A stretch of DNA of 64,000 nucleotides. Origin: Mytilus trossulus (lineage: Eukaryota). The notes beneath the pieces are model-generated. The model worked only from the letters and a program-made list of their open reading frames with translations, had not been told where the DNA came from and made no database searches. The stretch spans positions 71,858,001-71,922,000 of the forward strand of contig NC_086382.1 in NCBI RefSeq assembly GCF_036588685.1, read 5' to 3'. Shown in pieces: positions 1-64,000 of this stretch (its first letter is position 1; the number at the start of each line of letters is the position of its first letter). The position numbers were made by a program, and so were the translations under genes.

Positions 1-1789
1 TACATTGTGAACGACACACTTCATTCCTTGAAATATTTTTAAAGTAGTAACAATGATGTTAATTTTGTAATTGTGTCAACAATTTGGCATCAACAAAATT
101 TTACAAAATAAATAAAAACACTTTCAATGGTTTCTCGTGAATTTTCTTTCTAAAAATAAAGATCCCCAATAAATTAAAGAAGTTTTCTCTATATATATAT
201 ATTATCATGTCAAGATCTAGAGTTCTGGGAAGTTCGGAAAGAATCCGTATAAAAGGAATAACTACCCTTTACTAATGGGTTTTCAAAAATAATTAATGTT
301 TGACATTTAACAAAAAACCACACTTGAGATTTGAAAAGATTTAATTTATATAAGATTTTGCCTTCTTCAGGGCTATTTTAGTTCGATAAAACACTTTTAC
401 TGTGATAAATGTAAACAGATTGGTATACCTTTATTTTATTATAATGGTAATTTCTATACAGATTTATAAATGTCTGTACTAAAGACGCCTCATAGTGCCG
501 TTAAATACATTTATAAGATAATGGGGCTTTTATACATAGTGTTAAATACTTAATAGAGTCTTACCCAGTTGTAAAATATCTTTATGATAGTGCAAATGAA
601 AGGTAAAAACAGGATTTAATCTTTTCAACAGTGCCAAGCTTAATTTACAATTATATTAATTTTTTCACGAAAAGTCGTTGACTTAGCAGTTTATTTGCAA
701 TTCAAAGCACACACAGAATCGGAGAAACACTCGTCCGCTAAACGAACTGACATTGAAGGATATTTTGTGTGATTCAAGATTCAAGATTAACCAATAAGCT
801 AACATGTACTTGGAACAATCAACTTGTACTGATACATCATATGGACCCTCAATTTTAATAGCAATGAAATCACAAGATAAACATTAAAATTGTGTCCATT
901 ATCGTGTTGACATTGAGGAATATTCAATTACTTTGAGGAAATCATACATTGGACCTTCTCTACAAGAACAGTGTAGCTGTAAGATATTTTAAATATTCAT
1001 ACAAGGCTAGCTATACGGATAATTAGCCTATATATCAATGTTTCACAAACTGTGTATCATGTCGTTATAGGTAAGATCACACGAATTAGTTTAACATCTA
1101 ATAATATATACATGGTATTATTTAACATCTTAAAGAAAACGTGTACATGTAATAACACTTTGAAAAATAAAAAAAAATTTAAAAAATGAGACATTTGTCA
1201 AAGTCAGAATATATATAATATCACGTATACAATAATGTAAATTGGTTGACGATTATGAAAAGCAAATATAACTATTCCTATTATATAATGGTGATATAAC
1301 TAAGGAAGTTTAAATACATTAAATATTTTGAGACGGATGTATAACTTTAATTTCTTTCTGAAGACACAATGCAATGATATTGCTATTAAATTGAATGAAA
1401 CCTGTAATTTATTACCAATACTACGTTTTGATGTCTATATAATTATTTGGTCTAGATAATACTTATGTAGATGTGCAGTATATTCTTTATAAAGCGTACA
1501 AATAACAGTAAAAAGTTGTAATTGAATGTTTTATTACATGCTACTCTATTTCATTATGCAGTACATTAATCTAGATAAACACTCGTATAAAGGATGATCG
1601 CTTCTCATGTTTTATACTTTCCTCGATAACCTTTCTTGCTATTATTGACTATAATGCATTGCTAATATGTGCTCAAGCAACCCAGGCAATTCTCCTACAT
1701 TTACCTAATTGTATTAAAAATACTTTTCAATACATTAAAAAGCCTCACAATATAAAATAAATATGATAAATGCATTTTGTTTATATAGA

Positions 1790-1986
1790 TTAGACCGTTG
1801 GTTTTCCCGTTTGAATGGTTTTACACTAGTAATTTTGGGGCCCTTTATAGCTTGTTGTTCAGTGTGAGCCAAGGCTCCGTGTTGAAGGCCGTACTTTAAC
1901 CTATAATGGTTTACTTTTTACTTTTTAAATTGTTACTTGGATGGAGAGTTGTCTCATTGGCACTCACACCACATCTTCCTATATCT
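1790..1986 (+). repeat. 3' end of dispersed PLE-type repeat, family E (ends ...cacaccacatcttcctatat)
   Basis: Near-identical copies at 41565-41765 (-) and 54065-54233 (+); same 3' terminus type as the PLE at 55183-56395. Confidence 0.75.
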
Positions 1987-2496
1987 ATTGACTTTTTAAA
2001 ATTATCACTCTGAATGCGGAACTAGTATAAATTAATTCCTCCGGGTGTGGGATTTTCTAGCTGCTTTGAAGACCTTGGTCTATTTTTTGCTCTTTGTTCG
2101 GGTTGTTGTCTCTTTTACACAGTACTGTTTTCCTTCTCAATTCTTTGTAATTTATTTAAAACATTTTGTTAACAGTGAATGAATATCCATCAGACTATCA
2201 TCTAATAAGAAATGTTCGGATCATAAAGCACATTTATGTATAAACATTACGAAATATTCAAAACCCAATTCGTTTTTTATTTGCTATATATATGTTGCAT
2301 TTTTACAAACTGAAGACGAATTACATGGTCCCACGGTGTTCTACCAAAGTATCTTACTAATTGTTTTGCCAATGATTTCATTTTTTCTATCTGTATGTAT
2401 AGCGACATCAAAACTTTTATAGATGTAAGTCTACGCATGACTTTTCAAGATGTTTTATTTTGAAATGTTTCATGTGATATCTATCAAAATAAGATC

Positions 2497-2732
2497 AACA
2501 CGACATATGCCACATGTAGAGCAGAGTCAGATTAATCTTCCGGAGCACCTGGGATCATCCTAAGCTTTTGTTAGATTTCGTGGTACTAAGTCTTAAGATT
2601 ATTATATTGTGTTTTGTGTACTATTGTTTGTTTGTTTGTCTTCTTTTGTTTTAGACATGGTGTTGTTATGCAGTTTATTTTCGATTTATGAGTTTGGATG
2701 TCCCTATCCCTATGGTATCTTTCGCCCCTCAT
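2497..2732 (+). repeat. 3' UTR fragment of PLE family P (ends ...tggtatctttcgcccctc)
   Basis: Homologous to the UTR of the RT-bearing copy at 7509-8548 and to 58665-58970, 24878-25045 and 53519-53760. Confidence 0.75.
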
Positions 2733-4204
2733 CTATTAATATTTGGTATGACGTTTGTGTACCGAGTAACCTAGTATCCTGTATTCACTTCCTAGTCACT
2801 CTGTAGGATATTTACGTTAATATATATATGTGTATCTATTGACTTAACAAAACAGAACACCTACACATTGTCATAATGACTGACTAGAACGCATGCAGGA
2901 CTTCGTGTGGTCTTAGATCTCTCTTAAAATGTTAAACAAAGATCATGGTACACTTTGTCCTTATTGATCGAAATACCATAATCTCTCATTCGGAATCACA
3001 TAATCTCTCATTCGGAATCAGATCGATGTAAATATAAAATCATTATATCACTTAGTGTTAAACAAATCAAAATAAATTACCTCTCTTTGTATAATTTAAA
3101 GTATCAATAGATTAAGAAGTATAAATTACTTAATAACACAAAGATTAAATACCCTTATGTATATTCTCAATGACCTATAAGTATATATCGTTGATACGTA
3201 TACTCGAGACCTTTATTTGTTCTTTGTAAACACTAAAAACAATGACTAAGTTTATATGTTTATATGGGCGCGTCGATTCTAATAGAAAATGATTTCGAAG
3301 ATGCCATAAATGAGAATATGGATGCTTTTAACCATGTTGGACCGTTAACATGCTCATGAATTCTAGACTACTGACTAGTCTTTCTTTTTGTACCTCTTTT
3401 ATTTATGTTCTTGCTTGGTCAGTGGGACGTCCGTTTGGCTGTGCAGGATGTACAAGTACGCAGACACGTCTGATAAGAATGAAAACGCTCAATCCGATTC
3501 CTCGTATAAAAATAATGCCACGCTCTCTGCATGCACGTTACAAACCCTTGCAAAAATTTTAAGGGGTCTTTATCTGAAGGTGACCTGTTGCAAAGAATGC
3601 AAAGCTCTCTGAACGTTAAGAACCCTGGCAACAACTTTTTCGGGGTCCGTATCTATATATGACCTGTTGCAAGGTTAAAGTTTTGTCAAATATACCCTCA
3701 TTTTCCAGTGGCTGTTCAAATTCTCCCACCTTCATCCCGGGCGGCCTCTATTACAAGACTCACCTTAATTTGTTCTAAGCCTTAACATGCATGAACTGTT
3801 TCCCACTGAACGTTTATTAACTAACAACTAATCAGGCAAAACCATTATTTTTGGTTTAATATTTTGTGCCCAGTTATAAATGTCACAACTGCCTCAATTT
3901 ACAAATATATCTTTTTTTAACATTACGAAATAACATCTGTGGAATTTCTTAAGATAATTTTTAAGTTCACATATCTGATAAAACTGAATCGGAAAATGGC
4001 AAACATGTGATAATGTGTCCTATTTGTGACTAGCGTCAACATATAATTTTTAACTGACATACTAGGTAAAGTAGAATTGTTCGAAATCAATGTTTTTCTT
4101 AGTGTATAGCCTTACTGCATGGATCAGCACAAGAGGTTAATTGTAATGATTTATAAAATAATGTGTGCTGCAAGATGGGTCTTGTCAAACAAAATTATAT
4201 TATA

Positions 4205-4480
4205 AATTCGCTACCTGTTTTTTTGGTGTATATAAGAATACCTAAGTTATAAATATAATGGAATTTGATGCGATTGTCATACAAGTGAGAGGTTAATCGA
4301 TATCAAACCAGGTTCAATCCACCAGTTTCTTCATTTGAAAATGCCAGTACCAAGTCAAGAATATATATGACAGTTGTTGTCCATTCGTTTGATGTGTTAT
4401 ATCATTTAATTTTGCCATTTCATTAGCGACTTTCCGTTTTTAATTTTCCTTGGAGTTAAGTATTTTTGTGACTAATTTTC
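4205..4480 (+). repeat. Dispersed repeat family C with decayed twister-like motif (4273-4374)
   Basis: GTGAGAGGT...CAATCCACC...GTACCAAGTC...TATGACAG; homologous to 13389-13640, 14880-15122, 29712-29985, 9241-9375 and 44975-45088. Confidence 0.7.
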
Positions 4481-5070
4481 ACCCAAAAAACAAATATTAG
4501 AAAGACTGATCTAAATCACTCCAAAAAAAAAAAGAAGACGCGTGTTAAACGTCTTGAACAAAACAATGTGTACATATAGAAACATAAAATATGCTGATGT
4601 GCATCTTTCATTCAATATATATATAGAATTTAGAATAATCCGGATTCGACAACAAATTTCGTATTACTTTTCAGTAATTTCACATCTAAATGATACATTA
4701 TTATTAATTTATAAACTCATTTATTTTTAATTTACATTTCAGATTTAAGTACACTCTCGGAGTAATCGCTTTTAGTTGAAGCAACGATCAAGTCCGTATA
4801 CAATGGATTTATGTATTTATCCATATAAGATATACTTATGAGCGAGTTCATAAATGGATCAGCTGAAATAGAAATTTAATGGATTAGATATAATGATTAT
4901 AAAGATTATTAAACCAAGGATTACGTGCTTTACGATGTGTGTTAATACTAAAACCATTTATTTGTGTCCCTTGACCTCCTAAAACCCTATCTCAATGTAT
5001 AGTTTAAGTAATCTAGTTGTGTTCGTGAAGGTAGATGTGTTAGTCGTAGAATTGTTCTATTGCAATAATA

Positions 5071-7239
5071 ATGAGTGCTGTGGTGTTCGTGGGTGATGCT
5101 TGGAAACCCTCCATTGTACAGATTGTCCCGTTTGCTGACAAAAACATTCAAAATAGTGCTAAATATAAACAATCAGCTTCCTCTGGGACAGATACTAACA
5201 ACAGGTGCTTCCCAGTATTAGCAGTTACAAGAAGTCATTCTGGAATATCACTCAATACTGTCGATACGTATTCATCACTTGATTTTAGTGATTTTCAGTC
5301 AGAAGTTTCGGACGCTGTGTCTTATTCGGGACGTTTACCAACAACGTGCGTCAGAAAAGATAAAAAGTTCCGTAAAATTGCTAGACATTCATCGATGAGG
5401 GAAAATCGCAGCGACATGATGGTTAAATTTTCAGTCCAAGATTTGAATGAACAATGTGGTGCTGTAACGACACGAAGAAATAGTATATCAAGTATTGATA
5501 CCGGAGTGTCCGTGTCAACCGTGTCAGCTTCTAGTTCCGTGTCAAATGGGCTTCCAAAGCCAACGCTTTCTGATAAAAAATTCTTGTACAAACAAAATGG
5601 ATTTAAAAAAACATTGCCGTATACCCCTGGAGAAATAGAGTTACAGAAACAGAAAGAATTGTATGCAAAGGAACAGGCTCAAAAACGGAAAAAGTACAAG
5701 TTGAATGTAAATCAGCTACCGCGAAGTAATACGCCTATCACTGACCATGATCCTGATAAACTTAACATGAAACAAGTAATACGGTTTTTACAAAAGCAGA
5801 AACCCTCTGGATCACCACGACCTGATACATATAATGTAAAATCACCCGAGCGACGGTCAACTGAAAGTCCAGTAAAGACAGCTCCAGCTAATTTTACCGT
5901 CGGTGATAAAATCAGATCGGATTTAAAAACGAGTGACTCTATGAGATCATCGCGATCAAGTGAAATAAGCATAGCAAGTCGGAGTAAACTATTGAGTCGT
6001 GATTCGGATGTGCAGTCTAAGACTTCTGCAAGTCCAAGACATAATAATCGATATCATTATTCGCATAAACATGACTATAGTTATATAGAGAATTGTTCTA
6101 CGGACAAACGGGATCGACACCGGAAGTCAGAGGGAAATGTCGATACAAAACATCGATCATCTCATGACGGTAGGGAAAACGATCGAAATAAACATTCGAA
6201 AAAACGTGAAAAAGAGTTTAAATTACACAGATTTCTTGCTTTAGCTCCCAATGGAGAAGGACAGAAAACTAATCCACTGATTATTTCAAACATTTCTCAT
6301 GTGAGGACTAATAATTGGACAACAATGAGAGAAGGATTGAAATCCGAAGGTGCTGCACAAATTCATTCCAAGTCCGAAGAAAAAACATGCATAAGACGAG
6401 TTTCCTCCGAAAGGCATAATGCCTCTCACTATAGAGCTATGAACAAAGAAAATACAAATATTAACTTTAATCAATCTGAAAAAAACGAAGTCGAACTTCC
6501 GCCAAATAAAACTACAGCAGATCAAGAAAAATATAACATAGGCAAATCCGCTACCATCATGCACCAGAGACAAATTCGTTTTCAAAAGGTTAATCCGAGA
6601 GATGATATGACTATGTCAGAATCTGACGATGGCCGAATATCTCAGACAAATTCAAGTATGATACGTCTTCCAAGCGTACATGATTATGTAGAGGAGGAAG
6701 ACGGAGAAACAACAACAACTCATGACTCATCTAAGTCAGACATTGACAGGAGAAGCCCGACGACGCAAGCGAGTGACGTTGACACAGAACAAAAGCGAGA
6801 GACAAATATTTCGCGTATTAGTTTGGATTCTTCACGAAGCTCTGTGTATAGTATTCCTATGTTATCACCTTCTCATAGGAAAGGATTTATTTCTAAAGCA
6901 AAACAAAGTATTCACGTGAGTATTCCTAAAGAGGAAGAGGAAACAAAGGAGGTCAAATTATCATTGCGACAGGAAAAGGACCTAACGGCCCAGCGAAGCT
7001 ATATGCATGATATGGTATCTAGTAGATCAGCTGATCCATTAGAAGTGATCTATAAACATACCAACGGGCATACAGTGTCGCCATCTAGTGAATCTTTTTA
7101 TGATAGAAATGTCTTCCGAATATCAACGGTATCTATGCAAAGTAGAAAATCTGAGGATTGTGGGATATGTGATGGAACAAGACTGTCGCCTGAGTCTCAT
7201 ATGACATCTAGGTCCATTGGTGCTCTATCTAGAAACTAA
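5071..7239 (+). CDS. Uncharacterised 722-aa Ser/Arg/Lys-rich, largely low-complexity protein (single coding exon)
   Basis: 2.2-kb ORF with higher GC than its flanks; upstream acceptor tttacatttcAG ending 4742 suggests a spliced 5' UTR; no domain recognised. Confidence 0.85.
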   Translation: MSAVVFVGDAWKPSIVQIVPFADKNIQNSAKYKQSASSGTDTNNRCFPVLAVTRSHSGISLNTVDTYSSLDFSDFQSEVSDAVSYSGRLPTTCVRKDKKFRKIARHSSMRENRSDMMVKFSVQDLNEQCGAVTTRRNSISSIDTGVSVSTVSASSSVSNGLPKPTLSDKKFLYKQNGFKKTLPYTPGEIELQKQKELYAKEQAQKRKKYKLNVNQLPRSNTPITDHDPDKLNMKQVIRFLQKQKPSGSPRPDTYNVKSPERRSTESPVKTAPANFTVGDKIRSDLKTSDSMRSSRSSEISIASRSKLLSRDSDVQSKTSASPRHNNRYHYSHKHDYSYIENCSTDKRDRHRKSEGNVDTKHRSSHDGRENDRNKHSKKREKEFKLHRFLALAPNGEGQKTNPLIISNISHVRTNNWTTMREGLKSEGAAQIHSKSEEKTCIRRVSSERHNASHYRAMNKENTNINFNQSEKNEVELPPNKTTADQEKYNIGKSATIMHQRQIRFQKVNPRDDMTMSESDDGRISQTNSSMIRLPSVHDYVEEEDGETTTTHDSSKSDIDRRSPTTQASDVDTEQKRETNISRISLDSSRSSVYSIPMLSPSHRKGFISKAKQSIHVSIPKEEEETKEVKLSLRQEKDLTAQRSYMHDMVSSRSADPLEVIYKHTNGHTVSPSSESFYDRNVFRISTVSMQSRKSEDCGICDGTRLSPESHMTSRSIGALSRN

Positions 7240-7508
7240 TTTGTAAAGTAGTTTTTTTTATATATTTATTAAATTGAAACTCTTGGCTAAAATCTAAACT
7301 ATTTGAAACTTAATAATGTAATGGCATACAGGCCCTATACGTACCATGCAGCAGGGTTATGAATTACAAATATAAATGGGTTCAATTAAGTCACTTGTGG
7401 TATATCCTAAATAGACCTAGTAGAATTTATTTGCTTTTTCATTTATGATCTGTCCTATATGCGCCAGGTAAGTTTCAGGCTGTACGATATCGGAACACTA
7501 ATGAATTT

Positions 7509-8548
7509 AAAAGAGGAGCGAAAGATACACAAGGGACAGTCAAACTAATAAAATCGAAAATAAACTGAAAACGTAATGGCTAAAAATGAAAAAGACAAAC
7601 AATCAATAGTACACATGACACAATATAGAAAACTATAGATTTAAGCAACACGAACCCCACCAAAAACAGGTGATCCGGAAGGGTAAGCAGATCCTGCTCC
7701 ACATGTGGCACCGTCGTGTTGCTTAAGTTATAACCATCCGGTAAATAGTATAATTTGGTAGGTCACATTCATGAAAGGGATGGCGATTGTAGTTATAACG
7801 TAAGGAACATATCAGATATCATCGGACTGTTAAATATAAACGGTTAACCAACTCGTAATGGCGCCCGTAAAATTTACGAAGGGATGATTTCAACTTCACC
7901 ATTTGGAATTCACCTCTTTTGTCATTAAGTTGTGTTTGTATCCAATCCTCATTGTTAATATCTAGATGTAAGTCAAGATATGAGGCCGACTTAACTGTAT
8001 CTGTTGTATCCTTTATATCTAGTGCCATCGGATAGATGCGTTAAACATAGTCACTAAATTTTTAAATGTTTATTGAGAGAACATCATCTTTATAGCGGAA
8101 AGTAAAGTTCAAGGATATTGCCAAATTCTGATCTTTCTTCCTCGGAAATTTCTGTATAAAGTCAGCCTCATAATAATAAAGAAACAAGTCGAAAGGAAGA
8201 AGGGCACAATTGGTTCCCATTGGAATTCCGACAGTTTTTTTTAAAAACACGTCCTCCAAACGTAAAAAATATGTTGTCAATCAAGAAATCAAGCATCTTG
8301 ATAATGTCAAATTCAGCGATTTTTTTGTATGAATCAGAGTGATCCTTTACAAAGTAGGATGTATCCCTCCCTAATACAAGATACTTGTATCTACGTTGGC
8401 CATTCTTTTTTATGAAACAAAGCAATGCTAACTCTTTCAATGTGTCTTTTAGTTTAAAATGTGGAATACTTGAGTAAAGTGTAGAAAAGTCAAGTGTTTT
8501 AATACTATTGCAAGATGAAAGATAGTTTGATTGTATGTACTCTAAAAG
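7509..8548 (-). mobile_element. 5'-truncated, frameshifted Penelope-like retroelement (RT core + 3' UTR), family P
   Basis: Translated pieces DFSTLY..IPH, GIPMGTNCA, FRYKDDVLSIN, SASYLDL, DKR and KFYGRH match PLE RT motifs; internal deletion near 7912. Confidence 0.85.
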
Positions 8549-10445
8549 AAATTAAAACGTCACTTAGGATTATCCTGGCAGGAAGATTAAAACGTCGTTT
8601 TGATCTTATGATACCAGGTTCATTTTTGACTTAAAATATCGTTTAAATCTATAAAAAAATGGCTTCTCTTTAACTGTAAATGACATCTTGATTCTATTAT
8701 ATAAGAGGCATCTTTGACGCTAAAATGTCATTTAGATTAATCATTACCGACGCATCTTGCACGTAACAGACGTCATTGTCGATTTCGAAAGAGAGCAGGC
8801 TATAATGCCCATGCAAGGGAGCACTCACACCCACAAAGTTGAAAATTGTTGATATAAGTTGTAATAACTAACTTCCCAATCTACTATCAATAAATATGTT
8901 AAAATCAAATTATGTAGATCTGTTATGACATGTAAACTACGTGCACTTAAACATGATACGTACGAATATTCTGAATTGTACATGTCAATGTCAAAACACT
9001 ATAAGATCTGTATAACAAACTTTTTACAACAAAAGTTGTTGAATTTTACACTTTCAAACCGTGTCAGGGTATTTTTACATCCTAACAATAAAAAAGACAA
9101 AAAGCATCGATTGAGAGTACAGAAATTGGTGGATGAAACTTGGACGCCATTCAATATAACATTAAAGTTCAACGACATCGACATTTAAGAGACTCTCTTG
9201 GTTTTAATAAAAACTGACAGGAGATTATTTTCGCTATAAGGTATGTACCAAGTCAGAAATATGACAGTTATTACCAATTCGTTTGATGTTTTTTGAGCTT
9301 TTGTACAATTTGATTAGGGATTTTCCGTTTTGATTTTTCCTCAAAGATCAGTATTTTTGTCATTTTACCTTTTTGCTATTAGGGATCAATAAATACGCAG
9401 CCACTTCGGAAATGGACATTTTAGTCTCTCAATGTTAGTTAACGTACTTCTGCAACACCGTGTTATCCGTGGTAAACTTTTATTCCACAGGCAAAATTCA
9501 AAATTATGTTTCTTTTTAAGACCACTTATATTCCACACATTTTTATTTTGCGCTACCTATTACTTTAATTGTGAGAATGAAGAGGTTTATCAAGCTGGAG
9601 AGACTCTGACCGTTATTAAAAGACACATGTCTGTGTTTTTGCAAATTATTGTTTACCTCATATCTTGAATCTCTTTATATATATTTACCTAATAGATTTT
9701 AACCAAACAAATTAATAAGTTTAAAGCGAAATAACTCAATTTAAATAGGTTTCTATATAGCAATATTTGGAATTATTTAAAATCTAAAAATCGCTAAAGA
9801 ATTTGACTTCTTGAAAATGGTATTTAAAAAGCCACAATTGGTGACAGAACAACAACTTAAAGGGGATTGGAATGTGGATGTCCCATGTCGAAGAAAACGT
9901 ATTATATACCGACATTCATTGCATTCATTGCCAACCCTTCATCGTTTATAAGCAGCAGCTCTGCTTAAATGTTATTCAGACATGAAACAAAAAAGCTTTT
10001 GTCTTCTAACTTAGTGATGTATACTCTATATACAGGTAAAATTGAGAATGGAAATGGAGAATATGTCAAAGAGACAACAACCCGACCATAGAAAAACAAC
10101 AACAGAAGGTCATCAATAGGTCTTCAATGTAGCGAGAAATTCCCGCACCCGGAGGCGTCCTTCAGCGGACCCCTAAACAAACATATAGTAGTTAAGTGAC
10201 AATGAATAAAATTGAGAATGGAAATGGGGAATGTGTCAAAGAGACAACAACCCGACCAAAATAAAAAAAACACAACAGCAGAAGGTCACCAACAGGTCTT
10301 CAATGTAGCGAGAAATTCCCGCACCCGGAGGCGTCCTTCAGCTGGCCCCTAAACAAATATATACTAGTTCAGTGATAATGAACGCCATACTTATTTCCAA
10401 ATTGTACACAAGAAACTAAAATTTAAATAATACAAGACTAACAAA

Positions 10446-10535
10446 GGCCAGAGGCTCCTGACTTGGGACAGGCGCAAAAATGCGGCGGGGTTAAACATGT
10501 TTGTGAGATCTCAACCCTCCCCCTATACCTCTAAC
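10446..10535 (-). ncRNA. Twister ribozyme, type-P5 permutation (intact core)
   Basis: Minus strand reads UAGAGGU-AUA-GGGG-G-A-GGG-[palindromes]-U^AA-CCCC-GC-CGCA(U4)UGCG-CCUG-U-CCC-AA-GU-CAGG-A-GCCUCUG; maps position by position onto the twister core (P2, T2, P3, P4, T1, catalytic G/A). Confidence 0.82.
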
Positions 10536-10619
10536 AGTGTAGAAAAGTAAATGAACGCCATATTAAATTCCAAATTGTACACACGAAAACTAAAATTAAA
10601 ATACTACAAGAATAACAAA

Positions 10620-10710
10620 GGCCAGAGGCTCATGACTTGGGACAGGCACATAATTGCGGCGGGGTTAAACATGTTTATGAGAACTCAACCCTCTCCCTAA
10701 ACCTCTAGCC
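10620..10710 (-). ncRNA. Twister ribozyme type-P5, second tandem copy (one mismatch each in P2 and P4)
   Basis: GGCUAGAGG/CCUCUGGCC P5, GAGGG, UAACCCCGCC, CCUGUCCCAAGUCAUG. Confidence 0.7.
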
Positions 10711-11512
10711 AATGTAGAAAAGTAAACGCATAACAATCGGCACATTAAAATTCAGTTCAAGAGAAGTCCGAGTCTGATGTCAGAAGATGTAACCAAAGAA
10801 AATAAACAAAATGACAATAATACATAAATAACAACAGACGACTAGGTGTTTATTAAACTATTAATACGGAAAGTTTTCACAGGCATAATCCAAAATTATC
10901 TTTTTTTAAATATATATTCTTCAATCTTTTTGCGCTCCATTTGCTTTAACTGTGTTGTGAACTTGTCCTGAATATATATGCATGATATATTTACTATTGC
11001 ACGCGCCAAAAAATAAAAAAAAAGTGTGTTTACTAAACTGAACAACTGTAAACTGTGTTGTTTTCATTTAGTTTTCCTCAATAAAATTAGAAAACTTATT
11101 CTAGATAAATGCAAATTAATATATATATAGTGTTGATAAAGTGTTGCTATATATATATAGTAGCTTTGGAGTGGTAGGAGAATAGACTTTAAAACATGAA
11201 CAAGAGATACAAGGCAATTGCCAAATGAAACAGTTACCACACAAAATGAAACAGCCATTCACCTACAACCTCCAAAACTCCAGGCAAGCACACTCCAATG
11301 AGCCAATCAAGGCGTTAAGAAGTGAAATATTGTAGGGTTCTAAGTTAGTTCAGCTGTATAACAATGCATATATATGTATAGTTATGCATTTCAATCAAGA
11401 ACTAAACAGTCTTACTCCTTTGCCTTATTGAAAACAACAACCCGAACATAGTGCACAAAATGTTTTTTTTTTACAAATACTGGTAAACCATAAGTGCAAT
11501 ATGTTTTCACAT

Positions 11513-11970
11513 TTAATAGAACAAAAGCCATCCTGAGAATGTTGTCCTGGTATATTTATCGCTTCTGATGGTACCTTCGTGTCCTGCCCCCTGTGATCTG
11601 GTGTAAACTACATCTCCAGTTTTGAGGGTATGTATGACGAACCCAGTTGAACAGTGTTCTTCAGCATGCGTTTCGGAATCAACATAAATACTTCCGTGGA
11701 CTTTATTATCGATCACTAATTCCACTCCGATCTCACTATTGACGCTTCCGCTCGCACATACTGTCCATGTAAATGCATATGTCCCTGGAAGTGATGGTCG
11801 AAAAATACCTGTGAAGTTTTCATAACCATTTCCAACATTGCATTCAACATGGTCATAAATGAACGTTTGTCTAAGGCCAAATGACGTTGCGTCAAAGGAT
11901 GCCGATTTGTAGGCAGAGAAGGCCACACCAGGACCTTCATTCAAAAGAAATCTTCGATGTCGACTATTAC
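11513..11970 (-). CDS. C1q-domain-containing protein A, exon 2 (globular C1q domain)
   Basis: VAFSA, G+F...PGTYAFTW, GDVVY and TTFSGWLL motifs; acceptor tattgcAG at 11972-11971; phase-1 join to exon 1 gives 218 aa. Confidence 0.92.
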
Positions 11971-13388
11971 CTGCAATATATAGACCTACTAGTTACATGT
12001 ATATCTTAAATATGATAAGAAATATAACCAAAATATGAATGATGTGTGCTTCGGATACCATTGCCACCATTGCAATGGAAGCGTGGCAGGACACAAAAAA
12101 GAGGAGGAACATTACTGGTATCATAACGGTAACTTAATACCGGCGTCTTGGTGATTATTGAACAAAATGTATAATTGCACGCTGAATGCCTTACTATCCT
12201 CTATATAAATATATATTTATATACTTATACATTTGTATATAATAAGGCGAGGAATATATTTCACAAAACCAGTTTACATAATAAAAGGAGACCGAACAAG
12301 CGACTGTATGTCAATAAATATCCGCATTTTGACTATTCACAAGGAGGACCTAGGAAGCAGATGTATGTTGGAAGCCATTATATCAAAGTAAAAAATATCA
12401 TACTCATATTTATACCTCATCTTGACAAGCCTTTGAAAATTAATCAGATGACTATGCTCTGGATAGTGATGTCACAATGGTTTCGCAAACTTGTCTAAAT
12501 TTACATGTTTAACCCGCCACATTTTATATTTGTCTCTCTCAAGTCTAAACTTAATGTAATGCATTGGTTTTTACATGTGATTTGTTTTAATTTGCCACGT
12601 TGGAACCTTTCACAGGTTGTTATACAAAATGTGGTTTTATGATTGGTATAGCTGTATGGTTAACCAGCTAGAAGCCCTTATGTCATTTTTGTCTTTGGTA
12701 GAACATTGTCTAATTGGCAATCATACATTGCGAATAAGATAATAGTTTATCAAAACCACTCGTTAGAGTTGAGATTTGGTTAATATCTTAATATTAATGA
12801 TAATTTTACATCGTAAGGATATGTTGATAGTTACTACACTTTGAATTTAATGAAATTTAAATCCGACCGAATGAGAAAACTTTTAGAAATATAGAAATAC
12901 CGAGATTAGACTGTGTGATGTCGTTTGAAATTCTGGTCCATAGGTTGCATTATCATTACTTATTTCAGTTTTTGAAGTTAGAGCGGCTCTGACCTTTATT
13001 AAAAGACATATGTTTGTGTTGTTGCAACTGCCTTATGGACTTCATTGAATCTCTTTTTATAAATATGTAACTAAATGATTTTTTAACAAACAAGTTATAA
13101 TTTCAAAGCGAAATAGCTCAATGCAAATTCGAAAAATCGCACAAAAACTTAATTTCTTGGCTATGATATAGTAAGATCTATAATTGGTGAAAATGGATTG
13201 AGTTGTGGATGTGCCATGTTTGCGGAAACATATTACACAATGTACGTATATACCACCCCTCTCCCAAAATAAACAGGTCCACTGTGTTTCGTTGTCAACC
13301 CTTCATCGTTGGTAAGCAGCAGCTCTGCTTTAATGTTATTCAGACACAAACCCAAATGTGGCATTTATCATATAAACTTATATAATTA

Positions 13389-13640
13389 TGAAAAAGTAAA
13401 ATCACAGAAATACTGAACTTAGAAGAAAATCAATTCGGAAAGTCCATAATCACATGGCAGAATCAAATAACAAAACGCATCAAAAACGAATGGACAAGAA
13501 CTGTCATATTCCTGACTTGGTACAGGAATTTTCAAATGTAGAAAATGGTGGATTAAACCTGGTTCTATAGCGCTAACCCTCTCACTTTAATGACAGTCTC
13601 ATCAAATTCCGTTATATATACATTGATTCGTTAAATAAAC
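13389..13640 (-). repeat. Repeat family C with twister-like motif (13500-13597), in the C1q-A intron
   Basis: ACUGUCAU/AUGACAGU P5, UAA-UCC-AC, CCUG-UACC-AA-GU-CAGG; absent from the paralogous segment near 10000-10020. Confidence 0.78.
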
Positions 13641-14103
13641 TGATATACTCTACGTACATGTGTTTATTAAACTATTAAGGAAATTTTGAGGTATGAGATT
13701 ACTTGACAACGTTTATTTCTGAGCATAAATCAAAGTTCAAAGGAAGCGCATTTTCGCCCTCAAAAATATTTGTAAAAGTTTTGACTCGTATTTGCGTCAA
13801 GGTTCAAGCCATGATTGATGTTACATGACCTTTTATTAAATTTTACAAAAAAATTAACAAATAGATACAGGCTGATGGAAGATTGATACAATTTTGAGTA
13901 TATCCATATGTAGCTACTTTATCCTACTAGTGTGCTTTACGGTAAATTGGCTTTGAATATTCGTTTTTTTAAACATCTACAAATTAATACATTATTACAT
14001 TATTTCATTATTTTACGACTTCATCAGTTTGTTTCAAGATAATCGAAGGAAGTACGATGTTTATCTAAAATGACACAATATATTACTCTAGTAATATTTT
14101 TAC

Positions 14104-14302
14104 CTTTAACTATTTGTCGTAATTCGGCTGCTTCTTTCTCAATTACAGACATCCTTTCAACCTCCATTTCAAGTTTGGCTATTTTCTTTTCATAAGTTTC
14201 CATTCGGTCCAAAAGATTTTCCAAATTAATATCATTTCTGATTGCAATAATACCATGGAAGGACAAGCACAGAATAATTCTATACCATGCCATTTTAAAC
14301 AT
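14104..14302 (-). CDS. C1q-domain-containing protein A, exon 1 (signal peptide + coiled coil)
   Basis: Hydrophobic N-terminus, heptad-like E/K/L/M stretch, donor AAG|GTAAAA at 14103; paralogous to 21730-21913. Confidence 0.88.
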
Positions 14303-15262
14303 CGAGAGATAAGAATATGTGTCAATGTTCTGTTCTTATCAAAATATAGTCCTACTTATTAATAATATGTAATAATTCAGATTTTCAAAAACACTATCTG
14401 CGTATTAACATTCATATGAGTTGACAGAAATAAATGAACAAACCCATTTTGATATTCTTATTATACCCAGAAGCATGTCAAAGAACAGAAGAACACAATA
14501 TGTTCAACAGTGTTGGCTTTCCAACAGAAATTGTATAATACTTTTTTAAATAATTTGCATGTGTTTGGTTTAAATTTTCAAATTTTCCCCTTACATCTTG
14601 CAAAGAAAAGCATTGTACAGGATTAATCTCGGATCATATTTTCATAGTTCTGTAAAGATATGTTGAGGTGGGTCGAGACGACGAACATTTTAACATTTTT
14701 CAAATTTTCAGTTTGAGTTGTTTAAATTGATTATCGTCAAACAAAGCGGCATAACTCAGGTATAAATTGATAAAAACTGTATGACTATGTGTGACTACTT
14801 GTTTGTAAGAAAAAGAAAAAAATAAGTATATATTAAAGGCCTCATGATAACCTGCATTGGTTGTCTTTCTTTAAGGCAATTTGTGTGTCTTTGTTTCATT
14901 AGTGATTAAGATTATACTACAATGTTGCCATAGGTAACCCATTTGTTTACGAAGTTTTCCTTTCAAATCTGTTTGTTTTGCTTACAGATTAATTGTTGCG
15001 TTTTTAATGGTATTGAATGCGACTGTCATAGACGTGAGAGGCATAGCTAGCTATAAAACCAGATTGAATCCAATATTTTCGACATAAAGAAATGCATGTA
15101 CCAAGTCAGAAATAATACAGTTAACATGTTCTATTTGAAAAAGAGATTTCTATTTTTTTTAATTTTTTTTTGTGGTTTCAAATTTGTGTACCAATGTGAA
15201 TAAAAAATGTCAACAACTTCATTAGATGATGGAAATGCACTAACATGATTTTATCAAATTTT

Positions 15263-15562
15263 GGATAATCTCCCCACTCCATGAAAGGAATTATTCTCCT
15301 TGAATAAAAAATAAAGTACCAAAGGGTAAATATACCCACATACACATATAAAACTCACGTTAGATTATCCCCACGATAAGATGATTATTTGAAAAAACAA
15401 AAGCTTTAAAATATTGTTGACAATTAATAGGGGAAACTTCCCAACAATCCCATCATATTCAAGTTCGATGTCGTTGACTATCAATTGAGGAAATTTCCCC
15501 ATAATCTTGAAAATAGATAGTATGGATAGTATTGACATAAGATAGTATTGAGAAGATTCCCC
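15263..15562 (-). promoter_or_regulatory. Cluster of NF-kB/Rel-like motifs upstream of C1q-A
   Basis: GGGGAAACTTCCC at 15430, GGAAATTTCCCC at 15489, GAAGATTCCCC at 15552, weaker matches at 15263 and 15362. Confidence 0.4.
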
Positions 15563-15683
15563 ATCATCTCATTAAGTTCAAATTGACCGGTAACAACATA
15601 ATTGTATGTACTAAAAACTGTCGTCACAAGTCGTTAATATTTAGACAGTCTTCGGACAGTTAAAAGAAACAAATATTGATATA

Positions 15684-16450
15684 CTAGTCAACAAAAGAAA
15701 CGATACACGACTTTGAAATAAAATTTATCCAAAACTATTAGATATAAAACAAAATAAGATACACTATTTTAAAAAGCTTTCATTTGCAATGTATGCACAT
15801 GTGATAATGAAAATCAAAACTTGTCGGAAAGTATCTAAATTCTATATAAACGAACATAGGGTGCAAATTAGTTTTGCGGAAAGTTGAATAAAAAATCGAC
15901 ACACATTTTTCTAAGTACTGCATACAATTTCAAATTTGTTTGAAAATATTCAATATGCTAATCAAGTTATGTTCTTGTTGTCAATAATTGGTTGAAGTAT
16001 TGTTTTTTTTTTCAAATTTTTGGGAAAAAAATTGTTTTTAAAATTTCAAAAAATGCAAAACAATTTTTTTTATTTTCGTCTCAAATCAATGCTTTACATA
16101 TTAAAACAACACACAGTAAATTTGGAGCCTTCGGATAAGTTTTAAGTTTGTTACCGCTTTTTAATTATCACTTTACACATACTGTCTATGGTAAATTAGT
16201 TAATAACGTATACATTTTAACGATTTCTCGTGGGGACGAACTTTGCTGAACAAATAAACGAAGAAACTGTATAATTTTTAAAAACAGATTGATGGCAAAT
16301 ATTGTCTTTTCCTTCAAATTAGAGACGGATATAAACGGATTTATATTTACATAATGATTAAGTATTACTACCTTCAATATTGGTCCTATAAACGGAAAAC
16401 TTTATCTTTAATTAAAAAAAAAGTCTTGTATCGTTTCTTTTGTTGACTAG
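15684..16450. mobile_element. Non-autonomous Tc1/mariner-type TIR element (MITE)
   Basis: ~31-bp TIRs CTAGTCAACAAAAGAAACGATAC... at both ends, flanked by TA on each side. Confidence 0.85.
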
Positions 16451-16509
16451 TATATATTGCCTATTAATAATAATATCACATCCTTATAACTAATCAAAGT
16501 TAAGGCTAG

Positions 16510-16908
16510 AATTTTAGCTGGTATCTATGATGAGTTTATTTACAACCAGTGGGTCGATGCCACTGCTGGTGGAGATTTATATCCCCGAGGGTATCACAAG
16601 CCCAGTAGTCAGCACTTTTTAAGCTGACATGAATTATCCTTGATTTTGTTATATTTAAAAATTAACTGTTTACAAAATTTTGAATTTTTCGAAATACTAA
16701 GGCTTTTCTACCTCAGGCGTAGAATACCTTAGCTGTATTTGACAACACTTTTAGGAATTTTGGATGTCAATGCTCTTCAACTTCGTACTTTATTTGGCTT
16801 TTTTTTAAAACCTTTTTTTGATTCGAGCGTCACTGATGAGTCTTTTGTAGAAGAAACACGCGTCTGGCGTATATATAAAATGTATTCCTGCTATCTTTGA
16901 TGAGTGTT
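16510..16908 (+). mobile_element. Hammerhead-bearing retrozyme/pLTR-like repeat (family H), ~370-nt unit with terminal redundancy
   Basis: ctg(g/c)tatct(a/t)tgatgagt repeated at 16518 and 16888; hammerhead at 16827-16870 with a damaged stem II closing pair and a broken stem III palindrome. Confidence 0.8.
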
Positions 16909-17877
16909 TTTTTGCTGTTTTCAGTATAAAGAAAGCAGAACGTTTTGAATACAGAGATTGTCTGTGGAAAACATATAGCTTTCAATCATGAGGAGTTTAC
17001 TTAAACAACCCTTTAAAAACGGAAAAGACTACAAAAGAACCGGCTGCTGTGAATATGGTACCCACAGTGTATTAGAAATTTAATTGCAGAAGTTAATCTT
17101 GTAAAAGTAAAATATACCTTGCGATATGCTCATGATAAGATAGATGAAAATAATTATAAATCAAAATTCGTAGAAAGAGTTCTAATTTACGCACTGACTT
17201 TTCTACAGTTATGCTCCTTTGAAACTTGAAAAAGTTTCAAAATTTGTCCTCGTACTCTCAATTACCATTAATGACATTAATCCACAATGCTAAGAACCAC
17301 AACTCACTGACACAGTTCGAATTTTGGCATTGCGTTACTAACAGTTCTCGAGATTTTTTTTATAACATATCGCCTTTTATATAAAAAAAAATCTAAGTGG
17401 TTCGTATCTGCACTGTTACTTAATTTTTCCTTTTCCTCATTTCGTTTGACCCAAACACAATGCCAAGTACCAAAACCTGCAGACAAAGTTAGAATTTGGG
17501 TTGCGATTCATTTACCGTTTAATAGTTGTGCTCCTTTTTAACTTGGAAAATAGCAACGCTTGAGATTGGATTTTGGTGTCCTTAGAGAAACTCTTCCATT
17601 ACTTGTGTCCATGCAGTTGTTTGTCTTTTGGTGGTATTTTTTGTTTTTGTCCTGTCATTGTCATTTTATTTCCGACTGATGAGCGTTACATTCCCTTGGG
17701 TAATGTTGCCTCTATTTTGTAACTGTTGTTCTTTTCACCAAAGCAAAAATGCTGTAAAGGTTTATTTTTTGTAAATTCCGATACTATTATGGCATCGAGA
17801 CAGCTTATTAGCAACGGTGCTAAAAATTGTTACTGTTAATTACTATTGATTGTCAAAAATAAAATAACAAAAATACT

Positions 17878-18055
17878 GTTATATTTGTTATTCTCGTGGT
17901 GTTTTGTCTGATGCTTGGTCCGTTTCGGTGTTGTGTCGTTGTTCTCCTCTTATATTTAATGCGTTTCCCTCGGTTTTAGTTTGTTACTCCGATTTTGTTT
18001 TTTGTCCATGGATTTATGAGTTTTGAACAGCGGTATACTACTGTTGCCTTTCTTT
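17878..18055 (+). repeat. 3' end of repeat family D (ends ...tatactactgttgccttt)
   Basis: Matches 18505-19010, 22871-23260 and 36803-37045 (-) and 32690-33020 (+). Confidence 0.75.
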
Positions 18056-18504
18056 ATCTAATCAAATTGCAAAATCAAAAGCTCATACACATAAAACGAA
18101 TTGCTAACTCCTGACTTGGAAATTTTTAATGTATACTTTTTTGGATGAAACCTAGATTTATAGCTAGCTAAATCTCACACTTGTATAACATTTGCATAAA
18201 ACATTTCATTATATTGAAAACAACTTTTGAACCAAACAAGCAGTTATAAAAAGTAAAAGTTTGAAAAAAACAACAGTGTGTTAAAATCTCAAACACCAGG
18301 GTTTTCGATATCACAAACTAGTCAAAACATTTACTAAATTTTATCATCGGTATAAGGAATAATTATTAAACATAACTCAACATGCAAACATCTTATACGT
18401 TCAGGTATTTCACATCCAATCTTTTATGGTAATAATCTTTACAAAACACAAACATGTCAGTATTTACCCCAAAAGCTTACAAAACCTTTAAACAGACTTA
18501 TTAC

Positions 18505-19010
18505 ATAAAGGCAACAGTAGTATACCGCTGTTCAAACTCATAAATCTATGGACAAAAAAAATAAAATCGGGGTAACAAACTAAAACCGAGGGAAAGGCAT
18601 AAAATATAAGAGAACAACGGCACAACAATAAAATGTAACACACACAGAAACGGACAAAGAATCAGACAAAATCCCACGAGAATAACAAATATAACATCAA
18701 AACAAAAATACTTAATTTGGGATAGACAAGTACCGTGACATGTCTTATCGCAATATTAATTTACACTAAAAAATAAGAGAAAACAAACGACGCAACGTTA
18801 AAATGTAACACGCACAGAAACGAACAATAATATAATAATAGCCATATTCCTGACTTGGTACAGGACATTTTTAAAGAACAAAATGGTGGGCTGAACCTGG
18901 TTTTGTGGCATGCCAAACCACGCACTTTAATGGCAATGTTAAATATAACATTGAAATGACAACATAATATCACAGGACTACAATACAAATAAATAGGAGA
19001 ACGTATTAAG
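18505..19010 (-). repeat. Repeat family D with decayed twister-like motif (18841-18935)
   Basis: GCCAU/AUGGC P5, GGU..UACC T1, CCUG/CAGG P4; two core substitutions. Confidence 0.75.
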
Positions 19011-19079
19011 AAGGGATATAGTTACGATACTGTTGTCGGGTCATTAAAGATTGCATATTTTGGCTTTGGTATTGATTCA

Positions 19080-19735
19080 CTTATAGGGTCTTTGCATCGG
19101 AAGTAAACACATTTATTTAAAAAACAGTGGTTGGCATGACACGGGTTATTTTCTTTTCATATATTGTATGATTGTATGATACTAAACCCCTAACGAGAGG
19201 GATTTTGCCTGATATTCATATGATGAAGAAATAATCTATCCATTAGTTTAATTGAGGTCTGGAGCTGGTATGTCAGTTAACTGCTAGTATAGTCTGTTGT
19301 TATTATGTATTATTGTCATTTTATTTATTTTCTTTTGTTACATCTTCTGATATCGGACTCGAATTTCTCTTGAACCGAATTTTAATGTGCGTATTGATAT
19401 GCGTTTACTTTTCTACTTTGGGTAGAGGTATATGGGAGGGTTGAGATCTCATAAACATGTTTAACCCGGCCATAATTTTGCGCCTGTCCCAAGTCAAGAG
19501 CCTCTGGCCTTTTTGAGTCTTATATTTTATTTGCTTGTGTATAATTCGGAGTTAAGTATGACGTCCATTATCACTATACTAGTATACATATTTTTAAGGG
19601 GCCAGCTGAAGGACGCCTAAGGTTACGGGGGTTTCTCGCTACATTCAATACCCATTGGTGGCCGACGGCTGTTGTCTGCTCTATGGTCGGGTTGTTATCG
19701 TTATGTCACATTCCCCATTTCCTTTCTCAATTTTA
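19080..19735 (+). repeat. Repeat family A, long copy with twister-like motif (19420-19509)
   Basis: Homologous to 10206-10845 and 57480-58105; GAGGG..UUUAACCC..CCUGUCCCAAGUC. Confidence 0.8.
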
Positions 19736-20147
19736 ACATATCGAAAGAGAAAAAGGCATATTATATAGACAAAGCAAATCAGCATGAATAATTTTTAAAT
19801 TGTTCGTATATCTACAAGATGCCTATGACAACATGTTCACTGTATATATATATATTGTACGCGTGATGAACACGATCAGATTATCCGGTAGTTACTTAGG
19901 TGGAATACGTGTGTATTTCAAAACTTTTTTTTTTCTGGTGGGGCTTGAAACTATATTATTTGAATATTAAATTCACACGTTTAGGAAATAAAAACCAGCA
20001 GCCATCTCCAGCAAAATAACCACAGAAAAACAACTAAACAGAAGCGCCAAAATCTTTATTTGATTAACATTTAGACAGCCATCACTTGTTATTCCGTTGC
20101 ATTTTTTCTAGCACATTGTAAAGCAATAAGTGTGTTTTTTTCCCAAA

Positions 20148-20611
20148 TCAAAACAACAACCATCCTGAGAATGTTGTCCTGGAATAGTGATCGCTCCTTA
20201 TAGTACCTTCATGGTAAGCATCCTGTGATCTGGTATAAACTACATCCCTTAGCTTTATGGTATGTACGACAAACCCAGTAGAACAATGCTCTTCATTAGT
20301 AGTTTCTGAATCAACATAAATACTTCCATGGACTTTATTATTGATCACTAATTCCACTCCGATCTCACTATTTTTAGCTCCGCTGGCACATACTGTCCAT
20401 GTAAATGCATATGTCCCGGGAACTGATGGTCGAAATATTCCGGTAGAGTTTTCATAACCATTTCCGACGTTGCATTCAACATGGTCATAAATGAACGTAT
20501 GTCTTACGCCAAATGGCGGAGCTTCAAAGGATGCCGATATATATGCAGAAAAAGCCACACCCGTCTTATCCGGAATTGACTCAAGAAGGAGTCTTTGGTT
20601 CCTACTTTTAC
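20148..20611 (-). CDS. C1q-domain-containing protein B, exon 2 (globular C1q domain)
   Basis: Closely similar to C1q-A exon 2; acceptor tattgcAG at 20613-20612; spliced product 215 aa. Confidence 0.92.
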
Positions 20612-21339
20612 CTGCAATACAGATGAGAACAAAATCGTCTTTAAAAATAAAATGAATAAACTTTTAAAAGAAAGTAACTAATACGTATTAAAGATATCTT
20701 GTATATTTAATAAGATATTTATGAAATCACACAAAAATAAATCTCATAGCCGGGTAATTATGTCATAGGATACCAGCCGAGAACCTTTATTTCTGTGGTT
20801 TTTCTTGTGTTGATGTATGCACGTATGTTATTTATTTATTATTGGTTGTTTTGGTAATGACGATTTAACATCAAAATAAAAAAAAGGAGGGGATGTTATG
20901 TTTTTTCCCCTTAAAAATATTCAAATCCCCAATTTGATGTAAAAATATATTGTACTCAAGGTCAATCAGATGATAATAAATTTCCTGAATTCGGATTTTA
21001 TCCCCTATAGTGTTAAATTTTGAAGAAAAAATCATTTGATTGATACCGTCGAAAAACTCAGACAATAACCCCTCGCAAATAAATGGTTGCTCCCTTGTGT
21101 AATAAATCAAGATGTTGGTTTTCTCGTTTTAATTGTTCTACGTTTTGTAATGCTGGAACCTCTTTCTTTTTGGTACTACCGGTAATCGTGCTTATTGTTG
21201 AAGACCTTACATTGTTATATGGATACTCATATCTACGTCATTTGAATTTGATGGATAAATGTATACAAACAAGTCCATATAACTGTGATTGTCAACAATT
21301 TTCAAACTCTTTAATCCTTTGTTTCGGCAATAATTAGCG

Positions 21340-21510
21340 AAGCGGAACTGAATTTAAACTTGATATGTAGCTTATCATGGTTAAATAGTATACACAAAAT
21401 TAGCTCAACACCTGTAGGCGTTTCGAAAAAATTCCGTATAATGGTTTGTTACGGAACGACGGACAACAGTGAAAATATATGGCACCGACAACTTTGCTGC
21501 GAGGCCATAA
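21340..21510 (+). mobile_element. Possible Helentron/HINE-like relic
   Basis: acgg/gacg micro-repeat followed by a short terminal hairpin-like segment; degraded. Confidence 0.3.
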
Positions 21511-21729
21511 CACAGGTGTGATGTTTGGCATTGAAGTGTTATCCCTTTTGAATAGACACGGCTGCAAATAAATTATAGTTTACAAAACAAGGGAATGGAT
21601 AACGGCTGATGATTCAATTATAGAGTTATGTATTACTTAATCATTGAGACGGTTACTTTAAACAATCATATGTACGATCGAAGCCAACTTTACGGCTTAT
21701 TTGAGATGATGTAGTGTTATAAGTTTTAC

Positions 21730-21913
21730 CTTGAAATACTTGTTCAATGTTACGTTTCCATTGTCGTAATTCAGCTACCTCATTCTCAATCACAGACCTC
21801 TTTTGTATCTCCGTGTCAAGTTTCTTTTCATAAATCTCCATTCTTTTCAAAATTTCATCGTTTTCATTTGCAAAAATTCCACAAAAGAACAAGCACAAAA
21901 TAAATCTAGCCAT
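21730..21913 (-). CDS. C1q-domain-containing protein B, exon 1 (signal peptide + coiled coil)
   Basis: MARFILCLFFCGIFA leader; RME.YEKK and SVIE.E.AELRQ shared with A; donor CAAG|GTAAAA at 21729, phase 1. Confidence 0.88.
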
Positions 21914-21926
21914 AGCTATTTATCAC

Positions 21927-22113
21927 CTCGGGGAGATAAGAATGTGTGTCATGATTCTGTCTTATCATCTTTAAATCCAGATTACAGTAAGGGCAATAGC
22001 CCTAGCCCTGACTGCAAATCTTTAACAAAACGGAAATAACAATAGCTCTGACTGTAAATCTGGATTTAAAGATGATGTGACAGAATCATAACACACATTC
22101 CTATCTCCCCGAG
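21927..22113. repeat. Inverted duplication (~70-bp arms) immediately upstream of the C1q-B start codon
   Basis: 21927-21997 is the reverse complement of 22042-22113 with few mismatches. Confidence 0.85.
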
Positions 22114-22870
22114 AATATGCAGCATATCAACACCCTTCTTACGTAAAAGAAAGCTTTGCACAAAACAAACATAAATAACCCTTAAGTAAATGGTATTTCT
22201 AACAGTTATGTCTCTTGCTTTTTATAAAAAGCAGTATTTAAAATATCCGATCTGTGAAATTCCTCGAATTGTTTTAAAGAGCACAACACAAATAACATGA
22301 TAGAGTTATTTCTCTTCTGTTAATGTTATATGATTTTGTTTTAATATACATTCGATTAGAATATTCTGGTATCGTTCTTTAAATGGCAAAATTACTAAGA
22401 TGTGTCATAATATTATTGATGCATCAACACCGTTGAGTTTTATTGATGAACCACATACCAGAAATTTAATAAACATTAATACTTTACACCTTATTTTCAA
22501 AGTTGATATTGTGTATAGAATTGTCGATAAATTATTTACGTGAAATCATTCAGTTTGGCTTAAAAAACTACTGATATTTCTTAAAATAATTAAACTTGTG
22601 GGTTCTGTCAGATGGTCTCGTTTTGTTTGGATGACATCAATTCGTTAACTTATGTGTTGTCTTCGTTTTAATATATAATGTTAATATACTTTGTTTAATT
22701 TATATGCGCATTACACTTGTGAAATTATCGGTTTTTTTCTTTCACTGGGAAAACAATGTAATTCATTGCAACCAATGTAATAAGTCTTGTTACCAACTGC
22801 TTCCGGTTATAATCGCATGCTTTTCTGTAACATTATCGCTCAAGACATTTCGTTGTTTTTTGGGGTGGTA

Positions 22871-23260
22871 AATAAAGGCAACAGTAGCATACCCTGTTCA
22901 AAACTCATAAATCCATGGACAAAAACAAAATCGGGGTAACAAATTAAAATTGAGGGAAACGCATTTAACACAAGAGAAGAACAACGACACAACATTAAAA
23001 TGTAACACACACACAGAAACGAACTAAGCATTAGACAAATTCCTACGAGAATAACACATATGACATCAAAACCAAATACATGAATTTGGGATAGATAAAT
23101 ACCGTGACAAGTCTTATAGTAATGTGAATTCACACTTACAAATAAGATAAGAAAAAACAAACGACACAACGGAAACACAACGTTAAAATGTAACACACGC
23201 AGAAACTAACTATAATAAACCAATGGTCATATTCCTGACTTGGTACAGTACATTTTAAGA
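22871..23260 (-). repeat. Repeat family D, 5'-truncated within the twister-like motif
   Basis: Homology to 18505-18870; retains GUACCAAGUCAGG. Confidence 0.75.
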
Positions 23261-23394
23261 TGAATAAAAAAAAAAAAATTATAAGGAATCTGAAATATAT
23301 ATTGTAAAAAAATACCAAACAATATTGCATCAAATATTTGTCTACATGGCTTCTGCTGAAGTATATGATAAAAAGAACATACCATGTCATTGTT

Positions 23395-23487
23395 CATATC
23401 AGACCCCTTATCAGCCCATAGTCAAAATCATTCCTCAAGCATGTCGGCTGATATCCCAACCTAGGGCTGACAAGGGGCATGATATGA
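23395..23487. repeat. Imperfect hairpin element (Crypton/MITE-like)
   Basis: atatcagaccccttatcagccc ... gggctgacaaggggcatgatat. Confidence 0.5.
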
Positions 23488-24877
23488 AAATGCTATATTA
23501 TTACCTATATATAAATCTTCCATAGCCCACTAATCGCGATACTGATATCTCACAAAGCGTATTACCGTCACATATTCATTATCATGTTTTAAGTACGAGG
23601 TAGCCTTATGTCTTTTTCTGAATGTAATTTTGTCATCTTTCTTTTCTTAAGGTGCAGATTTTTATTGTTATAGGAACATGCATTATTTATGATGACTTTT
23701 TTCACCTTTGGTTTTAGACTTTTATATACTTATGGCTAGAAATACTGTGTGGACATCTTATTTCGGGTTACGTTTCTTAATCAGTTTGGTGCAAAACCCA
23801 CATAAATGTATGACTTTATTTCTATAGTTGAAGTTTATTATTTGAATGTCATGTAACATACTGTCTGTTGTACCAATTATATATGATATGCGTATATACA
23901 CCCTAGGGACCTAATTTAGAAAATAAAACTTATCTTATCAGATCTTGTCTTTTATTGCTAAATTTAATCATGTTTTAATCTATATATAAATAAATAAATG
24001 TATGTTTGGATTTTAATTTTTTCCCTTCTTGTAATCTTCAACATATTGAAGTTAAGAAGTATTATGTTGATGTTGATGCAGTGATGTGTATCCATTTTTC
24101 TTTTTATTCATACAGAGATCATGATCAATATATGTTTATTATACATTTGAAATTTTATTTTGGAAACTCCAACGCTCGAATGAAGAGTTTTAGTGACGTC
24201 ATTAGACTTAAACCTAACCTTCTCGAATTGAATTAAATCAGTAAAGTTTTTTTTAAATGAATACATTTTCTATATTCATTCAAGTATTTAGTACGCTGAA
24301 ACGCATCCATAACCAATAGTTGTTTTAACAACATTAAATATTTATTATGATGGCATTAATGTGTATCTGAACAAAAGCCTTGCTATCGATGTTCTTCATT
24401 GAAATTTCGTAAATTTTAATGCAATGGTGACATCCTTTAATTTATTGCTTGACAACGAAGAATATTCAATTTCATTTTAGTCCAATAATTAATTTTATGA
24501 GTGACTCCATTGATACCAGTGCTTTGTGCACCGAGCATGTAAATTTGTCTATACCAATAATTATATTCCTCGCAGCTTTATTTATCAGGCATGCTACGGT
24601 GTTTGAATTTAAATAAAACTGATGAATTTTTAATGACATTCCATTTACAAGTTGTAATAAGCTTTACAAACTCAATTTAGTTATTGAAATGTGATTAAGA
24701 AATTATTAATAATGCCATGACTTCGGGACTGGGTAAATAACATGCACATTTGTGTTTTTAAGCTGAAGGATTTTTGTCCAATAATGGGGTTTTTTTTTGG
24801 GGGGGGGGGGGAGAAAAAGAGTATTAAAACACTTTGTAATAGAATATATTATACGAACAAATTATGATATTTCATTA

Positions 24878-25045
24878 AACGAGGGACGAAAGATACCAGA
24901 GGGAGAGTCAAACTCATAAATCGAAAATAAACTGACAATGCCATAGCTTAAAAATAAAAAGACAAACACACAAACAAACAAAAGTACACATGACACAACA
25001 TAGAAAACTAAAGAATAAGCAACACGATCCCTCCAAAAAACTAGA
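24878..25045 (-). repeat. 3' end of PLE family P
   Basis: gagggacgaaagataccagaggga... matches 7509-7670. Confidence 0.75.
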
Positions 25046-25702
25046 AATGTCTATTGAATATATTTATTTTCCTGTGGTTAAGTTTATATTTTCAATCGTG
25101 AAACAGGTTTGATGATAACTGAATCTCAATGTGATTTGCTCGCCTGAAGTACGAGAAGTCGCGGGTGAGATACATGATCAAATGTCAGACTTCGTTGGTA
25201 TAGAATGCTTCGCAGTTTAGCTTGAGGTATTTATAAATAAAAGCAAATATTGAGCGGCTCGAAGTCAATTGCTGAATTGGAATAATATATACATGTTGAG
25301 AGATATAAATGTATCCAGACCTTCTGATATGTTTCTTTGAAAGGTGAACTCTTTTATATAAAGCTGTTTTACAAAAATAATAACAAACAAAAATATATCA
25401 TTTACATGTTTTGTCCGGAAAATTATTTTCTTTCAAGTCGTCACTTTTAAATGAATTTTACAATGCAATAATACGCAATAATTTGGAAGCTTTAGCATAT
25501 ACATTGGAATGTTATAAACTTAAAATTGTATATAAATGGTTCAATTTAGTCAATTATTACTTTATATGTTATACAATGTAGGTTTTATTTGCGTTTTTGT
25601 AATTGAATTTAAACAACAATCTTACAAAACAAAATTAGCATTATATATAAAGATAAGAAGTTGTGGTTTGATGTACATTTAGAAGATAACTGCATTGAAT
25701 GT

Positions 25703-25790
25703 TAAGCTCTGATGGCATCAATTGGTGATTTGATGGTCGTAAACATGTATTTGTGACCATCAAATCACCAATTGATGCCGTCGGCGCTTA
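25703..25790. repeat. Near-perfect ~40-bp-stem hairpin
   Basis: 25714-25738 is exactly complementary to 25755-25779, and the stem extends on both sides. Confidence 0.9.
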
Positions 25791-26078
25791 GAATACAATA
25801 TCGTTATCTCGATTTCAATGAAACTGACAGAAAACGACAACAAATCATACATTTAAAATCTGCCATATGTCGTCTGCGCTTGCTCGTACGCTTTCATAGT
25901 ATCAATATCGAATTGATGCAATGCAAATTGGTGACGTTATCCAATCAAAATAAACGTTACAACCAATGTTGCTGTATAATTATGAGTCTTTGTTGTCAAT
26001 TGCATATCCTTTAGAAAATGACACTTTTGTTTCCGTCCATTTTTTCGTTATATCCCACTTGAAATTTTATATTTTTAT

Positions 26079-27005
26079 CTAGACCATACATGTTTTTGAT
26101 CGAATAATGTCAGTCATTAGATAATCTGGTTTCCTCTGTCGTTTATTAAAAGTTTCCACATCAACTAGGAATGAACGTATTCTAGTATTAAGTTCATTAT
26201 TCCCTTTTGCCCAAGCATATCTTTTCTGTTTAAACTCATCTGTTTTATCCGGTTTTCCATATTTTTCTTCTGTTTCTATTTTACTAAGTTCTGTTAGTTC
26301 TCTCCGTGAACGAATTTGGCGCTTGCGCAGTTGCATTGCATACGCAACTTCAGGTTTCATGACTGGTATATCTTGAGCCTCCATCACTTCGCCATCTTTA
26401 AGATCTTGAAATCTGACTAAAGCTGGGCGCCGCTGTCGTTTACTTCGCTCTTTTCTCAGATAAGCTGGCGATGAAAGACAGCGAAGAGTCATAAAACTTC
26501 GGTAGCCTTGAATGTTTTTATGTATAACTTTAGTGTCATTTTTCGATGATGATTTCGAGGAAGTTAACTTCTGCATAGAAATAGCAAACATAGTCAGCGT
26601 ACTAACAGGGGGCTTCTCAGAGTCACGACGTATCTCAACATGAGTCTGTGGTCTGCTCCCGAAACTAGAACTTTGCATTCCATAAGTAAGTACTTCCGTT
26701 GTATGTGGTGTTCCATCACGTGATTTAGGAGTATGAGATCGTCTATCATACAGAGAAACACTATCTTTAATCTCACCACGTTTAATAGCAGAACTTAAAC
26801 GCGAAATTTCTTCAGCTTCCTTTCGTGCCTCTTTTAACGCATCGTCAGTATCTATACTTGCTCTGAATTTTGCTTTATGTAAACTTGCTATTTTACTTTC
26901 CAAACTGTCTGATAAGAATGAGTTTTCTTGATATGTTGTACTATGATCAATTTTGATGTTCCCTCGTGAATCAATATCAGTATGGTGCTTACTTGTCGAA
27001 GGCAT
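26079..27005 (-). CDS. Uncharacterised 308-aa basic protein (single coding exon)
   Basis: 927-nt ORF; upstream acceptor tttactttcAG at ~27062 and candidate donor cag|GTTAGT at ~27577 suggest a spliced 5' UTR. Confidence 0.85.
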   Translation of the reverse strand: MPSTSKHHTDIDSRGNIKIDHSTTYQENSFLSDSLESKIASLHKAKFRASIDTDDALKEARKEAEEISRLSSAIKRGEIKDSVSLYDRRSHTPKSRDGTPHTTEVLTYGMQSSSFGSRPQTHVEIRRDSEKPPVSTLTMFAISMQKLTSSKSSSKNDTKVIHKNIQGYRSFMTLRCLSSPAYLRKERSKRQRRPALVRFQDLKDGEVMEAQDIPVMKPEVAYAMQLRKRQIRSRRELTELSKIETEEKYGKPDKTDEFKQKRYAWAKGNNELNTRIRSFLVDVETFNKRQRKPDYLMTDIIRSKTCMV

Positions 27006-29711
27006 CTTAAATTCTAGTTATAGAAAATTGTTCACATTTCAATTCGTTTTGTTGAATGGTTCTGAAAGTAAATAAAGAAGTTTTTTGTCAAAACAGACAA
27101 GATATTTTAAGTATTGATGGTGTATTTTGTCTTAATAAATATCAGTAAAAGATTGAAATTCGATGAATACTGGGTTTTTTAATTGATGACTACATATTGT
27201 CCATCAGCATATATTACATCCGCATTTAGAACGCCATTTCAGTTTAAAAGAGGCATTCTTGCTACCTTGCTGTGAAACATGTCATCGAAATCCGTCAGCA
27301 AAATCAGATTGTTTTCCACAGGGTTGATAGATTGTCTTTTAATGCTGCCAGCGTTAATGCAAAGCGGCAAATACAAATATCACAATATGTAAATTGTGAT
27401 ATTTTTCTTCTTTTTAATTCCTTTTTTATTATTCAAAATAATATTATCTGTCCAGGTTAACATTATAAAATACAGTTGAAAAATGAATCTGTGCGTTATT
27501 ATATTTTTATGACTATCAATTTAGAAAATTATACGGTATAGATACAAAGAAACCACAACATGAAATTAAAAACTAACCTGAGAAAGTTGACAACCATGAA
27601 TAATCTTCCAATAACTTGATATATTTATTAATATTCTATTAACAGTTAAAGTTTATGTGTAGACCATTAAATAGAAGATGACAAACTTTAACCGATCTTC
27701 TTTCATAGAGAGTTTGTTCAAATGTTCTTTAACAATAAGTTATGCACAAGGAAACTATCTCTTCTGACGATATGAATGTCGTAAATCTGTCAAGCAACAA
27801 GTCGTTTAATACACTGTTTCTATTGAAATGTTTAAAGGATGCTCTCTCCGACATGCTGAGTGTATACATCTCCTAGCAATCACCACATTTACTTAATGCA
27901 TGGTATTAGATGTGTAAATACACCTGACTGAATTATATGAAAACACTTATCTGACATTGTAATATCACTCAGTCCGCAGCAAATTATATATTGATTTTAA
28001 TTAGGTAATATTACCTTGGCAATATATAAACAATAGCTTATGCCATTCCGTGATAAGTGAATACTTGAAAGGCATAAATTCTTAATTAATTTCCAGAAGT
28101 TATTGCAAGAATCGATTTTCTGGTTAAATTATGGGAAAAATTGGATTTAGATTGAAAAACGGGAGGTTCAAAACTGTATCTACAAAAGGTATGCAAGTTT
28201 TAATAAAAAAAAGATATATGAAATAGTTTTATGTTAACCATCCCACTTCTTCTGGTTTGATTTGTTCACGTCCTAGATATTCATGAAATATTTGCCACGG
28301 TACGTTGAAATATCAAATATAAATATGAAATTATTTTCTTTAGTTTAACTTCGTATACCGTTTGGATCTCTAAAATAAAAATATGGATACTTGAACATAC
28401 ATGACACTTAGTAAGGCATGGTGTTTTCATTGCTTTTTCACAGGCAACAAAAATCTGTATCTAGCATCTTCAACAATTAATTTTTCATTTAACATAAAAA
28501 TGTACGTCTTGTTTCACTTTTGTTAAATTCAGCTTCAGCTGAATGAGCTAAATAAGATATTTTTATCTCATTTTTAATTTGAAAAAAAAAAAAAATTTAT
28601 ATTTTTTTTCTAAAACCCAAGGCCCTAGTATTGTAAGCTATTATATTCTTATACTGGATAAAATGAAAAATACACGTAATACTTTAGTGTTGTGTATATT
28701 GTTAATTTGTTTAATTCAAACTTTGATTTAGACTACGATTCAAAATTGTTTTCTTGTTCTTTTTTTTTATTTAGTGCCACCTTGAATTAAATTCCAATAC
28801 TCTTGCAATATTTTAAATGGAACGCGTATGATTAGAAACGTGTATGATAACTTTTGATAATCATTTTGAATGTAAACGTTACATATGTCTTACGCTTACC
28901 TTTTAAGTCTTACTGTTTTCAGATCAGCCTTTGAAAACAACATGAATATATTCAAGTTTACATTTAAAATAATGTAGTACCTATTTTTATGATAATTTAT
29001 ATACTTGTGACCAGTCATTTACGAGTCAATAACCAAAAGCCCTTTACTCTTCCTATGTGTTAATAGACTGATAGTTATCTTTAGTTTCATTGGCTTTATT
29101 ATACAGGTATAAATTTTTACACAAAACAGCTTTTGAAATTTAAACTTTCTATTTGTTTTAATATTTATATTACTTTGAAGTTCAAATGAAAATTAAATCA
29201 GATAGATGTTAATGTCCTTAGATGAACACAAAAAAAGGAATTTTGTCCTTTAAATCTTTCTAATGTTATAGACTAATAAATAAAGGTTATTTTTATAACA
29301 TTGTTCAGTCATTACGTCGCTCATTTTTTAAAATACATATTTCTCTCTTAGAAAATTTAACAGGTCGGGTACACTACCTTAAACTTATAGGCATAATTTT
29401 ATATAATACCTATGTTCCCGAAAATATTAATTACATTACCAAACCATTATGTATACCATTAGTTTTATGCACAGTTTAGCTAATAATTGTTTCTGTCCTA
29501 AACAGAAACTATTGTTTGAAACATATACACCAGAGCCAATAATATAGTTGATAAATACACAAATATTTCAGACACTTACTTACAAAACAGTATCCAGACG
29601 ACACAAACAACTCTAGATATGGTTATTTGCAATCGAATTTCGGACACAGGAGGCTTCTAAATTTTAATTAGCTTGTAAAATAGGGAAAGGGAGTGACATG
29701 TGTTCGTAAAA

Positions 29712-29985
29712 AGAGAAATGATAAATATACCCAACTCCGAGAATAATTAAAAAGCAGACAGTCCGTAATCAAATGTCAATATCAAAAACTCAAAAACACC
29801 AAACGAATAAATAACGACTGTGATATTCCTGACTTGGTAAAAGCATTTTGTAGAAACTGGTGGATTCAGCCTGTTTTTTAACCTAAATAAACATCTAACT
29901 TGTATTACAGTCGCATACAATTCTATTATATTGACAACAATGTGTGAACAAAACAAACAAACATTATAGGTAAAAAAAATAAGTA
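29712..29985 (-). repeat. Repeat family C, decayed
   Basis: Homology to 13389-13640 including ACCAAGUCAGG. Confidence 0.7.
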
Positions 29986-32689
29986 GGAGTTTAATGCACT
30001 AACAAATCGTTAATGCTTCAACAGAGAATACGTTTTATAATTTGTAACCTACTAATGTAATTGCAAAGGCCTATAACAGTTATTTTAAGGACCGTTGTCC
30101 ATAGAACTAAAACCAAATGATGCACGCCCTCAGAGGCTATCAGAAAATGGTTTTCATTTGTACTATCATTGCATTGTAATCGTTTCACTTTTAAGAATTA
30201 TTGGGTTTTTTGGGGGGTATGAAGTCAACAAGAATGTTATTTTATTCAGTCATTCTCATATTATTCAAGGATTGACGATATTTTTTTTGAACTTCTTTCT
30301 TTGACCTTGAGAGTTATGAAAATAATAAAAGTGGAGTTCCTTTTGTTTTCTTCTTTCTTTTGTGTCTAGCGATTTTGTGTGATGAACTAATATACAAGAT
30401 ACTTTATTTAATTGTCATCTGCTGTACACACGAATACGAGTATAACTATGATATCTGTTAATATGTTTACTTTTGTAATCAAATAACGTTTAACATATAT
30501 ACGTATAGTATATGACAATGAGACAGCAAATAATTGGCAAACAAACGACCCCCCTCAAAAAAAAAAAAAAAAAAAAATGGCAACTTCAAGTCAGCATTAA
30601 GTTTTCAACGATAAACTGGTGTCATTATCTTTTTCCAAACCAACAAATTAAGAAAACTGAATTAGCATTATTTAATAGAATTACTTTAACAGTGATGATA
30701 CATCATGTGTCGTTAAACCTATGGTACCTTCATCCTGTATGCTTGATATCAAGTAGGGATTGTGTGCTGTGTATAAGATTTGTTTTGCATAGTAATTTCC
30801 AAAATACAAATGTTAACTTCCAACTTAACAACTAACCAATGCAACGACTTTACTATAATTTTAGAAGACTTTGAATTTGGTTGAAAAGTTCATTTCGCCT
30901 TGTTTTTCCGGATTTTATGTTTTGTCTTTTTGTTCATTTAATGTTATATATTCAATGTATGCACCATTATGTTTGAATATATGCCGAGGTTTAAAAAACC
31001 TTGCTCAATTGTTTCAGATTTAAGACTTTTATTTTTATATTGTCAATGTAAAAACGACATAGGTTTCCACTTGTTTTGCACTTCACCTGTGCATTCATAT
31101 CACGGAAAATTGATAAAAAAAGTATCTATTGTACAGAAAATATCTTTGAGGTCTTTAAAACATATGTGCTTCTGTAAAATATTGCATGATACTATGTGCT
31201 TAAGAAATGTTTTAGCCTGTATGTTTATGTTTTCTCATAAGCAACGAATACGACACAGAAATCCCATTTGAAAAAAGAGCTATACAGAATACGAAGCATC
31301 AAATGATATTAAAAACTGACAAAAAAACTATCCGAACTGTTCGCGATGACTTTTTGATTGGCAATTCATTTCAGTAGTTACATTAAAATGACATATAATT
31401 AGGTATTCTAACATGTTCTCATATAAACAGACTTAGAATGCAACTGTTTTATGATCAGATTAAATGGTGTCCTTTATAAATGTGGTTTGGTTATTTGTTG
31501 TAAATTTCGTCGCTTTCTCATTTACATATATGTCACACCTCCTTTAATTTCAAGAAGAAAACGTTTCAAATTCCATCGTATACTCATATACAAAGAACAA
31601 GAAATTCACTATGCTCATAAGTAAAAAAAAAAATGAAATCAATAGTTCTTTAATTGATGTTATTTTCCTAAGAGTTACAGTTCAGTCTTTGTACAAAGTA
31701 CAAAACGCAACTAAGGATTAAAGAATGAATCTATATTTTTACAAAACAATTAAACAATTACTGTGACTATATGTATATTCAATTAAACAATGATAGTACA
31801 ATGTTCATAGCATATGGAAACAATAAACAATAGAAATCAGTTTCTGATGTTCTTTGAGAGTGTTATTGGTTTTACAAATGTCTCTTTATTAAATTTTATT
31901 AAACCTTTGCAATGCCAGATGTAAGTTGAATACTGTACAAAACATATAGTCAAAGAAAAAGAAATTTCAGTACATCTATAAGATACTGACTTCCCCTATT
32001 TTACGATGTAACTAAAAAGTTAAGAAGTGGCCCAAATGTGATCTATCGCAAATACAAAATTATTCCAATCCTGATATCTATGATGTGTTTATTTCTTGAG
32101 ACTATGCTATAGACTTCGAGTTTTTGATAATAGGAAATTATCTTACATCTTTTACATGAAAGTTTTTTGCTGAGATTTTATTAAAATGAAAGAGATATTC
32201 CTTCGTGCAATAAATTAAGTTTTTAATTTTTTATTTAAATTTTGTATATTCCATAACTTCATCCCAGTTGTGTATTTGATACTGTTGTACTTATAATGAG
32301 CATATTTAGAAAAAAAAATGCCTTTAATTTTAAACTGTATCGAATGGTGTAGTGATAACAAAATATAAAACCAATATATAATTCACTATTAACTGTGTGC
32401 CTCACCTTCTCTGAAGATAAAATTTTAATGTCAGTGCTCACCAACTGAGAGTATAATTATTCGATTAATGTTTAAAATTACTCTCTGTTGTTAGCTTGTT
32501 TATACCAACACAAAGTTTAAAATGAAATTTTAATTATCTCAAAATAAATTTCTTTGTAGTCGTCAAATGCATTATTGATGTGCCGAGTGTGTGTGATTTC
32601 CTAATTGTCTGAGATTTAGATATCGCACAGAAGACTATTATATCATTTGTTTGTGCGTTTATCCGTGATGAATGTTCTTGCGTGTCTTT

Positions 32690-33020
32690 TTACTGTGTTT
32701 CTGCCACGTAGGATGTCATTTTAGCAATATAATCTTTAATATTATAATGAAGCGGGAGGTTTGTCTAGCCATAATACCAGGTTCAACCCATCATTTTGTT
32801 CTTAAAATGGCCTGTACCAAGAATGATAGTTACCATCTAGTAGTTATTTTCTATTTATGTTGACGTTTGTTTTCGTTGCACTTCAGTGTTCCTGTTCTTC
32901 TTTTGTTTTCTTCTTATAGTTAATGTGTTTCCCTTGGATTTAGTTTCTAACCCGAATTTGTTTTGTACTGAATCGATACTTGATTTTTAAACACTGGTAT
33001 ACTACTGTTGCCCTTATTTA
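32690..33020 (+). repeat. Repeat family D, decayed, with partial twister-like motif (32745-32822)
   Basis: GCGGGAGGU...CAACCC...CCUGUACCAAG; ends tatactactgttgcc. Confidence 0.7.
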
Positions 33021-33837
33021 TGACATTTGTTTTCCATTTGTTTCGTTGGTTGGTTTAGTCTAACGTTTGATTTTGGCATGCTTTATCGACTTACCCTATC
33101 AAATTTATCAAAGTGTCGGATATTTTTTGTTTTAACAGGAATTGGACGGTTTCTTTTCAGGGAAATAAAATTGAGAAAGGAAATGGTGAATGTGTCAAAG
33201 CGAAAGTTTTGTCAAGTATAAATTGGAATACTGCTTCATATCAGAATATGTTAATAGGAACATTCCCACCTATTGAACATCAAATCCATTTGAATGTGTT
33301 ATTGTGTCATTACATTTAACAGTATTGACACATTTATAATATTTACTTTTCCGCTGTGTACTTACTGTTCTGTTTCGAGTACCATTGGCATGCGTTATGT
33401 AAACGAAACGTGCGTCTTGTTACCTATTTTTAAGCCTAGAATTATTAATGAGTTTATATAACATAATCAAAATAGTCGCCTTTGTATATTCAGGTTTATC
33501 GACAAATCTTTACTAATGTACAGAAAACGTATATATGCAAGATATTTATCTTCCCTTTATATCTTTGTATCAATGTTTCATAATTTTAATCCTTACAAAA
33601 ATGCAATACGTCTGTGTAAATTTTGTACTGTTGAAGCACATTATATATACAGGTGAATCGTTAAATTCAAAGAACGCAAAAGGATGCTAATTGCAAGCTT
33701 AAAACTTTAAAAGATTGAAGAGGTTTGACCTTTGATATATATTACTTAATACATTTTCTGATTGTTTAAATCATATACCTATGCTTGCATATTATGGTAT
33801 GATTTTGAAAAAAAAGTGCAGATTGCGGAAGTTAATA

Positions 33838-34166
33838 TAAAAAAAAAAGATGTGGTATGATTGTCACTGAGACAACTATCCACAACAGACCAAAATGACA
33901 CAAACATTAATAATTATAGGTCACCGTACGGCCTTCAACAATGAGCAAAGTCCACACCGCATATAGTCAGCTATATAAGGCCCCGATAAGACAATGTAAA
34001 ACAATTCAAACTAGAAAACTAACGGCCTTATTTTGTTAAAAAATGAACGAAAAACAAATATGTAACACATAAACAAACGACGACCACTGAATTACAGGCA
34101 CCTGACTTGGGACAGGCACATATATAAATAATGTGGCGGGGTTAAACATGTTAGCGTGATCCCAAC
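33838..34166 (-). repeat. Repeat family B (3' end of the PLE at 55183-56395), truncated inside the twister motif
   Basis: Reverse complement of 56075-56395; 3' half of the twister at 34083-34166. Confidence 0.8.
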
Positions 34167-36802
34167 ATTAAGACTTTTTTGCTGGTACAATGTAAATGTA
34201 TGGTTATTTATTATTATGTTGAAACTATCAGTGTTTTTCAAAAAATAGTACAACAAATACAATTTGACCTGGAATTCAAATGTATCAAGTTGACAGCGGT
34301 GAGCTACCTGCTAGTTATCTGAAAATATTTCATTAAACACGCCAAGGAAAAGGATAGTATACAAAAGTGCCTCCCATTAGGTTGTCAATGACGGTGATAG
34401 CAAGTTTTGTCATAAGGTGTGTGTCTGTTTTTGTAGCCCGGTTTGAATGTGTAGCAAGTTTGATATACATTGGATTCCTCATCCATCATTGATCACTAGA
34501 TCACTTCAAGAACCCGCTTGTAAAATTCTTGTTTAAGGGACTTACGTTTGTGTGTGAGATATAGACAATAAATAAGAAAACCACATATGGTCAGAATGTA
34601 GACGGTAATTCCAATACCCTGTGTGGAAAATTACAACGCTTTCTGGAAGACATAGAACGTCATATTGATGAACTGAAATGTCCATATAACATTATCATAT
34701 ATATAAAATAAAAATTTGAGAATGAAAATACATGTATGTATTTATCGACAAGCTTACACAATTTGAAAAGGCTTTAAAAAGTATTATCATTTTTGCAATT
34801 ACAAATAATATTTTTATCACAACACATTCCTTATAAGTATGGACAGAAATCTTACACTTACTTTTTAAAATATCAGATTTTGTTATCGATGAACAATGTC
34901 TTTAATTGTATTAAAGTAGGACATGTTCAGATTCTATTTAACTGTCAAGGTTATAAAATAATTATGAAGGGATGTAGTATTTAAGATAGACAATCTTTTG
35001 TTACAAGAACATGACATTGCTAAAATGAAGGTTTATAATTTTGTATTTTGTAACGATAATAATGATGTTCGTAATTCTGGACCTCAGATCTTTAAAACGA
35101 TGTGTCCGGTATGATTATAGAATCAAACTTCTTCAAATACTAGTAATTTTGATATTAGAAAATGAACAATTTCCTTTGCGTACCTTATATTTAACGTATT
35201 TTAGTATTATGTAATCAAATAATTGATTATACAGCATGTTTGCTCTTTTCTAATTTGACTTTGTTGAGTGTTTAATTGAATGGTCCAACACCAAACGTCA
35301 AACTACAAAAAAACAAATTACCAAGGGAATAGATAAATCACAATTTATTCATTATAGACACACAAACCAGGCTTTGAAGTGCTGAGTAAATAAAGATTTT
35401 AAGCAGCAAGTAATTACAAAAAATTTCTTATTCTTTATAGCTATGTAAAAACTGAGATAGAAATTAGTACGTTTTCTTATCACATAAGTGAGCACATAGT
35501 ATGATACATTATTGTCAACGAAAGGAGATCTTGTTACTCATGTTGTCACTTTGCAATGCAACTATTTCACAACTCATTTTTTTTTCTTCTTAAGTCTAAC
35601 AATTATCAAACTGCATTTAGATCTTTTAAAAAAAATAATACATCGGTAAACTGACAAATGCAGAGAAATATATTTTATAAGTTATAATTGCACAGGAAAT
35701 AAGAATTAAAAAAAATTCAAACACTTTTCGTTACGTGAATTTCGGTTTAAGAACTGTCTAAATATGGTTGCAAATTTTATCTATTCCTTGTACTATACTG
35801 GACCAGGTTGACTTTATATTTGTTATAACAAGCCCATTCTATATATTTTTGATACCCCCTCACTGACAGGTAATTAATTTTGTGAAGCATCTGACGTTGA
35901 TTTATGTATGGAAAAGAGGACATAATTATGAAAATCTAGTTTACCCCATGTTGGTTTACTGGATAACCTCGGTAAATATCACTTTAAAGAAATTAGTATT
36001 GAATTTGAAGCATGAATTCGTCGCTTGTTATAAAAACGTGTGGTGTGATGGGCAAATAATTACGAAATATTAAAAACGTTTGTTTTTTTATTTATTGCGC
36101 CTGATAAACCCATTATGAATTGAAATGTATTTATTTAATTGATGTTTAACTCAAGTTGCATACATCTTAGTCATCAGTAGGACTACAACTTATCTCATTG
36201 GTAGGTTTTGCACAGTGCATGGATCGGGATGTTGGAAATGGACATTTTACAATACAACAGCCTACTTATGGATCCCTCGTAAATTTTAGTAATGGGTCTT
36301 TACCGTGTATATAGCGTGGTACTATCCGTATCTTATATAAAAACCCTCGCATATGCCAAATAGCTACACGAATGACCCGTTCTTAGAATCGTTTGTTTTT
36401 ACCGCCGGTTAAATGGCACGCATATTTGAGTATATTGGGACTGACAACACCATTTTTATATGTCATGTTAGCATACTTTTATATAAAATGCATGACATTT
36501 GTTTTTATAAATCACGTTAAGAAAAAATAATTGCAGTTAGCCAAAATCAGAAAACAGAACTGTTGAGCAATCAACGTGTTTATCTGTGACTGACGACTTT
36601 TTGTAAGGAATATATTTGATATAGATATATATGATGTTAAATTTAGACCATTAAAATTGTCATAAAAAGTCATTATTAATTATGTTACCACCCACCTTTG
36701 ACAAAGAGCCCTTGATCTCTTACTTCGCATAATGAAAGGAAAATTTCAATTTTCACAATTGTTGCCCAAAGGTAAAGTAAGCAAACTGTTGCAGAAATTC
36801 TA

Positions 36803-37045
36803 ATAAAGGCAACAGTAGTATACCAATGATCAAAACTCATAAATCCATGGACAAAAAACAAAATCGGGGTAACGAACTAAAACTGAGGGAAACGCATTAA
36901 ATACCAGAGGAGAACAACGACACAACACTGAAATGTAACACACACAGTAACGGACCAAGCATCAGACAAAATCCCACGAGAATAACAAATATATCATCAA
37001 AACCAAATACATGAATTTGGGATAGACAAGTACCATGACACGTCT
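36803..37045 (-). repeat. 3' end of repeat family D
   Basis: ataaaaggcaacagtagtatacc... matches 18505. Confidence 0.75.
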
Positions 37046-39053
37046 AACGTCACTTAATATACTACCAATACTCATGCCATTATCTTTTATTGTGATAATC
37101 ATTCTTCGTTTCTTTTATAATTTACAGAAGTACAGAAACCTTTTTTTATTTTGATAATACATGATTTGGTCCGTAGTTAGACTATGACGAACTGTTTTAT
37201 AATACCTTAAAAAAATATTCTTGATTGTTTTTGTAGTTATCAAAAGTACCTAACAACTAATAGAAGCAGTCTCCTGATCATAGTTTACTAATGTTATGCT
37301 AAAGGTATGGGATTATATAATGTTCGAATACAGGGGAAATTAATAGCGTTATATGACCTTTTGCAAATGCACATTTTTAATATATTGTACATTGTGTAAG
37401 TACTTTTGCAGTACTAACACCCACTACACTTGCAAGAATTATGGATTGAATGTTGTTAAAACTAAAGTGTACTAATGTAAAGAAATGTCTATATTTGTCC
37501 AAATAAATAATTTGAAAATAATTTGAAAATAAAGATAAATAACGGCAACTTTTTAATGGTAATAAAATATATCTATAATAATCCATCATGTACACAAGAC
37601 CAAGAAGAAGTTAATAAAATTCATAAATACAAAAACATATAATATAACTCACTGTGTTGTCTGTACCTGTTTCAATGTCCCGACTGATAGATATGAACTG
37701 TAATATAGGCGTTTACAAACATGCCCTTTTCATCTCCTTTTGTATGCTACTTTTAAATATTACAAAGAAATCACTTTTCATCACTCGGTAATATATTATA
37801 AAATGTTCATTTAAAATGAATACTATGTACGGTGGTGCTATATCGAGAAGACATTCAGTTGGTTGTCTTTTGTGTACAAAAATGAATAAATTGAAATTAA
37901 ATATGAAAAGATCATTTTATTTACATTGCTTTAATATGAATTGGAATTAAAATCTAACTTGTATCCATATATATAACTCGAAAGGTAAAACGACTAATTT
38001 GAAGTTCTATTCATCTAAACAAATATATTATAAATATCGTCGGGTGGCTTACTCAAATAAATTAGGATTAATTATAATTTAAATTACGACTGAACTTTCA
38101 ATTTCCTTCTCAAATTTGAGACATTGTTACAAGAGACACCAAAATTTAAACATTCAATAAAACAAACATTGTCATCGTTCAATTTTTAATTATTCATTAT
38201 ATATTTCCTGTTCAGTTCGTAAAGTTCGAACTGTCTATTAACGTCATTACTCAAATAACATAAACGACACCAATAAAGAATCAGAGCATGAGGGAATTAC
38301 ATACTTTAAAAATGTAAATTAAGATATAAATACAAATTGATTGCATGAGGATTCATATAGTTGTTTCGTAACAACAAATTATAAATCATGTTATTTGACA
38401 AAATCTAGGAACGGGAATGCAAAGTTTAATCTACAGGTACATATTTTGGTGTATCAGACCCAAAGAAAATTTACAAACAGCGGATAGCTGATGACAACAT
38501 TGCTTCCATTCTTTTTGTTTACGTTCCACACTATGATGTTTTGGATATGCTACTGTTGACTTCGGACATTAGTTTCCCTAGGCAGGAATTAGAATCCAAT
38601 TGCTGATAAGCTTTTGTTTTTCCAACAGTCTAAACAAATAAAAGTAACACAATATGTGTATAGTTTACAAATACCGTCCCCACAATTAACATTGATGTAT
38701 TTGTGTCGTCTTTATATTGCAGTGCTCAAGTAGTGTCAAATTTTTTTTTAAACTATCTGACTGGATTAAACGCATTTAATATATCAATTTCGTTTCTGCT
38801 GATTTCCAATTTGCTTGAATTTCTGCAATGAAAGTGTTAACTATTTGACTTGTCGGTTTATTTCTTACGTTTGTCATGAGAACCCTATGGCCTATAAAGG
38901 GAACGCGTGCATGCACATCGATCCATCATTAAGATTATAAACATAGCGTGAAAGTGCTAACTATTTGGCTTTAAGATTTATATCTGAATCTTTCTTGTGA
39001 AAATAGATTAATTTGACAAGGAACAAAATAATTAACAGATGTACATACATACT

Positions 39054-39190
39054 GAAGCTGAAGGACGCCTCCGGGTGCGGGAATTTCTCGCTACATTGAA
39101 GACCTGTTGGTGACCTTCTGCTGTTGTGTTTTTTTATTTTGTTCGGGTTGTTGTCTCTTTGACACATTCCCCATTTCCATTCTCAATTTT
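39054..39190 (+). repeat. 3' end of repeat family A
   Basis: Reverse complement of 10206-10343. Confidence 0.8.
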
Positions 39191-39217
39191 TATACAAATT
39201 TTACTTCATGATTATAG

Positions 39218-39710
39218 ACTTAAAGTACAGGATGTGCTCAATTATCAGAAACCAGTGAAAACCTGATAATTGAAACTATAAGTAAAGAGAAAAAAAGACA
39301 CAACAATGACAATTCATCATGACAATCAAGAAAATCTGATGAATCGGAAGATGATATTGATGAGGATAGAGATGAAGATAGTGAGTTAAGTGACTATGAG
39401 TGTGATGGTTGTCCAATAAAAGTCCCAATTGACGACATTATTGGGAAATCGGTGATTAAGACAAGTAGACTATTGCCTGATAAATTTATTGCGAAATTAA
39501 AAGTTACAGAAAAACTTGTATGGTCGGGGTCGTAACAAAGTAGTACAAGTTCGATCAAAGGATGTTGATTATGACACATATAGGCAAAACGTCGAACAAG
39601 ATTTTCCAGATGTGAGGAACTATGAATTTCGTCCTGAGGAAACTGGTGATAAACTTATTCGGATTGCTGATTTTGCAATTGCTAATGGACTTTATAAACA
39701 TAAACAATGA
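39218..39710 (+). pseudogene. Disrupted coding fragment with acidic tract, origin unknown (possibly transposon-derived)
   Basis: Reads ...SDESEDDIDEDRDEDSELSDYECDGCPIKVPIDD... then frameshifts near 39516 into YGRGRNKVV...LYKHKQ*; in-frame stop at ~39320. Confidence 0.4.
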
Positions 39711-40249
39711 TTTATTATGTATGTATGAAAAGTTCTTTTTTTAATTTTGATTATTCCATGACTTGAAATAATAGTTTAATTTTTAATTTTAGAAAACATG
39801 TCTTTGAGTTAATAAACTAACAATGTTAAAATAAAGTTGAATGTGTGAAGGAATTGGAATCCATCCGCCTACATGCAATTTTTGTTTTTATGAAAGCATT
39901 TCTGTTTTGACTTATTGTAAATTAACGGTTTAACTGTTGTGTAAAATGTTAATGAAAATATTTTTTTTTGTTTGGAAAGAGATAATGTGTATATTCTATT
40001 TTTATTTCAAAGATTAATTAAAGAAAATAAAGTGACAATGCAGTATAATATAAATGTATGAATATATCTGTGTGTGATATTGTAGGGAATTTGCTAAAAC
40101 TGTGATATCATTGTAGGTCAATCTGTAAAATAACTGTATAATGTGTAAATATGATGTCTGATTATAATAAAGATAAAAAAAGAGATATATCTGAAGTAAT
40201 CGAGAATAAAGTAAACAAAACAAAATGTTAGAACCTCTACACATTTCTG

Positions 40250-40670
40250 TTTTACTGTCGAAAATTTAGTTTACCTTGCGACGCGGAGCGGAGACAGGTA
40301 AACGGGTATTTACGACAGTAAAACTACCGATGGATGTCCGCAAAGCTTCAAAAACAATACAGTTACCTCTATTTTAATGCAAAACAAGTTCATAATTAAA
40401 TTTCAATCATTATTTCAGTTTCAAATCTTCGTTAACGAAAATTCCGCGAAAAAATGTTATCTTCTTTGGTCCCTACATTAGGTGACGTCATAGGTAAGCT
40501 TCCGGCGCCAAACATAAACACCGAGCGTTTTCTGACTTCTGTGCCGCTTCAGAATGTAATAACATTTGATAAAAAGAAGATTTTTAGGATTAACAGGTGA
40601 GTTTTTTGTTTATTATTGTAGATATAACATGTCAATACATTCTGAAATTCAAAATGTCGGCTTCCTTGTT
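40250..40670 (+). mobile_element. Non-autonomous hairpin element (Crypton/MITE-like), copy 1
   Basis: Highly similar to 45631-46086; hairpin centred on gcgacgcggagcggag. Confidence 0.65.
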
Positions 40671-41564
40671 TAGTAATCTTAGTTGGTCTTTAATGGACAG
40701 TTACTGACAATCATTGAAACGGAACAGGAATTTTCTAATTTTTCATGTGTAAAATAGATAAAAACGATATTTTTTATATCCAGCAAACAGTTTCATATGT
40801 GTTTTGTCGATATGTTTAATTAAAGTCACATATTATGGGCATAAACAGGAAAGGTGGGAAAATGCAGTGGTTGCAGATACGTTTTTGATTGAGTGTTAAT
40901 GATAAAATCAGATATAAGAACAAATGAATAGTTGAATATCATTTCAGAGATCTATTTAAGAATGTTTGGTGCTAGGAATAAAACATGGTTAATGAATAGC
41001 AGGCGGAAACCCAGATGAAATAGAACAAAAAAATCGAAGCTCTTTGTTAGAGAAAGCTTTAAATGCTTACAGTAATGTTTATAATAGTAAAAAATAAAAT
41101 AAAAAATTAGTAGAAACGAATAAAAAGACATTTTTCTGCCAAATCACGAAGTATTTTTATCTGAAAAACAACATTTGCATAAGTTTTCAATTTATTTATT
41201 CCAAATTAAGCAGAACACTTAAGATATCTCGTTGACAACATTGGCGTCTATTAAAGTCCTCAAAGAAACCTCAAATTAAAAAAAAAAGAATGCATATATT
41301 TTGTATAACTCAATGGATAGCTTTCATTATACAACTTATTTGCATATACTTTTTTCTGAAGAAAATTCTTTGATATATTCATATTAAGAATACGTTTACT
41401 TTATTTTTATTGCTTCCTTCTAGGATAATTTCAAGAAATAGGTAACAATTGCATCGAAAAGAGAAAACCGAATGCACCTTTTTTAATGTCAGGGCGTGTT
41501 TGAGTTTAATATTTTGCCTTGAAAACGTATAAAGCAAGAGTATTTGGTACACCATCTCGCTTCA

Positions 41565-41765
41565 TGGTATGAGTGCCAATGAGACAACTATCCATCCAAA
41601 TAACAATTTATAAAAGTAAATTATCATAGGTCATGGTATGGCCTTCAACACGGAGCCTTGGCTCACACCGAACAACAAGCTATAAAGGGCCCCAAAATTA
41701 CTAGCGTAAAACCATTCAAACGGGAAAACCAACGATCTAATCTATATAAAAAAACGAGAAACGAG
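41565..41765 (-). repeat. Repeat family E 3' region
   Basis: Reverse complement of 1780-1970. Confidence 0.75.
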
Positions 41766-42428
41766 AAATTCATATTGTATAATATAGTTTTAATAGTCAA
41801 ACTAGCCAATGTGTATTTATATTTTTGACTCTGACAATTACAACTCCCAATTTTAGCATAATTGCTAACTATTATCTACAACGATACAAGTAGACAAGAT
41901 TTGTTGCTTGCCATCAATGAATAAAAGATCAACAGAATTTTATTACGCAACGTCATTTGCCAGACATGTTTACGGCCGCAACGTCAACTGCTAATCACAT
42001 TGTCGAGTGCCATTGAGTACAGATTCATGTCATAAATGTTTCCCATCAACTGGAGTTTCAAAGAATCGACTGAAGGAAAACCTTAAAAGCCCTAAGTTCC
42101 AACCTCGAAATTGCCAAAACCAATTAAATGGTTGAACAAACACAAAATCAGAAGGTGTAAAACAGACCCAAAAACATGTCGGACATAATTTGTTGACCTT
42201 TCTGGCAATCTTTTTTGCGTTTGTAACAGGTTGTCATCACTTTTGACGGTGATACATTTATAAAAAAAAATAACACAAAAATAATCTAGTGTTGCGTTTC
42301 TAAAGTCGGTCAGTATACTATGAATATCTGCATAACTTCATCATTGTTCATTGAAACCTTAAAATAAATTTTCAGAAAAAAATGATCTATTGGACCATAA
42401 TAAGAACGAAAATTAGTTTTCATTGATA

Positions 42429-42745
42429 TCACACTATTTGATAAACGAACATCATGTTAACATCAGCTACTCCTTGAGGACATGTAGTTTCACACTTCTG
42501 TCCTGGAATCAATGAAAAAACGCTCGAATTAAATGTCGCGGATGCCCAACACTCTCCCCAGAATTCTATTCCGAAATATTTGTAGCTGGTGTTATGAGCA
42601 AGATTTGCACATGCGTCAATAATGAGCTGTAAATTCTCCCAAACTATAGAATCCCTAAGACTGGACAACAATTTTGGTAAAGGATTTGGATGTCCCCCAG
42701 CACTGAAGCATCCAACTGGTTGGTAGTCGAACGTAGCCAGTGTAA
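42429..42745 (-). CDS. Secreted PAN/Apple + Cys-rich + WSC-like protein, exon 3 (WSC-like domain)
   Basis: YQPVGCF...IDACA...YKYFGIEFWGECW...C...C...MFVY; acceptor ttttttAG at 42747-42746, phase 1. Confidence 0.88.
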
Positions 42746-43247
42746 CTAAAAAATAAAATGCAAACGTATTAAGAGCAACATAGTAATAAACTGATCAACA
42801 CATGGTGTATGCACTCTATCTGCTCGTTTACATTTAAATAATTTGTTTTTGAAATATGAAGTGACTTTCATTGACGTATTTGCTTATAACCACCTCATTC
42901 GATTTGATTAATTGATTGATTGATTGATGTTTAATGCCGCTTTCAATACACTTCATTTGAACTGTGGTGGATAGTTGTTGCATTGACAACGATACCACAT
43001 CTTCTAAATTTATATTATTAAAATAACAGTTATCGAACTAAACATGCAAAGTAAACCTATATACAGCAAATCAGTTTCCGAAATAAGAATTTGAGCAAGT
43101 GTGACAATTAAAAAGTTTTCAGTTAGACAATGGTCAATTTTTCTCCTGTGTTCGACAAGTGAGGTAGTTAGTCGGGTTATCATTCTTGGCACCTAACTTA
43201 TTTTCATTTGTAAAATATTTTTTCTGGCTGATACAAATCACATCATA

Positions 43248-43452
43248 TAATAAAGAAGATGTGGTATGATTGCCAATGAGACAACTATCCACAAAAGACC
43301 AAAATGACACAAACATTAACAACTGTAGGTCAACGTACGGCCTTCAACAATGAGCAAAGCCCAAACCGCATAGTCAGCTATAAATGGCCCCGATAAGACA
43401 ATGTAAAAAATTCAAAAGAGAAAATTAACGACCTCATTTATGTAAAAAAATG
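43248..43452 (-). repeat. Repeat family B 3' end
   Basis: aagaagatgtggtatgattgccaatgagacaac... matches 33838. Confidence 0.8.
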
Positions 43453-43888
43453 ACTCTTTTTTTTATTATATAAACCTATCAAAACAAAAAATAGGTTTTT
43501 TTTAAACAACAACGACTGGCCTGCAATGAATGCTTAAGCTCATGAATATGAGTATAGTTTTTTTTTAACGTTTTATTAAGACTGGTGAAGTGACACTCTT
43601 TTTAATTTCTTTCTATTTATTTTTCTATAAACTATAGACCAATACTGATTAAAACGATGGTCTGAACTTTATATATGGTGCGTTTTGTTATAATAACATA
43701 ATTGGTGCCAATTTTTCTGAACCAGATGCATATTTCGACAATCAATGTCTCTGCAATGTATCATGTTGCATTGTATTTAATTTGTTCTTTATCTTAAAAT
43801 TCGACAGCAGACGGTTTCCTTTTCCATTAACATTTGAATACAGGTTTATATAATTGATTTAATTTATCTATTGCATCAGACAACTTAC

Positions 43889-44036
43889 ATTTTGACGGCA
43901 TGCAGTTGCTACATCCATCAGTCGGTACACACACATCGGAAACCACACATTGGTAAGGTGTGCTGAGTCCGTACGGATTTGGTTCACACACTAGATCATC
44001 TGCACATGTATGTCCAGCACAGCGACCCAGTAGACT
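43889..44036 (-). CDS. Secreted PAN/Apple + Cys-rich + WSC-like protein, exon 2 (Cys-rich linker)
   Basis: ttttAG|SLLGRCAGHTCADDLVCEPNPYGLSTPYQCVVSDVCVPTDGCSNCMPSK|GTAAGT; phases 0/1 fit both neighbouring exons; not in the ORF track. Confidence 0.85.
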
Positions 44037-45630
44037 CTAAAATACATGCAATACGTGATTGAAATGGCTGGTCCGAGAACACAATTAATTCTTAGTGCAT
44101 TTCTTTTAGAACATAAATGAAAATTTAAAAAATCCCACCTGCGCTTTCTCAATGAAATTTTCACAGTGTGTTGTACTACTTTTGGAACAAATTATATAAA
44201 AATTATAGAAAACTTCATCGTCTCTAACTCAAAATATGGACAATTTTATCTTTAGGGCGTCTTGAAATCTTTTGACAGCGTCCGAAGTGCTATTTTTTAA
44301 CCTTTTTCAGCTGAACCAAATCACTACTTTCCTTTAAAATTCTGGACCCAAATTTTTTTACAGTGTAATTTCACCCCCCTACTTACAATTTGAGGCATTA
44401 AACATGGAGAAATAAATTTGAAAGGGGTATAAAAATTAATGGCAAGTAACCCACTGTTAACACTAGGGACTATATTCGTCGATTGTGATCTCGGACCGGC
44501 TGTTAAACTTGACACAATAGCTAGTAACTTCATAACATGAAATAATGAATAGAACTTTTATATTAAATTGAAACTCTCAATAACAAATTATTGTTGTAAT
44601 AACAACTACAACAGACACAAAACTATGTTTCTGTGTATTTGGTGTTTTCAAGTCCATGTAGTAATTCGTTGTCATATATCTTCCTTTTTTCATTTGTCAT
44701 AGAACTGTAGATATTTCTAGTCAATTAACAGTTAGCATTCGGAAATTTACGTTTACCTCACACTATCTCTAAAAGGTTTGATAAAACGAAAAAACAATTG
44801 CATCAGTATTTCCCCTAATTCCAATGGGCTGCAATTTGGTCTAAAAATATTCATCTTGCGAATGTGATTTTGTTGCAGACCCTTTGGTTGAATTTGTTTA
44901 CAATAAGCAAAGTAAAATATTCGCTTGTAAAAATAACACATTTTCACATAGCAAAATGCCTGTAGAGAGACATAAATATGACAACTGTCATCTACTTGCT
45001 TGATGTAGTTGTGGCTTTTGATTTTACTATTTGATTACGGGCTTTTCGTTTTGAAGTTTCCTCGGAACTTTTGTTATTTTACTTTTTGCAGTTGAATATT
45101 TTGACCTTATTGAATCCGTATGCATGTGACATTAATTTAAAACATTATCTAAAGATTTGTTGCACATAAACTAGTCGTGCCTTAAAAAAGAATAACATGT
45201 CAACGTTGAAAGTGAAACAAAAGGCAACCATTTCGTTTACTGATTCGACCGCTACACAATAATTCTTCTTCAGTTTAAAACGAAATTAACTTTCGTATTT
45301 AACCTACAACAGACATACAAGCATCCATTTGCACGAGGTCCATGTCTATTTATATTAACGTTTATGTGTGTATCGTGTTAGATGACCGTCGGCAGTCTTC
45401 AAAGGTCATATCGATAGTCAATATGATGATTGAATAACGGTTGAAATACACATGAAATGTAGATAAAAATACATATGTTGTATCGGGTACTTACATTAAT
45501 AACTGTTTATTTCAGACATATTGTGACTTGGATACACATTTTAGTATCTTATAAGTCAAATCGGTGAAAATAATTGTTCACAGCTAATGCCCGTTTATAT
45601 AACATGTATCTTTAGCACTATTTAAGATAT

Positions 45631-46086
45631 AACTGAATTGTATTTGAAGCTTTAAGGACGTCCATCGGTAGTTTTACTGTCGCAAATTTAGTTTACCTGG
45701 CGACGCGGAGTTATCTCTATTCTAATGCAAATCAAGTTTATAATTAAATTTCAATCATGATTTCAGTGTAAAATGTTCATTAAAGAAAATTCCGCGAAAA
45801 GATGTCATGTTCTTTGGTCTCTACACTAGGTAACGTCATAGGTATGCTTCCGGCGTTACACATAAACACCGGGCGTTTTCTGGCTTCTGTGCCGCTTCAA
45901 AATGTAATAACATTTGGTAAAAAGAAGATTTTTAGGCGTAACAAGTGAGTTTTTTGTTTATTATTGTAGAAATAACATGTCAAAACATTCCGAAATTCAA
46001 AATGTCGGCTTCCGTAGTTACAGACAAGGAGCTTGTCGTTATCCAATCAGAACAATTGTTACAAAATAATTGTATTAGAATAGACA
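45631..46086 (+). mobile_element. Non-autonomous hairpin/TIR element, copy 2
   Basis: Homologous to 40250-40670; inverted repeat tctctattctaatgcaa (45714) / ttgtattagaatagaca (ends 46086). Confidence 0.65.
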
Positions 46087-47093
46087 AAATTATTTGATGC
46101 TTTGGTGGCTCCTATTTTGACCTATTCCTCGGAAATATGGGGGTTTGAAAATAAAAATAATACTGAAAAGTTACATCTTCAGTTTTGTAAGCGCACTTTG
46201 GGTGTACGATCATCTACGCCAAATTTTATGGTATATGGGGAACTTGGAAGATTTCCGGTTGAACTGCAGATCAAGTTAAAAATGGTATGTTTTTGGCACA
46301 AGCTAGCAACAAATGATAAAACACTATCGGGTAAACTTTATAAGTTACTTTGGTACATGCATGAGCATGAAGGTTGTAATTTTAAGTGGTTTAACTATGT
46401 AAAATCTGTGTTTAATGATTGTGGCTTTTGTGAACTATATAATTTTCCGGAGCAAGTTGATTATAATTATATTAAAATTAATGTAAGGCAGCGTCTCCAG
46501 GACCAGTTTATTCAAAAATGGTTCTCAGATATAAACAATTCATCAAGGGAGGAATTTTATCTACACTTTAAAGAAGAGTTTTGCTTGGAACCATATCTGT
46601 TAAAATTAAGGCGGGGTCATAGGGTAAACATATGTAAATTAAGGGTATGTAATACAAAGTTTCCCATCGAAACAGGAAGATGGAGAAATGTACCACGAAA
46701 TGAGAGGATTTGTCCACTTTGTAAAGCTGGTCTTGGAGATGTATACCACTATATATGTAAATGTACCAACTATGAAGTTAAGGATTTAAGGGGGAAGTTC
46801 ATACCTCCATATTATTTAAAATATCCAAATGAAAAAAAAGTACTTGGCATGCTTAAATATAGTAATAGTAATGTGCTGTCTAAGCTGTCAATTTTTATTC
46901 AAAAGGTAGAAAAGATGCTTGTCTAATTTAAAACTGTAATAAACACAAACTTATTTTTGAAGATGTATAATTTAAAAATGTATTATGTTTGTATGATGAA
47001 CTATGTTGTAATTAATATTGTGTATATAAATATGCTCCTGTTACGCAGTCTTCTGCGGCTGAGTTTTCTCTAATAAACTAAACTAAACTAAAC
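46087..47093 (+). mobile_element. 5'-truncated non-LTR retrotransposon (ORF2 C-terminus, RTE-X/L2-like), antisense in intron
   Basis: PIL.Y.SEIWG, VYGELGR.P and IETGRW..R.ERIC..C..GD.YH...C zinc-knuckle motifs; 3' hairpin, AATAAA and (CTAAA)n tail; clade assignment uncertain. Confidence 0.88.
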
Positions 47094-47155
47094 AATTAAA
47101 TGACACCATAAGTTACGTCGCCCTATTTTGTGAATTAACCAACAGCATCAAGAAC

Positions 47156-47354
47156 TACTGTAAATTAACTTATTTTCGCGGATACCTTATTCGCAAATAG
47201 GCGTTTCTTTTCGACTTTGAGACTGTTTATATTCGCGATGTTGTAATCTTATTGATGGATTTATATAGTAGAAGATAGAAGTTTAAAATACTATTTTTAT
47301 ACTCGCGAAAGTCGCAAAAATAAAACGCTCGCGAAACTTATTTATTTTACACTA
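47156..47354. mobile_element. Short MITE with TACTGTAAA...TTTACA(c)TA ends
   Basis: Imperfect TIRs and internal inverted ttcgcg/cgcgaa motifs. Confidence 0.55.
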
Positions 47355-47366
47355 TCTTTACCGTAC

Positions 47367-47720
47367 CTCGTCAATGCCATCAATACTATAATACTGTGTG
47401 AAATCTGTTGATGCTGTCAGGGAAGCTGGTTGTGTATTGTGGTCCTCGCTATTCAGTTGGCAATCAGATGTATCTGTGTTGTAGTTGACAGATTTACATT
47501 TTCGTTGATCGAGACATCTTATTAAACAAAATGTTTTGTCAGGTTGAATATTGGTTTCATATACAAAGTTTCCCAAACCTTTTTCCCTTAACGACAATTG
47601 CAGTAATGGCAAATTTACGATTTTACAGTTTTCTTCAAATTCAGCTGCAAATATTGAATCCAGAATGAGAACACAACACAGCATTAAATTCATCTTGAAA
47701 TTAAACTGCATAGAATCCAT
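47367..47720 (-). CDS. Secreted PAN/Apple + Cys-rich + WSC-like protein, exon 1 (signal peptide + PAN/Apple domain)
   Basis: CLIRC....CKSVNY......CQLN PAN pattern; donor GAG|GTACGG at 47366; spliced product 272 aa. Confidence 0.88.
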
Positions 47721-48292
47721 TTTCTGTGGCTTTTAAAAAATTTAGAATTCTGAAATATTCGGTTTGTTACAATATATCTGCACAGTAAGCTGTATCTTTC
47801 CCTGAAGAGTGAGTGTTATGACATGTTAAAAACTACTAAGAATATTCCCCTTAAGAAGCTTATCGTTCTAAATAAGAAGTTCCGAACGAACTCATACGTT
47901 ACATTATTATCCATTGATTATTATAATATAGTTTTATTTTAATTAATGCAATATTTTTCTAATGCATTAAGGAAGAGATAGATCAATTTTATCATTGTCA
48001 TAATATAGACTTTGGCATTAATTTACCATTAGCATGCATGAAAATCAAACATAATCCTCTCAGCAATATGTTTTGATATCTGTATTTTAGAATTGTACAG
48101 CAAGTAGACAAAAGTGTTTTGGTTTGAAAGCCCTAGTTGCAGCATACTAAGGGGATAAATCACAAACAATGAGTGATCTAATATTCGACCTTTCAACAGT
48201 CATACACAAGGCGATGAAATCAAATATAATCGCACTATAATGATTACTTAATTTAAATATTGGCTCCATAAAATAACATGACATTCGTATCT

Positions 48293-49104
48293 AATAGTAG
48301 TTATTAAAGAAACCAGGATTATGATTTGATGTCCCAGACGCGCTTTTCGTCTAAACAAGACTCATCAGTGACGCTCAGATCAAAAAAGTTATAACCACTT
48401 CCACGTGTATTTTTTGTCTATCTGATGAGTTAACCCTTCTTCAACAGATTTTTATAGTTCGTTCTTATGTTGTACTGTTATACCACTGTCCCAGGTTAGG
48501 GGAGGGTTTTAACCACGCCACATTATTTATGTATGTGCCTGTCCCAAGTTAGGAGTCTGTAACTCAGTGGTTGTCGTTTGTTTATGTGTTACATATTTGT
48601 TTTTACATAAATAAGGCCGTTAGTTTTCTCGTTCGAATTGTTTTACATTGTCTTATCGAAGCCTTTTATAGCAGACTATGTGGTATGGGCTTTGCTCATT
48701 GCTGAAGGCCGTACGGTGACCGATAGTTGTTAATGTTTGTGTCTTTTTGGTCTTTTTGTCTCATTGACAATCATACCACATCTTCTTTTTTATATAACGC
48801 CAAAGAAGTACAAAGTTGTACAGCATTGAGGACCCACAATTCCAAATAATGTTGTGCCCAATAGTGCTTAGATAATCTTATTTCTTGGATTAAAAAAACC
48901 TTAGTTTTTCGAAATATTCAAAGTTTGTAAACAGGAAATTTATAAAAAAAAAATGACATACAATTGATATTCATGTCAACACCAAAGTGCTGACTACGGG
49001 ACTGTTGATACCCTCGGGGACGAAACGTCCACCACCAGTGGCTTCGAAACAGTGGTATAAATAGTTATTAAAGGTACAAGGATTATAACTTAATACGCTA
49101 GACG
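48293..49104 (-). mobile_element. Hammerhead retrozyme-like repeat (family H) interrupted by a family B insertion
   Basis: Terminal redundancy at 48296 and 49060; hammerhead at 48331-48375 (stem III mismatch). Confidence 0.8.
48395..48797 (+). repeat. Repeat family B nested in family H; twister-like motif at 48482-48571 lacking the palindromes
   Basis: Homologous to 55962-56395; TATAA on both sides. Confidence 0.8.
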
Positions 49105-50122
49105 ATAAATCACAAAAACGAGTGATCTAGTATTCGATTTTTCAACTGAAACCAACTTTTCAATGAGTGATGTGTTGTCTAGGAAAATAATAGAAATAGT
49201 AGAGTGATATAATTTCTCTGCCTAAGAGTTTAAAATATATATGACACCGTTTTAAATTCATATAACACAGCCTTTTTGGAAAAAAACCAAACCAGATAAT
49301 ACAAGATTAAATATTTTGAGATCAATTTATGTTTGAGAACGTTAACACCATTCTTAATGTATAATCAGTCAAATCAAGTTAACCTACATAATTTATTAAC
49401 CGATATATTGTGCTGATTTCAAGTCATTTAGCTGATGTTACCCTTGTGAACTGGATGTCCATTAGCAGTGGTCTTGAAGCAATGTCAGTTATATATAATT
49501 AAAGATATATATCATTTGTAAAGCTCTAACTTACTGTGAATCTATCCATGTTGTCCATGAATCTAACAAACATGACGTTAAGGACATGTTTTAACTACAT
49601 TCAAGTATATAAGTCAATTAGGAAATTCAGACATATAGAGTACAGCAGACAGTATCATAAAATACTAGAGTTCCTGCAGTCTATTTCTATATGAGCAGTA
49701 GCCACATATTTAGATTCAGGATTACACAAATTAATGCACATGGTACAATACTGACTTTAGATTAAAGAGTGTTTGTAGGTAGGACATCTCACTTTCCTCG
49801 AGTTAATATAGTTATGCTATGATACATTTATTTGTATGAAATAGGGATGACAACGAGTATTCGAATATCGCTCGGTATAACGGAGTATCGATTATCAAAA
49901 TGATACTCGACTAATCGGTTTCCTTTTCGTATGTTGCTGCTTTCTTGAGTTTAAACACAAAATATATTTAATGAGGGCGTCTCCTATGAAATTATGTATT
50001 AATCAAATTCAATTTCAATTAAAGTTCGCTTCGGATGTTTGCAAATAACTGTCATTAAAAATTATTTCACACAAAAGTACATTTAGGATTCATGAACAAG
50101 AGCATTTTTCCAAGGCTGACAG

Positions 50123-51178
50123 TTTTACTGTGCCTATCCAATAAGCTTTGTGGTAGTGAATTACCTATTGCCTGACCAGTTTAAAAAATTGTCAATACAA
50201 TTTGTCCATTTAAATTGTACAACAGGTATTGTGAGAGCTATTATCAACAGGTGGTCATTTAACTACCTGTAGATTTACCTGGTTTGTTTTTGACAGAGCT
50301 AATTTAAATGAATTTAAATGAATGATACATGAAGCTAGCTTGCTTTCCTCATGTTTAATGTCCTGAATGAACTATTCTGTTTAGGTATGGGATATTTTAC
50401 ATTAAATGCACTATTTGTTCTTTCTAATAAAGATATTTATTGTAAATTTATTCATTTTGCTTACAATCACAAATAAATCATTGCTGGTAAATTCCACTTT
50501 CATAATGAAGAATAAAGCATTGAAATTTCTATTCACTAAGCCATTTGTACTTTTTTTGATGTATTAAAAATAAATTTTCAAACAGTAATTCCAATTGAAG
50601 TAGATCCTGAATATTAAATGAAACTTAGCACCACTACTATTCCATTTCAGGAATCTTAATATAACATGAAAATATATCCCATTAGAAAACACTACGCCAC
50701 ACATAATTCATCTTGTAGAATTATTCACAAATAGATGGGCTATCCAAAAAAAATCATTTCACAAACACTTTAATTCCATTTAGGAATCAAAAACTTAAAT
50801 ATATTCCACATTAAAAACACCACGAAGCAAACATATATCTCCTTTTTAATAAACTAAATTCACTGATTGAAATTTCCATCTTGACTATTTAGAGACACAA
50901 AAAGAAATGGCTTAAAATGTCCAATATCTAAATAGAATAGTCTATTCAGGAAATTGGTCATGATGCATGAGCAAAGCAAGCTAGCTATCAGTCATTTAAA
51001 TTTTACCTTTTAGGAATAGTGAAGATTTTTTTACTGGGTAGTTAAATGACCACCTGTTGATGAGCTCTCACAATACCTATTGTACAATTTAAATGGACAA
51101 ATTGTGTTGACAATTTTTTATTCTGGTCAGGCAATAGGTATTTAAATACCTCAAAGGTGATGGGATAATGACAGTAAA
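50123..51178. repeat. Long inverted repeat (~270-bp arms) with internal degenerate direct repeats; foldback/hAT-like relic
   Basis: 50123-50400 is the reverse complement of 50910-51178; hAT-like TAGGGATG end at 49842 has no visible partner. Confidence 0.75.
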
Positions 51179-52241
51179 TAAAATTAGCATCTCCCTCACG
51201 ATATTTTCATCAGCAGGACTGATAGTTACCTTACAAATTTTAGAAATCGCTACGTCCAATAAAAAATTGACAAAATAATATTTTTCAATAAGAACAAATT
51301 CGATGGACCCATGTTTCGATCCTCAGAAAATGGTTTTTGCATCAGTTGGTTCTAATTACGACCCATTTCTCAATCGTGTAATGCGGTTTTTTTTTCATTT
51401 CCCAAATTATGTTTCTGTTAATTCACTTCTTGATTAGATCATTACCATTACATAATTAGTATTTGTAGTAAATGAGCCATTAAGTATGGTAAAAAATTCC
51501 TTTGAGTATAATCCAGTCATAGGTAATAATGTTGAGGGTTTAAGGATCATACGGCAACCATCCACAATGCATAAAATGGGTATAATTTTGTGTTTCCATT
51601 TTGCAAATGGTTTTGTTTCAATATTTGTTGTCTTTTTGTGAAGAAAATGCTAATGAAAATGATTGTTTGTGTTTTATTTTTTGTCAAGGCATAAGTGTGT
51701 ATTTGTAATGTGTATGGTTTTTTTATGTCGTTATGAAAAGGAGACTAATTTTGCTATTTTTGTCATTTCGGGGACAAAATATTGACATCGATATATCTAA
51801 ACAAATATAAAAAATAAAGAGAGCACAATTAAGTGTATAGGTAAACCCAAAACAAATAAGAATTAAAATTAGAATTGAAAGGAATTATTTTGTAGAAATT
51901 ACTCAAAGGTAATATTCCATGATATGTAAGAATAACCCTTTAACGTCACAATTTGGAATCGCAATGTAAAAAGTTTATTTGGGAAAGTTCTTGCCATTGC
52001 AATAAATGTTAAACTCTCCTGTATCAACAGCCAAATATTCACCCCTTTTTTTGTGTTGACATGATTATCATTGATATGGTTATATTAATAAATTACCTGT
52101 TTACAAAATTTTTAAATACTAAGACTTTTTTTACCTCAGACATAGATTACTGTAGCTGTATTTGGCAAAACTTTTAGAAATGTTGGTCCTCAATGCTCTT
52201 TAACGTCCTTTATTTGGCCTTTTTAACGTTTTTGGATATGA

Positions 52242-52285
52242 GCGTTACTGATGAGTCTTTTGTAGACGAAACGCGCGTCTGGCAT
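52242..52285 (+). ncRNA. Minimal type-I hammerhead ribozyme (within family H copy 52050-52326)
   Basis: gcguua-CUGAUGA-gucu(uuugu)agac-GAAA-cgcgc-GUC^uggcau; core intact, stem I weakened. Confidence 0.8.
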
Positions 52286-52695
52286 ATATACAAAATTAAG
52301 TCCTGGTATCTATGATGAGCTTATTTGATGACTGACTTACAAAACTCATTTAAAATAATATTATTCAAGAAATGAAATAACTTCCTTTTAATGAAAACAA
52401 TATAGTTCTCTCTAGAAATAGATTCATTATTAAAAATAAATACGTCTTCAATGTATCCATAGAAACATGCGGTTGAATTCTGAAAGACGTGTAGTCACAA
52501 AATCAATTTAACGTTAGAAAAAGTTGTTAAAAAAAGACTGCTTTAAATCCATCAGCAAATCAAATTGCAACATCAATAACATTGAAATATTTATTTACCT
52601 TCATTTGTACTGATACGTATACACATTTTTTCCTGTCATCAAACACGATATCATGTTAATAATAGTTATCAAAGGTACAATGATTATAATTTAGT

Positions 52696-52739
52696 ACGCC
52701 AGACGCGCGTTTCGTCTTCATAAGACTCATCAGTGACAC
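52696..52739 (-). ncRNA. Minimal type-I hammerhead ribozyme (within family H copy 52660-52780)
   Basis: guguca-CUGAUGA-gucuu(aug)aagac-GAAA-cgcgc-GUC^uggcgu; all three stems can form; palindromic ACGCGCGU stem III. Confidence 0.87.
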
Positions 52740-53518
52740 TCAAAATTTTTATAAAGCCAAACTAGTACAAAGTTGAATAACAATTATCTTAACAAAAAGA
52801 TAGAATAGTTCTCAACCAAGCAATTTCTAAGTTTAGTATGAACTTTACATAAACACATAAAACAGAAATCTTTATGTTTGGACCACACAGTAAATCAAAA
52901 CAAAGTCAAGTATGCGTATCAAATCAGTTGTTCAATTTCGTTGTATACGATACGATTCTCTGCAAAGACATAACTTATAAATCATAAATAAAAGTGAAAC
53001 TAAATTCCGTTATTCATAAAAATAATATACAGTGCATTAATTACTTCTCAATCATAATAAAATATAACGAAACATGTTTTCTGATAAAAGTACAAAGTTT
53101 ACACAAATGATTAAATCAATGTATTTCATTTTTGGAACATTGTTACAATTCTTGCTAAAGAAATGAATGATAAAGTCGGATTAGATATATTCTTACCGTT
53201 TATGTTCTTTTAAAAAAATCATCGTGTGTGTCCAAATAAAATCCAAATAATAAACTGCTGTAAACAAAGTGAAATAACATTCATAGGAAAACATAACGTC
53301 ATAAAGATATGTGATATATAAGGAAAAAGGTTTACTCAAAATATTTAGATAAAAAATTAGTTGTGAGCATTGATTCAATATAAGATGTTACGCTTTTCTT
53401 AGTTTGACATCACAAGAGACAAGTTTATATCTTTTCACAAAAACTCTTCTTATAACGTCTACATCAAGTTATCTAAGAAAAGACATGACGAAATTCTAAA
53501 TAATGCTTCCGACAGTAG

Positions 53519-54680
53519 AAGAGGGCATACGATACCAGAGGGACATTTAAACTCATATATCGATGACAAACTGAAAACACAATGGCTAGACAAACAGACA
53601 AACAAATGTACGTTCAGAAGACAAAACATGGAAAACTAAAGAATAAGCAACAAGAATCGCACTAAAAACTTGGGGTGATCTCAGGTGCTCCGGACGGGTA
53701 AGCAGATCCTGCTCCACATATGGCATCCTTCATGTTGCTTATTTTTTGAAAAATCTATTCGGTAGGTCACAAGAGTAAAAAGGGAAGGGTTTTGTTTAAG
53801 GAAAATATCAGTTAATCTGTAAAATGGTTATTCAATAACTGTCAACCAAATCGTGATGGTGTCCGTAATATATACGAAGGGATGAATTCAACTTCACCAT
53901 TTGAAACTCCTGGTTTATTACTTCTTTGTGAGCAGCAAACCTCTATCAAAGAAAGCAGGATAAGAAATACAAGACCGGAAATATCGTATCAATGGAGATA
54001 TGACCGGATGTAGTTGCTGCTGGAATGCTGCTATATAGAAATGGAAAATTCACAATTGGTAAGTTGAATGGTTTTACACTAGTAATTTTGAGGCCCTTTA
54101 TAGCTTGTTGTTCGGTGTGAGCCAAGGCTCCGTGTGGAAGGCCGTACTTTAACCTATAATGGTTTACTTTTTAAATTGTTAATTGGATGGAGAGTTGTCT
54201 CATTGGCACCCACACCACATCTTCCTAATTCTATGAAATCATGTCTTTCGTTCGCATATTTTTGTTTTCAACCGACCCTCATTGTCAATTTCTAGATGAA
54301 AAGTCAAGATATTAGGTAGACTTAACTGTATCTGTAGCATACTTATCTCTAGTTCGATTGGATAGATGCGTTCAAAATAGTCACCAAAATTTGTATTGTT
54401 AAGTAAGAGAACATCATCTATATAATGGAACGTTAAGTTTAAGGATGTTGCTTATTTCTTAGCTTCATCCTAAGAAACATCTATCCAAGAAGATGAACAC
54501 AATTGGTTCCAATTGGAGTTCCGACACTATGTTGAAAAACACGTCCTCCGCCATGTTGTCAATTAAGAAATTAAACCTCTTGATAATGTCAGTTTCAGAG
54601 AATTTGTTTTTAATCAGAGTGATTCTTTACAAAATAGAAAAATAGGAGCAAGATTCCAGTCTTAAGTGGTCATTTTGGTT
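53519..54680 (-). mobile_element. Degraded Penelope-like retroelement, family P (RT + 3' UTR), with a nested family E insert at 54065-54233
   Basis: Homologous to 7509-8400; remnants of G.P.GTNC, DDVL and YP.EL. Confidence 0.8.
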
Positions 54681-54825
54681 TGATCAAGTCTTCATCGTAT
54701 GGATTTACTGCTAGAGAAAAACGTCAAGACTTTTTCAGACGCAGTCACATATACCGTGTTGAGTCCGTTCAGTCATGTCTAGACAAATCAGGCAGTAAGT
54801 GCTTGTGTCATGTCAAGTCTGTTGA

Positions 54826-54972
54826 TATACTAAGGTTTTTCTACATCTGGAATGGATTACCTTAGCTGTATTTGGCAAAACTTGTGGTACTCAATGCTTG
54901 TCAACATCGTATTTTATTTAGCCTTTTTAACCTTTTTTGATTGATGAATTTTAATCCTGATATATATGATTC
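54826..54972 (+). repeat. Family H relic with the hammerhead deleted
   Basis: Matches 16693-16822, then jumps to the 3' terminal motif. Confidence 0.6.
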
Positions 54973-55182
54973 CCTCATTTGTAAATATTAATACAATTTC
55001 TGGATTTATGACTACAATGACTATGCAAATACGGACTGTCAAACAGAAGCCAATGAAACATACAAAAGCAATTCACCAATAATTTGTTTTGAAGTTTATA
55101 TTTTTATTCAGCTCTCGGACAAGCAATTAGTATTGCACCATAACTTCAAACTTCACTGGGCCCAGCCTGCAAACTATTCTAA

Positions 55183-56395
55183 AACGGGAAACTACACACT
55201 GAATTTTACGACAATAGAGACGATTTTTCGTTCCCTATTGTTAATTTTCCATTTTTAGAGGGTGATGTTTCTTTGGCACCATCTTACGTTGTTTATATTT
55301 CACAACTTGTTCGCTATGCCCGTGTCTGTCGTGACGGTTTTGATTTTAACGAACGCAACCTATGTATTACTGATAAATTATTAAACCAGGGATATCATTA
55401 CCATAAATTACTCTAAACCTTTACTACCTTTTTTCATAGATATAAAGAGTTGGTTTTGAAGTTTTGTTGTACCTGTAGAAAACTTATTTCTAACGGGATA
55501 TCATATCCTCATTTTCACGGCAATGTTGTTAACAGTGCCCGGAAATTTAGAAATGATTCATGTAAACTTGTCGCTCCTTTAAATAAACTAATTCTAAAAG
55601 GTTACCTATTCAACACTGTAATAAGGTCATTGAATATTGTTTTATTGGTATAAATATTGATTTTGTAATCCGTAGATTAAAAGCTAACTAAATATTACTG
55701 GTGTGTTATATACATATACATATTCTTGGATCCACAATCTGTCGATACCTGTAACTTGGCATTGCACAAGGTCATGTCTTTCTCTGGCTGTTTATGACGT
55801 CTTTACACTAAATCCATTGGATGTTGGAGGTGTACAGATTGATTGTTTAGTCTTAGATGCATGATTTTTTTATAAGTTGTTAGAGGCTTTGAACTAGCTG
55901 TCAGATTACTGCGAGTACTCTCAGATCTGTTAATGATGTTTTTTGCGTCGGGAAGTAACCGGCCACGTCCACTTTAATTTGTTGTCCATCTGATGAGGTA
56001 AGCCTTTTTTAACTGATTTTTATAGTTCGTTCTTATGTTGTACTGTTATACCACTGTCCCAGGTTAGGAGGAGGGTTGGGATCCCGCTAACATGTGTAAC
56101 ACCGCCACATTATTGATGTATGTGCCTGTCCCAAGTCAGGAGCCTGTAATTCAGTGGTTGTCGTTTGTTTATGTGTTGCATGTTTGTTTTTCGTTCTTTT
56201 TTTTTACATAGATAAGGTCGTTAGTTTTCTCGTTTTACATTGTCTTATCGGAGCCTTTTATAGATGACTATGCGGTATGGGCTTTGCTCATTGTTGAAGG
56301 CCGTACGGTGACCTATAGTTGATAATGTTTGTGTCATTTTGCTTTTTTGTGGATAGTTGTCTCATTGGCACTCATACCACATCTTCTGTTTTATA
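55183..56395 (+). mobile_element. 5'-truncated Penelope-like retroelement, family B (RT thumb/C-terminus + ~700-nt 3' region containing a twister motif)
   Basis: GKLHTEFYDNRDDFSFPIVNFPFL...YISQLVRYARVC...KLLNQGY; one in-frame stop; the 3' region matches the short family B repeats. Confidence 0.85.
56050..56158 (+). ncRNA. Twister ribozyme type-P5 in the PLE 3' region
   Basis: ACCACUG/CAGUGGU plus AGGU/GCCU P5; GGAG-G-A-GGG; U^AA-CACC-GC; CACAU/AUGUG P3; CCUG-UCCC-AA-GU-CAGG. Confidence 0.75.
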
Positions 56396-57044
56396 TTCTG
56401 CTTACTGTATTGCTACCAATCCCTATCGTCTTGCAATTTTATAGGTACAGCTTCTTATTACAATGTTTTGCTGACCCATTTTAACTAACAGCCTACCAGA
56501 AGAGATATCGACTCCAATGCTGAAATAACATAAACGGTTCGAACTTTACTTGACAAGATACGCATTTCGATATGTAATATTATTCGTAGGTTTGTATGAT
56601 TTGTATTCGAGACAAAACTATTTGAATATCGTATCCTTTTTTTCTCATAAAAAACTAATAAACTCAAATTTTCAAATCAAAACGGACGAAAGCTTATAAA
56701 AGCAAACAAAAACCAGAATCAGATACTAAACAGGACAAATAATCATCGGATTATAACATGGAAATTTCAATTAAAAATATCTGTTCTTACCAGTACAATT
56801 ATACAAAAATTTATTGATGATGAATTTATTTCTTGGTAATGCTTAGACTAATAATCAAAAATTGTGATTGAAACATTCAAACCGTAAGGCGATTATATCT
56901 GAAATGACGTACATTATGATTATATTTTTCAGGTTTGTTTGTAATTAACTGCTTTCGTATGTCACATACAAGGCGATGAAATCAAATATAATCATACCAT
57001 TACTTAATTTAAATATAAGCAATAACATGACATTCGTATCTAGT

Positions 57045-57152
57045 AATAGTTATCAAAGGTACTAGGATTATAATGCAATGCATCAGACGCGCTTTTCGAC
57101 TGCACGAGACTCATTAGTGACGCTCAGACCACAAAAGTTATAAAGCCAAACC
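57045..57152 (-). repeat. Family H fragment with inactivated hammerhead (CUAAUGA)
   Basis: Paralogous to 48293-48390, sharing the GAAAagcgc variant. Confidence 0.7.
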
Positions 57153-57479
57153 CTTTTTGCTTAGGTTATGAATTAAAACGTATTTGTCAGTTTGTACCTG
57201 ACATAATGATTCGAATGCACTTTATCTGATTAATAGCGATACTTCGGAGCTTCTTTGTTTGTTAGATATGACGTTAAATAAATCATTTGTTAATAGATAC
57301 CAACCCGCTGACATCGTAATTTGTATGGAAATATTCCATACAAAGAACAAACATGTCGTCATTAACATTAAAAGCTTACAAAACCTTCATACATACTTAG
57401 GAATATTGTTACGGTAGAGAGGCAAGTCAATAAAGATGGCATAATATTGAATTATAATGGATTCACACATAGATACTTC

Positions 57480-58105
57480 TGGCATAAGAAATAACCACTT
57501 CTTAACCAGTTGTTGGCATGATGCAGGTTATATTATTCACATATATATTATGATGGTAAGATACATACGCCATAAAAGAACGTATAGTGCTTGAACTTAA
57601 TATGATGACAATGTTATCTTTTAACCAGTTGAGTTGAAGTCTGGAGCTCGCATGTCAATAAGTTCCAGCAGTTTGTTGTTAATTTAAAAAAAAACAGTTT
57701 CATCTGTTGCCTAATCTGATATTGGACTCAGACTTCATATGACATTTATGAACTGATTTTAGCTGTTCATAGTTCTGTGTGTTTGTTTGTTCTTCATTGT
57801 TTAAATGTATATGGGACGATTGAGATCAAATTAAACATGAGTAACGTCGTTGCATTTGTGTGTCTGTCCCAAGTCAGGAGCCCCTGGCTTTTTATAGTCT
57901 TTTTTAGTTCATTTATTTGTTCATGAGTTTATTGTGACGTCCATTTTACCTGAACCAGTACACATTTGTGTTGTGAGGGAAACCGGACCCGCCTCCGAAT
58001 GCGGAATCTGCTCGCTATGTTGAAGACCAATTGATGGTCTTGAATTGTTTTCTGCTCGTTGGTCGGCTGTTGTTCATTTTACACATTGGCAATTTAATTC
58101 AAAAT
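57480..58105 (+). repeat. Repeat family A, old decayed copy
   Basis: Colinear with 19080-19735; retains CUGUCCCAAGUCAGGAGCC. Confidence 0.7.
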
Positions 58106-58664
58106 TTAATGATGTAACTCGCACGTTACTCTAAGCAAACACTAAATATAGGTGTTATTAACACGATAAAGATGACATTTTGAACCTGTGCAATTAGATT
58201 CTGAGGATACTTCAACTTTATTCTGTTTGCATAGTCGAGTATAAAGTAAGTACAGTAATAATTCCTTGTATCATGACAACGTGCTACTGCGACAATGGAT
58301 GACGTATCAGCTGTACAGCAATCTCATTGATGTAAGATATTACTGGAGCAGGTGAACAGCTGTTTGCACAATATATTAAACTAACGACATATTTTGTAGA
58401 TCTGTATATCAGAGTTAAACAACCCTGTGGTAAAAAATTATCCATATACTTTCAAAATAAAGTGTGTGGACGTATATTTGGATGATAGCAAATACTAAAA
58501 ACTGGTTTACCGTTTGTATCAAATAACAATTAATATATCTCCCAATTGATACAATATTCCCGTGCTTGCATTTTCTATCATAATTTTTTTCTAGAGGGTT
58601 TTGCTCACAAGGAGAAAAGAGTTCCAAATTATGAAGTTAAAATCATCCATTTGTAAATCTAACT

Positions 58665-58970
58665 ACGACCACCTTCCCTTTCATGAATTTGACTAACCGA
58701 ATTAAATTATTTACCGGATTTAATAAAACATAAGCAAAGGGACGGGTACAACATGTGGAGCGGGATCTGCTTACCCTTCCGGAGCACCTGAGATCACCCC
58801 TAGTTTTTGGAGGGGTTCGTGTTGCTTATTCGGTAGTTTTCTAGGTTGTGTCATGTGTTTTATTGTTTGTCTGTTTGTCTGTTTGTCTTCTTTCATTTTT
58901 GGCCAGGCGTTGTCACTTTATTTTCGATTTATTAGTTTGACTGTCCCTCTGGTATCTTTCGTCCCTCTTT
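58665..58970 (+). repeat. 3' UTR of PLE family P
   Basis: Reverse complement of 7509-7795. Confidence 0.8.
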
Positions 58971-59169
58971 TAATGATATTGCCAATTTATCGTTCTTCTT
59001 TATATCTATACTATAATTTTCTAGATAAATATAATTCACTTCCATTACTGGCTTTAAACAATTTATGAGTCCACATTTTTTGACCAAATGCTTGTGTAAA
59101 ATATTCTATTTTGCCAGTTTTCTAGATAATTAATGAAACTTCTTCTATCTGCGTAATATTTTCTTTGTA

Positions 59170-59960
59170 CAATACATAATTTTAAATCAGTATTCAAATC
59201 AAAATTACATTCTTTAAACTTAGACATATACCTAAAACTCCAATTTCTTCTCTTATTAAGAGTTTTACTGTAACACCATTTAAATATTCTTTAATCCAAT
59301 CTACTGTACTCATTATAGTTCATCTAGCCCAGTGTCGAAAAACACATGTCCACTGCTTAACACTTGGAAGTCTCCAGCCTATATTCCAATGCATTTCATC
59401 GTTCGGGGTATATTTACCCACATCCATAAATGTCATGATAGCTCTTTTCTGGACAGCATTAATACATGAAAAATCTCTGGTGCCCGAAACAGCTGCACCT
59501 TAACTTATAACTGACCAGACCAGGATATTAAATAGTTTAGTAAATGTACTGTACAGGGAACCTGCATGGGCTTTACGCTTTACAATAATCAAATTTAAAA
59601 CACTGCTAGCTGACTTGGCTACAGCTTTAGCCATTACATCATAATTTAAAAATTCAGCTAATAGTAAACCAAGATATTGATAGCTTTGTTCAGTACATAT
59701 CTGCTTATCATTAAACAAAAATAACTTTCTTATCTGCTGTACAAACAAATTTCTAAAATATACAATTTTAGTTTTCTCATGATAAACACATTTAATAACT
59801 TATTTTTACACCATAAATCTAAAATATCTAAGAGTAAATCGCTTTCATTATGTGCAGTCAGTACAATATCATCTGCATAAAATAAAAACTTGTTCACCAT
59901 CAATATCAATACCAATTTCTAATGCTTTAATATCTGTAACTAAGCTGTTTATAGAGAATA
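59170..59960 (-). mobile_element. Degraded non-LTR retrotransposon RT fragment
   Basis: YADD, YQYLG and FTKLFN.LVWSVIS.GAA motifs across frameshifts. Confidence 0.8.
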
Positions 59961-62900
59961 ATACATGGCAAAATCCGTATCATATGCCGTATCATCCCGA
60001 GACATCAATATCAGCCCAAGGGCCTTAGGGCATGTACTTTACGTTTTATCATATAATTATTTCAACAAAAGAGTATTATATTATATGAACAATTTTTTTA
60101 TCCATAGCACTGGTTTACCTTTAGTTTCACTTTTGTCTTGTTTCAAAGGCCTTAAAAGAACTCCTCAATTACTTATCCGACGCACCTGGGCTACCTTACA
60201 ATTTGCGAGCTGTTATTTTAAAAATATTTTGTTTATTATTATATTTATTTGTGTGTTTTGTATATTTTTTTTATAGTTGCATTTAGTGTGACAAAAAATC
60301 TGAAAACTTGACGTTTGTGACGTCACATACAATATGAAAACTTGACGCTCGTGACGTCACATACCAAACAATGACGTCATTCAAAAAATTTACCTATTTT
60401 GAGGAAAACATTTCTTAAGCAAAAAAAACAAAACTGACTTTATGTAAAAAAAAAAAAGTATGTGTGTGATATAGGGTATACGATAAAGGGTATGCGATAA
60501 AGGGTGCACATCAAAGTTGCGCTATATGGATTAAACAGCAGGCTATTTATCAAATATACAATAAAATTGAGAAAGGAAATGGTGAATGTGTCAAAGCGAA
60601 AACAACCCGACCTTGGAGAAAACTACTGTATTTACTACTAAACATATGATAAATAAAAATATTGAACAACTTCCTTCTCAAATAGACATTGTGACAATTC
60701 AAACCTGATTTCAACATTTAAAAAAACCTTGTCATCCTCTTTTTTTAATATTCATGTTATATTTTCTTTGCATTAGGTCTCCCATAGCTGTCTCATGACA
60801 ACCAAAAATAAACCTTGATACTTGACAAAATTTATGTAGGGCAAAAAACTCGACATTCAGGGAAATACTTTAACGTATCAGACCGTAAGAAGTCGTGCCA
60901 TGAAAAATACAAACAACGGATAGTCGATGACAAAATAGACTCATTCTCTTTCTTAACGGTCAGCACTGTGATTTCATCGATATGATATTGTTTACTTCGG
61001 ACAATATTTTTCGTTTGACGGGAATAAGAAAATAGTTGCATATAAGCTTTTCTCCTTAAATCTAGAAACAAAATTAACTAAATATGTGTAAAGTTTACAA
61101 ATACAGTCCAACGAACCAAGCAGATTAACGTTCCCTTTGAGTGTGTCTTCTCCAAACTGCAGTACCCAAGTAGTGTCAGTTACTTTTTCAAAATCTCTGG
61201 ATTCAGGAAGTTTCTGCTCAGTTTCAAAATAAATAACTTTCCATAAATAAGAATATATTGGTAGGGGATTAATTGAGGAATCAAAAACGAAAAATATAGG
61301 AGGCATTGTGCTTGTTTTCGAGATATTAGCCCTTAGAATTTAGGCATTAAAATGTTCTCTGACTCTTGATTTTTATTGCTTTATCATTGACCAGTTAAAG
61401 TTCTCAAAAACTATGAAAAAATAAATAAGATTTTATAAGACTTTTACAAATGGCTTAAAATAATAAATGTAAAAGATTTATAAAAAGAAAAATCGGGGTT
61501 CATGGGCAATTTCGTTTAAGACATTCAAGTGAATAAAACTAAAGGATTTCGAAAATCTGAAAAACAAACATCCTTCAACGCATTAATTATATATTTTTTT
61601 TCTATTAATTCAGAATTTGCTTAAATTCCTAGAGTTAAAGTGTTATCTATTTGACTTGTAGGTTTATTTCTTACGCTCGTCATGATAATCATATGGCCTA
61701 TAAGGGGAACATATGGGGATCTATCGGCACATAGATCTATCATTAAGATTTATATTAACTGTAAAGTATTTCATTTATAGATTTATTTCTTACACTTTCT
61801 TCATGCAACTATTATTATAACACCTATCTAAGAGGGTGATATAGCAGATTGCAAGGCCAAGGTTGACAACGTGTTTTCGAGGGGTACCAAAACGTAGAAC
61901 TAAAGCTTTGTATGTTATTACTTGGTGTAAATTCAATTCATTGTCCTTTAAATTATCGATTTGTTGTTTGTTTTGACGAGAGGGTAACGTTACAAAAATG
62001 ACATCCGCTCAGCCATGTGATAGAGTAAAGTAACACCCTCGTATTAGCCAATCAATTTATCGCGTTCTAACGTAAAGTTTATTTTGGCAAAGCAAACAAT
62101 TAACAGATGTAGGTGTACAGAAATTCTGCTTCACATTAATAGACTATAACAAATCATATGAAAGTGGTGTAGTTACTGTTTTGATATTGATCCGTAATTG
62201 ACCGCACGAGGCATAATTGAACTATTATAAATTTTATGGTATGAATTTATTGTGGCTTGAAAGAACATATGTAATCCACATTTAATTTAGAATTTATAAA
62301 ATTTTACGAGATTATAAAATGCAACACATAAATATGAAATTACAAATGTTCAAATTCTTTTTCTTTTGACATACATGAAATAGTCAATAATAAAGTAAGC
62401 CAAAATACATATAAGAACCTTTACACATTTTTGTTACAAACATACACTTAAGATTTCTGAATGCTTTTGATACCATTTCGCAGTGAATACATGTCTTTTC
62501 ACAGGCACACTGATGCATTGTCTTGAAGGGTAGCATTTCTTGAATTAATTTTTCTTGGCGTGTTATTGAAAATAACTACTGTTTTCTACTATCATTTCAG
62601 ACAAACGATGTTCAGTAATCTTGGTTGGTCTCTCAGTGACAGTTACTGGTCCTCATCGAAATATGACATGAATGTTCTAATTTTTCATGTATATGAAATA
62701 GATATAAACGATATTTTAAAACAGTTTTATATATGTTTTGTTTAATTACAGTCACACAAAAAAAAAAGAAAAGCGGAAAATTTAGTTGTTGTAAGTCTTT
62801 TTTTCATTTAGTGTGCATAATATAACAGATATTAGTACAAAATGAATAATTGAATATTATTTCATTGACCTATCTCAGAATGGTTGCTGATACATTGTAA

Positions 62901-63555
62901 AAAGAATCCCTGGTTAATCAAAAGGCTTATTCTTTATCATTATACATACTTATGATAGTCAAACGAACCTATATGTATCTATATTATTGAATTTAGCAAT
63001 TATAATTCCCAAATTTAGTATCATCGCTTATCATATTCTACCAATAGCTGTCCTTGTATATCGAGATACTTTGAATATCTGTAAATTTCATTATAACCAC
63101 AAAATAGAATTTCAGAAAACAAAAATGGACGGATTACGATTATCAAAGATGACAAGAAGTCATATGTGCTGGGCTTGTTAAAAGTGAAGATATCTTTCAA
63201 CAAGATAATTTAGTAATTTCTGATCGTAAGTTCAGAATCACTAACCTGCAATGCATAACATCATGAAATTACGTCCTATACAATTGATAATAAAGTCTGT
63301 TCTATAATACAAAGAAAAGATGACACATGGAACCGCCTAAACAAGCTCAGTTGAGTAGGCTTACCTAAATTGTATAGTAATTTGATTAAGGTAGGTATTA
63401 AGCATTTGAAGGTTCGGTGCAATGGCAACAAAGTTGTATCAAAACACAGACTCTCGTCAATAACCGGAAAGGATCACTGCAATACTTTTCTTTATTTCAG
63501 TTTTGAAACGTGGTCTATTGGACTATAATTTGAACGACAAATAGTTTCATACATA

Positions 63556-63872
63556 TCACACTATTTTATAAACGAACATTATGTGTTCATCTGCTACTCC
63601 TTTAGGACATTTAGTTTCACAGCTCTGTCCCAGAATCAACGAAAACTCGCTTGGATTGAATGACGTGGATACCCAACACTCTCCCCAGAATTCTATTCCG
63701 AAATATTTGTAGCTGGTGTTATGAGCACGAAATGCACATGCATCAATTGTGAGCTGTAAATTGTTCCAATCTATAGTAGACCTAAGACTTGACAACAATG
63801 TTGGTAAAGGATTTGGACTCCCTCCAGCACTGAAGCATCCAACTGGTTGGTAGTCGAAAGAAGTCACTGTAA
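63556..63872 (-). CDS. Paralogue of the PAN/WSC-like gene, last exon (upstream exons outside the window)
   Basis: Same 317-nt length, phase and acceptor as 42429-42745; intact frame. Confidence 0.88.
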
Positions 63873-64000
63873 CTAAAAAATATCAATGCAAATGTATTAA
63901 GAGCAACATGATGATTGAATTATCAACACATGGTGTATGCACTCTATCTGCTCGTTTACATTTTAATAATTTCATTTGAAATAAGAATTATCTTTTATTG

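Follow-up and report, generated by a model that had tools for sequence, protein, structure and literature searches.

Tens of thousands of retroelement 3′ tails in the 1.3-Gb genome of Mytilus trossulus carry a predicted RNA fold that matches the twister class and, judging from sequence comparison, is preserved by compensatory mutations. In the reading that we favour, with a probability of roughly 60%, the repeats would be the 3′ untranslated tails of Naiad-type Penelope-like elements and would encode, on the sense strand, a circularly permuted type-P5 twister-class fold. P5 would clamp the module, with P2, P3 and P4 radiating from one junction; the L4 loop (GUMCCAAGU) would pair both with the L1 strand (GAGGK), forming T1, and with the L2 dinucleotide, forming T2, and the predicted scissile bond would lie directly 5′ of an invariant AA. 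By likeness to the hammerheads of other Penelope-like elements, such a fold may cut or process the element RNA. What the comparison establishes is a conserved predicted fold rather than a working ribozyme.

The window, a stretch of 64,000 nt, holds a copy at each coordinate and on each strand where an earlier, sequence-only reading had placed one. The listed copies have in common the order P5, L2, P2, GAGGG, P1 region, N^AA, P2, GC/AC, P3, P4 with a GUMCCAAGU loop, and P5, which is that of a type-P5 twister. Family A comprises two minus-strand modules at 10443-10535 (predicted scissile bond between 10493 and 10492) and 10617-10709 (between 10667 and 10666; this module was covered by the RNA-read comparison), a plus-strand module at 19420-19512 with a 1-nt deletion in the P2 3′ strand, and a degenerate A-like module at 57799-57892 (+), whose L1 3′ strand is mutated to GACGA. 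The first two form a tandem by a 174-nt internal duplication within one element, 10443-10535 being the downstream unit. A retrozyme-like array was considered for this tandem and rejected, since the duplication is private and typical A copies have one unit. Family B is represented at 56050-56163 (+) by a module whose P5 has two parts (outer ACCACUG/CAGUGGU, inner CAGGUU/AGCCUG), at 48482-48576 (+) by one with its P1 region deleted, at 34081-34168 (−) by a copy 5′-truncated inside the P1 region, and at 12503-12545 (+) by a 5′-truncated relic with a decayed L4. Family C includes a C2 module at 4273-4373 (+), where GAGGU with GUACC leaves T1 compensated, and a C1 module at 13497-13597 (−), where GAGGG with GUACC gives a T1 G.A mismatch (predicted scissile bond between 13555 and 13554; element 3′ end at 13391, 5′ truncation at ~13643). 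Decayed C2 and C modules lie at 15022-15124 (+) and 29816-29912 (−), and a 5′-truncated C copy that the earlier list lacked, at 9238-9272 (+), retains P4/L4 and the P5 3′ strand. Finally, family D consists of a module at 18835-18937 (−; GUGGU with GUACC, P5 GCCAU/AUGGC), a copy 5′-truncated within P3 at 23220-23262 (−) and a 3′-truncated copy ending inside L4 at 32744-32825 (+).

We examined the pairing in family consensuses built from ~330 kb of local sequence and from the pattern matches listed. Three states of T1 are fixed in large families: A and B share GGG/CCC, C2 and D have GGU/ACC, and a fifth family, E, shows AGG/CCU. Predicted T1 carries two double changes that are independent and affect separate pairs; C-G became U-A in E, and A-U in C2, D and F (the last a lineage from another organism described below). 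The motifs proposed earlier were confirmed, A and B combining GAGGG with GUCCC, and C2 and D combining GAGGU with GUACC. Taking all families together, the L1 3′ strand reads GAAGG in E, GAGGU in C2, D and F, and GAGGG in the remainder (A, B and C1); each change is matched in L4, C1 excepted. GAGGU with GUCCC did not occur among 100 strict-pattern matches listed; among the matches listed for a second pattern, GAAGG was present in all 26 with GUCCU, and one match was mixed. The T1 mismatch reported for the copy near 13500 is real, but it is not confined to that copy, being the consensus of the whole C1 subfamily, which is young and abundant (18 of the first 100 strict-pattern matches listed). 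C1 spreads despite this mismatch, so that spreading does not require an intact T1.

The other helices were examined in the same way. The first P2 pair had been described as C-G versus U-A. This stands, with C-G in families A and B and U-A in family C; D copies frequently carry C.C or C-G. Across the consensuses the pair covaries, C and E having U-A, and A, B, D and F having C-G. P2 measures 4 bp in A, B and E; in C, D and F it has 3 bp and one base bulged out. Another register for P2 of C and D (UC-C-AC with GUGA, leaving no T2) was discarded, since it is impossible in the D and F copies that carry GCGG, and a copy (L014) with a fully rebuilt P2 (ACGU/ACGU) was dropped as a lineage, being single in the genome. 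For T2, the GC versus AC dinucleotide of L2 is as claimed, yet the difference between GC/GU and AC/GU is not compensatory, since G.U becomes A-U by a change on one side only. More generally, the C-G pair of T2 is invariant, whereas the first pair is G.U, A-U or U.U through one-sided changes, because L4 ends in U and not C: P4 is CCU/AGG with the loop GUCCCAAGU, and the final loop base is U in every family (the twister consensus loop, GUCCCAAGC, ends in C). The scissile step is UAA in A, B, E and C1 and CAA in C2, D and F, with AA invariant across the family consensuses.

P3 and P5 have unrelated sequences in each lineage, with pairing rebuilt. In the four families of the window, the P5 helices pair as had been written, and P3 varies in sequence between families yet pairs in every one. 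A combined shuffle test on P5 gave P = 2e-5. In an alignment of 24 copies, the share of pairing cells is 81%; shuffles give 76%, none of the 500 attaining the observed value, and sliding the partners gives 32-50%. RNAalifold on the MAFFT alignment returned no consensus structure because the P3 and P5 registers differ between families, and the helices were then parsed by hand and script. Together, the rebuilt helices indicate that selection kept the predicted fold in the master copies while its sequence was replaced.

A second organism provides a further comparison. Lineage F, found in metagenome contigs (JYMV01), has only a ~75-nt core (78-84% identity) in common with this genome, and encloses it in a new 9-bp P5 together with a covarying P1 hairpin. 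Most other matches of the metagenome scan were chance occurrences in microbial contigs (several from human-gut metagenomes) and were set aside. The fold and its compensatory changes thus persist, as the sequence-only reading had proposed, in family consensuses, genome-wide and in another organism. We consider it very improbable that the module is a chance look-alike riding on a successful transposon, its RNA structure being under no selection and its covariation an artefact of few related sequences. Copies are indeed related by descent, so that counts are not independent, related sequences can exceed shuffle controls, and a full-core chance match would be expected ~0.1 times per genome by our rough estimate. 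Against this, the loops have stayed fixed while the flanks, P1 region, P3 and P5 can no longer be aligned, the two loop changes distinguishing A/B from E complement each other at a single predicted T1 pair (likewise those of C2 and D at another pair), and lineage F keeps the core alone.

The expectation of a very large genome-wide count was also borne out. A strict core pattern had 10,567 + 10,394 exact matches in the genome (~21,000) and the reversed pattern 0 + 0; E-type copies make up about a quarter of 11,343 matches to the second genome pattern, beyond the ~21,000 strict ones. If the assignment is correct, roughly 10^4-10^5 copies would make this genome the largest natural twister reservoir known. 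Standard Rfam thresholds overlook tens of thousands of structured copies here. In the whole window, no twister match was found by Rfam at the gathering threshold (37.6 bits for Twister-P5, RF02684), every copy lying below it. Twister-P5 nevertheless ranked first among Rfam families for A (23.1 bits, E 0.0036, over 10457-10523) and B (21.4 bits, E 0.0089), in alignments spanning the P2 3′ strand, GAGGG, UAA, the P2 5′ strand, GC, P4 and GUCCCAAG. Scans of C, D and E recognised no twister, C1, D and E being without a worthwhile match.

The twister ribozyme class was reportedly described by Roth et al. in 2014. The modules share with its type-P5 form (RF02684) the element order, the loops GAGGG, UAA, GC and GUCCCAAG, P2 and P4, and a 3-bp T1. 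They differ from it in having two self-complementary stretches instead of a P1 hairpin and an L4 that ends in U, and C, D and E alter T1 and P2 beyond the recognition of the model. To our knowledge, twister ribozymes are widespread, with a biological role documented only for Schistosoma RTE elements. Segment by segment, the module layout fits that of the twisters published for Schistosoma (PMC8501958). Those of the S. mansoni RTE element Perere-3 are similarly metazoan, retroelement-borne and present in thousands of copies, and their GGAG-GAGGG-UUGG is near-identical to that of a family B copy in the window; they are however of type P1 and located at the 5′ end of the element (PMC8501958), in contrast to the modules described here, which are of type P5 and lie in a Penelope-like 3′ UTR.

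The nature of the host element was deduced from its reverse-transcriptase remnants. The repeat families had been called different from each other; their flanks are distinct, but they are not unrelated repeats, being diverged 3′ tails of one Penelope-like superfamily. Most are 5′-truncated tails, and a few remain joined to a decayed reverse-transcriptase gene. In the window, a decayed Penelope-like C-terminal (thumb) remnant lies at 55183-55494 (+) (BLASTP E 6e-17, tblastn E 2e-20 to a related sequence, P0161), ~560 nt upstream of the B module at 56050-56163 (+), which is in its 3′ UTR on the same strand. Such thumb remnants were found upstream on the same strand for B, C1 (two loci sharing 1.2 kb) and C2. 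P0161 carries GPKY and PADKA, that is the DKA motif (in Naiads, DKG is changed to DKA, with GxKF/Y). Reading frames end ~35 residues past the thumb, with no C-terminal endonuclease; copies have variable 5′ ends and a fixed 3′ end, and partial tandems occur at L025 and 10443-10709. A tRNA-derived SINE head was excluded, as no tRNA was found, and a 722-aa ORF at 5071-7239 was rejected as a partner gene, being serine-rich, without a Pfam match and outside any element.

Naiads dominate bivalve genomes; their copies are heavily 5′-truncated, occur as partial tandems and contain no canonical hammerheads (PMC8557442). Thumb remnants, DKA/GPKY, truncation and tandems all fit with this clade, which shares with our elements DKA and GxKF/Y, a frame ending after the thumb, strong 5′ truncation, partial tandems and, as in bivalves, tens of thousands of copies (Craig et al. 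2021, PMC8557442). Two differences were observed: the N-terminal GIY-YIG endonuclease that defines Naiads was not found in the copies examined here, and the paper describes no ribozyme beyond partial hammerhead cores (PMC8557442). No hammerhead was found in the A-E tails either. A DNA-level explanation was weighed as well, in which the carrier would be a DNA transposon or of Helitron type, with the P5 arms and palindromes serving as its inverted repeats or protein sites and not as parts of an RNA fold. Inverted repeats (P5) do bracket the module, and perfect 8-10-nt palindromes lie inside it. This explanation is hardly credible in view of the variable 5′ truncation with a fixed 3′ end and of the reverse-transcriptase gene upstream on the same strand. 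Also, the arms differ between families around a conserved interior, the reverse of MITEs, and G.U pairs occur in P5 and in the self-complementary GGCGCU of lineage F, which is not a DNA palindrome.

We also considered whether the favoured twister-class fold is likely to cleave. In the P1 region, no helix joins the L1 strands; an 8-10-nt palindrome is found instead, accompanied by another short palindrome or a mini-hairpin. For B and E, the predicted structure of minimum free energy is exactly the nested twister architecture, and folding z-scores were weak (−0.1 to −2.3). Dimerisation through the palindromes was computed to gain −7 to −16 kcal/mol. In four RNA-seq runs covering A and C1 at a depth of 130-430 per orientation, an indirect and insensitive assay, no pile-up of molecule ends (threshold one fifth of depth) was detected at the predicted sites. 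In a second indirect and insensitive comparison, genomic A copies showed 13 breaks at the predicted site versus 12 at a control 7 nt upstream. Cleavage of Perere-3 twisters trims the upstream transcript and target-site duplications adjoin the cut (PMC8501958), whereas here truncation points were not enriched at the predicted cut. Cleavage would probably be inefficient or conditional, because P1 is replaced by two self-complementary stretches favouring RNA-RNA pairing. A more specific version, which we consider possible but less likely than not, is that Naiad-type elements use a permuted twister active only when two RNAs or tandem units pair via the palindromes.

Alternatively, the module could be a structured non-catalytic 3′-UTR element, such as a signal for reverse-transcriptase recognition, dimerisation or packaging, and hence a twister look-alike or a descendant that has lost cleavage. 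The silent RNA reads and 5′-truncation points would agree with this, as would the palindromes in place of P1, the success of C1 with a mismatched T1 and the Rfam scores below threshold. We regard it as rather unlikely since the invariant positions are those conserved in twisters, N^AA, GAGG and, in L4, CC, AAG and GU, and a pure protein-binding fold need not keep the scissile-site AA in seven lineages. P1 is moreover reported dispensable for twister activity (PMC11662667).

Comparison with other Penelope-like elements supplies a context for the preferred twister-class reading. Hammerhead ribozymes are thought to process RNA in these elements. The modules resemble Penelope-like pseudo-LTR hammerheads and animal retrozymes in host element class, in 3′ or pseudo-LTR position, in a weakened cut-adjacent helix and in palindromes that could let two RNAs pair (PMC8557442, PMC7229834, bioRxiv 10.64898/2026.07.22.740005). 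They differ from the minimal hammerheads in ribozyme class, canonical hammerheads being reported absent from Naiads (PMC8557442). If confirmed, a twister-class fold in Penelope-like 3′ tails would link twisters with a second order of retroelements, make twister a second ribozyme class recruited by the Penelope-like order and offer a possible answer to the puzzle of how Naiads succeed without hammerheads. Families with compensated and uncompensated T1 and P2, and without P1, are natural mutants for testing how much of the fold is needed. Separately, a hammerhead-bearing element without a twister lies in the same window, at 52696-52739.

All copies of the four repeat families (A-D) proposed by the sequence-only reading were present in the window, as seen by a loop-motif search and inspection of each site, and the shared motif gave an additional truncated copy at 9238-9272 that this reading had not listed. 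Complete copies have a common order of elements, read on the GUMCCAAGU strand: the 5′ arm of P5; 2-4 residues, mostly A, the last A being invariant; the first strand of P2 (4 nt); GAGGK; a P1 region of ~21 nt; N-A-A; the complementary strand of P2; GC or AC; a P3 hairpin of variable sequence; P4, composed of CCU, the loop GUMCCAAGUC and AGG; and, after 1-3 nt, the 3′ arm of P5. Such an order characterises a twister of the circularly permuted kind (type P5), and it agrees segment for segment with that of the published Schistosoma twisters (PMC8501958).

The module is abundant in the 1.3 Gb assembly. The strict pattern GAGGKT-gap-HAAYCC-gap-GTMCCAAGT found 10,567 + 10,394 exact matches over the whole genome, and none when read backwards; these ~21,000 matches bear out the very large genome-wide count that had been anticipated. 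A second pattern, admitting also a newly found family E, gave 11,343 matches in the genome and again zero in the backward control. About 13 module copies were counted in 200 kb of arbitrarily picked genome, which implies an order of 10^4-10^5 copies, decayed ones included. DNA searches with single families returned at least 2,754 first-look candidates for A (scored matches at 91-92% identity), at least 2,703 for subfamily C1 (94-98%) and at least 4,631 for E (~84%).

In pseudoknot T1, positions 3-5 of L4 pair with positions 5-3 of L1. The L1 and L4 sides are GGG and CCC in A and B, GGU and ACC in subfamily C2 and D (a double change at one pair), and AGG and CCU in E (a double change at the pair across the invariant middle pair). 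The T1 covariation initially claimed between A or B and C or D stands for C2 and D, and E adds a third compensated state; C1 keeps a G.A mismatch (GGG with ACC). The first 100 strict-pattern matches comprised 54 GGG/CCC, 28 GGU/ACC, 18 GGG/ACC and no GGU/CCC. Among the matches listed for the E-admitting pattern, 26/26 GUCCU rows carried GAAGG, and a single row combined GAAGG with GUCCC. In an alignment of 24 copies, the T1 pair at columns 22/85 was U-A in 10 and G-C in 9; overall, 81% of cells were paired versus 76% in shuffles (0/500 reached 81%), and 32-50% were paired when partners were slid.

As its first pair, P2 has U-A in C and E, and C-G in the remaining families A, B and D and in lineage F (from metagenome contigs); the C-G versus U-A difference noted from the sequence alone was correct. 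P2 of C, D and F has a 5′ strand one base shorter and a bulged 3′ strand; an alternative register was ruled out by D and F copies with GCGG. The change in T2, previously also taken as compensatory, is not: its C-G pair is invariant, and the pair preceding it occurs as G.U or A-U, with U.U in a single E copy.

Each lineage forms P3 and P5 from sequence that bears no relation to that of the others. P3 is CGCA/UGCG in A, CACAU/AUGUG in B, CAUUUUC/GAAAAUG in C, CACUUUUA/UAAAAGUG in D and UGCAA/UUGCA in E. The corresponding P5 helices are GGCUAGAGG/CCUCUGGCC in A, ACCACUG/CAGUGGU with CAGGUU/AGCCUG in B, ACUGUCAU/AUGACAGU in C, GCCAU/AUGGC in D and UCAG/CUGA in E. Pairing of the P5 arms in A-D and variation of P3, both noted from the sequence alone, were recovered; the P5 shuffle test gave P = 2e-5 combined over families, individual families being weak.

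A scan of metagenome contigs yielded mainly chance matches, plus six lineage F loci, four of them listed by name and all four on JYMV01 contigs. Lineage F combines GAGGU with GUACC in T1, a P3 of CAUUUC/GAAAUG and a new 9-bp P5 helix, CCGUAAUGA/UCAUUACGG, inside which one copy switched an A-U to a G-C pair. The mini-hairpin before the predicted cut is AAUC-U-GAUU in F versus AACC-A-GGUU in the Mytilus genome. The match between the two is confined to a core of ~75 nt at 78-84% identity, and searching back with the F flanks found no match in the Mytilus genome; the core has thus been kept across hosts and the clamp rebuilt. On one JYMV01 contig (L048:2720-2780, +), a 5′-truncated F copy adjoins Penelope-like, GPKY-encoding sequence in the same orientation.

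In every lineage, the interval from GAGGK to the predicted cut contains UU and then a perfect self-complementary stretch of 8-10 nt. These palindromes occupy an equivalent site (for example 10495-10515 and 18895-18915 in the window, both on the minus strand) and differ in sequence: UGAGAUCUCA in A, GGGAUCCC in B, UAGCGCUA in C1, UAGCUAGCUA in C2, UGGCAUGCCA in D and UGGGCCCA, UGGAUCCA or UGGUACCA in E, whose subfamilies differ solely at the centre (GC, AU or UA). Central dinucleotides are self-complementary without exception, which hairpins do not require. The F stretch, GGCGCU, is self-complementary at the RNA level only, via G.U pairs. A second stretch, which spans the predicted cut, reads AAACAUGUUU in A and AAACGUUU in E, whereas C and D share AACC-A-GGUU. 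In cofolding, symmetric dimers were predicted to be favoured over two monomers by 7-16 kcal/mol, and the palindromes may in this resemble hammerheads found in other Penelope-like elements, which are weakened and prone to dimerise.

No twister match was obtained with Rfam at the gathering threshold. In searches of short stretches, Twister-P5 was the best family for A (23.1 bits, E 0.0036) and B (21.4 bits, E 0.0089). Both alignments cover the P2 3′ strand, GAGGG, UAA, the P2 5′ strand, GC, P4 and GUCCCAAG, and bypass the 20-position P1 hairpin of the model, which explains much of the shortfall relative to 37.6 bits. C1 gave only a meaningless match of 12.7 bits in the wrong permutation, and D and E none, so that twister membership of C, D and E follows from homology to A and B and from the conservation pattern, not from Rfam. 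The initial observation is confirmed, and its interpretation, a twister-class fold under selection, here without P1, is supported.

C1 copies of the host element have a fixed 3′ end and variable 5′ ends, and this was also seen for copies of B, D and E, both within the window and in the sample. Since this 5′ truncation falls on the ribozyme strand, that strand is the RNA strand of the element. Two C1 loci on separate contigs share 1.2 kb extending into a decayed reverse-transcriptase frame, and similar remnants are located upstream of a C2 copy and, at 55183-55494, upstream of the B copy in the window. As query in a profile-free search, the remnant had >10,000 relatives, the longer of which show weak RVT_1 matches upstream of the aligned region. 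P0161, a related reverse-transcriptase protein, carries GPKY and PADKA motifs and terminates just past the thumb. Naiads, dominant in bivalve genomes, have DKA in place of DKG, an N-terminal endonuclease, strong 5′ truncation and partial tandems, and are without canonical hammerheads (Craig et al. 2021, PMC8557442). Assignment of the elements to Naiad-type Penelope-like elements is well supported but incomplete, because the N-terminal endonuclease was not seen in the copies examined. Five C1 copies at G000:C7:57053801-57066734, elsewhere in the assembly, are spaced by exactly 3,168 nt, placing the C1 element inside a larger tandem repeat. A and B carry a second conserved 3′ module downstream of the twister, GYUGAAGG..., which reaches the element 3′ end and finishes U-rich with CAUUUCC or CACAUCUUC (56240-56390, +; the 10380-10440 region, -; and two sampled loci outside the window, L030 and L007).

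Full-text searches, with most subscription journals outside their coverage, found no paper linking a twister to Penelope-like elements, Naiads or mussels. Bivalves are among taxa with type-P1 twister candidates (PMC11662667), truncated twisters occur at 5′ ends of RTE elements (PMC7761336) and twister variants at the 5′ end of Schistosoma Perere-3 (PMC8501958). Both host element and permutation are new for a twister-class fold.

Cleavage was addressed indirectly. Four raw-read RNA-seq runs with the same species label were mapped on 10500-16499 at 90% likeness, and mean depth over A and C1 was ~130-430 in each orientation. With one fifth of depth as the criterion for an accumulation of molecule ends, none was detected near 10667|10666 (A) or 13555|13554 (C1) in the four runs. 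Efficient cleavage can thus be excluded for most transcripts, but not for a minority of them. Over A (10500-10899) and C1 (13300-13699) coverage was near-equal in both mate orientations, pointing either to unstranded libraries or to passive transcription of both strands. If cut RNA were reverse-transcribed, the A that follows the cut should often be the first base of genomic copies, a situation known from Schistosoma; in family A, 13 copies break at the predicted site versus 12 at a control 7 nt upstream. Both indirect tests were negative, and catalysis by the module is unproven.

A separate Penelope-like remnant (54636-53835, -) is followed ~1 kb downstream by a sub-threshold hammerhead match (52739-52696, -), not a twister. 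This is one of two type-I hammerhead matches, 52242-52285 (+) and 52696-52739 (-), which are mutually inverted and score 31.7 and 31.0 bits, just below the Rfam threshold of 34. The sequence CUGAUGAG, which represents the initial half of the hammerhead core, was observed at 55985-56000 and 48455-48470 (+), ~60 nt upstream of B modules; hammerhead 'half cores' are mentioned for Naiad 3′ UTRs (Craig et al. 2021, PMC8557442). A LINE-type reverse transcriptase fragment at 46084-46926 (+), a C-terminal part with a CCHC-like knuckle, has no kinship with the Penelope-like remnants. A serine- and lysine-rich ORF of 722 codons (5071-7239, +), with a C2 twister copy 700 nt upstream, had no match in Pfam and probably represents a host exon that encodes a disordered protein. 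Finally, a long near-perfect hairpin at 21931-22109 (-) scores 56 bits against the plant MIR9563 model (threshold 90) and is probably an inverted-repeat element rather than a microRNA gene.

Follow-up and report, generated by a model that had tools for sequence, protein, structure and literature searches.

A P1-less twister-type fold in the 3' UTRs of Naiad-type Penelope-like elements of Mytilus trossulus, with palindromes that probably pair between copies and a tentative dimer gate

Comparative sequence analysis pointed to a real, widespread and apparently undescribed twister-type variant in the 3' UTRs of Naiad retrotransposons, a circularly permuted fold that lacks P1, cleavage being only predicted. 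The place of P1 is taken by a 21-24 nt linker made of two palindromes, which probably pair between two copies of the RNA. A bolder reading, to which we give a probability of roughly 40%, is that of a natural dimer-gated twister with a strict gate: a lone copy would lock itself, two copies would unlock each other through both palindromic helices, and only tandem transcripts would be cut. The window, as the whole 64,000-nt stretch of Mytilus trossulus DNA analysed here is called (contig NC_086382.1, positions 71,858,001 to 71,922,000), carries on its minus strand two copies of a P5-open twister-like core, 174 nt apart.

The intact core was delimited by alignment, folding and covariation at positions 10447..10535 of the minus strand, in the P5-open permutation. 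P5 is formed by 10527-10535 with 10447-10455 and P2 by 10520-10523 with 10487-10490; a G and an A (10518-10519) precede the T1 3' strand (10515-10517), T2 lies at 10485-10486, and P4 with its loop L4 spans 10457-10472. The T1 strand is followed by one U, palindrome 1 (UGAGAUCUCA, 10504-10513), one C, palindrome 2 (AAACAUGUUU, 10493-10502) and the AA of the predicted cut site. Palindrome 2 ends at the nucleotide 5' of that cut, the scissile bond U^A being placed at 10492..10493 (10493^10492) from the alignment, by homology to twister. The numbering and the roles assigned to A+1, the general acid, and to the general-base G follow common twister usage; passages of PMC11662667 also bear on them. 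A+1, the general-base G and the L4 residues are present in the focal copies and nearly invariant across the aligned rows, most of them having been demanded by the search patterns. Folding gave each palindrome a hairpin energy of 0.0 kcal/mol and self-duplexes of -14.0 (palindrome 1) and -8.2 kcal/mol (palindrome 2), which bears out the original prediction of weak hairpins and good intermolecular helices. The second core (10621..10709, minus strand) is damaged: its palindrome 1 is broken (UGAGUUCUCA, 10678-10687) and its P4 has a mismatch, while palindrome 2 is intact (10667-10676, A+1 at 10666).

The spacing of about 175 nt had been taken for a tandem arrangement that could restrict cleavage to tandem transcripts. 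The two cores are indeed 174 nt apart, but they owe this to a nested insertion. A young, 5'-truncated copy of family A (10206..10551, minus strand), 98.8% identical to the 3' UTR of a near-full-length unit at locus L092, lies inside an older family A copy, whose 5' part (10550..10845, minus strand, 92.6% identity) and 3' part (10037..10206, minus strand, 89.7%) are continuous in element coordinates. This continuity, together with TTCATT at both junctions (10550..10555 for the 5' copy and 10201-10206 for the 3' copy, minus strand), a likely target-site duplication judging from the junctions, indicated that the young copy inserted into the old one. The 174-nt spacing was found at only one of 30 family A loci, the focal one; two more had another L4 match, of any family, within 1.3 kb. 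The repeat was thus discarded as a functional tandem, being a chance nesting with a damaged partner, and a transcript of 10440-10715 would be a poor tandem test for the same two reasons.

The element itself is, on motifs read by eye, a Naiad-type Penelope-like element. Thirty close family A copies share a fixed 3' end and have ragged 5' ends, the longer ones extending into an ORF, and all 150 of 150 among the genome matches listed were at least 98% identical. The ORF (L091:5601-8609) has 1002 residues with four TGA codons read through; a GIY-YIG-like N-terminus, CxC, GPKY, DKA and a C-terminal RT were recognised by eye and matched to the description in the available part of PMC8557442, while a Pfam search of the ORF recognised neither GIY-YIG nor RT. 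Partial tandems, frequent 5' truncation and a fixed 3' end, all Naiad traits, were found as well. In five loci chosen for paired ORF matches, units stood head to tail with a twister spacing of 4016-4032 nt in 5/5; the true tandem unit is therefore about 4.03 kb, not 174 nt. The twister lies about 330 nt after the stop codon and 285 nt ahead of the element 3' end. It was linked to the ORF in families A (11 of 37 copies) and B (2 of 6) and in none of the remaining 21 groups, where loci were short or truncated. Sixty-three L4 matches, of which 42 fell into four clusters, were counted in 614 kb (the window, four stretches close to it and 51 scattered ones), and a rough extrapolation from these 614 kb gives a copy number of about 90,000. 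An initial view of the element as a short non-coding retrozyme was abandoned since the shared sequence continued into the ORF.

The four UGA stand at identical codons in the full-length frames of L091, L092 and L094, one of them 8 residues past DKA, as published, and a SECIS-like hairpin was found in the 3' UTR by folding and eye (L092:4508-4572). Family A is thus likely a selenoprotein Naiad, in a mussel, with UGA at conserved cysteines. The hairpin with which the 3' UTR opens was first read as hammerhead-like, a view dropped as the UGA codons indicated a SECIS. In-frame UGA at conserved cysteines together with SECIS have been reported for Naiads of two clams and two spiders (PMC8557442).

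Identity of the core as a twister could not be read from a database score. A scan with Rfam at its cut-off gave no match in the window; the best match below it, to RF03160 (twister-P1), reached 23.1 bits against a cut-off of 67.2 (E 0.034) and stitched both local copies together, in a scan that kept only the best overlapping match per clan. The comparative set consisted of 23 sequence groups, nine of them multi-copy families. Further families were fetched by genome queries that did not include the linker, and metagenome contigs were scanned with a pattern that left the linker free; the latter scan gave 109 loci, of which 41 passed and 68 failed a linker-independent core filter. For covariation, 22 rows were aligned after removal of L214 and L249 as likely chance matches and addition of one subfamily. 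P2, T1, T2 and P4 together had 92% of cells paired, against 34-51% in slid registers, and seven of 13 core pairs changed on both sides, a score reached by none of 500 shuffles. Taken singly, P2 was paired in 84% and P4 in 98% of cells, with two of four pairs in each changing on both sides; T1 was paired in 89% and T2 in 100%, the T2 pair types over the 22 rows being AU (9), CG (8) and GU (5). The twister identity that the original prediction had assumed thus found support in covariation, and the core works like a twister by structure, as far as P2/P4 covariation and the T1/T2 pseudoknots indicate; with P1 absent and a low Rfam score, it is not a standard member.

Some families depart further from the standard. 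In families C1, C2 and D the P2 5' strand has 3 nt. Family D (L131-L140) is very young, with 40/40 matches listed 100% identical over 120 nt, yet has this short strand, and its -1 position is C or U. Five near-identical family E copies (L143, L145-L148) have U in place of A at +2; a genome query for family E itself gave no matches, and these copies were recovered with another linker-free query. Such irregular P2 strands in young, recently active families and the U at +2 could mean that the twister-derived fold cleaves little or not at all and is a structural element of the 3' UTR, or that dimer pairing blocks the cut site, as it could since palindrome 2 pairs the nucleotide at -1; the low Rfam score and three RNA runs without a pile-up of ends would fit as well. 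We consider this unlikely. The general-base G, the following A and the L4 residues were invariant in 22/22 rows (search patterns having fixed part of these), T1 and T2 covary, and natural twisters tolerate P2 flaws and pseudoknot wobbles, according to the available passages of PMC11662667.

The claim that P1 is replaced by two palindromes held throughout the multi-copy families: no P1 pair was found in 9/9 of them, nor in 21 of the 23 groups. Families A to D, with their differing self-complementary tracts, were all recovered in the window as first described, and the tracts recurred genome-wide among copies fetched by queries that excluded the linker. Palindrome 1 was a perfect tract of 8-10 nt in all nine multi-copy families and a perfect tract of at least 8 nt at a fixed register in 15 of 23 groups (shuffle p<0.05 each), the other eight being single loci, decayed or due to chance. 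Among the 15 groups seven centres occurred (GAUC, UAUA, CAUG, CUAG, GCGC, GUAC and CGCG), and all five symmetric pairs changed on both sides. The adjacent middle bases also covaried (AU 9, GC 3, UA 2, CG 1); as adjacent bases cannot pair within one strand, this is accounted for only by pairing between two copies. Palindrome 2 was weaker, with at least four pairs in 16 of 23 groups, often a central mismatch or wobble, and p<0.05 individually in only four of 23. In the AACCAGGUU tract, a central A is unpaired.

Combined shuffle p values of 7.5e-14 (palindrome 1) and 6e-4 (palindrome 2) are too low because the families are related, but every change of a palindrome centre requires two matched substitutions. 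Scoring single copies for two perfect palindromes barely separated real (6/24) from chance (6/27) sequences; since single genomic copies are decayed, the test was repeated with the register fixed and with family majorities in place of single copies. The sequences thereby support selection for pairing between copies, and the palindromes probably serve to join two RNAs. Palindromes read the same in DNA, and they might act there, as cDNA hairpins or sites for dimeric proteins, or might have arisen by chance. Short DNA hairpins with tiny loops exist. We regard this as very improbable: seven different centres rule out one sequence-specific site, the G-U wobble centre of palindrome 2 in family M1 suits RNA, and chance is excluded by the palindrome register shuffles and by the covariation of palindrome 1.

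The same design was recognised by eye in published elements. Of 54 published Naiads, 14 3' ends were examined, with names assigned from record order, and five (Mgal, Bpla, Mphi, Scon and Mmer) carried the twister with palindromes: GGCGCC and AAUCUGAUU in Naiad_Bpla, UUGAUGCAUCAA and AAACCUGGUUU in Naiad_Mphi, UGGAGCGCUCCA and AAACCAGGUUU in Naiad_Scon, GGUGCGCACC and AAACCGGUUU in Naiad_Mmer. Family C1, again by eye, agrees with the published 3' end of Naiad_Mgal. In eight others, also read by eye, the twister was absent and a different structured motif with one covarying 10-nt palindrome was found. This motif (CGi, Sglo, Olur, Tgra, Pmar, 1_Skow, 2_Skow and 1_Pfla) is conserved, pseudoknot-like and situated in the 3' UTR; its palindromes include UGACCGGUCA, UAGCUAGCUA, UUGCAUGCAA, CCACAUGUGG and UAGCAUGCUA. 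It was also observed at L056:7400-7500 and ten other loci of the source genome. A pattern for it had no copy within the 64-kb window, and an Rfam search with it matched no family. It is a candidate dimer signal or undescribed ribozyme. The last 600 nt of Naiad Mcor, read by eye, had neither the twister design nor this other motif.

How pairing between copies might control cleavage is suggested by the predicted fold of the monomer. In the focal copy, GGGUUGAG would pair with UUUAACCC in a hairpin at 10488..10517 (minus strand), termed here the OFF helix, which buries A+1 and A+2 and takes up the P2 5' strand. In family A this state had P 0.99 and lay 4.8 kcal/mol below the native-compatible fold, in a program that gives no credit to pseudoknots or tertiary contacts. 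An OFF helix of at least 4 bp through A+1/A+2 was found in 18 of 23 groups and in 9/9 families (mean 6.0, against 1.4 for shuffled linkers); a control scan of viral contigs for canonical P5-open twisters found none, so that ordinary twisters do not figure in this comparison. The U after the T1 strand was invariant in 22/22 rows, and the outer arms were conserved and the palindrome centres variable, a distribution that a two-state switch predicts.

Other figures were less favourable to a gate. Ensemble folding gave the OFF state P>0.5 in only three of nine families and six of 23 groups (mean P 0.31 vs 0.14), with some groups represented by mutated copies and T1, T2 and tertiary contacts uncredited. 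In C1 and D the OFF helix had only 4 bp and no overlap with palindrome 1. The passage of two OFF monomers to a native-compatible dimer was favourable by -4.1 kcal/mol at 1 uM with both helices and no credit for T1/T2, and the switch with palindrome 1 alone was unfavourable below about 1 mM. T1, T2 and tertiary contacts may also beat the 4.8 kcal/mol gap within the monomer. Geometry may set a further limit: two helices between closed loops would need about two turns of threading, which may prevent them from coexisting, so that they might arise one after the other or while the RNA is still being made. A strand-swapped dimer in which both palindromes pair was excluded as its 1-3 nt spacer would be too short to span a helix.

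The sequence of events under the preferred, dimer-gated reading would be as follows. As long as a copy is alone, the invariant UU that follows its T1 strand would pair, together with neighbouring bases, with A+1/A+2 and the P2 5' strand. When two copies meet, the simplest case being the two ends of one transcript that spans a head-to-tail pair, the strong palindrome 1 and the weak palindrome 2 would pair across copies and strip the inner pairs from the OFF helix, whose opening would let P2, T1 and T2 form the cleaving state. Two cuts would then release a unit-length RNA open to circularisation, and most single copies, be they circles or the solo copies that host transcripts contain by the tens of thousands, would escape cutting. 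Such a gate is likely leaky rather than absolute. As loss of P1 alone requires no dimer, a gate on cleavage needs a monomer that is held off; that palindrome pairing switches the fold from a self-blocked to a cleaving state has, in our estimate, somewhat less than an even chance. Of the dimer-activated twister originally put forward, pairing between copies under selection was retained, but activation is weakened by the dispensability of P1 and by an OFF state that dominates in three of nine families only.

P1 belongs to the three stems of the twister consensus as first defined and is known from experiments to be dispensable. P1-less twisters cleaved at an almost wild-type rate in the data presented in PMC5408937, and P1 flaws were without effect in the screen of natural twisters described in PMC11662667; twister cleavage without P1 is called inefficient in passages of PMC8501958. 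A monomer that cleaves like a mini-twister has to be weighed accordingly, in which case the palindromes would provide a dimer link that keeps cut ends or a pair of RNAs in contact for another step, be it circularisation, RNP assembly or template switching by the RT; the last of these would yield partial tandems. The palindromic motif in eight of 14 Naiads without the twister fits this, since dimerisation may be a general Naiad need. We rate it a serious possibility with the odds against it. It leaves unexplained why the tracts lie exactly in the place of P1, one of them ending at the cut site, as well as the invariant U and the OFF register, and a cutter active as monomer would detach the ORF from the 3' end, where copying starts, and would linearise circles again.

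RNA reads from three runs of one study (about 6% of each) bear on the same choice. Among the read ends listed, no pile-up was seen at the predicted cut, at a depth of 415-970 per strand. Beyond the element 3' end the depth fell to about 1%, which indicates that about 99% of these reads came from solo copies in host transcripts. On the sense strand, presumed from the usual stranded library type, depth was flat over three bins and then rose 1.44-1.66 fold at the bin edge of the cut site (1.13-1.20 on the other strand), as expected if monomers cleave. However, a similar step occurred on the same strand at 4658/4659 (1.50-1.57), so the one at the cut site is not specific. Most solo copies are probably uncut; a minority may be cut.

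None of 32 family A pieces started within 10 nt of the cut site, so that insertion templates read through it and would have been uncut, or re-joined, at that point. Two of 50 loci (L131 and L155, of other families) were truncated at about the cut site, which speaks for an active monomer. An uncut or re-joined template agrees with a circle that arises from a tandem transcript and persists in monomeric form, a model put forward earlier for dimeric hammerheads in other Penelope-like elements (PMC6765202, PMC7761336).

Among known ribozymes, the closest are Type-P5 twisters (Rfam clan CL00120; consensus in PMC5408937), which have a like strand order, P2, P4, P5, T1 and T2, N^AA at L1, G-A before the T1 strand and an L4 of the UNCYAAGN type. 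The Naiad twister differs in having no P1 and a two-palindrome linker of 21-24 nt, in scoring far below the Rfam cut-off, in a T2 closed by G-U, A-U or C-G, and in the 3-nt P2 strand of some families. The available passages of PMC10085705 report that no new twister permutations were found. Mini-twisters and the T-variants of Schistosoma Perere-3 (PMC5408937, PMC8501958) are likewise weak in or devoid of P1 and tied to a retrotransposon. Twisters of the Perere-3 type open at P1 and lie at the element 5' end beside the target-site duplication, whereas the Naiad twister is internal to the 3' UTR, is copied through intact and belongs to a Penelope-like element. The string 'palindrom' has no occurrence in the text of PMC8501958, and RTE-associated truncated twisters are mentioned in PMC7761336.

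For other Penelope-like elements, hammerheads have been described in which stem III is palindromic and cleavage likely takes place in the dimer (PMC6765202). These minimal type-I hammerheads of pLTRs resemble the Naiad twister in host class, element position, tandem arrangement and a palindrome where the helix beside the cut site is missing; the Naiad twister is of another ribozyme class and has two palindromes, not one. The analogy, part of the original prediction, gains weight now that the host is a Penelope-like element. The missing helix is unneeded for twister catalysis, however, so any gate must act through a blocked monomer fold, unlike in hammerheads. A 2026 preprint on retrozymes and Penelope-like elements concerns hammerheads, in the part available.

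Naiads as described in PMC8557442 share with the present element the GIY-YIG-like N-terminus, CxC, GxKY, DKA, C-terminal RT, partial tandems, 5' truncation, UGA at conserved cysteines and a SECIS-like hairpin. In the available passages they are described without canonical hammerheads or a twister, unlike here, where a twister lies in the 3' UTR; they are said to thrive in bivalve genomes and to be dominant there without a hammerhead, which was read as a hint of a passenger ribozyme. The word 'twister' is absent from the text and supplement of PMC8557442. Among the papers listed in a literature search, none dealt with a twister in Naiads or bivalves or with a palindromic dimeric twister; the original papers on twisters or on dimeric hammerheads of Penelope-like elements, or subscription papers, may include such cases.

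If the dimer gate were real, Naiads would have their missing ribozyme, and it would be the first twister in nature to be gated by oligomerisation, having converged on the dimeric hammerhead logic of other Penelope-like elements. A twister in the position of the hammerhead, with the same palindrome trick, would then point to a recurrent need of these elements for a self-cleaving RNA that senses tandems, and the palindromic motif seen in Naiads of oysters and hemichordates could prove to be another, as yet undescribed catalytic RNA. Such a gate would also explain how a genome tolerates some 90,000 cutter copies (a rough extrapolation) inside transcripts, and would provide a two-copy RNA switch of natural origin that is reprogrammable and comes with several orthogonal palindromes. 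The role of ribozymes in Penelope-like elements becomes testable with a 90-nt RNA.

Copies of several families are scattered over the window, at approximate positions: family A at 19415..19510 (plus strand), family C2 at 13500..13600 (minus strand; UAGCGCUA and a AAACCAGGUUU-type tract), a degenerate family C1 copy at 15025..15120 (plus strand; UAGCUAGCUA), family D at 18840..18940 (minus strand; UGGCAUGCCA) and family B at 56060..56155 (plus strand; GGGAUCCC). The family B copy lies 437 nt downstream of a Naiad-like RT fragment (55183-55629, plus strand) whose identity to the family A protein is 62%; other pieces of Naiad-like RT ORFs were seen at 7903-8524 (minus), 18288-19735 (plus) and 54245-54549 (minus). 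Another family B copy (48470-48560, plus strand) has lost the whole palindrome linker between the two arms of the predicted OFF hairpin. The 3' UTR of family A contains a second structured RNA motif downstream of the twister, at 10277..10344 (minus strand; z -2.7 for the same stretch in L092), also observed at 10100-10170, 19600-19680 and 39058-39125; it includes short self-complementary tracts and is common, in variant form, to related subfamilies. Finally, a chimeric copy (L115:1400-1520) passes from family A into family B sequence within the twister core, possibly through a template switch between two RNAs.

Follow-up and report, generated by a model that had tools for sequence, protein, structure and literature searches.

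The tail of a very abundant Naiad-type Penelope-like element (PLE), present as a dead copy in the 64-kb window analysed here (the whole stretch of DNA under study), carries an RNA with the predicted fold and the key bases of a twister self-cleaving ribozyme in type-P5 strand order. The most likely explanation is that this is a fossil copy of a twister-derived domain that self-cleaves in transcripts of active elements, although cleavage itself has not been shown; a probability of about 0.7 is assigned to this reading. The conserved fold taken alone is very probable, whereas the mechanism proposed below, in which two copies of the domain pair, is tentative. The predicted cut lies between the U and the A of UAA and would leave a 2′,3′-cyclic phosphate and a 5′-OH. 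An earlier note had proposed, from the sequence alone, a type-P5 twister with every element except P1 in an abundant retro-repeat. Its reading of the minus strand was exact, and its claims for the core letters, P2, P3, P4, P5, T1, T2, the missing P1 and the predicted cut site were each confirmed. The features of the motif and of related copies are listed in Table 1.

Table 1. Features of the twister-fold motif, its host insertion and related copies. Coordinates are those of the window unless a locus (L number, a fetched copy or contig) is given.
Feature	Coordinates	Strand	Remarks
Twister-fold motif, type-P5 strand order, family F1	10446-10535	-	Core identical to the commonest F1 sequence in the genome; custom model R1, 115.8 bits
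P5 upstream strand	10533-10527	-	UAGAGGU
Linker	10526-10524	-	AUA
P2 3′ strand, then G-A-GGG	10515-10523	-	GGGG 10523-10520; GAGGG 10519-10515, with presumed general-base G10519 and T1 strand 10517-10515
22-nt stretch where P1 should be	10514-10493	-
Palindrome 1, in place of the P1 3′ strand	10504-10513	-	UGAGAUCUCA
Palindrome 2, ending at the cleavage-site U	10493-10502	-	AAACAUGUUU; inner 8 nt AACAUGUU
Predicted scissile bond	10492-10493	-	U10493^A10492; UAA 10493-10491
AA, P2, T2 GC, P3 and P4 with its loop	10457-10491	-	P2 CCCC 10490-10487; GC 10486-10485; P3 CGCA(UUUU)UGCG 10484-10473; P4 CCUG 10472-10469; loop UCCCAAGU 10468-10461 (T1 CCC, T2 GU); CAGG 10460-10457
A	10456	-
P5 downstream strand	10455-10449	-	GCCUCUG; extendable to 10446
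Young 5′-truncated F1 tail holding the motif	10207-10549	-	About 343 bp; no ORF
Left target-site duplication	10550-10555	-	TTCATT
Right target-site duplication	10201-10206	-	TTCATT
Older, related 5′-truncated tail split by the young insertion	10037-10845	-	Its own decayed motif at 10612-10726
176-bp 'B' unit that ends the element	10037-10382	-	…GGGGCCAGCUGAAGGACGCCUCCGGGUGCGGGAAUUUCUCGC…
F4 motif	56039-56159	+	Palindrome GGGAUCCC
Reverse-transcriptase remnant	55183-55629	+	About 400 nt upstream of the F4 motif
Second F4 copy	34082-34202	-	Decayed
Third F4 copy	48471-48572	+	P1 region deleted
F1/F3-like copy	19404-19517	+	Decayed; RT remnants upstream at 18288-19103
Copy of the old family F3	57783-57897	+	Decayed
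F5b copy	18830-18955	-	Loop UACCAAGU; palindrome UGGCAUGCCA
Sister copy of F5b	L032:270-399	-	Compensating GAGGU
F5a copy	13492-13614	-	P5 AUGACAG/CUGUCAU; palindrome UAGCGCUA
Further F5-type copy	4256-4378	+	Decayed; others at 15005-15130 (+), 29809-29927 (-) and 32723-32840 (+)
Full-length F2 copy	L037:302-3945	+	3644 bp
Full-length F2 copy followed by an F2b tail	L039:106-811; L058:61-766	-
Naiad ORFs with in-frame TGA, and SECIS_1-like hairpin	L031:900-4000 (-); L115:1100-4176 (-); L037:304-2928 (+); L037:3064-3121 (+)

No Rfam family was detected at gathering score anywhere in the window. When only a 136-nt stretch was searched, Twister-P5 (RF02684) aligned end to end with every conserved core base matched and the P1 hairpin treated as a 21-nt gap, at 23.1 bits (cut-off 37.6) and E = 0.0034. 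With 1.2 kb supplied, the best match was twister-P1, also at 23.1 bits (cut-off 67.2), running from the UAA half of the upstream copy to the GAGGG half of this one across a 105-nt insert. These scores alone would not be significant over the window, in which the Twister-P5 E-value scales to about 1.6, and chance resemblance to the twister consensus inside an AT-rich repeat was considered. However, a plain twister-P5 descriptor (P2, T1, P4 and the fixed core letters) hit 4 sites in the window and none in 200 dinucleotide-preserving shuffles, and together with the comparative evidence below this makes chance resemblance very unlikely.

The host repeat is a retroelement. At least 1042 first-look candidates for the 176-bp unit were found in the 1.3-Gb genome, the 40 best being 97-100% identical, and copies share one 3′ end (…CTCAATTTTA) but have scattered 5′ ends, the signature of a 5′-truncating retroelement. 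The longest copy fetched (L031) and a 92%-identical metagenome contig (L115) extend over 3.6 kb and encode an N-terminal GIY-YIG endonuclease, reading …VIYLLT-[TGA]-NKPGCGIQYVGETGRYLSKRTQEH… and preceded by C-x4-[TGA]-x2-C, followed by a KR-rich block, a CxC motif (CNC; TGA-D-C in F2), GPKY, PADKAANN (DKA) and a YLDD reverse transcriptase (RT). Apart from the RT, these are diagnostic features of the Naiad clade of PLEs given by Craig et al. (PMC8557442), as are the 5′ truncation, the insertion into or next to earlier copies and a body of 3.4-4.4 kb (full length 3644 bp in F2 and at least 3.6 kb in F1). Although the YLDD core and 3250 homologues were found, Pfam did not recognise the GIY-YIG domain and RVT_1 reached only E = 0.09, so that the assignment rests on motifs and the placing of the RT as PLE-type remains open. 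Every in-frame stop inside the Naiad ORFs is TGA, while the true terminator is TAA. The TGAs fall at cysteine positions (the C-x4-[TGA]-x2-C finger, the first Cys of the CCHH motif and the first C of CxC in F2), one more follows DKA...IIIV, and two copies that are 92% identical share them all. A SECIS_1-like hairpin (28.4 bits, cut-off 35, E 0.0038) lies about 140 nt after the F2 stop. This looks like selenoprotein-encoding Naiads, as Craig et al. reported for clams and spiders.

TRF reported two adjacent two-copy arrays of 174 and 176 bp at the locus, which together with the twister-P1 hit spanning two units raised the possibility of a tandem-repeat, retrozyme-like satellite with the ribozyme reading across units. 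This reading was rejected for this locus. BLAST against 29 other copies showed that a young tail, 99% identical to other copies, lies inside an older, related tail (89-92% identical) that continues across the insertion. The hexamer TTCATT flanks the young tail on both sides and occurs only once in uninterrupted copies, and other loci have a single unit. PLEs are known to insert into or beside earlier copies (PMC6765202). The motif is thus part of a dead insertion, and its function has to be judged from the family.

To test whether the fold is conserved, the F1 tail was compared with that of F2, a second, very abundant Naiad family whose RT is 67% identical to that of F1. Across roughly 660-1000 nt of 3′ UTR, the only stretch that BLAST aligned between the two was the 43 nt at the heart of the motif, which sits at the same distance from the 3′ end (about 290-300 nt). 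Read base by base, F2 differs from F1 as a real structure should: P2 changes from CCCC/GGGG to UCCC/GGGA, T1 from CCC with GAGGG to CCU with GAAGG, P3 from CGCA/UGCG to UGCAAA/UUUGCA, and P5 from GCCUCUG/UAGAGGU to UCUGA/UCAGA. Further families added to this pattern. F4, with an RT remnant 60% identical to the F1 RT by tblastn and at least 7641 first-look candidates in the genome, has P3 CACAU/AUGUG and P5 GCCUG/CAGGU, and an old F1-like copy has P3 CGAA/UUCG. F5 has the loop UACCAAGU with GAGGU, a different T1 pair changed on both sides (ACC/GGU), AC in place of GC opposite the loop GU, and P5 AUGGC/GCCAU or AUGACAG/CUGUCAU. One further family, F6 (L073), was too decayed to use. In total, up to 16 matches to the tail-motif model (13-16 sites), from at least four families, were found in the window, or roughly one per 4-5 kb, so Naiad tails make up a striking share of this region.

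Consistent with these comparisons, in a MAFFT alignment of 13 copies 87.8% of cells were paired, against 79.7% in shuffles (0 of 500 as high) and 26-46% when partners were slid, with 8 pairs changed on both sides. In an alignment of 41 distinct copies made with model R1, with P5 added, 81.4% were paired against 70.8% in shuffles (0 of 500 as high) and 32-45% when slid, and 22 of 27 pairs were changed on both sides, including all 4 pairs of P2. Most of the sequences compared are dead copies from one genome, relatedness inflates the shuffle control, and the model-made alignment leans towards P2-P5. However, T1 and T2 were not part of model R1 and still hold up: T1 was 85-90% paired with two of its three pairs covarying (C-G to U-A in F2 and to A-U in F5), and T2 was 93-100% paired with one-sided changes only. 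P4 was 94-98% paired. The P2 register of F5 could not be settled from dead copies (2-3 pairs with a C.U mismatch or a bulged C), and F2 gave no twister match at E <= 10. An A-rich linker before the P2 3′ strand (AUA, AAAA, UA or UAAA) compares with GUAAA in the Sma twisters (PMC8501958).

The alternative that the fold is twister-derived but no longer cuts, being kept for its shape alone as a structured tail element (for instance a recognition or dimerisation domain for the RT, or a site for pairing two template RNAs), is considered unlikely but not excluded. In its favour, P1, the helix next to the cut site, is gone, the palindromes resemble dimer-initiation sites, and Naiads multiply well without a recognised ribozyme (PMC8557442). 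Genomic copies are also contiguous across the cut site, so that the RNA that was reverse-transcribed was either uncut or religated. Nevertheless, the bases needed only for catalysis and not for shape are kept in every well-preserved family, namely A+1 and A+2 of UAA (UAA or CAA in other families), the G-A of GAGGG and the AAG of the loop. Selection for shape alone would not obviously hold them.

No complementarity exists between the bases after GAGGG and those before UAA. Instead, two non-overlapping perfect palindromes lie between them in F1, F2, F2b (a sub-family of F2) and F4, with shuffling of the 21-22 nt segment giving p from under 0.0002 to 0.016 per family. Palindromes 1 and 2 are UGAGAUCUCA and AAACAUGUUU in F1, UGGGCCCA and AAACGUUU in F2, UGGAUCCA and (AACGUU) in F2b, and GGGAUCCC and AACAUGUU in F4, the last being read from the second F4 copy, since the first keeps only ACAUGU. 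In F5 variants palindrome 1 is UGGCAUGCCA, UAGCGCUA, UAGCUAGCUA or AUCGAU, and palindrome 2 is the imperfect AACC-A-GGUU. At least seven different palindromic words sit at position 1. Dead copies show single, uncompensated breaks, whereas differences between families are symmetric double changes, and within a family the two palindromes have matching lengths (10/10, 8/8 and 8/8). The odd-length F5 palindrome 2, with its central A, contains ACC and GGU, the same triplets that form T1 in that family, so alternative pairings that could switch the fold on or off are conceivable.

That the letters of the palindromes differ between families while their symmetry is kept suggests that two copies of the domain pair through them. 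In the model favoured here, which is an inference, palindrome 2 of one copy pairs with palindrome 2 of the other and supplies the helix that normally abuts the cut site, while the palindrome 1 duplex holds the borrowed strand next to GAGGG. Indeed, the inner part of palindrome 2 ends one base before the cleavage-site U, exactly where P1 ends in ordinary twisters (PMC8501958). RNAcofold favoured dimers by 6-16 kcal/mol, but this is not discriminating, as the calculation ignores pseudoknots and any palindrome would favour a dimer in it. A self-sufficient monomeric 'mini-twister' remains a live, though less likely, rival: twister retains inefficient cleavage without P1 (PMC8501958), and each palindrome could form a 2-3 bp hairpin with a 4-nt loop or have another unrelated role, such as a protein site on DNA or RNA pairing for template switching. 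Hairpins, however, do not need palindromic loops, and both the end point of palindrome 2 and the matched lengths fit a P1 surrogate better.

Cutting would then be favoured when two tails lie on one RNA, as in the partial tandems typical of these elements or in a read-through transcript, or when two RNAs meet. This would release unit-length RNA with ends that can be ligated into a circle, as proposed for retrozymes and PLEs. An arrangement of this kind was seen in L039 and L058, in which a full-length F2 copy is followed after about 55 nt by a 5′-truncated F2b tail (91% identical), placing two predicted ribozyme domains 590 nt apart on the same strand. A precedent is found in the minimal hammerheads in the pLTR of other PLEs (Cervera and de la Pena 2014; Lunse et al. 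2017, as summarised in PMC6765202), which have a minimal stem III with a palindromic loop and are thought to cleave as dimers, helped by the tandem layout. Those belong to a different ribozyme class and have one palindromic loop instead of two palindromes, and dimer action is inferred here, not measured.

Naiads, which dominate bivalve genomes, were reported to lack the hammerhead normally found in the pseudo-LTR of other PLEs, which was taken to suggest that the ribozyme is dispensable or parasitic (PMC8557442); twister is not mentioned in that paper. Consistent with that report, no hammerhead match at E <= 10 was found in the F1 tail region or the F2 3′ UTR, and the 'B' unit (CUGAAGGA…) does not fit CUGANGA. 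A conserved twister fold at the equivalent place would reverse the inference and would point to a required cutting step that any self-cleaving class can supply. It is possible, though doubtful at present, that Naiads did not lose their ribozyme but use a twister that is an obligate swapped dimer. In that case two unrelated ribozyme classes were shaped independently into dimer-dependent cutters in the same position of related retroelements, implying that PLE retrotransposition needs a cut that fires only when two tails are present and gives unit-length, possibly circular, RNA.

Twister and its P1, P3 and P5 permutations are established (Roth et al. 2014, as summarised in PMC6765202 and PMC10085705). 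Relative to type-P5 twisters (RF02684), the strand order, core letters and both pseudoknots are the same, but the P1 hairpin is replaced by two palindromes, some families carry GAAGG/CCU or GAGGU/ACC in T1, and the motif sits in an animal retroelement tail. The twister 'T-variants' at the 5′ end of Perere-3 (RTE-type) non-LTR retrotransposons of Schistosoma mansoni (PMC8501958), and the truncated twisters at RTE 5′ ends (PMC7761336), likewise have a weak or missing P1 and are tied to a retrotransposon. Those are type P1, lie at the 5′ end and take their P1 5′ strand from the target duplication. A twister in a PLE, a twister in the tail rather than at the 5′ end, and palindromes in place of P1 were not found in any paper that could be searched, in agreement with the impression of the earlier note that P5 twisters from such elements are undescribed. 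The motif escapes Rfam-based annotation, so thousands of copies per genome go unlabelled.

A search of the whole genome with Rfam Twister-P5 gave only three weak, decayed P1-type relics (…GCCGG-UCCCAAG-CCCGG-AUAAA…; C9:64010332, C2:74857349 and C7:26314545) that are unrelated to the Naiad tails. The genome therefore also holds ordinary twisters, perhaps at the 5′ ends of other retroelements. A metagenome scan with the P4-loop word returned mostly chance bacterial matches, together with P1-type twisters of other animals and only four P5-type contigs, of which two (L138 at 99.7% and L115 at 92% to this genome's families) add no independent species. Independent evidence from other species is thin. 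Rfam at gathering score found nothing on ten metagenome loci. The P1-type copies, including the contigs L077, L100, L126, L113 and L142 and other Ga0056xxx/Ga0126xxx contigs, some of them from worm-associated metagenomes, have the same CCUG-UCCCAAGU-CAGG hairpin, in some cases directly after (GT)n microsatellites. L113 scored 40.4 bits on twister-P1 with P1 mismatched. These copies resemble the truncated twisters reported at the 5′ ends of RTE-type elements.

Two further features of the host elements were noted. The 'B' unit is G+C-rich and conserved among F1 and F3 copies but matches no Rfam family. In addition, nine F2 copies start at the same base, where the reading frame begins after the GIY-YIG core (FKSLVYQHL...); this very abundant, young family seems to lack a complete endonuclease and may be mobilised in trans.
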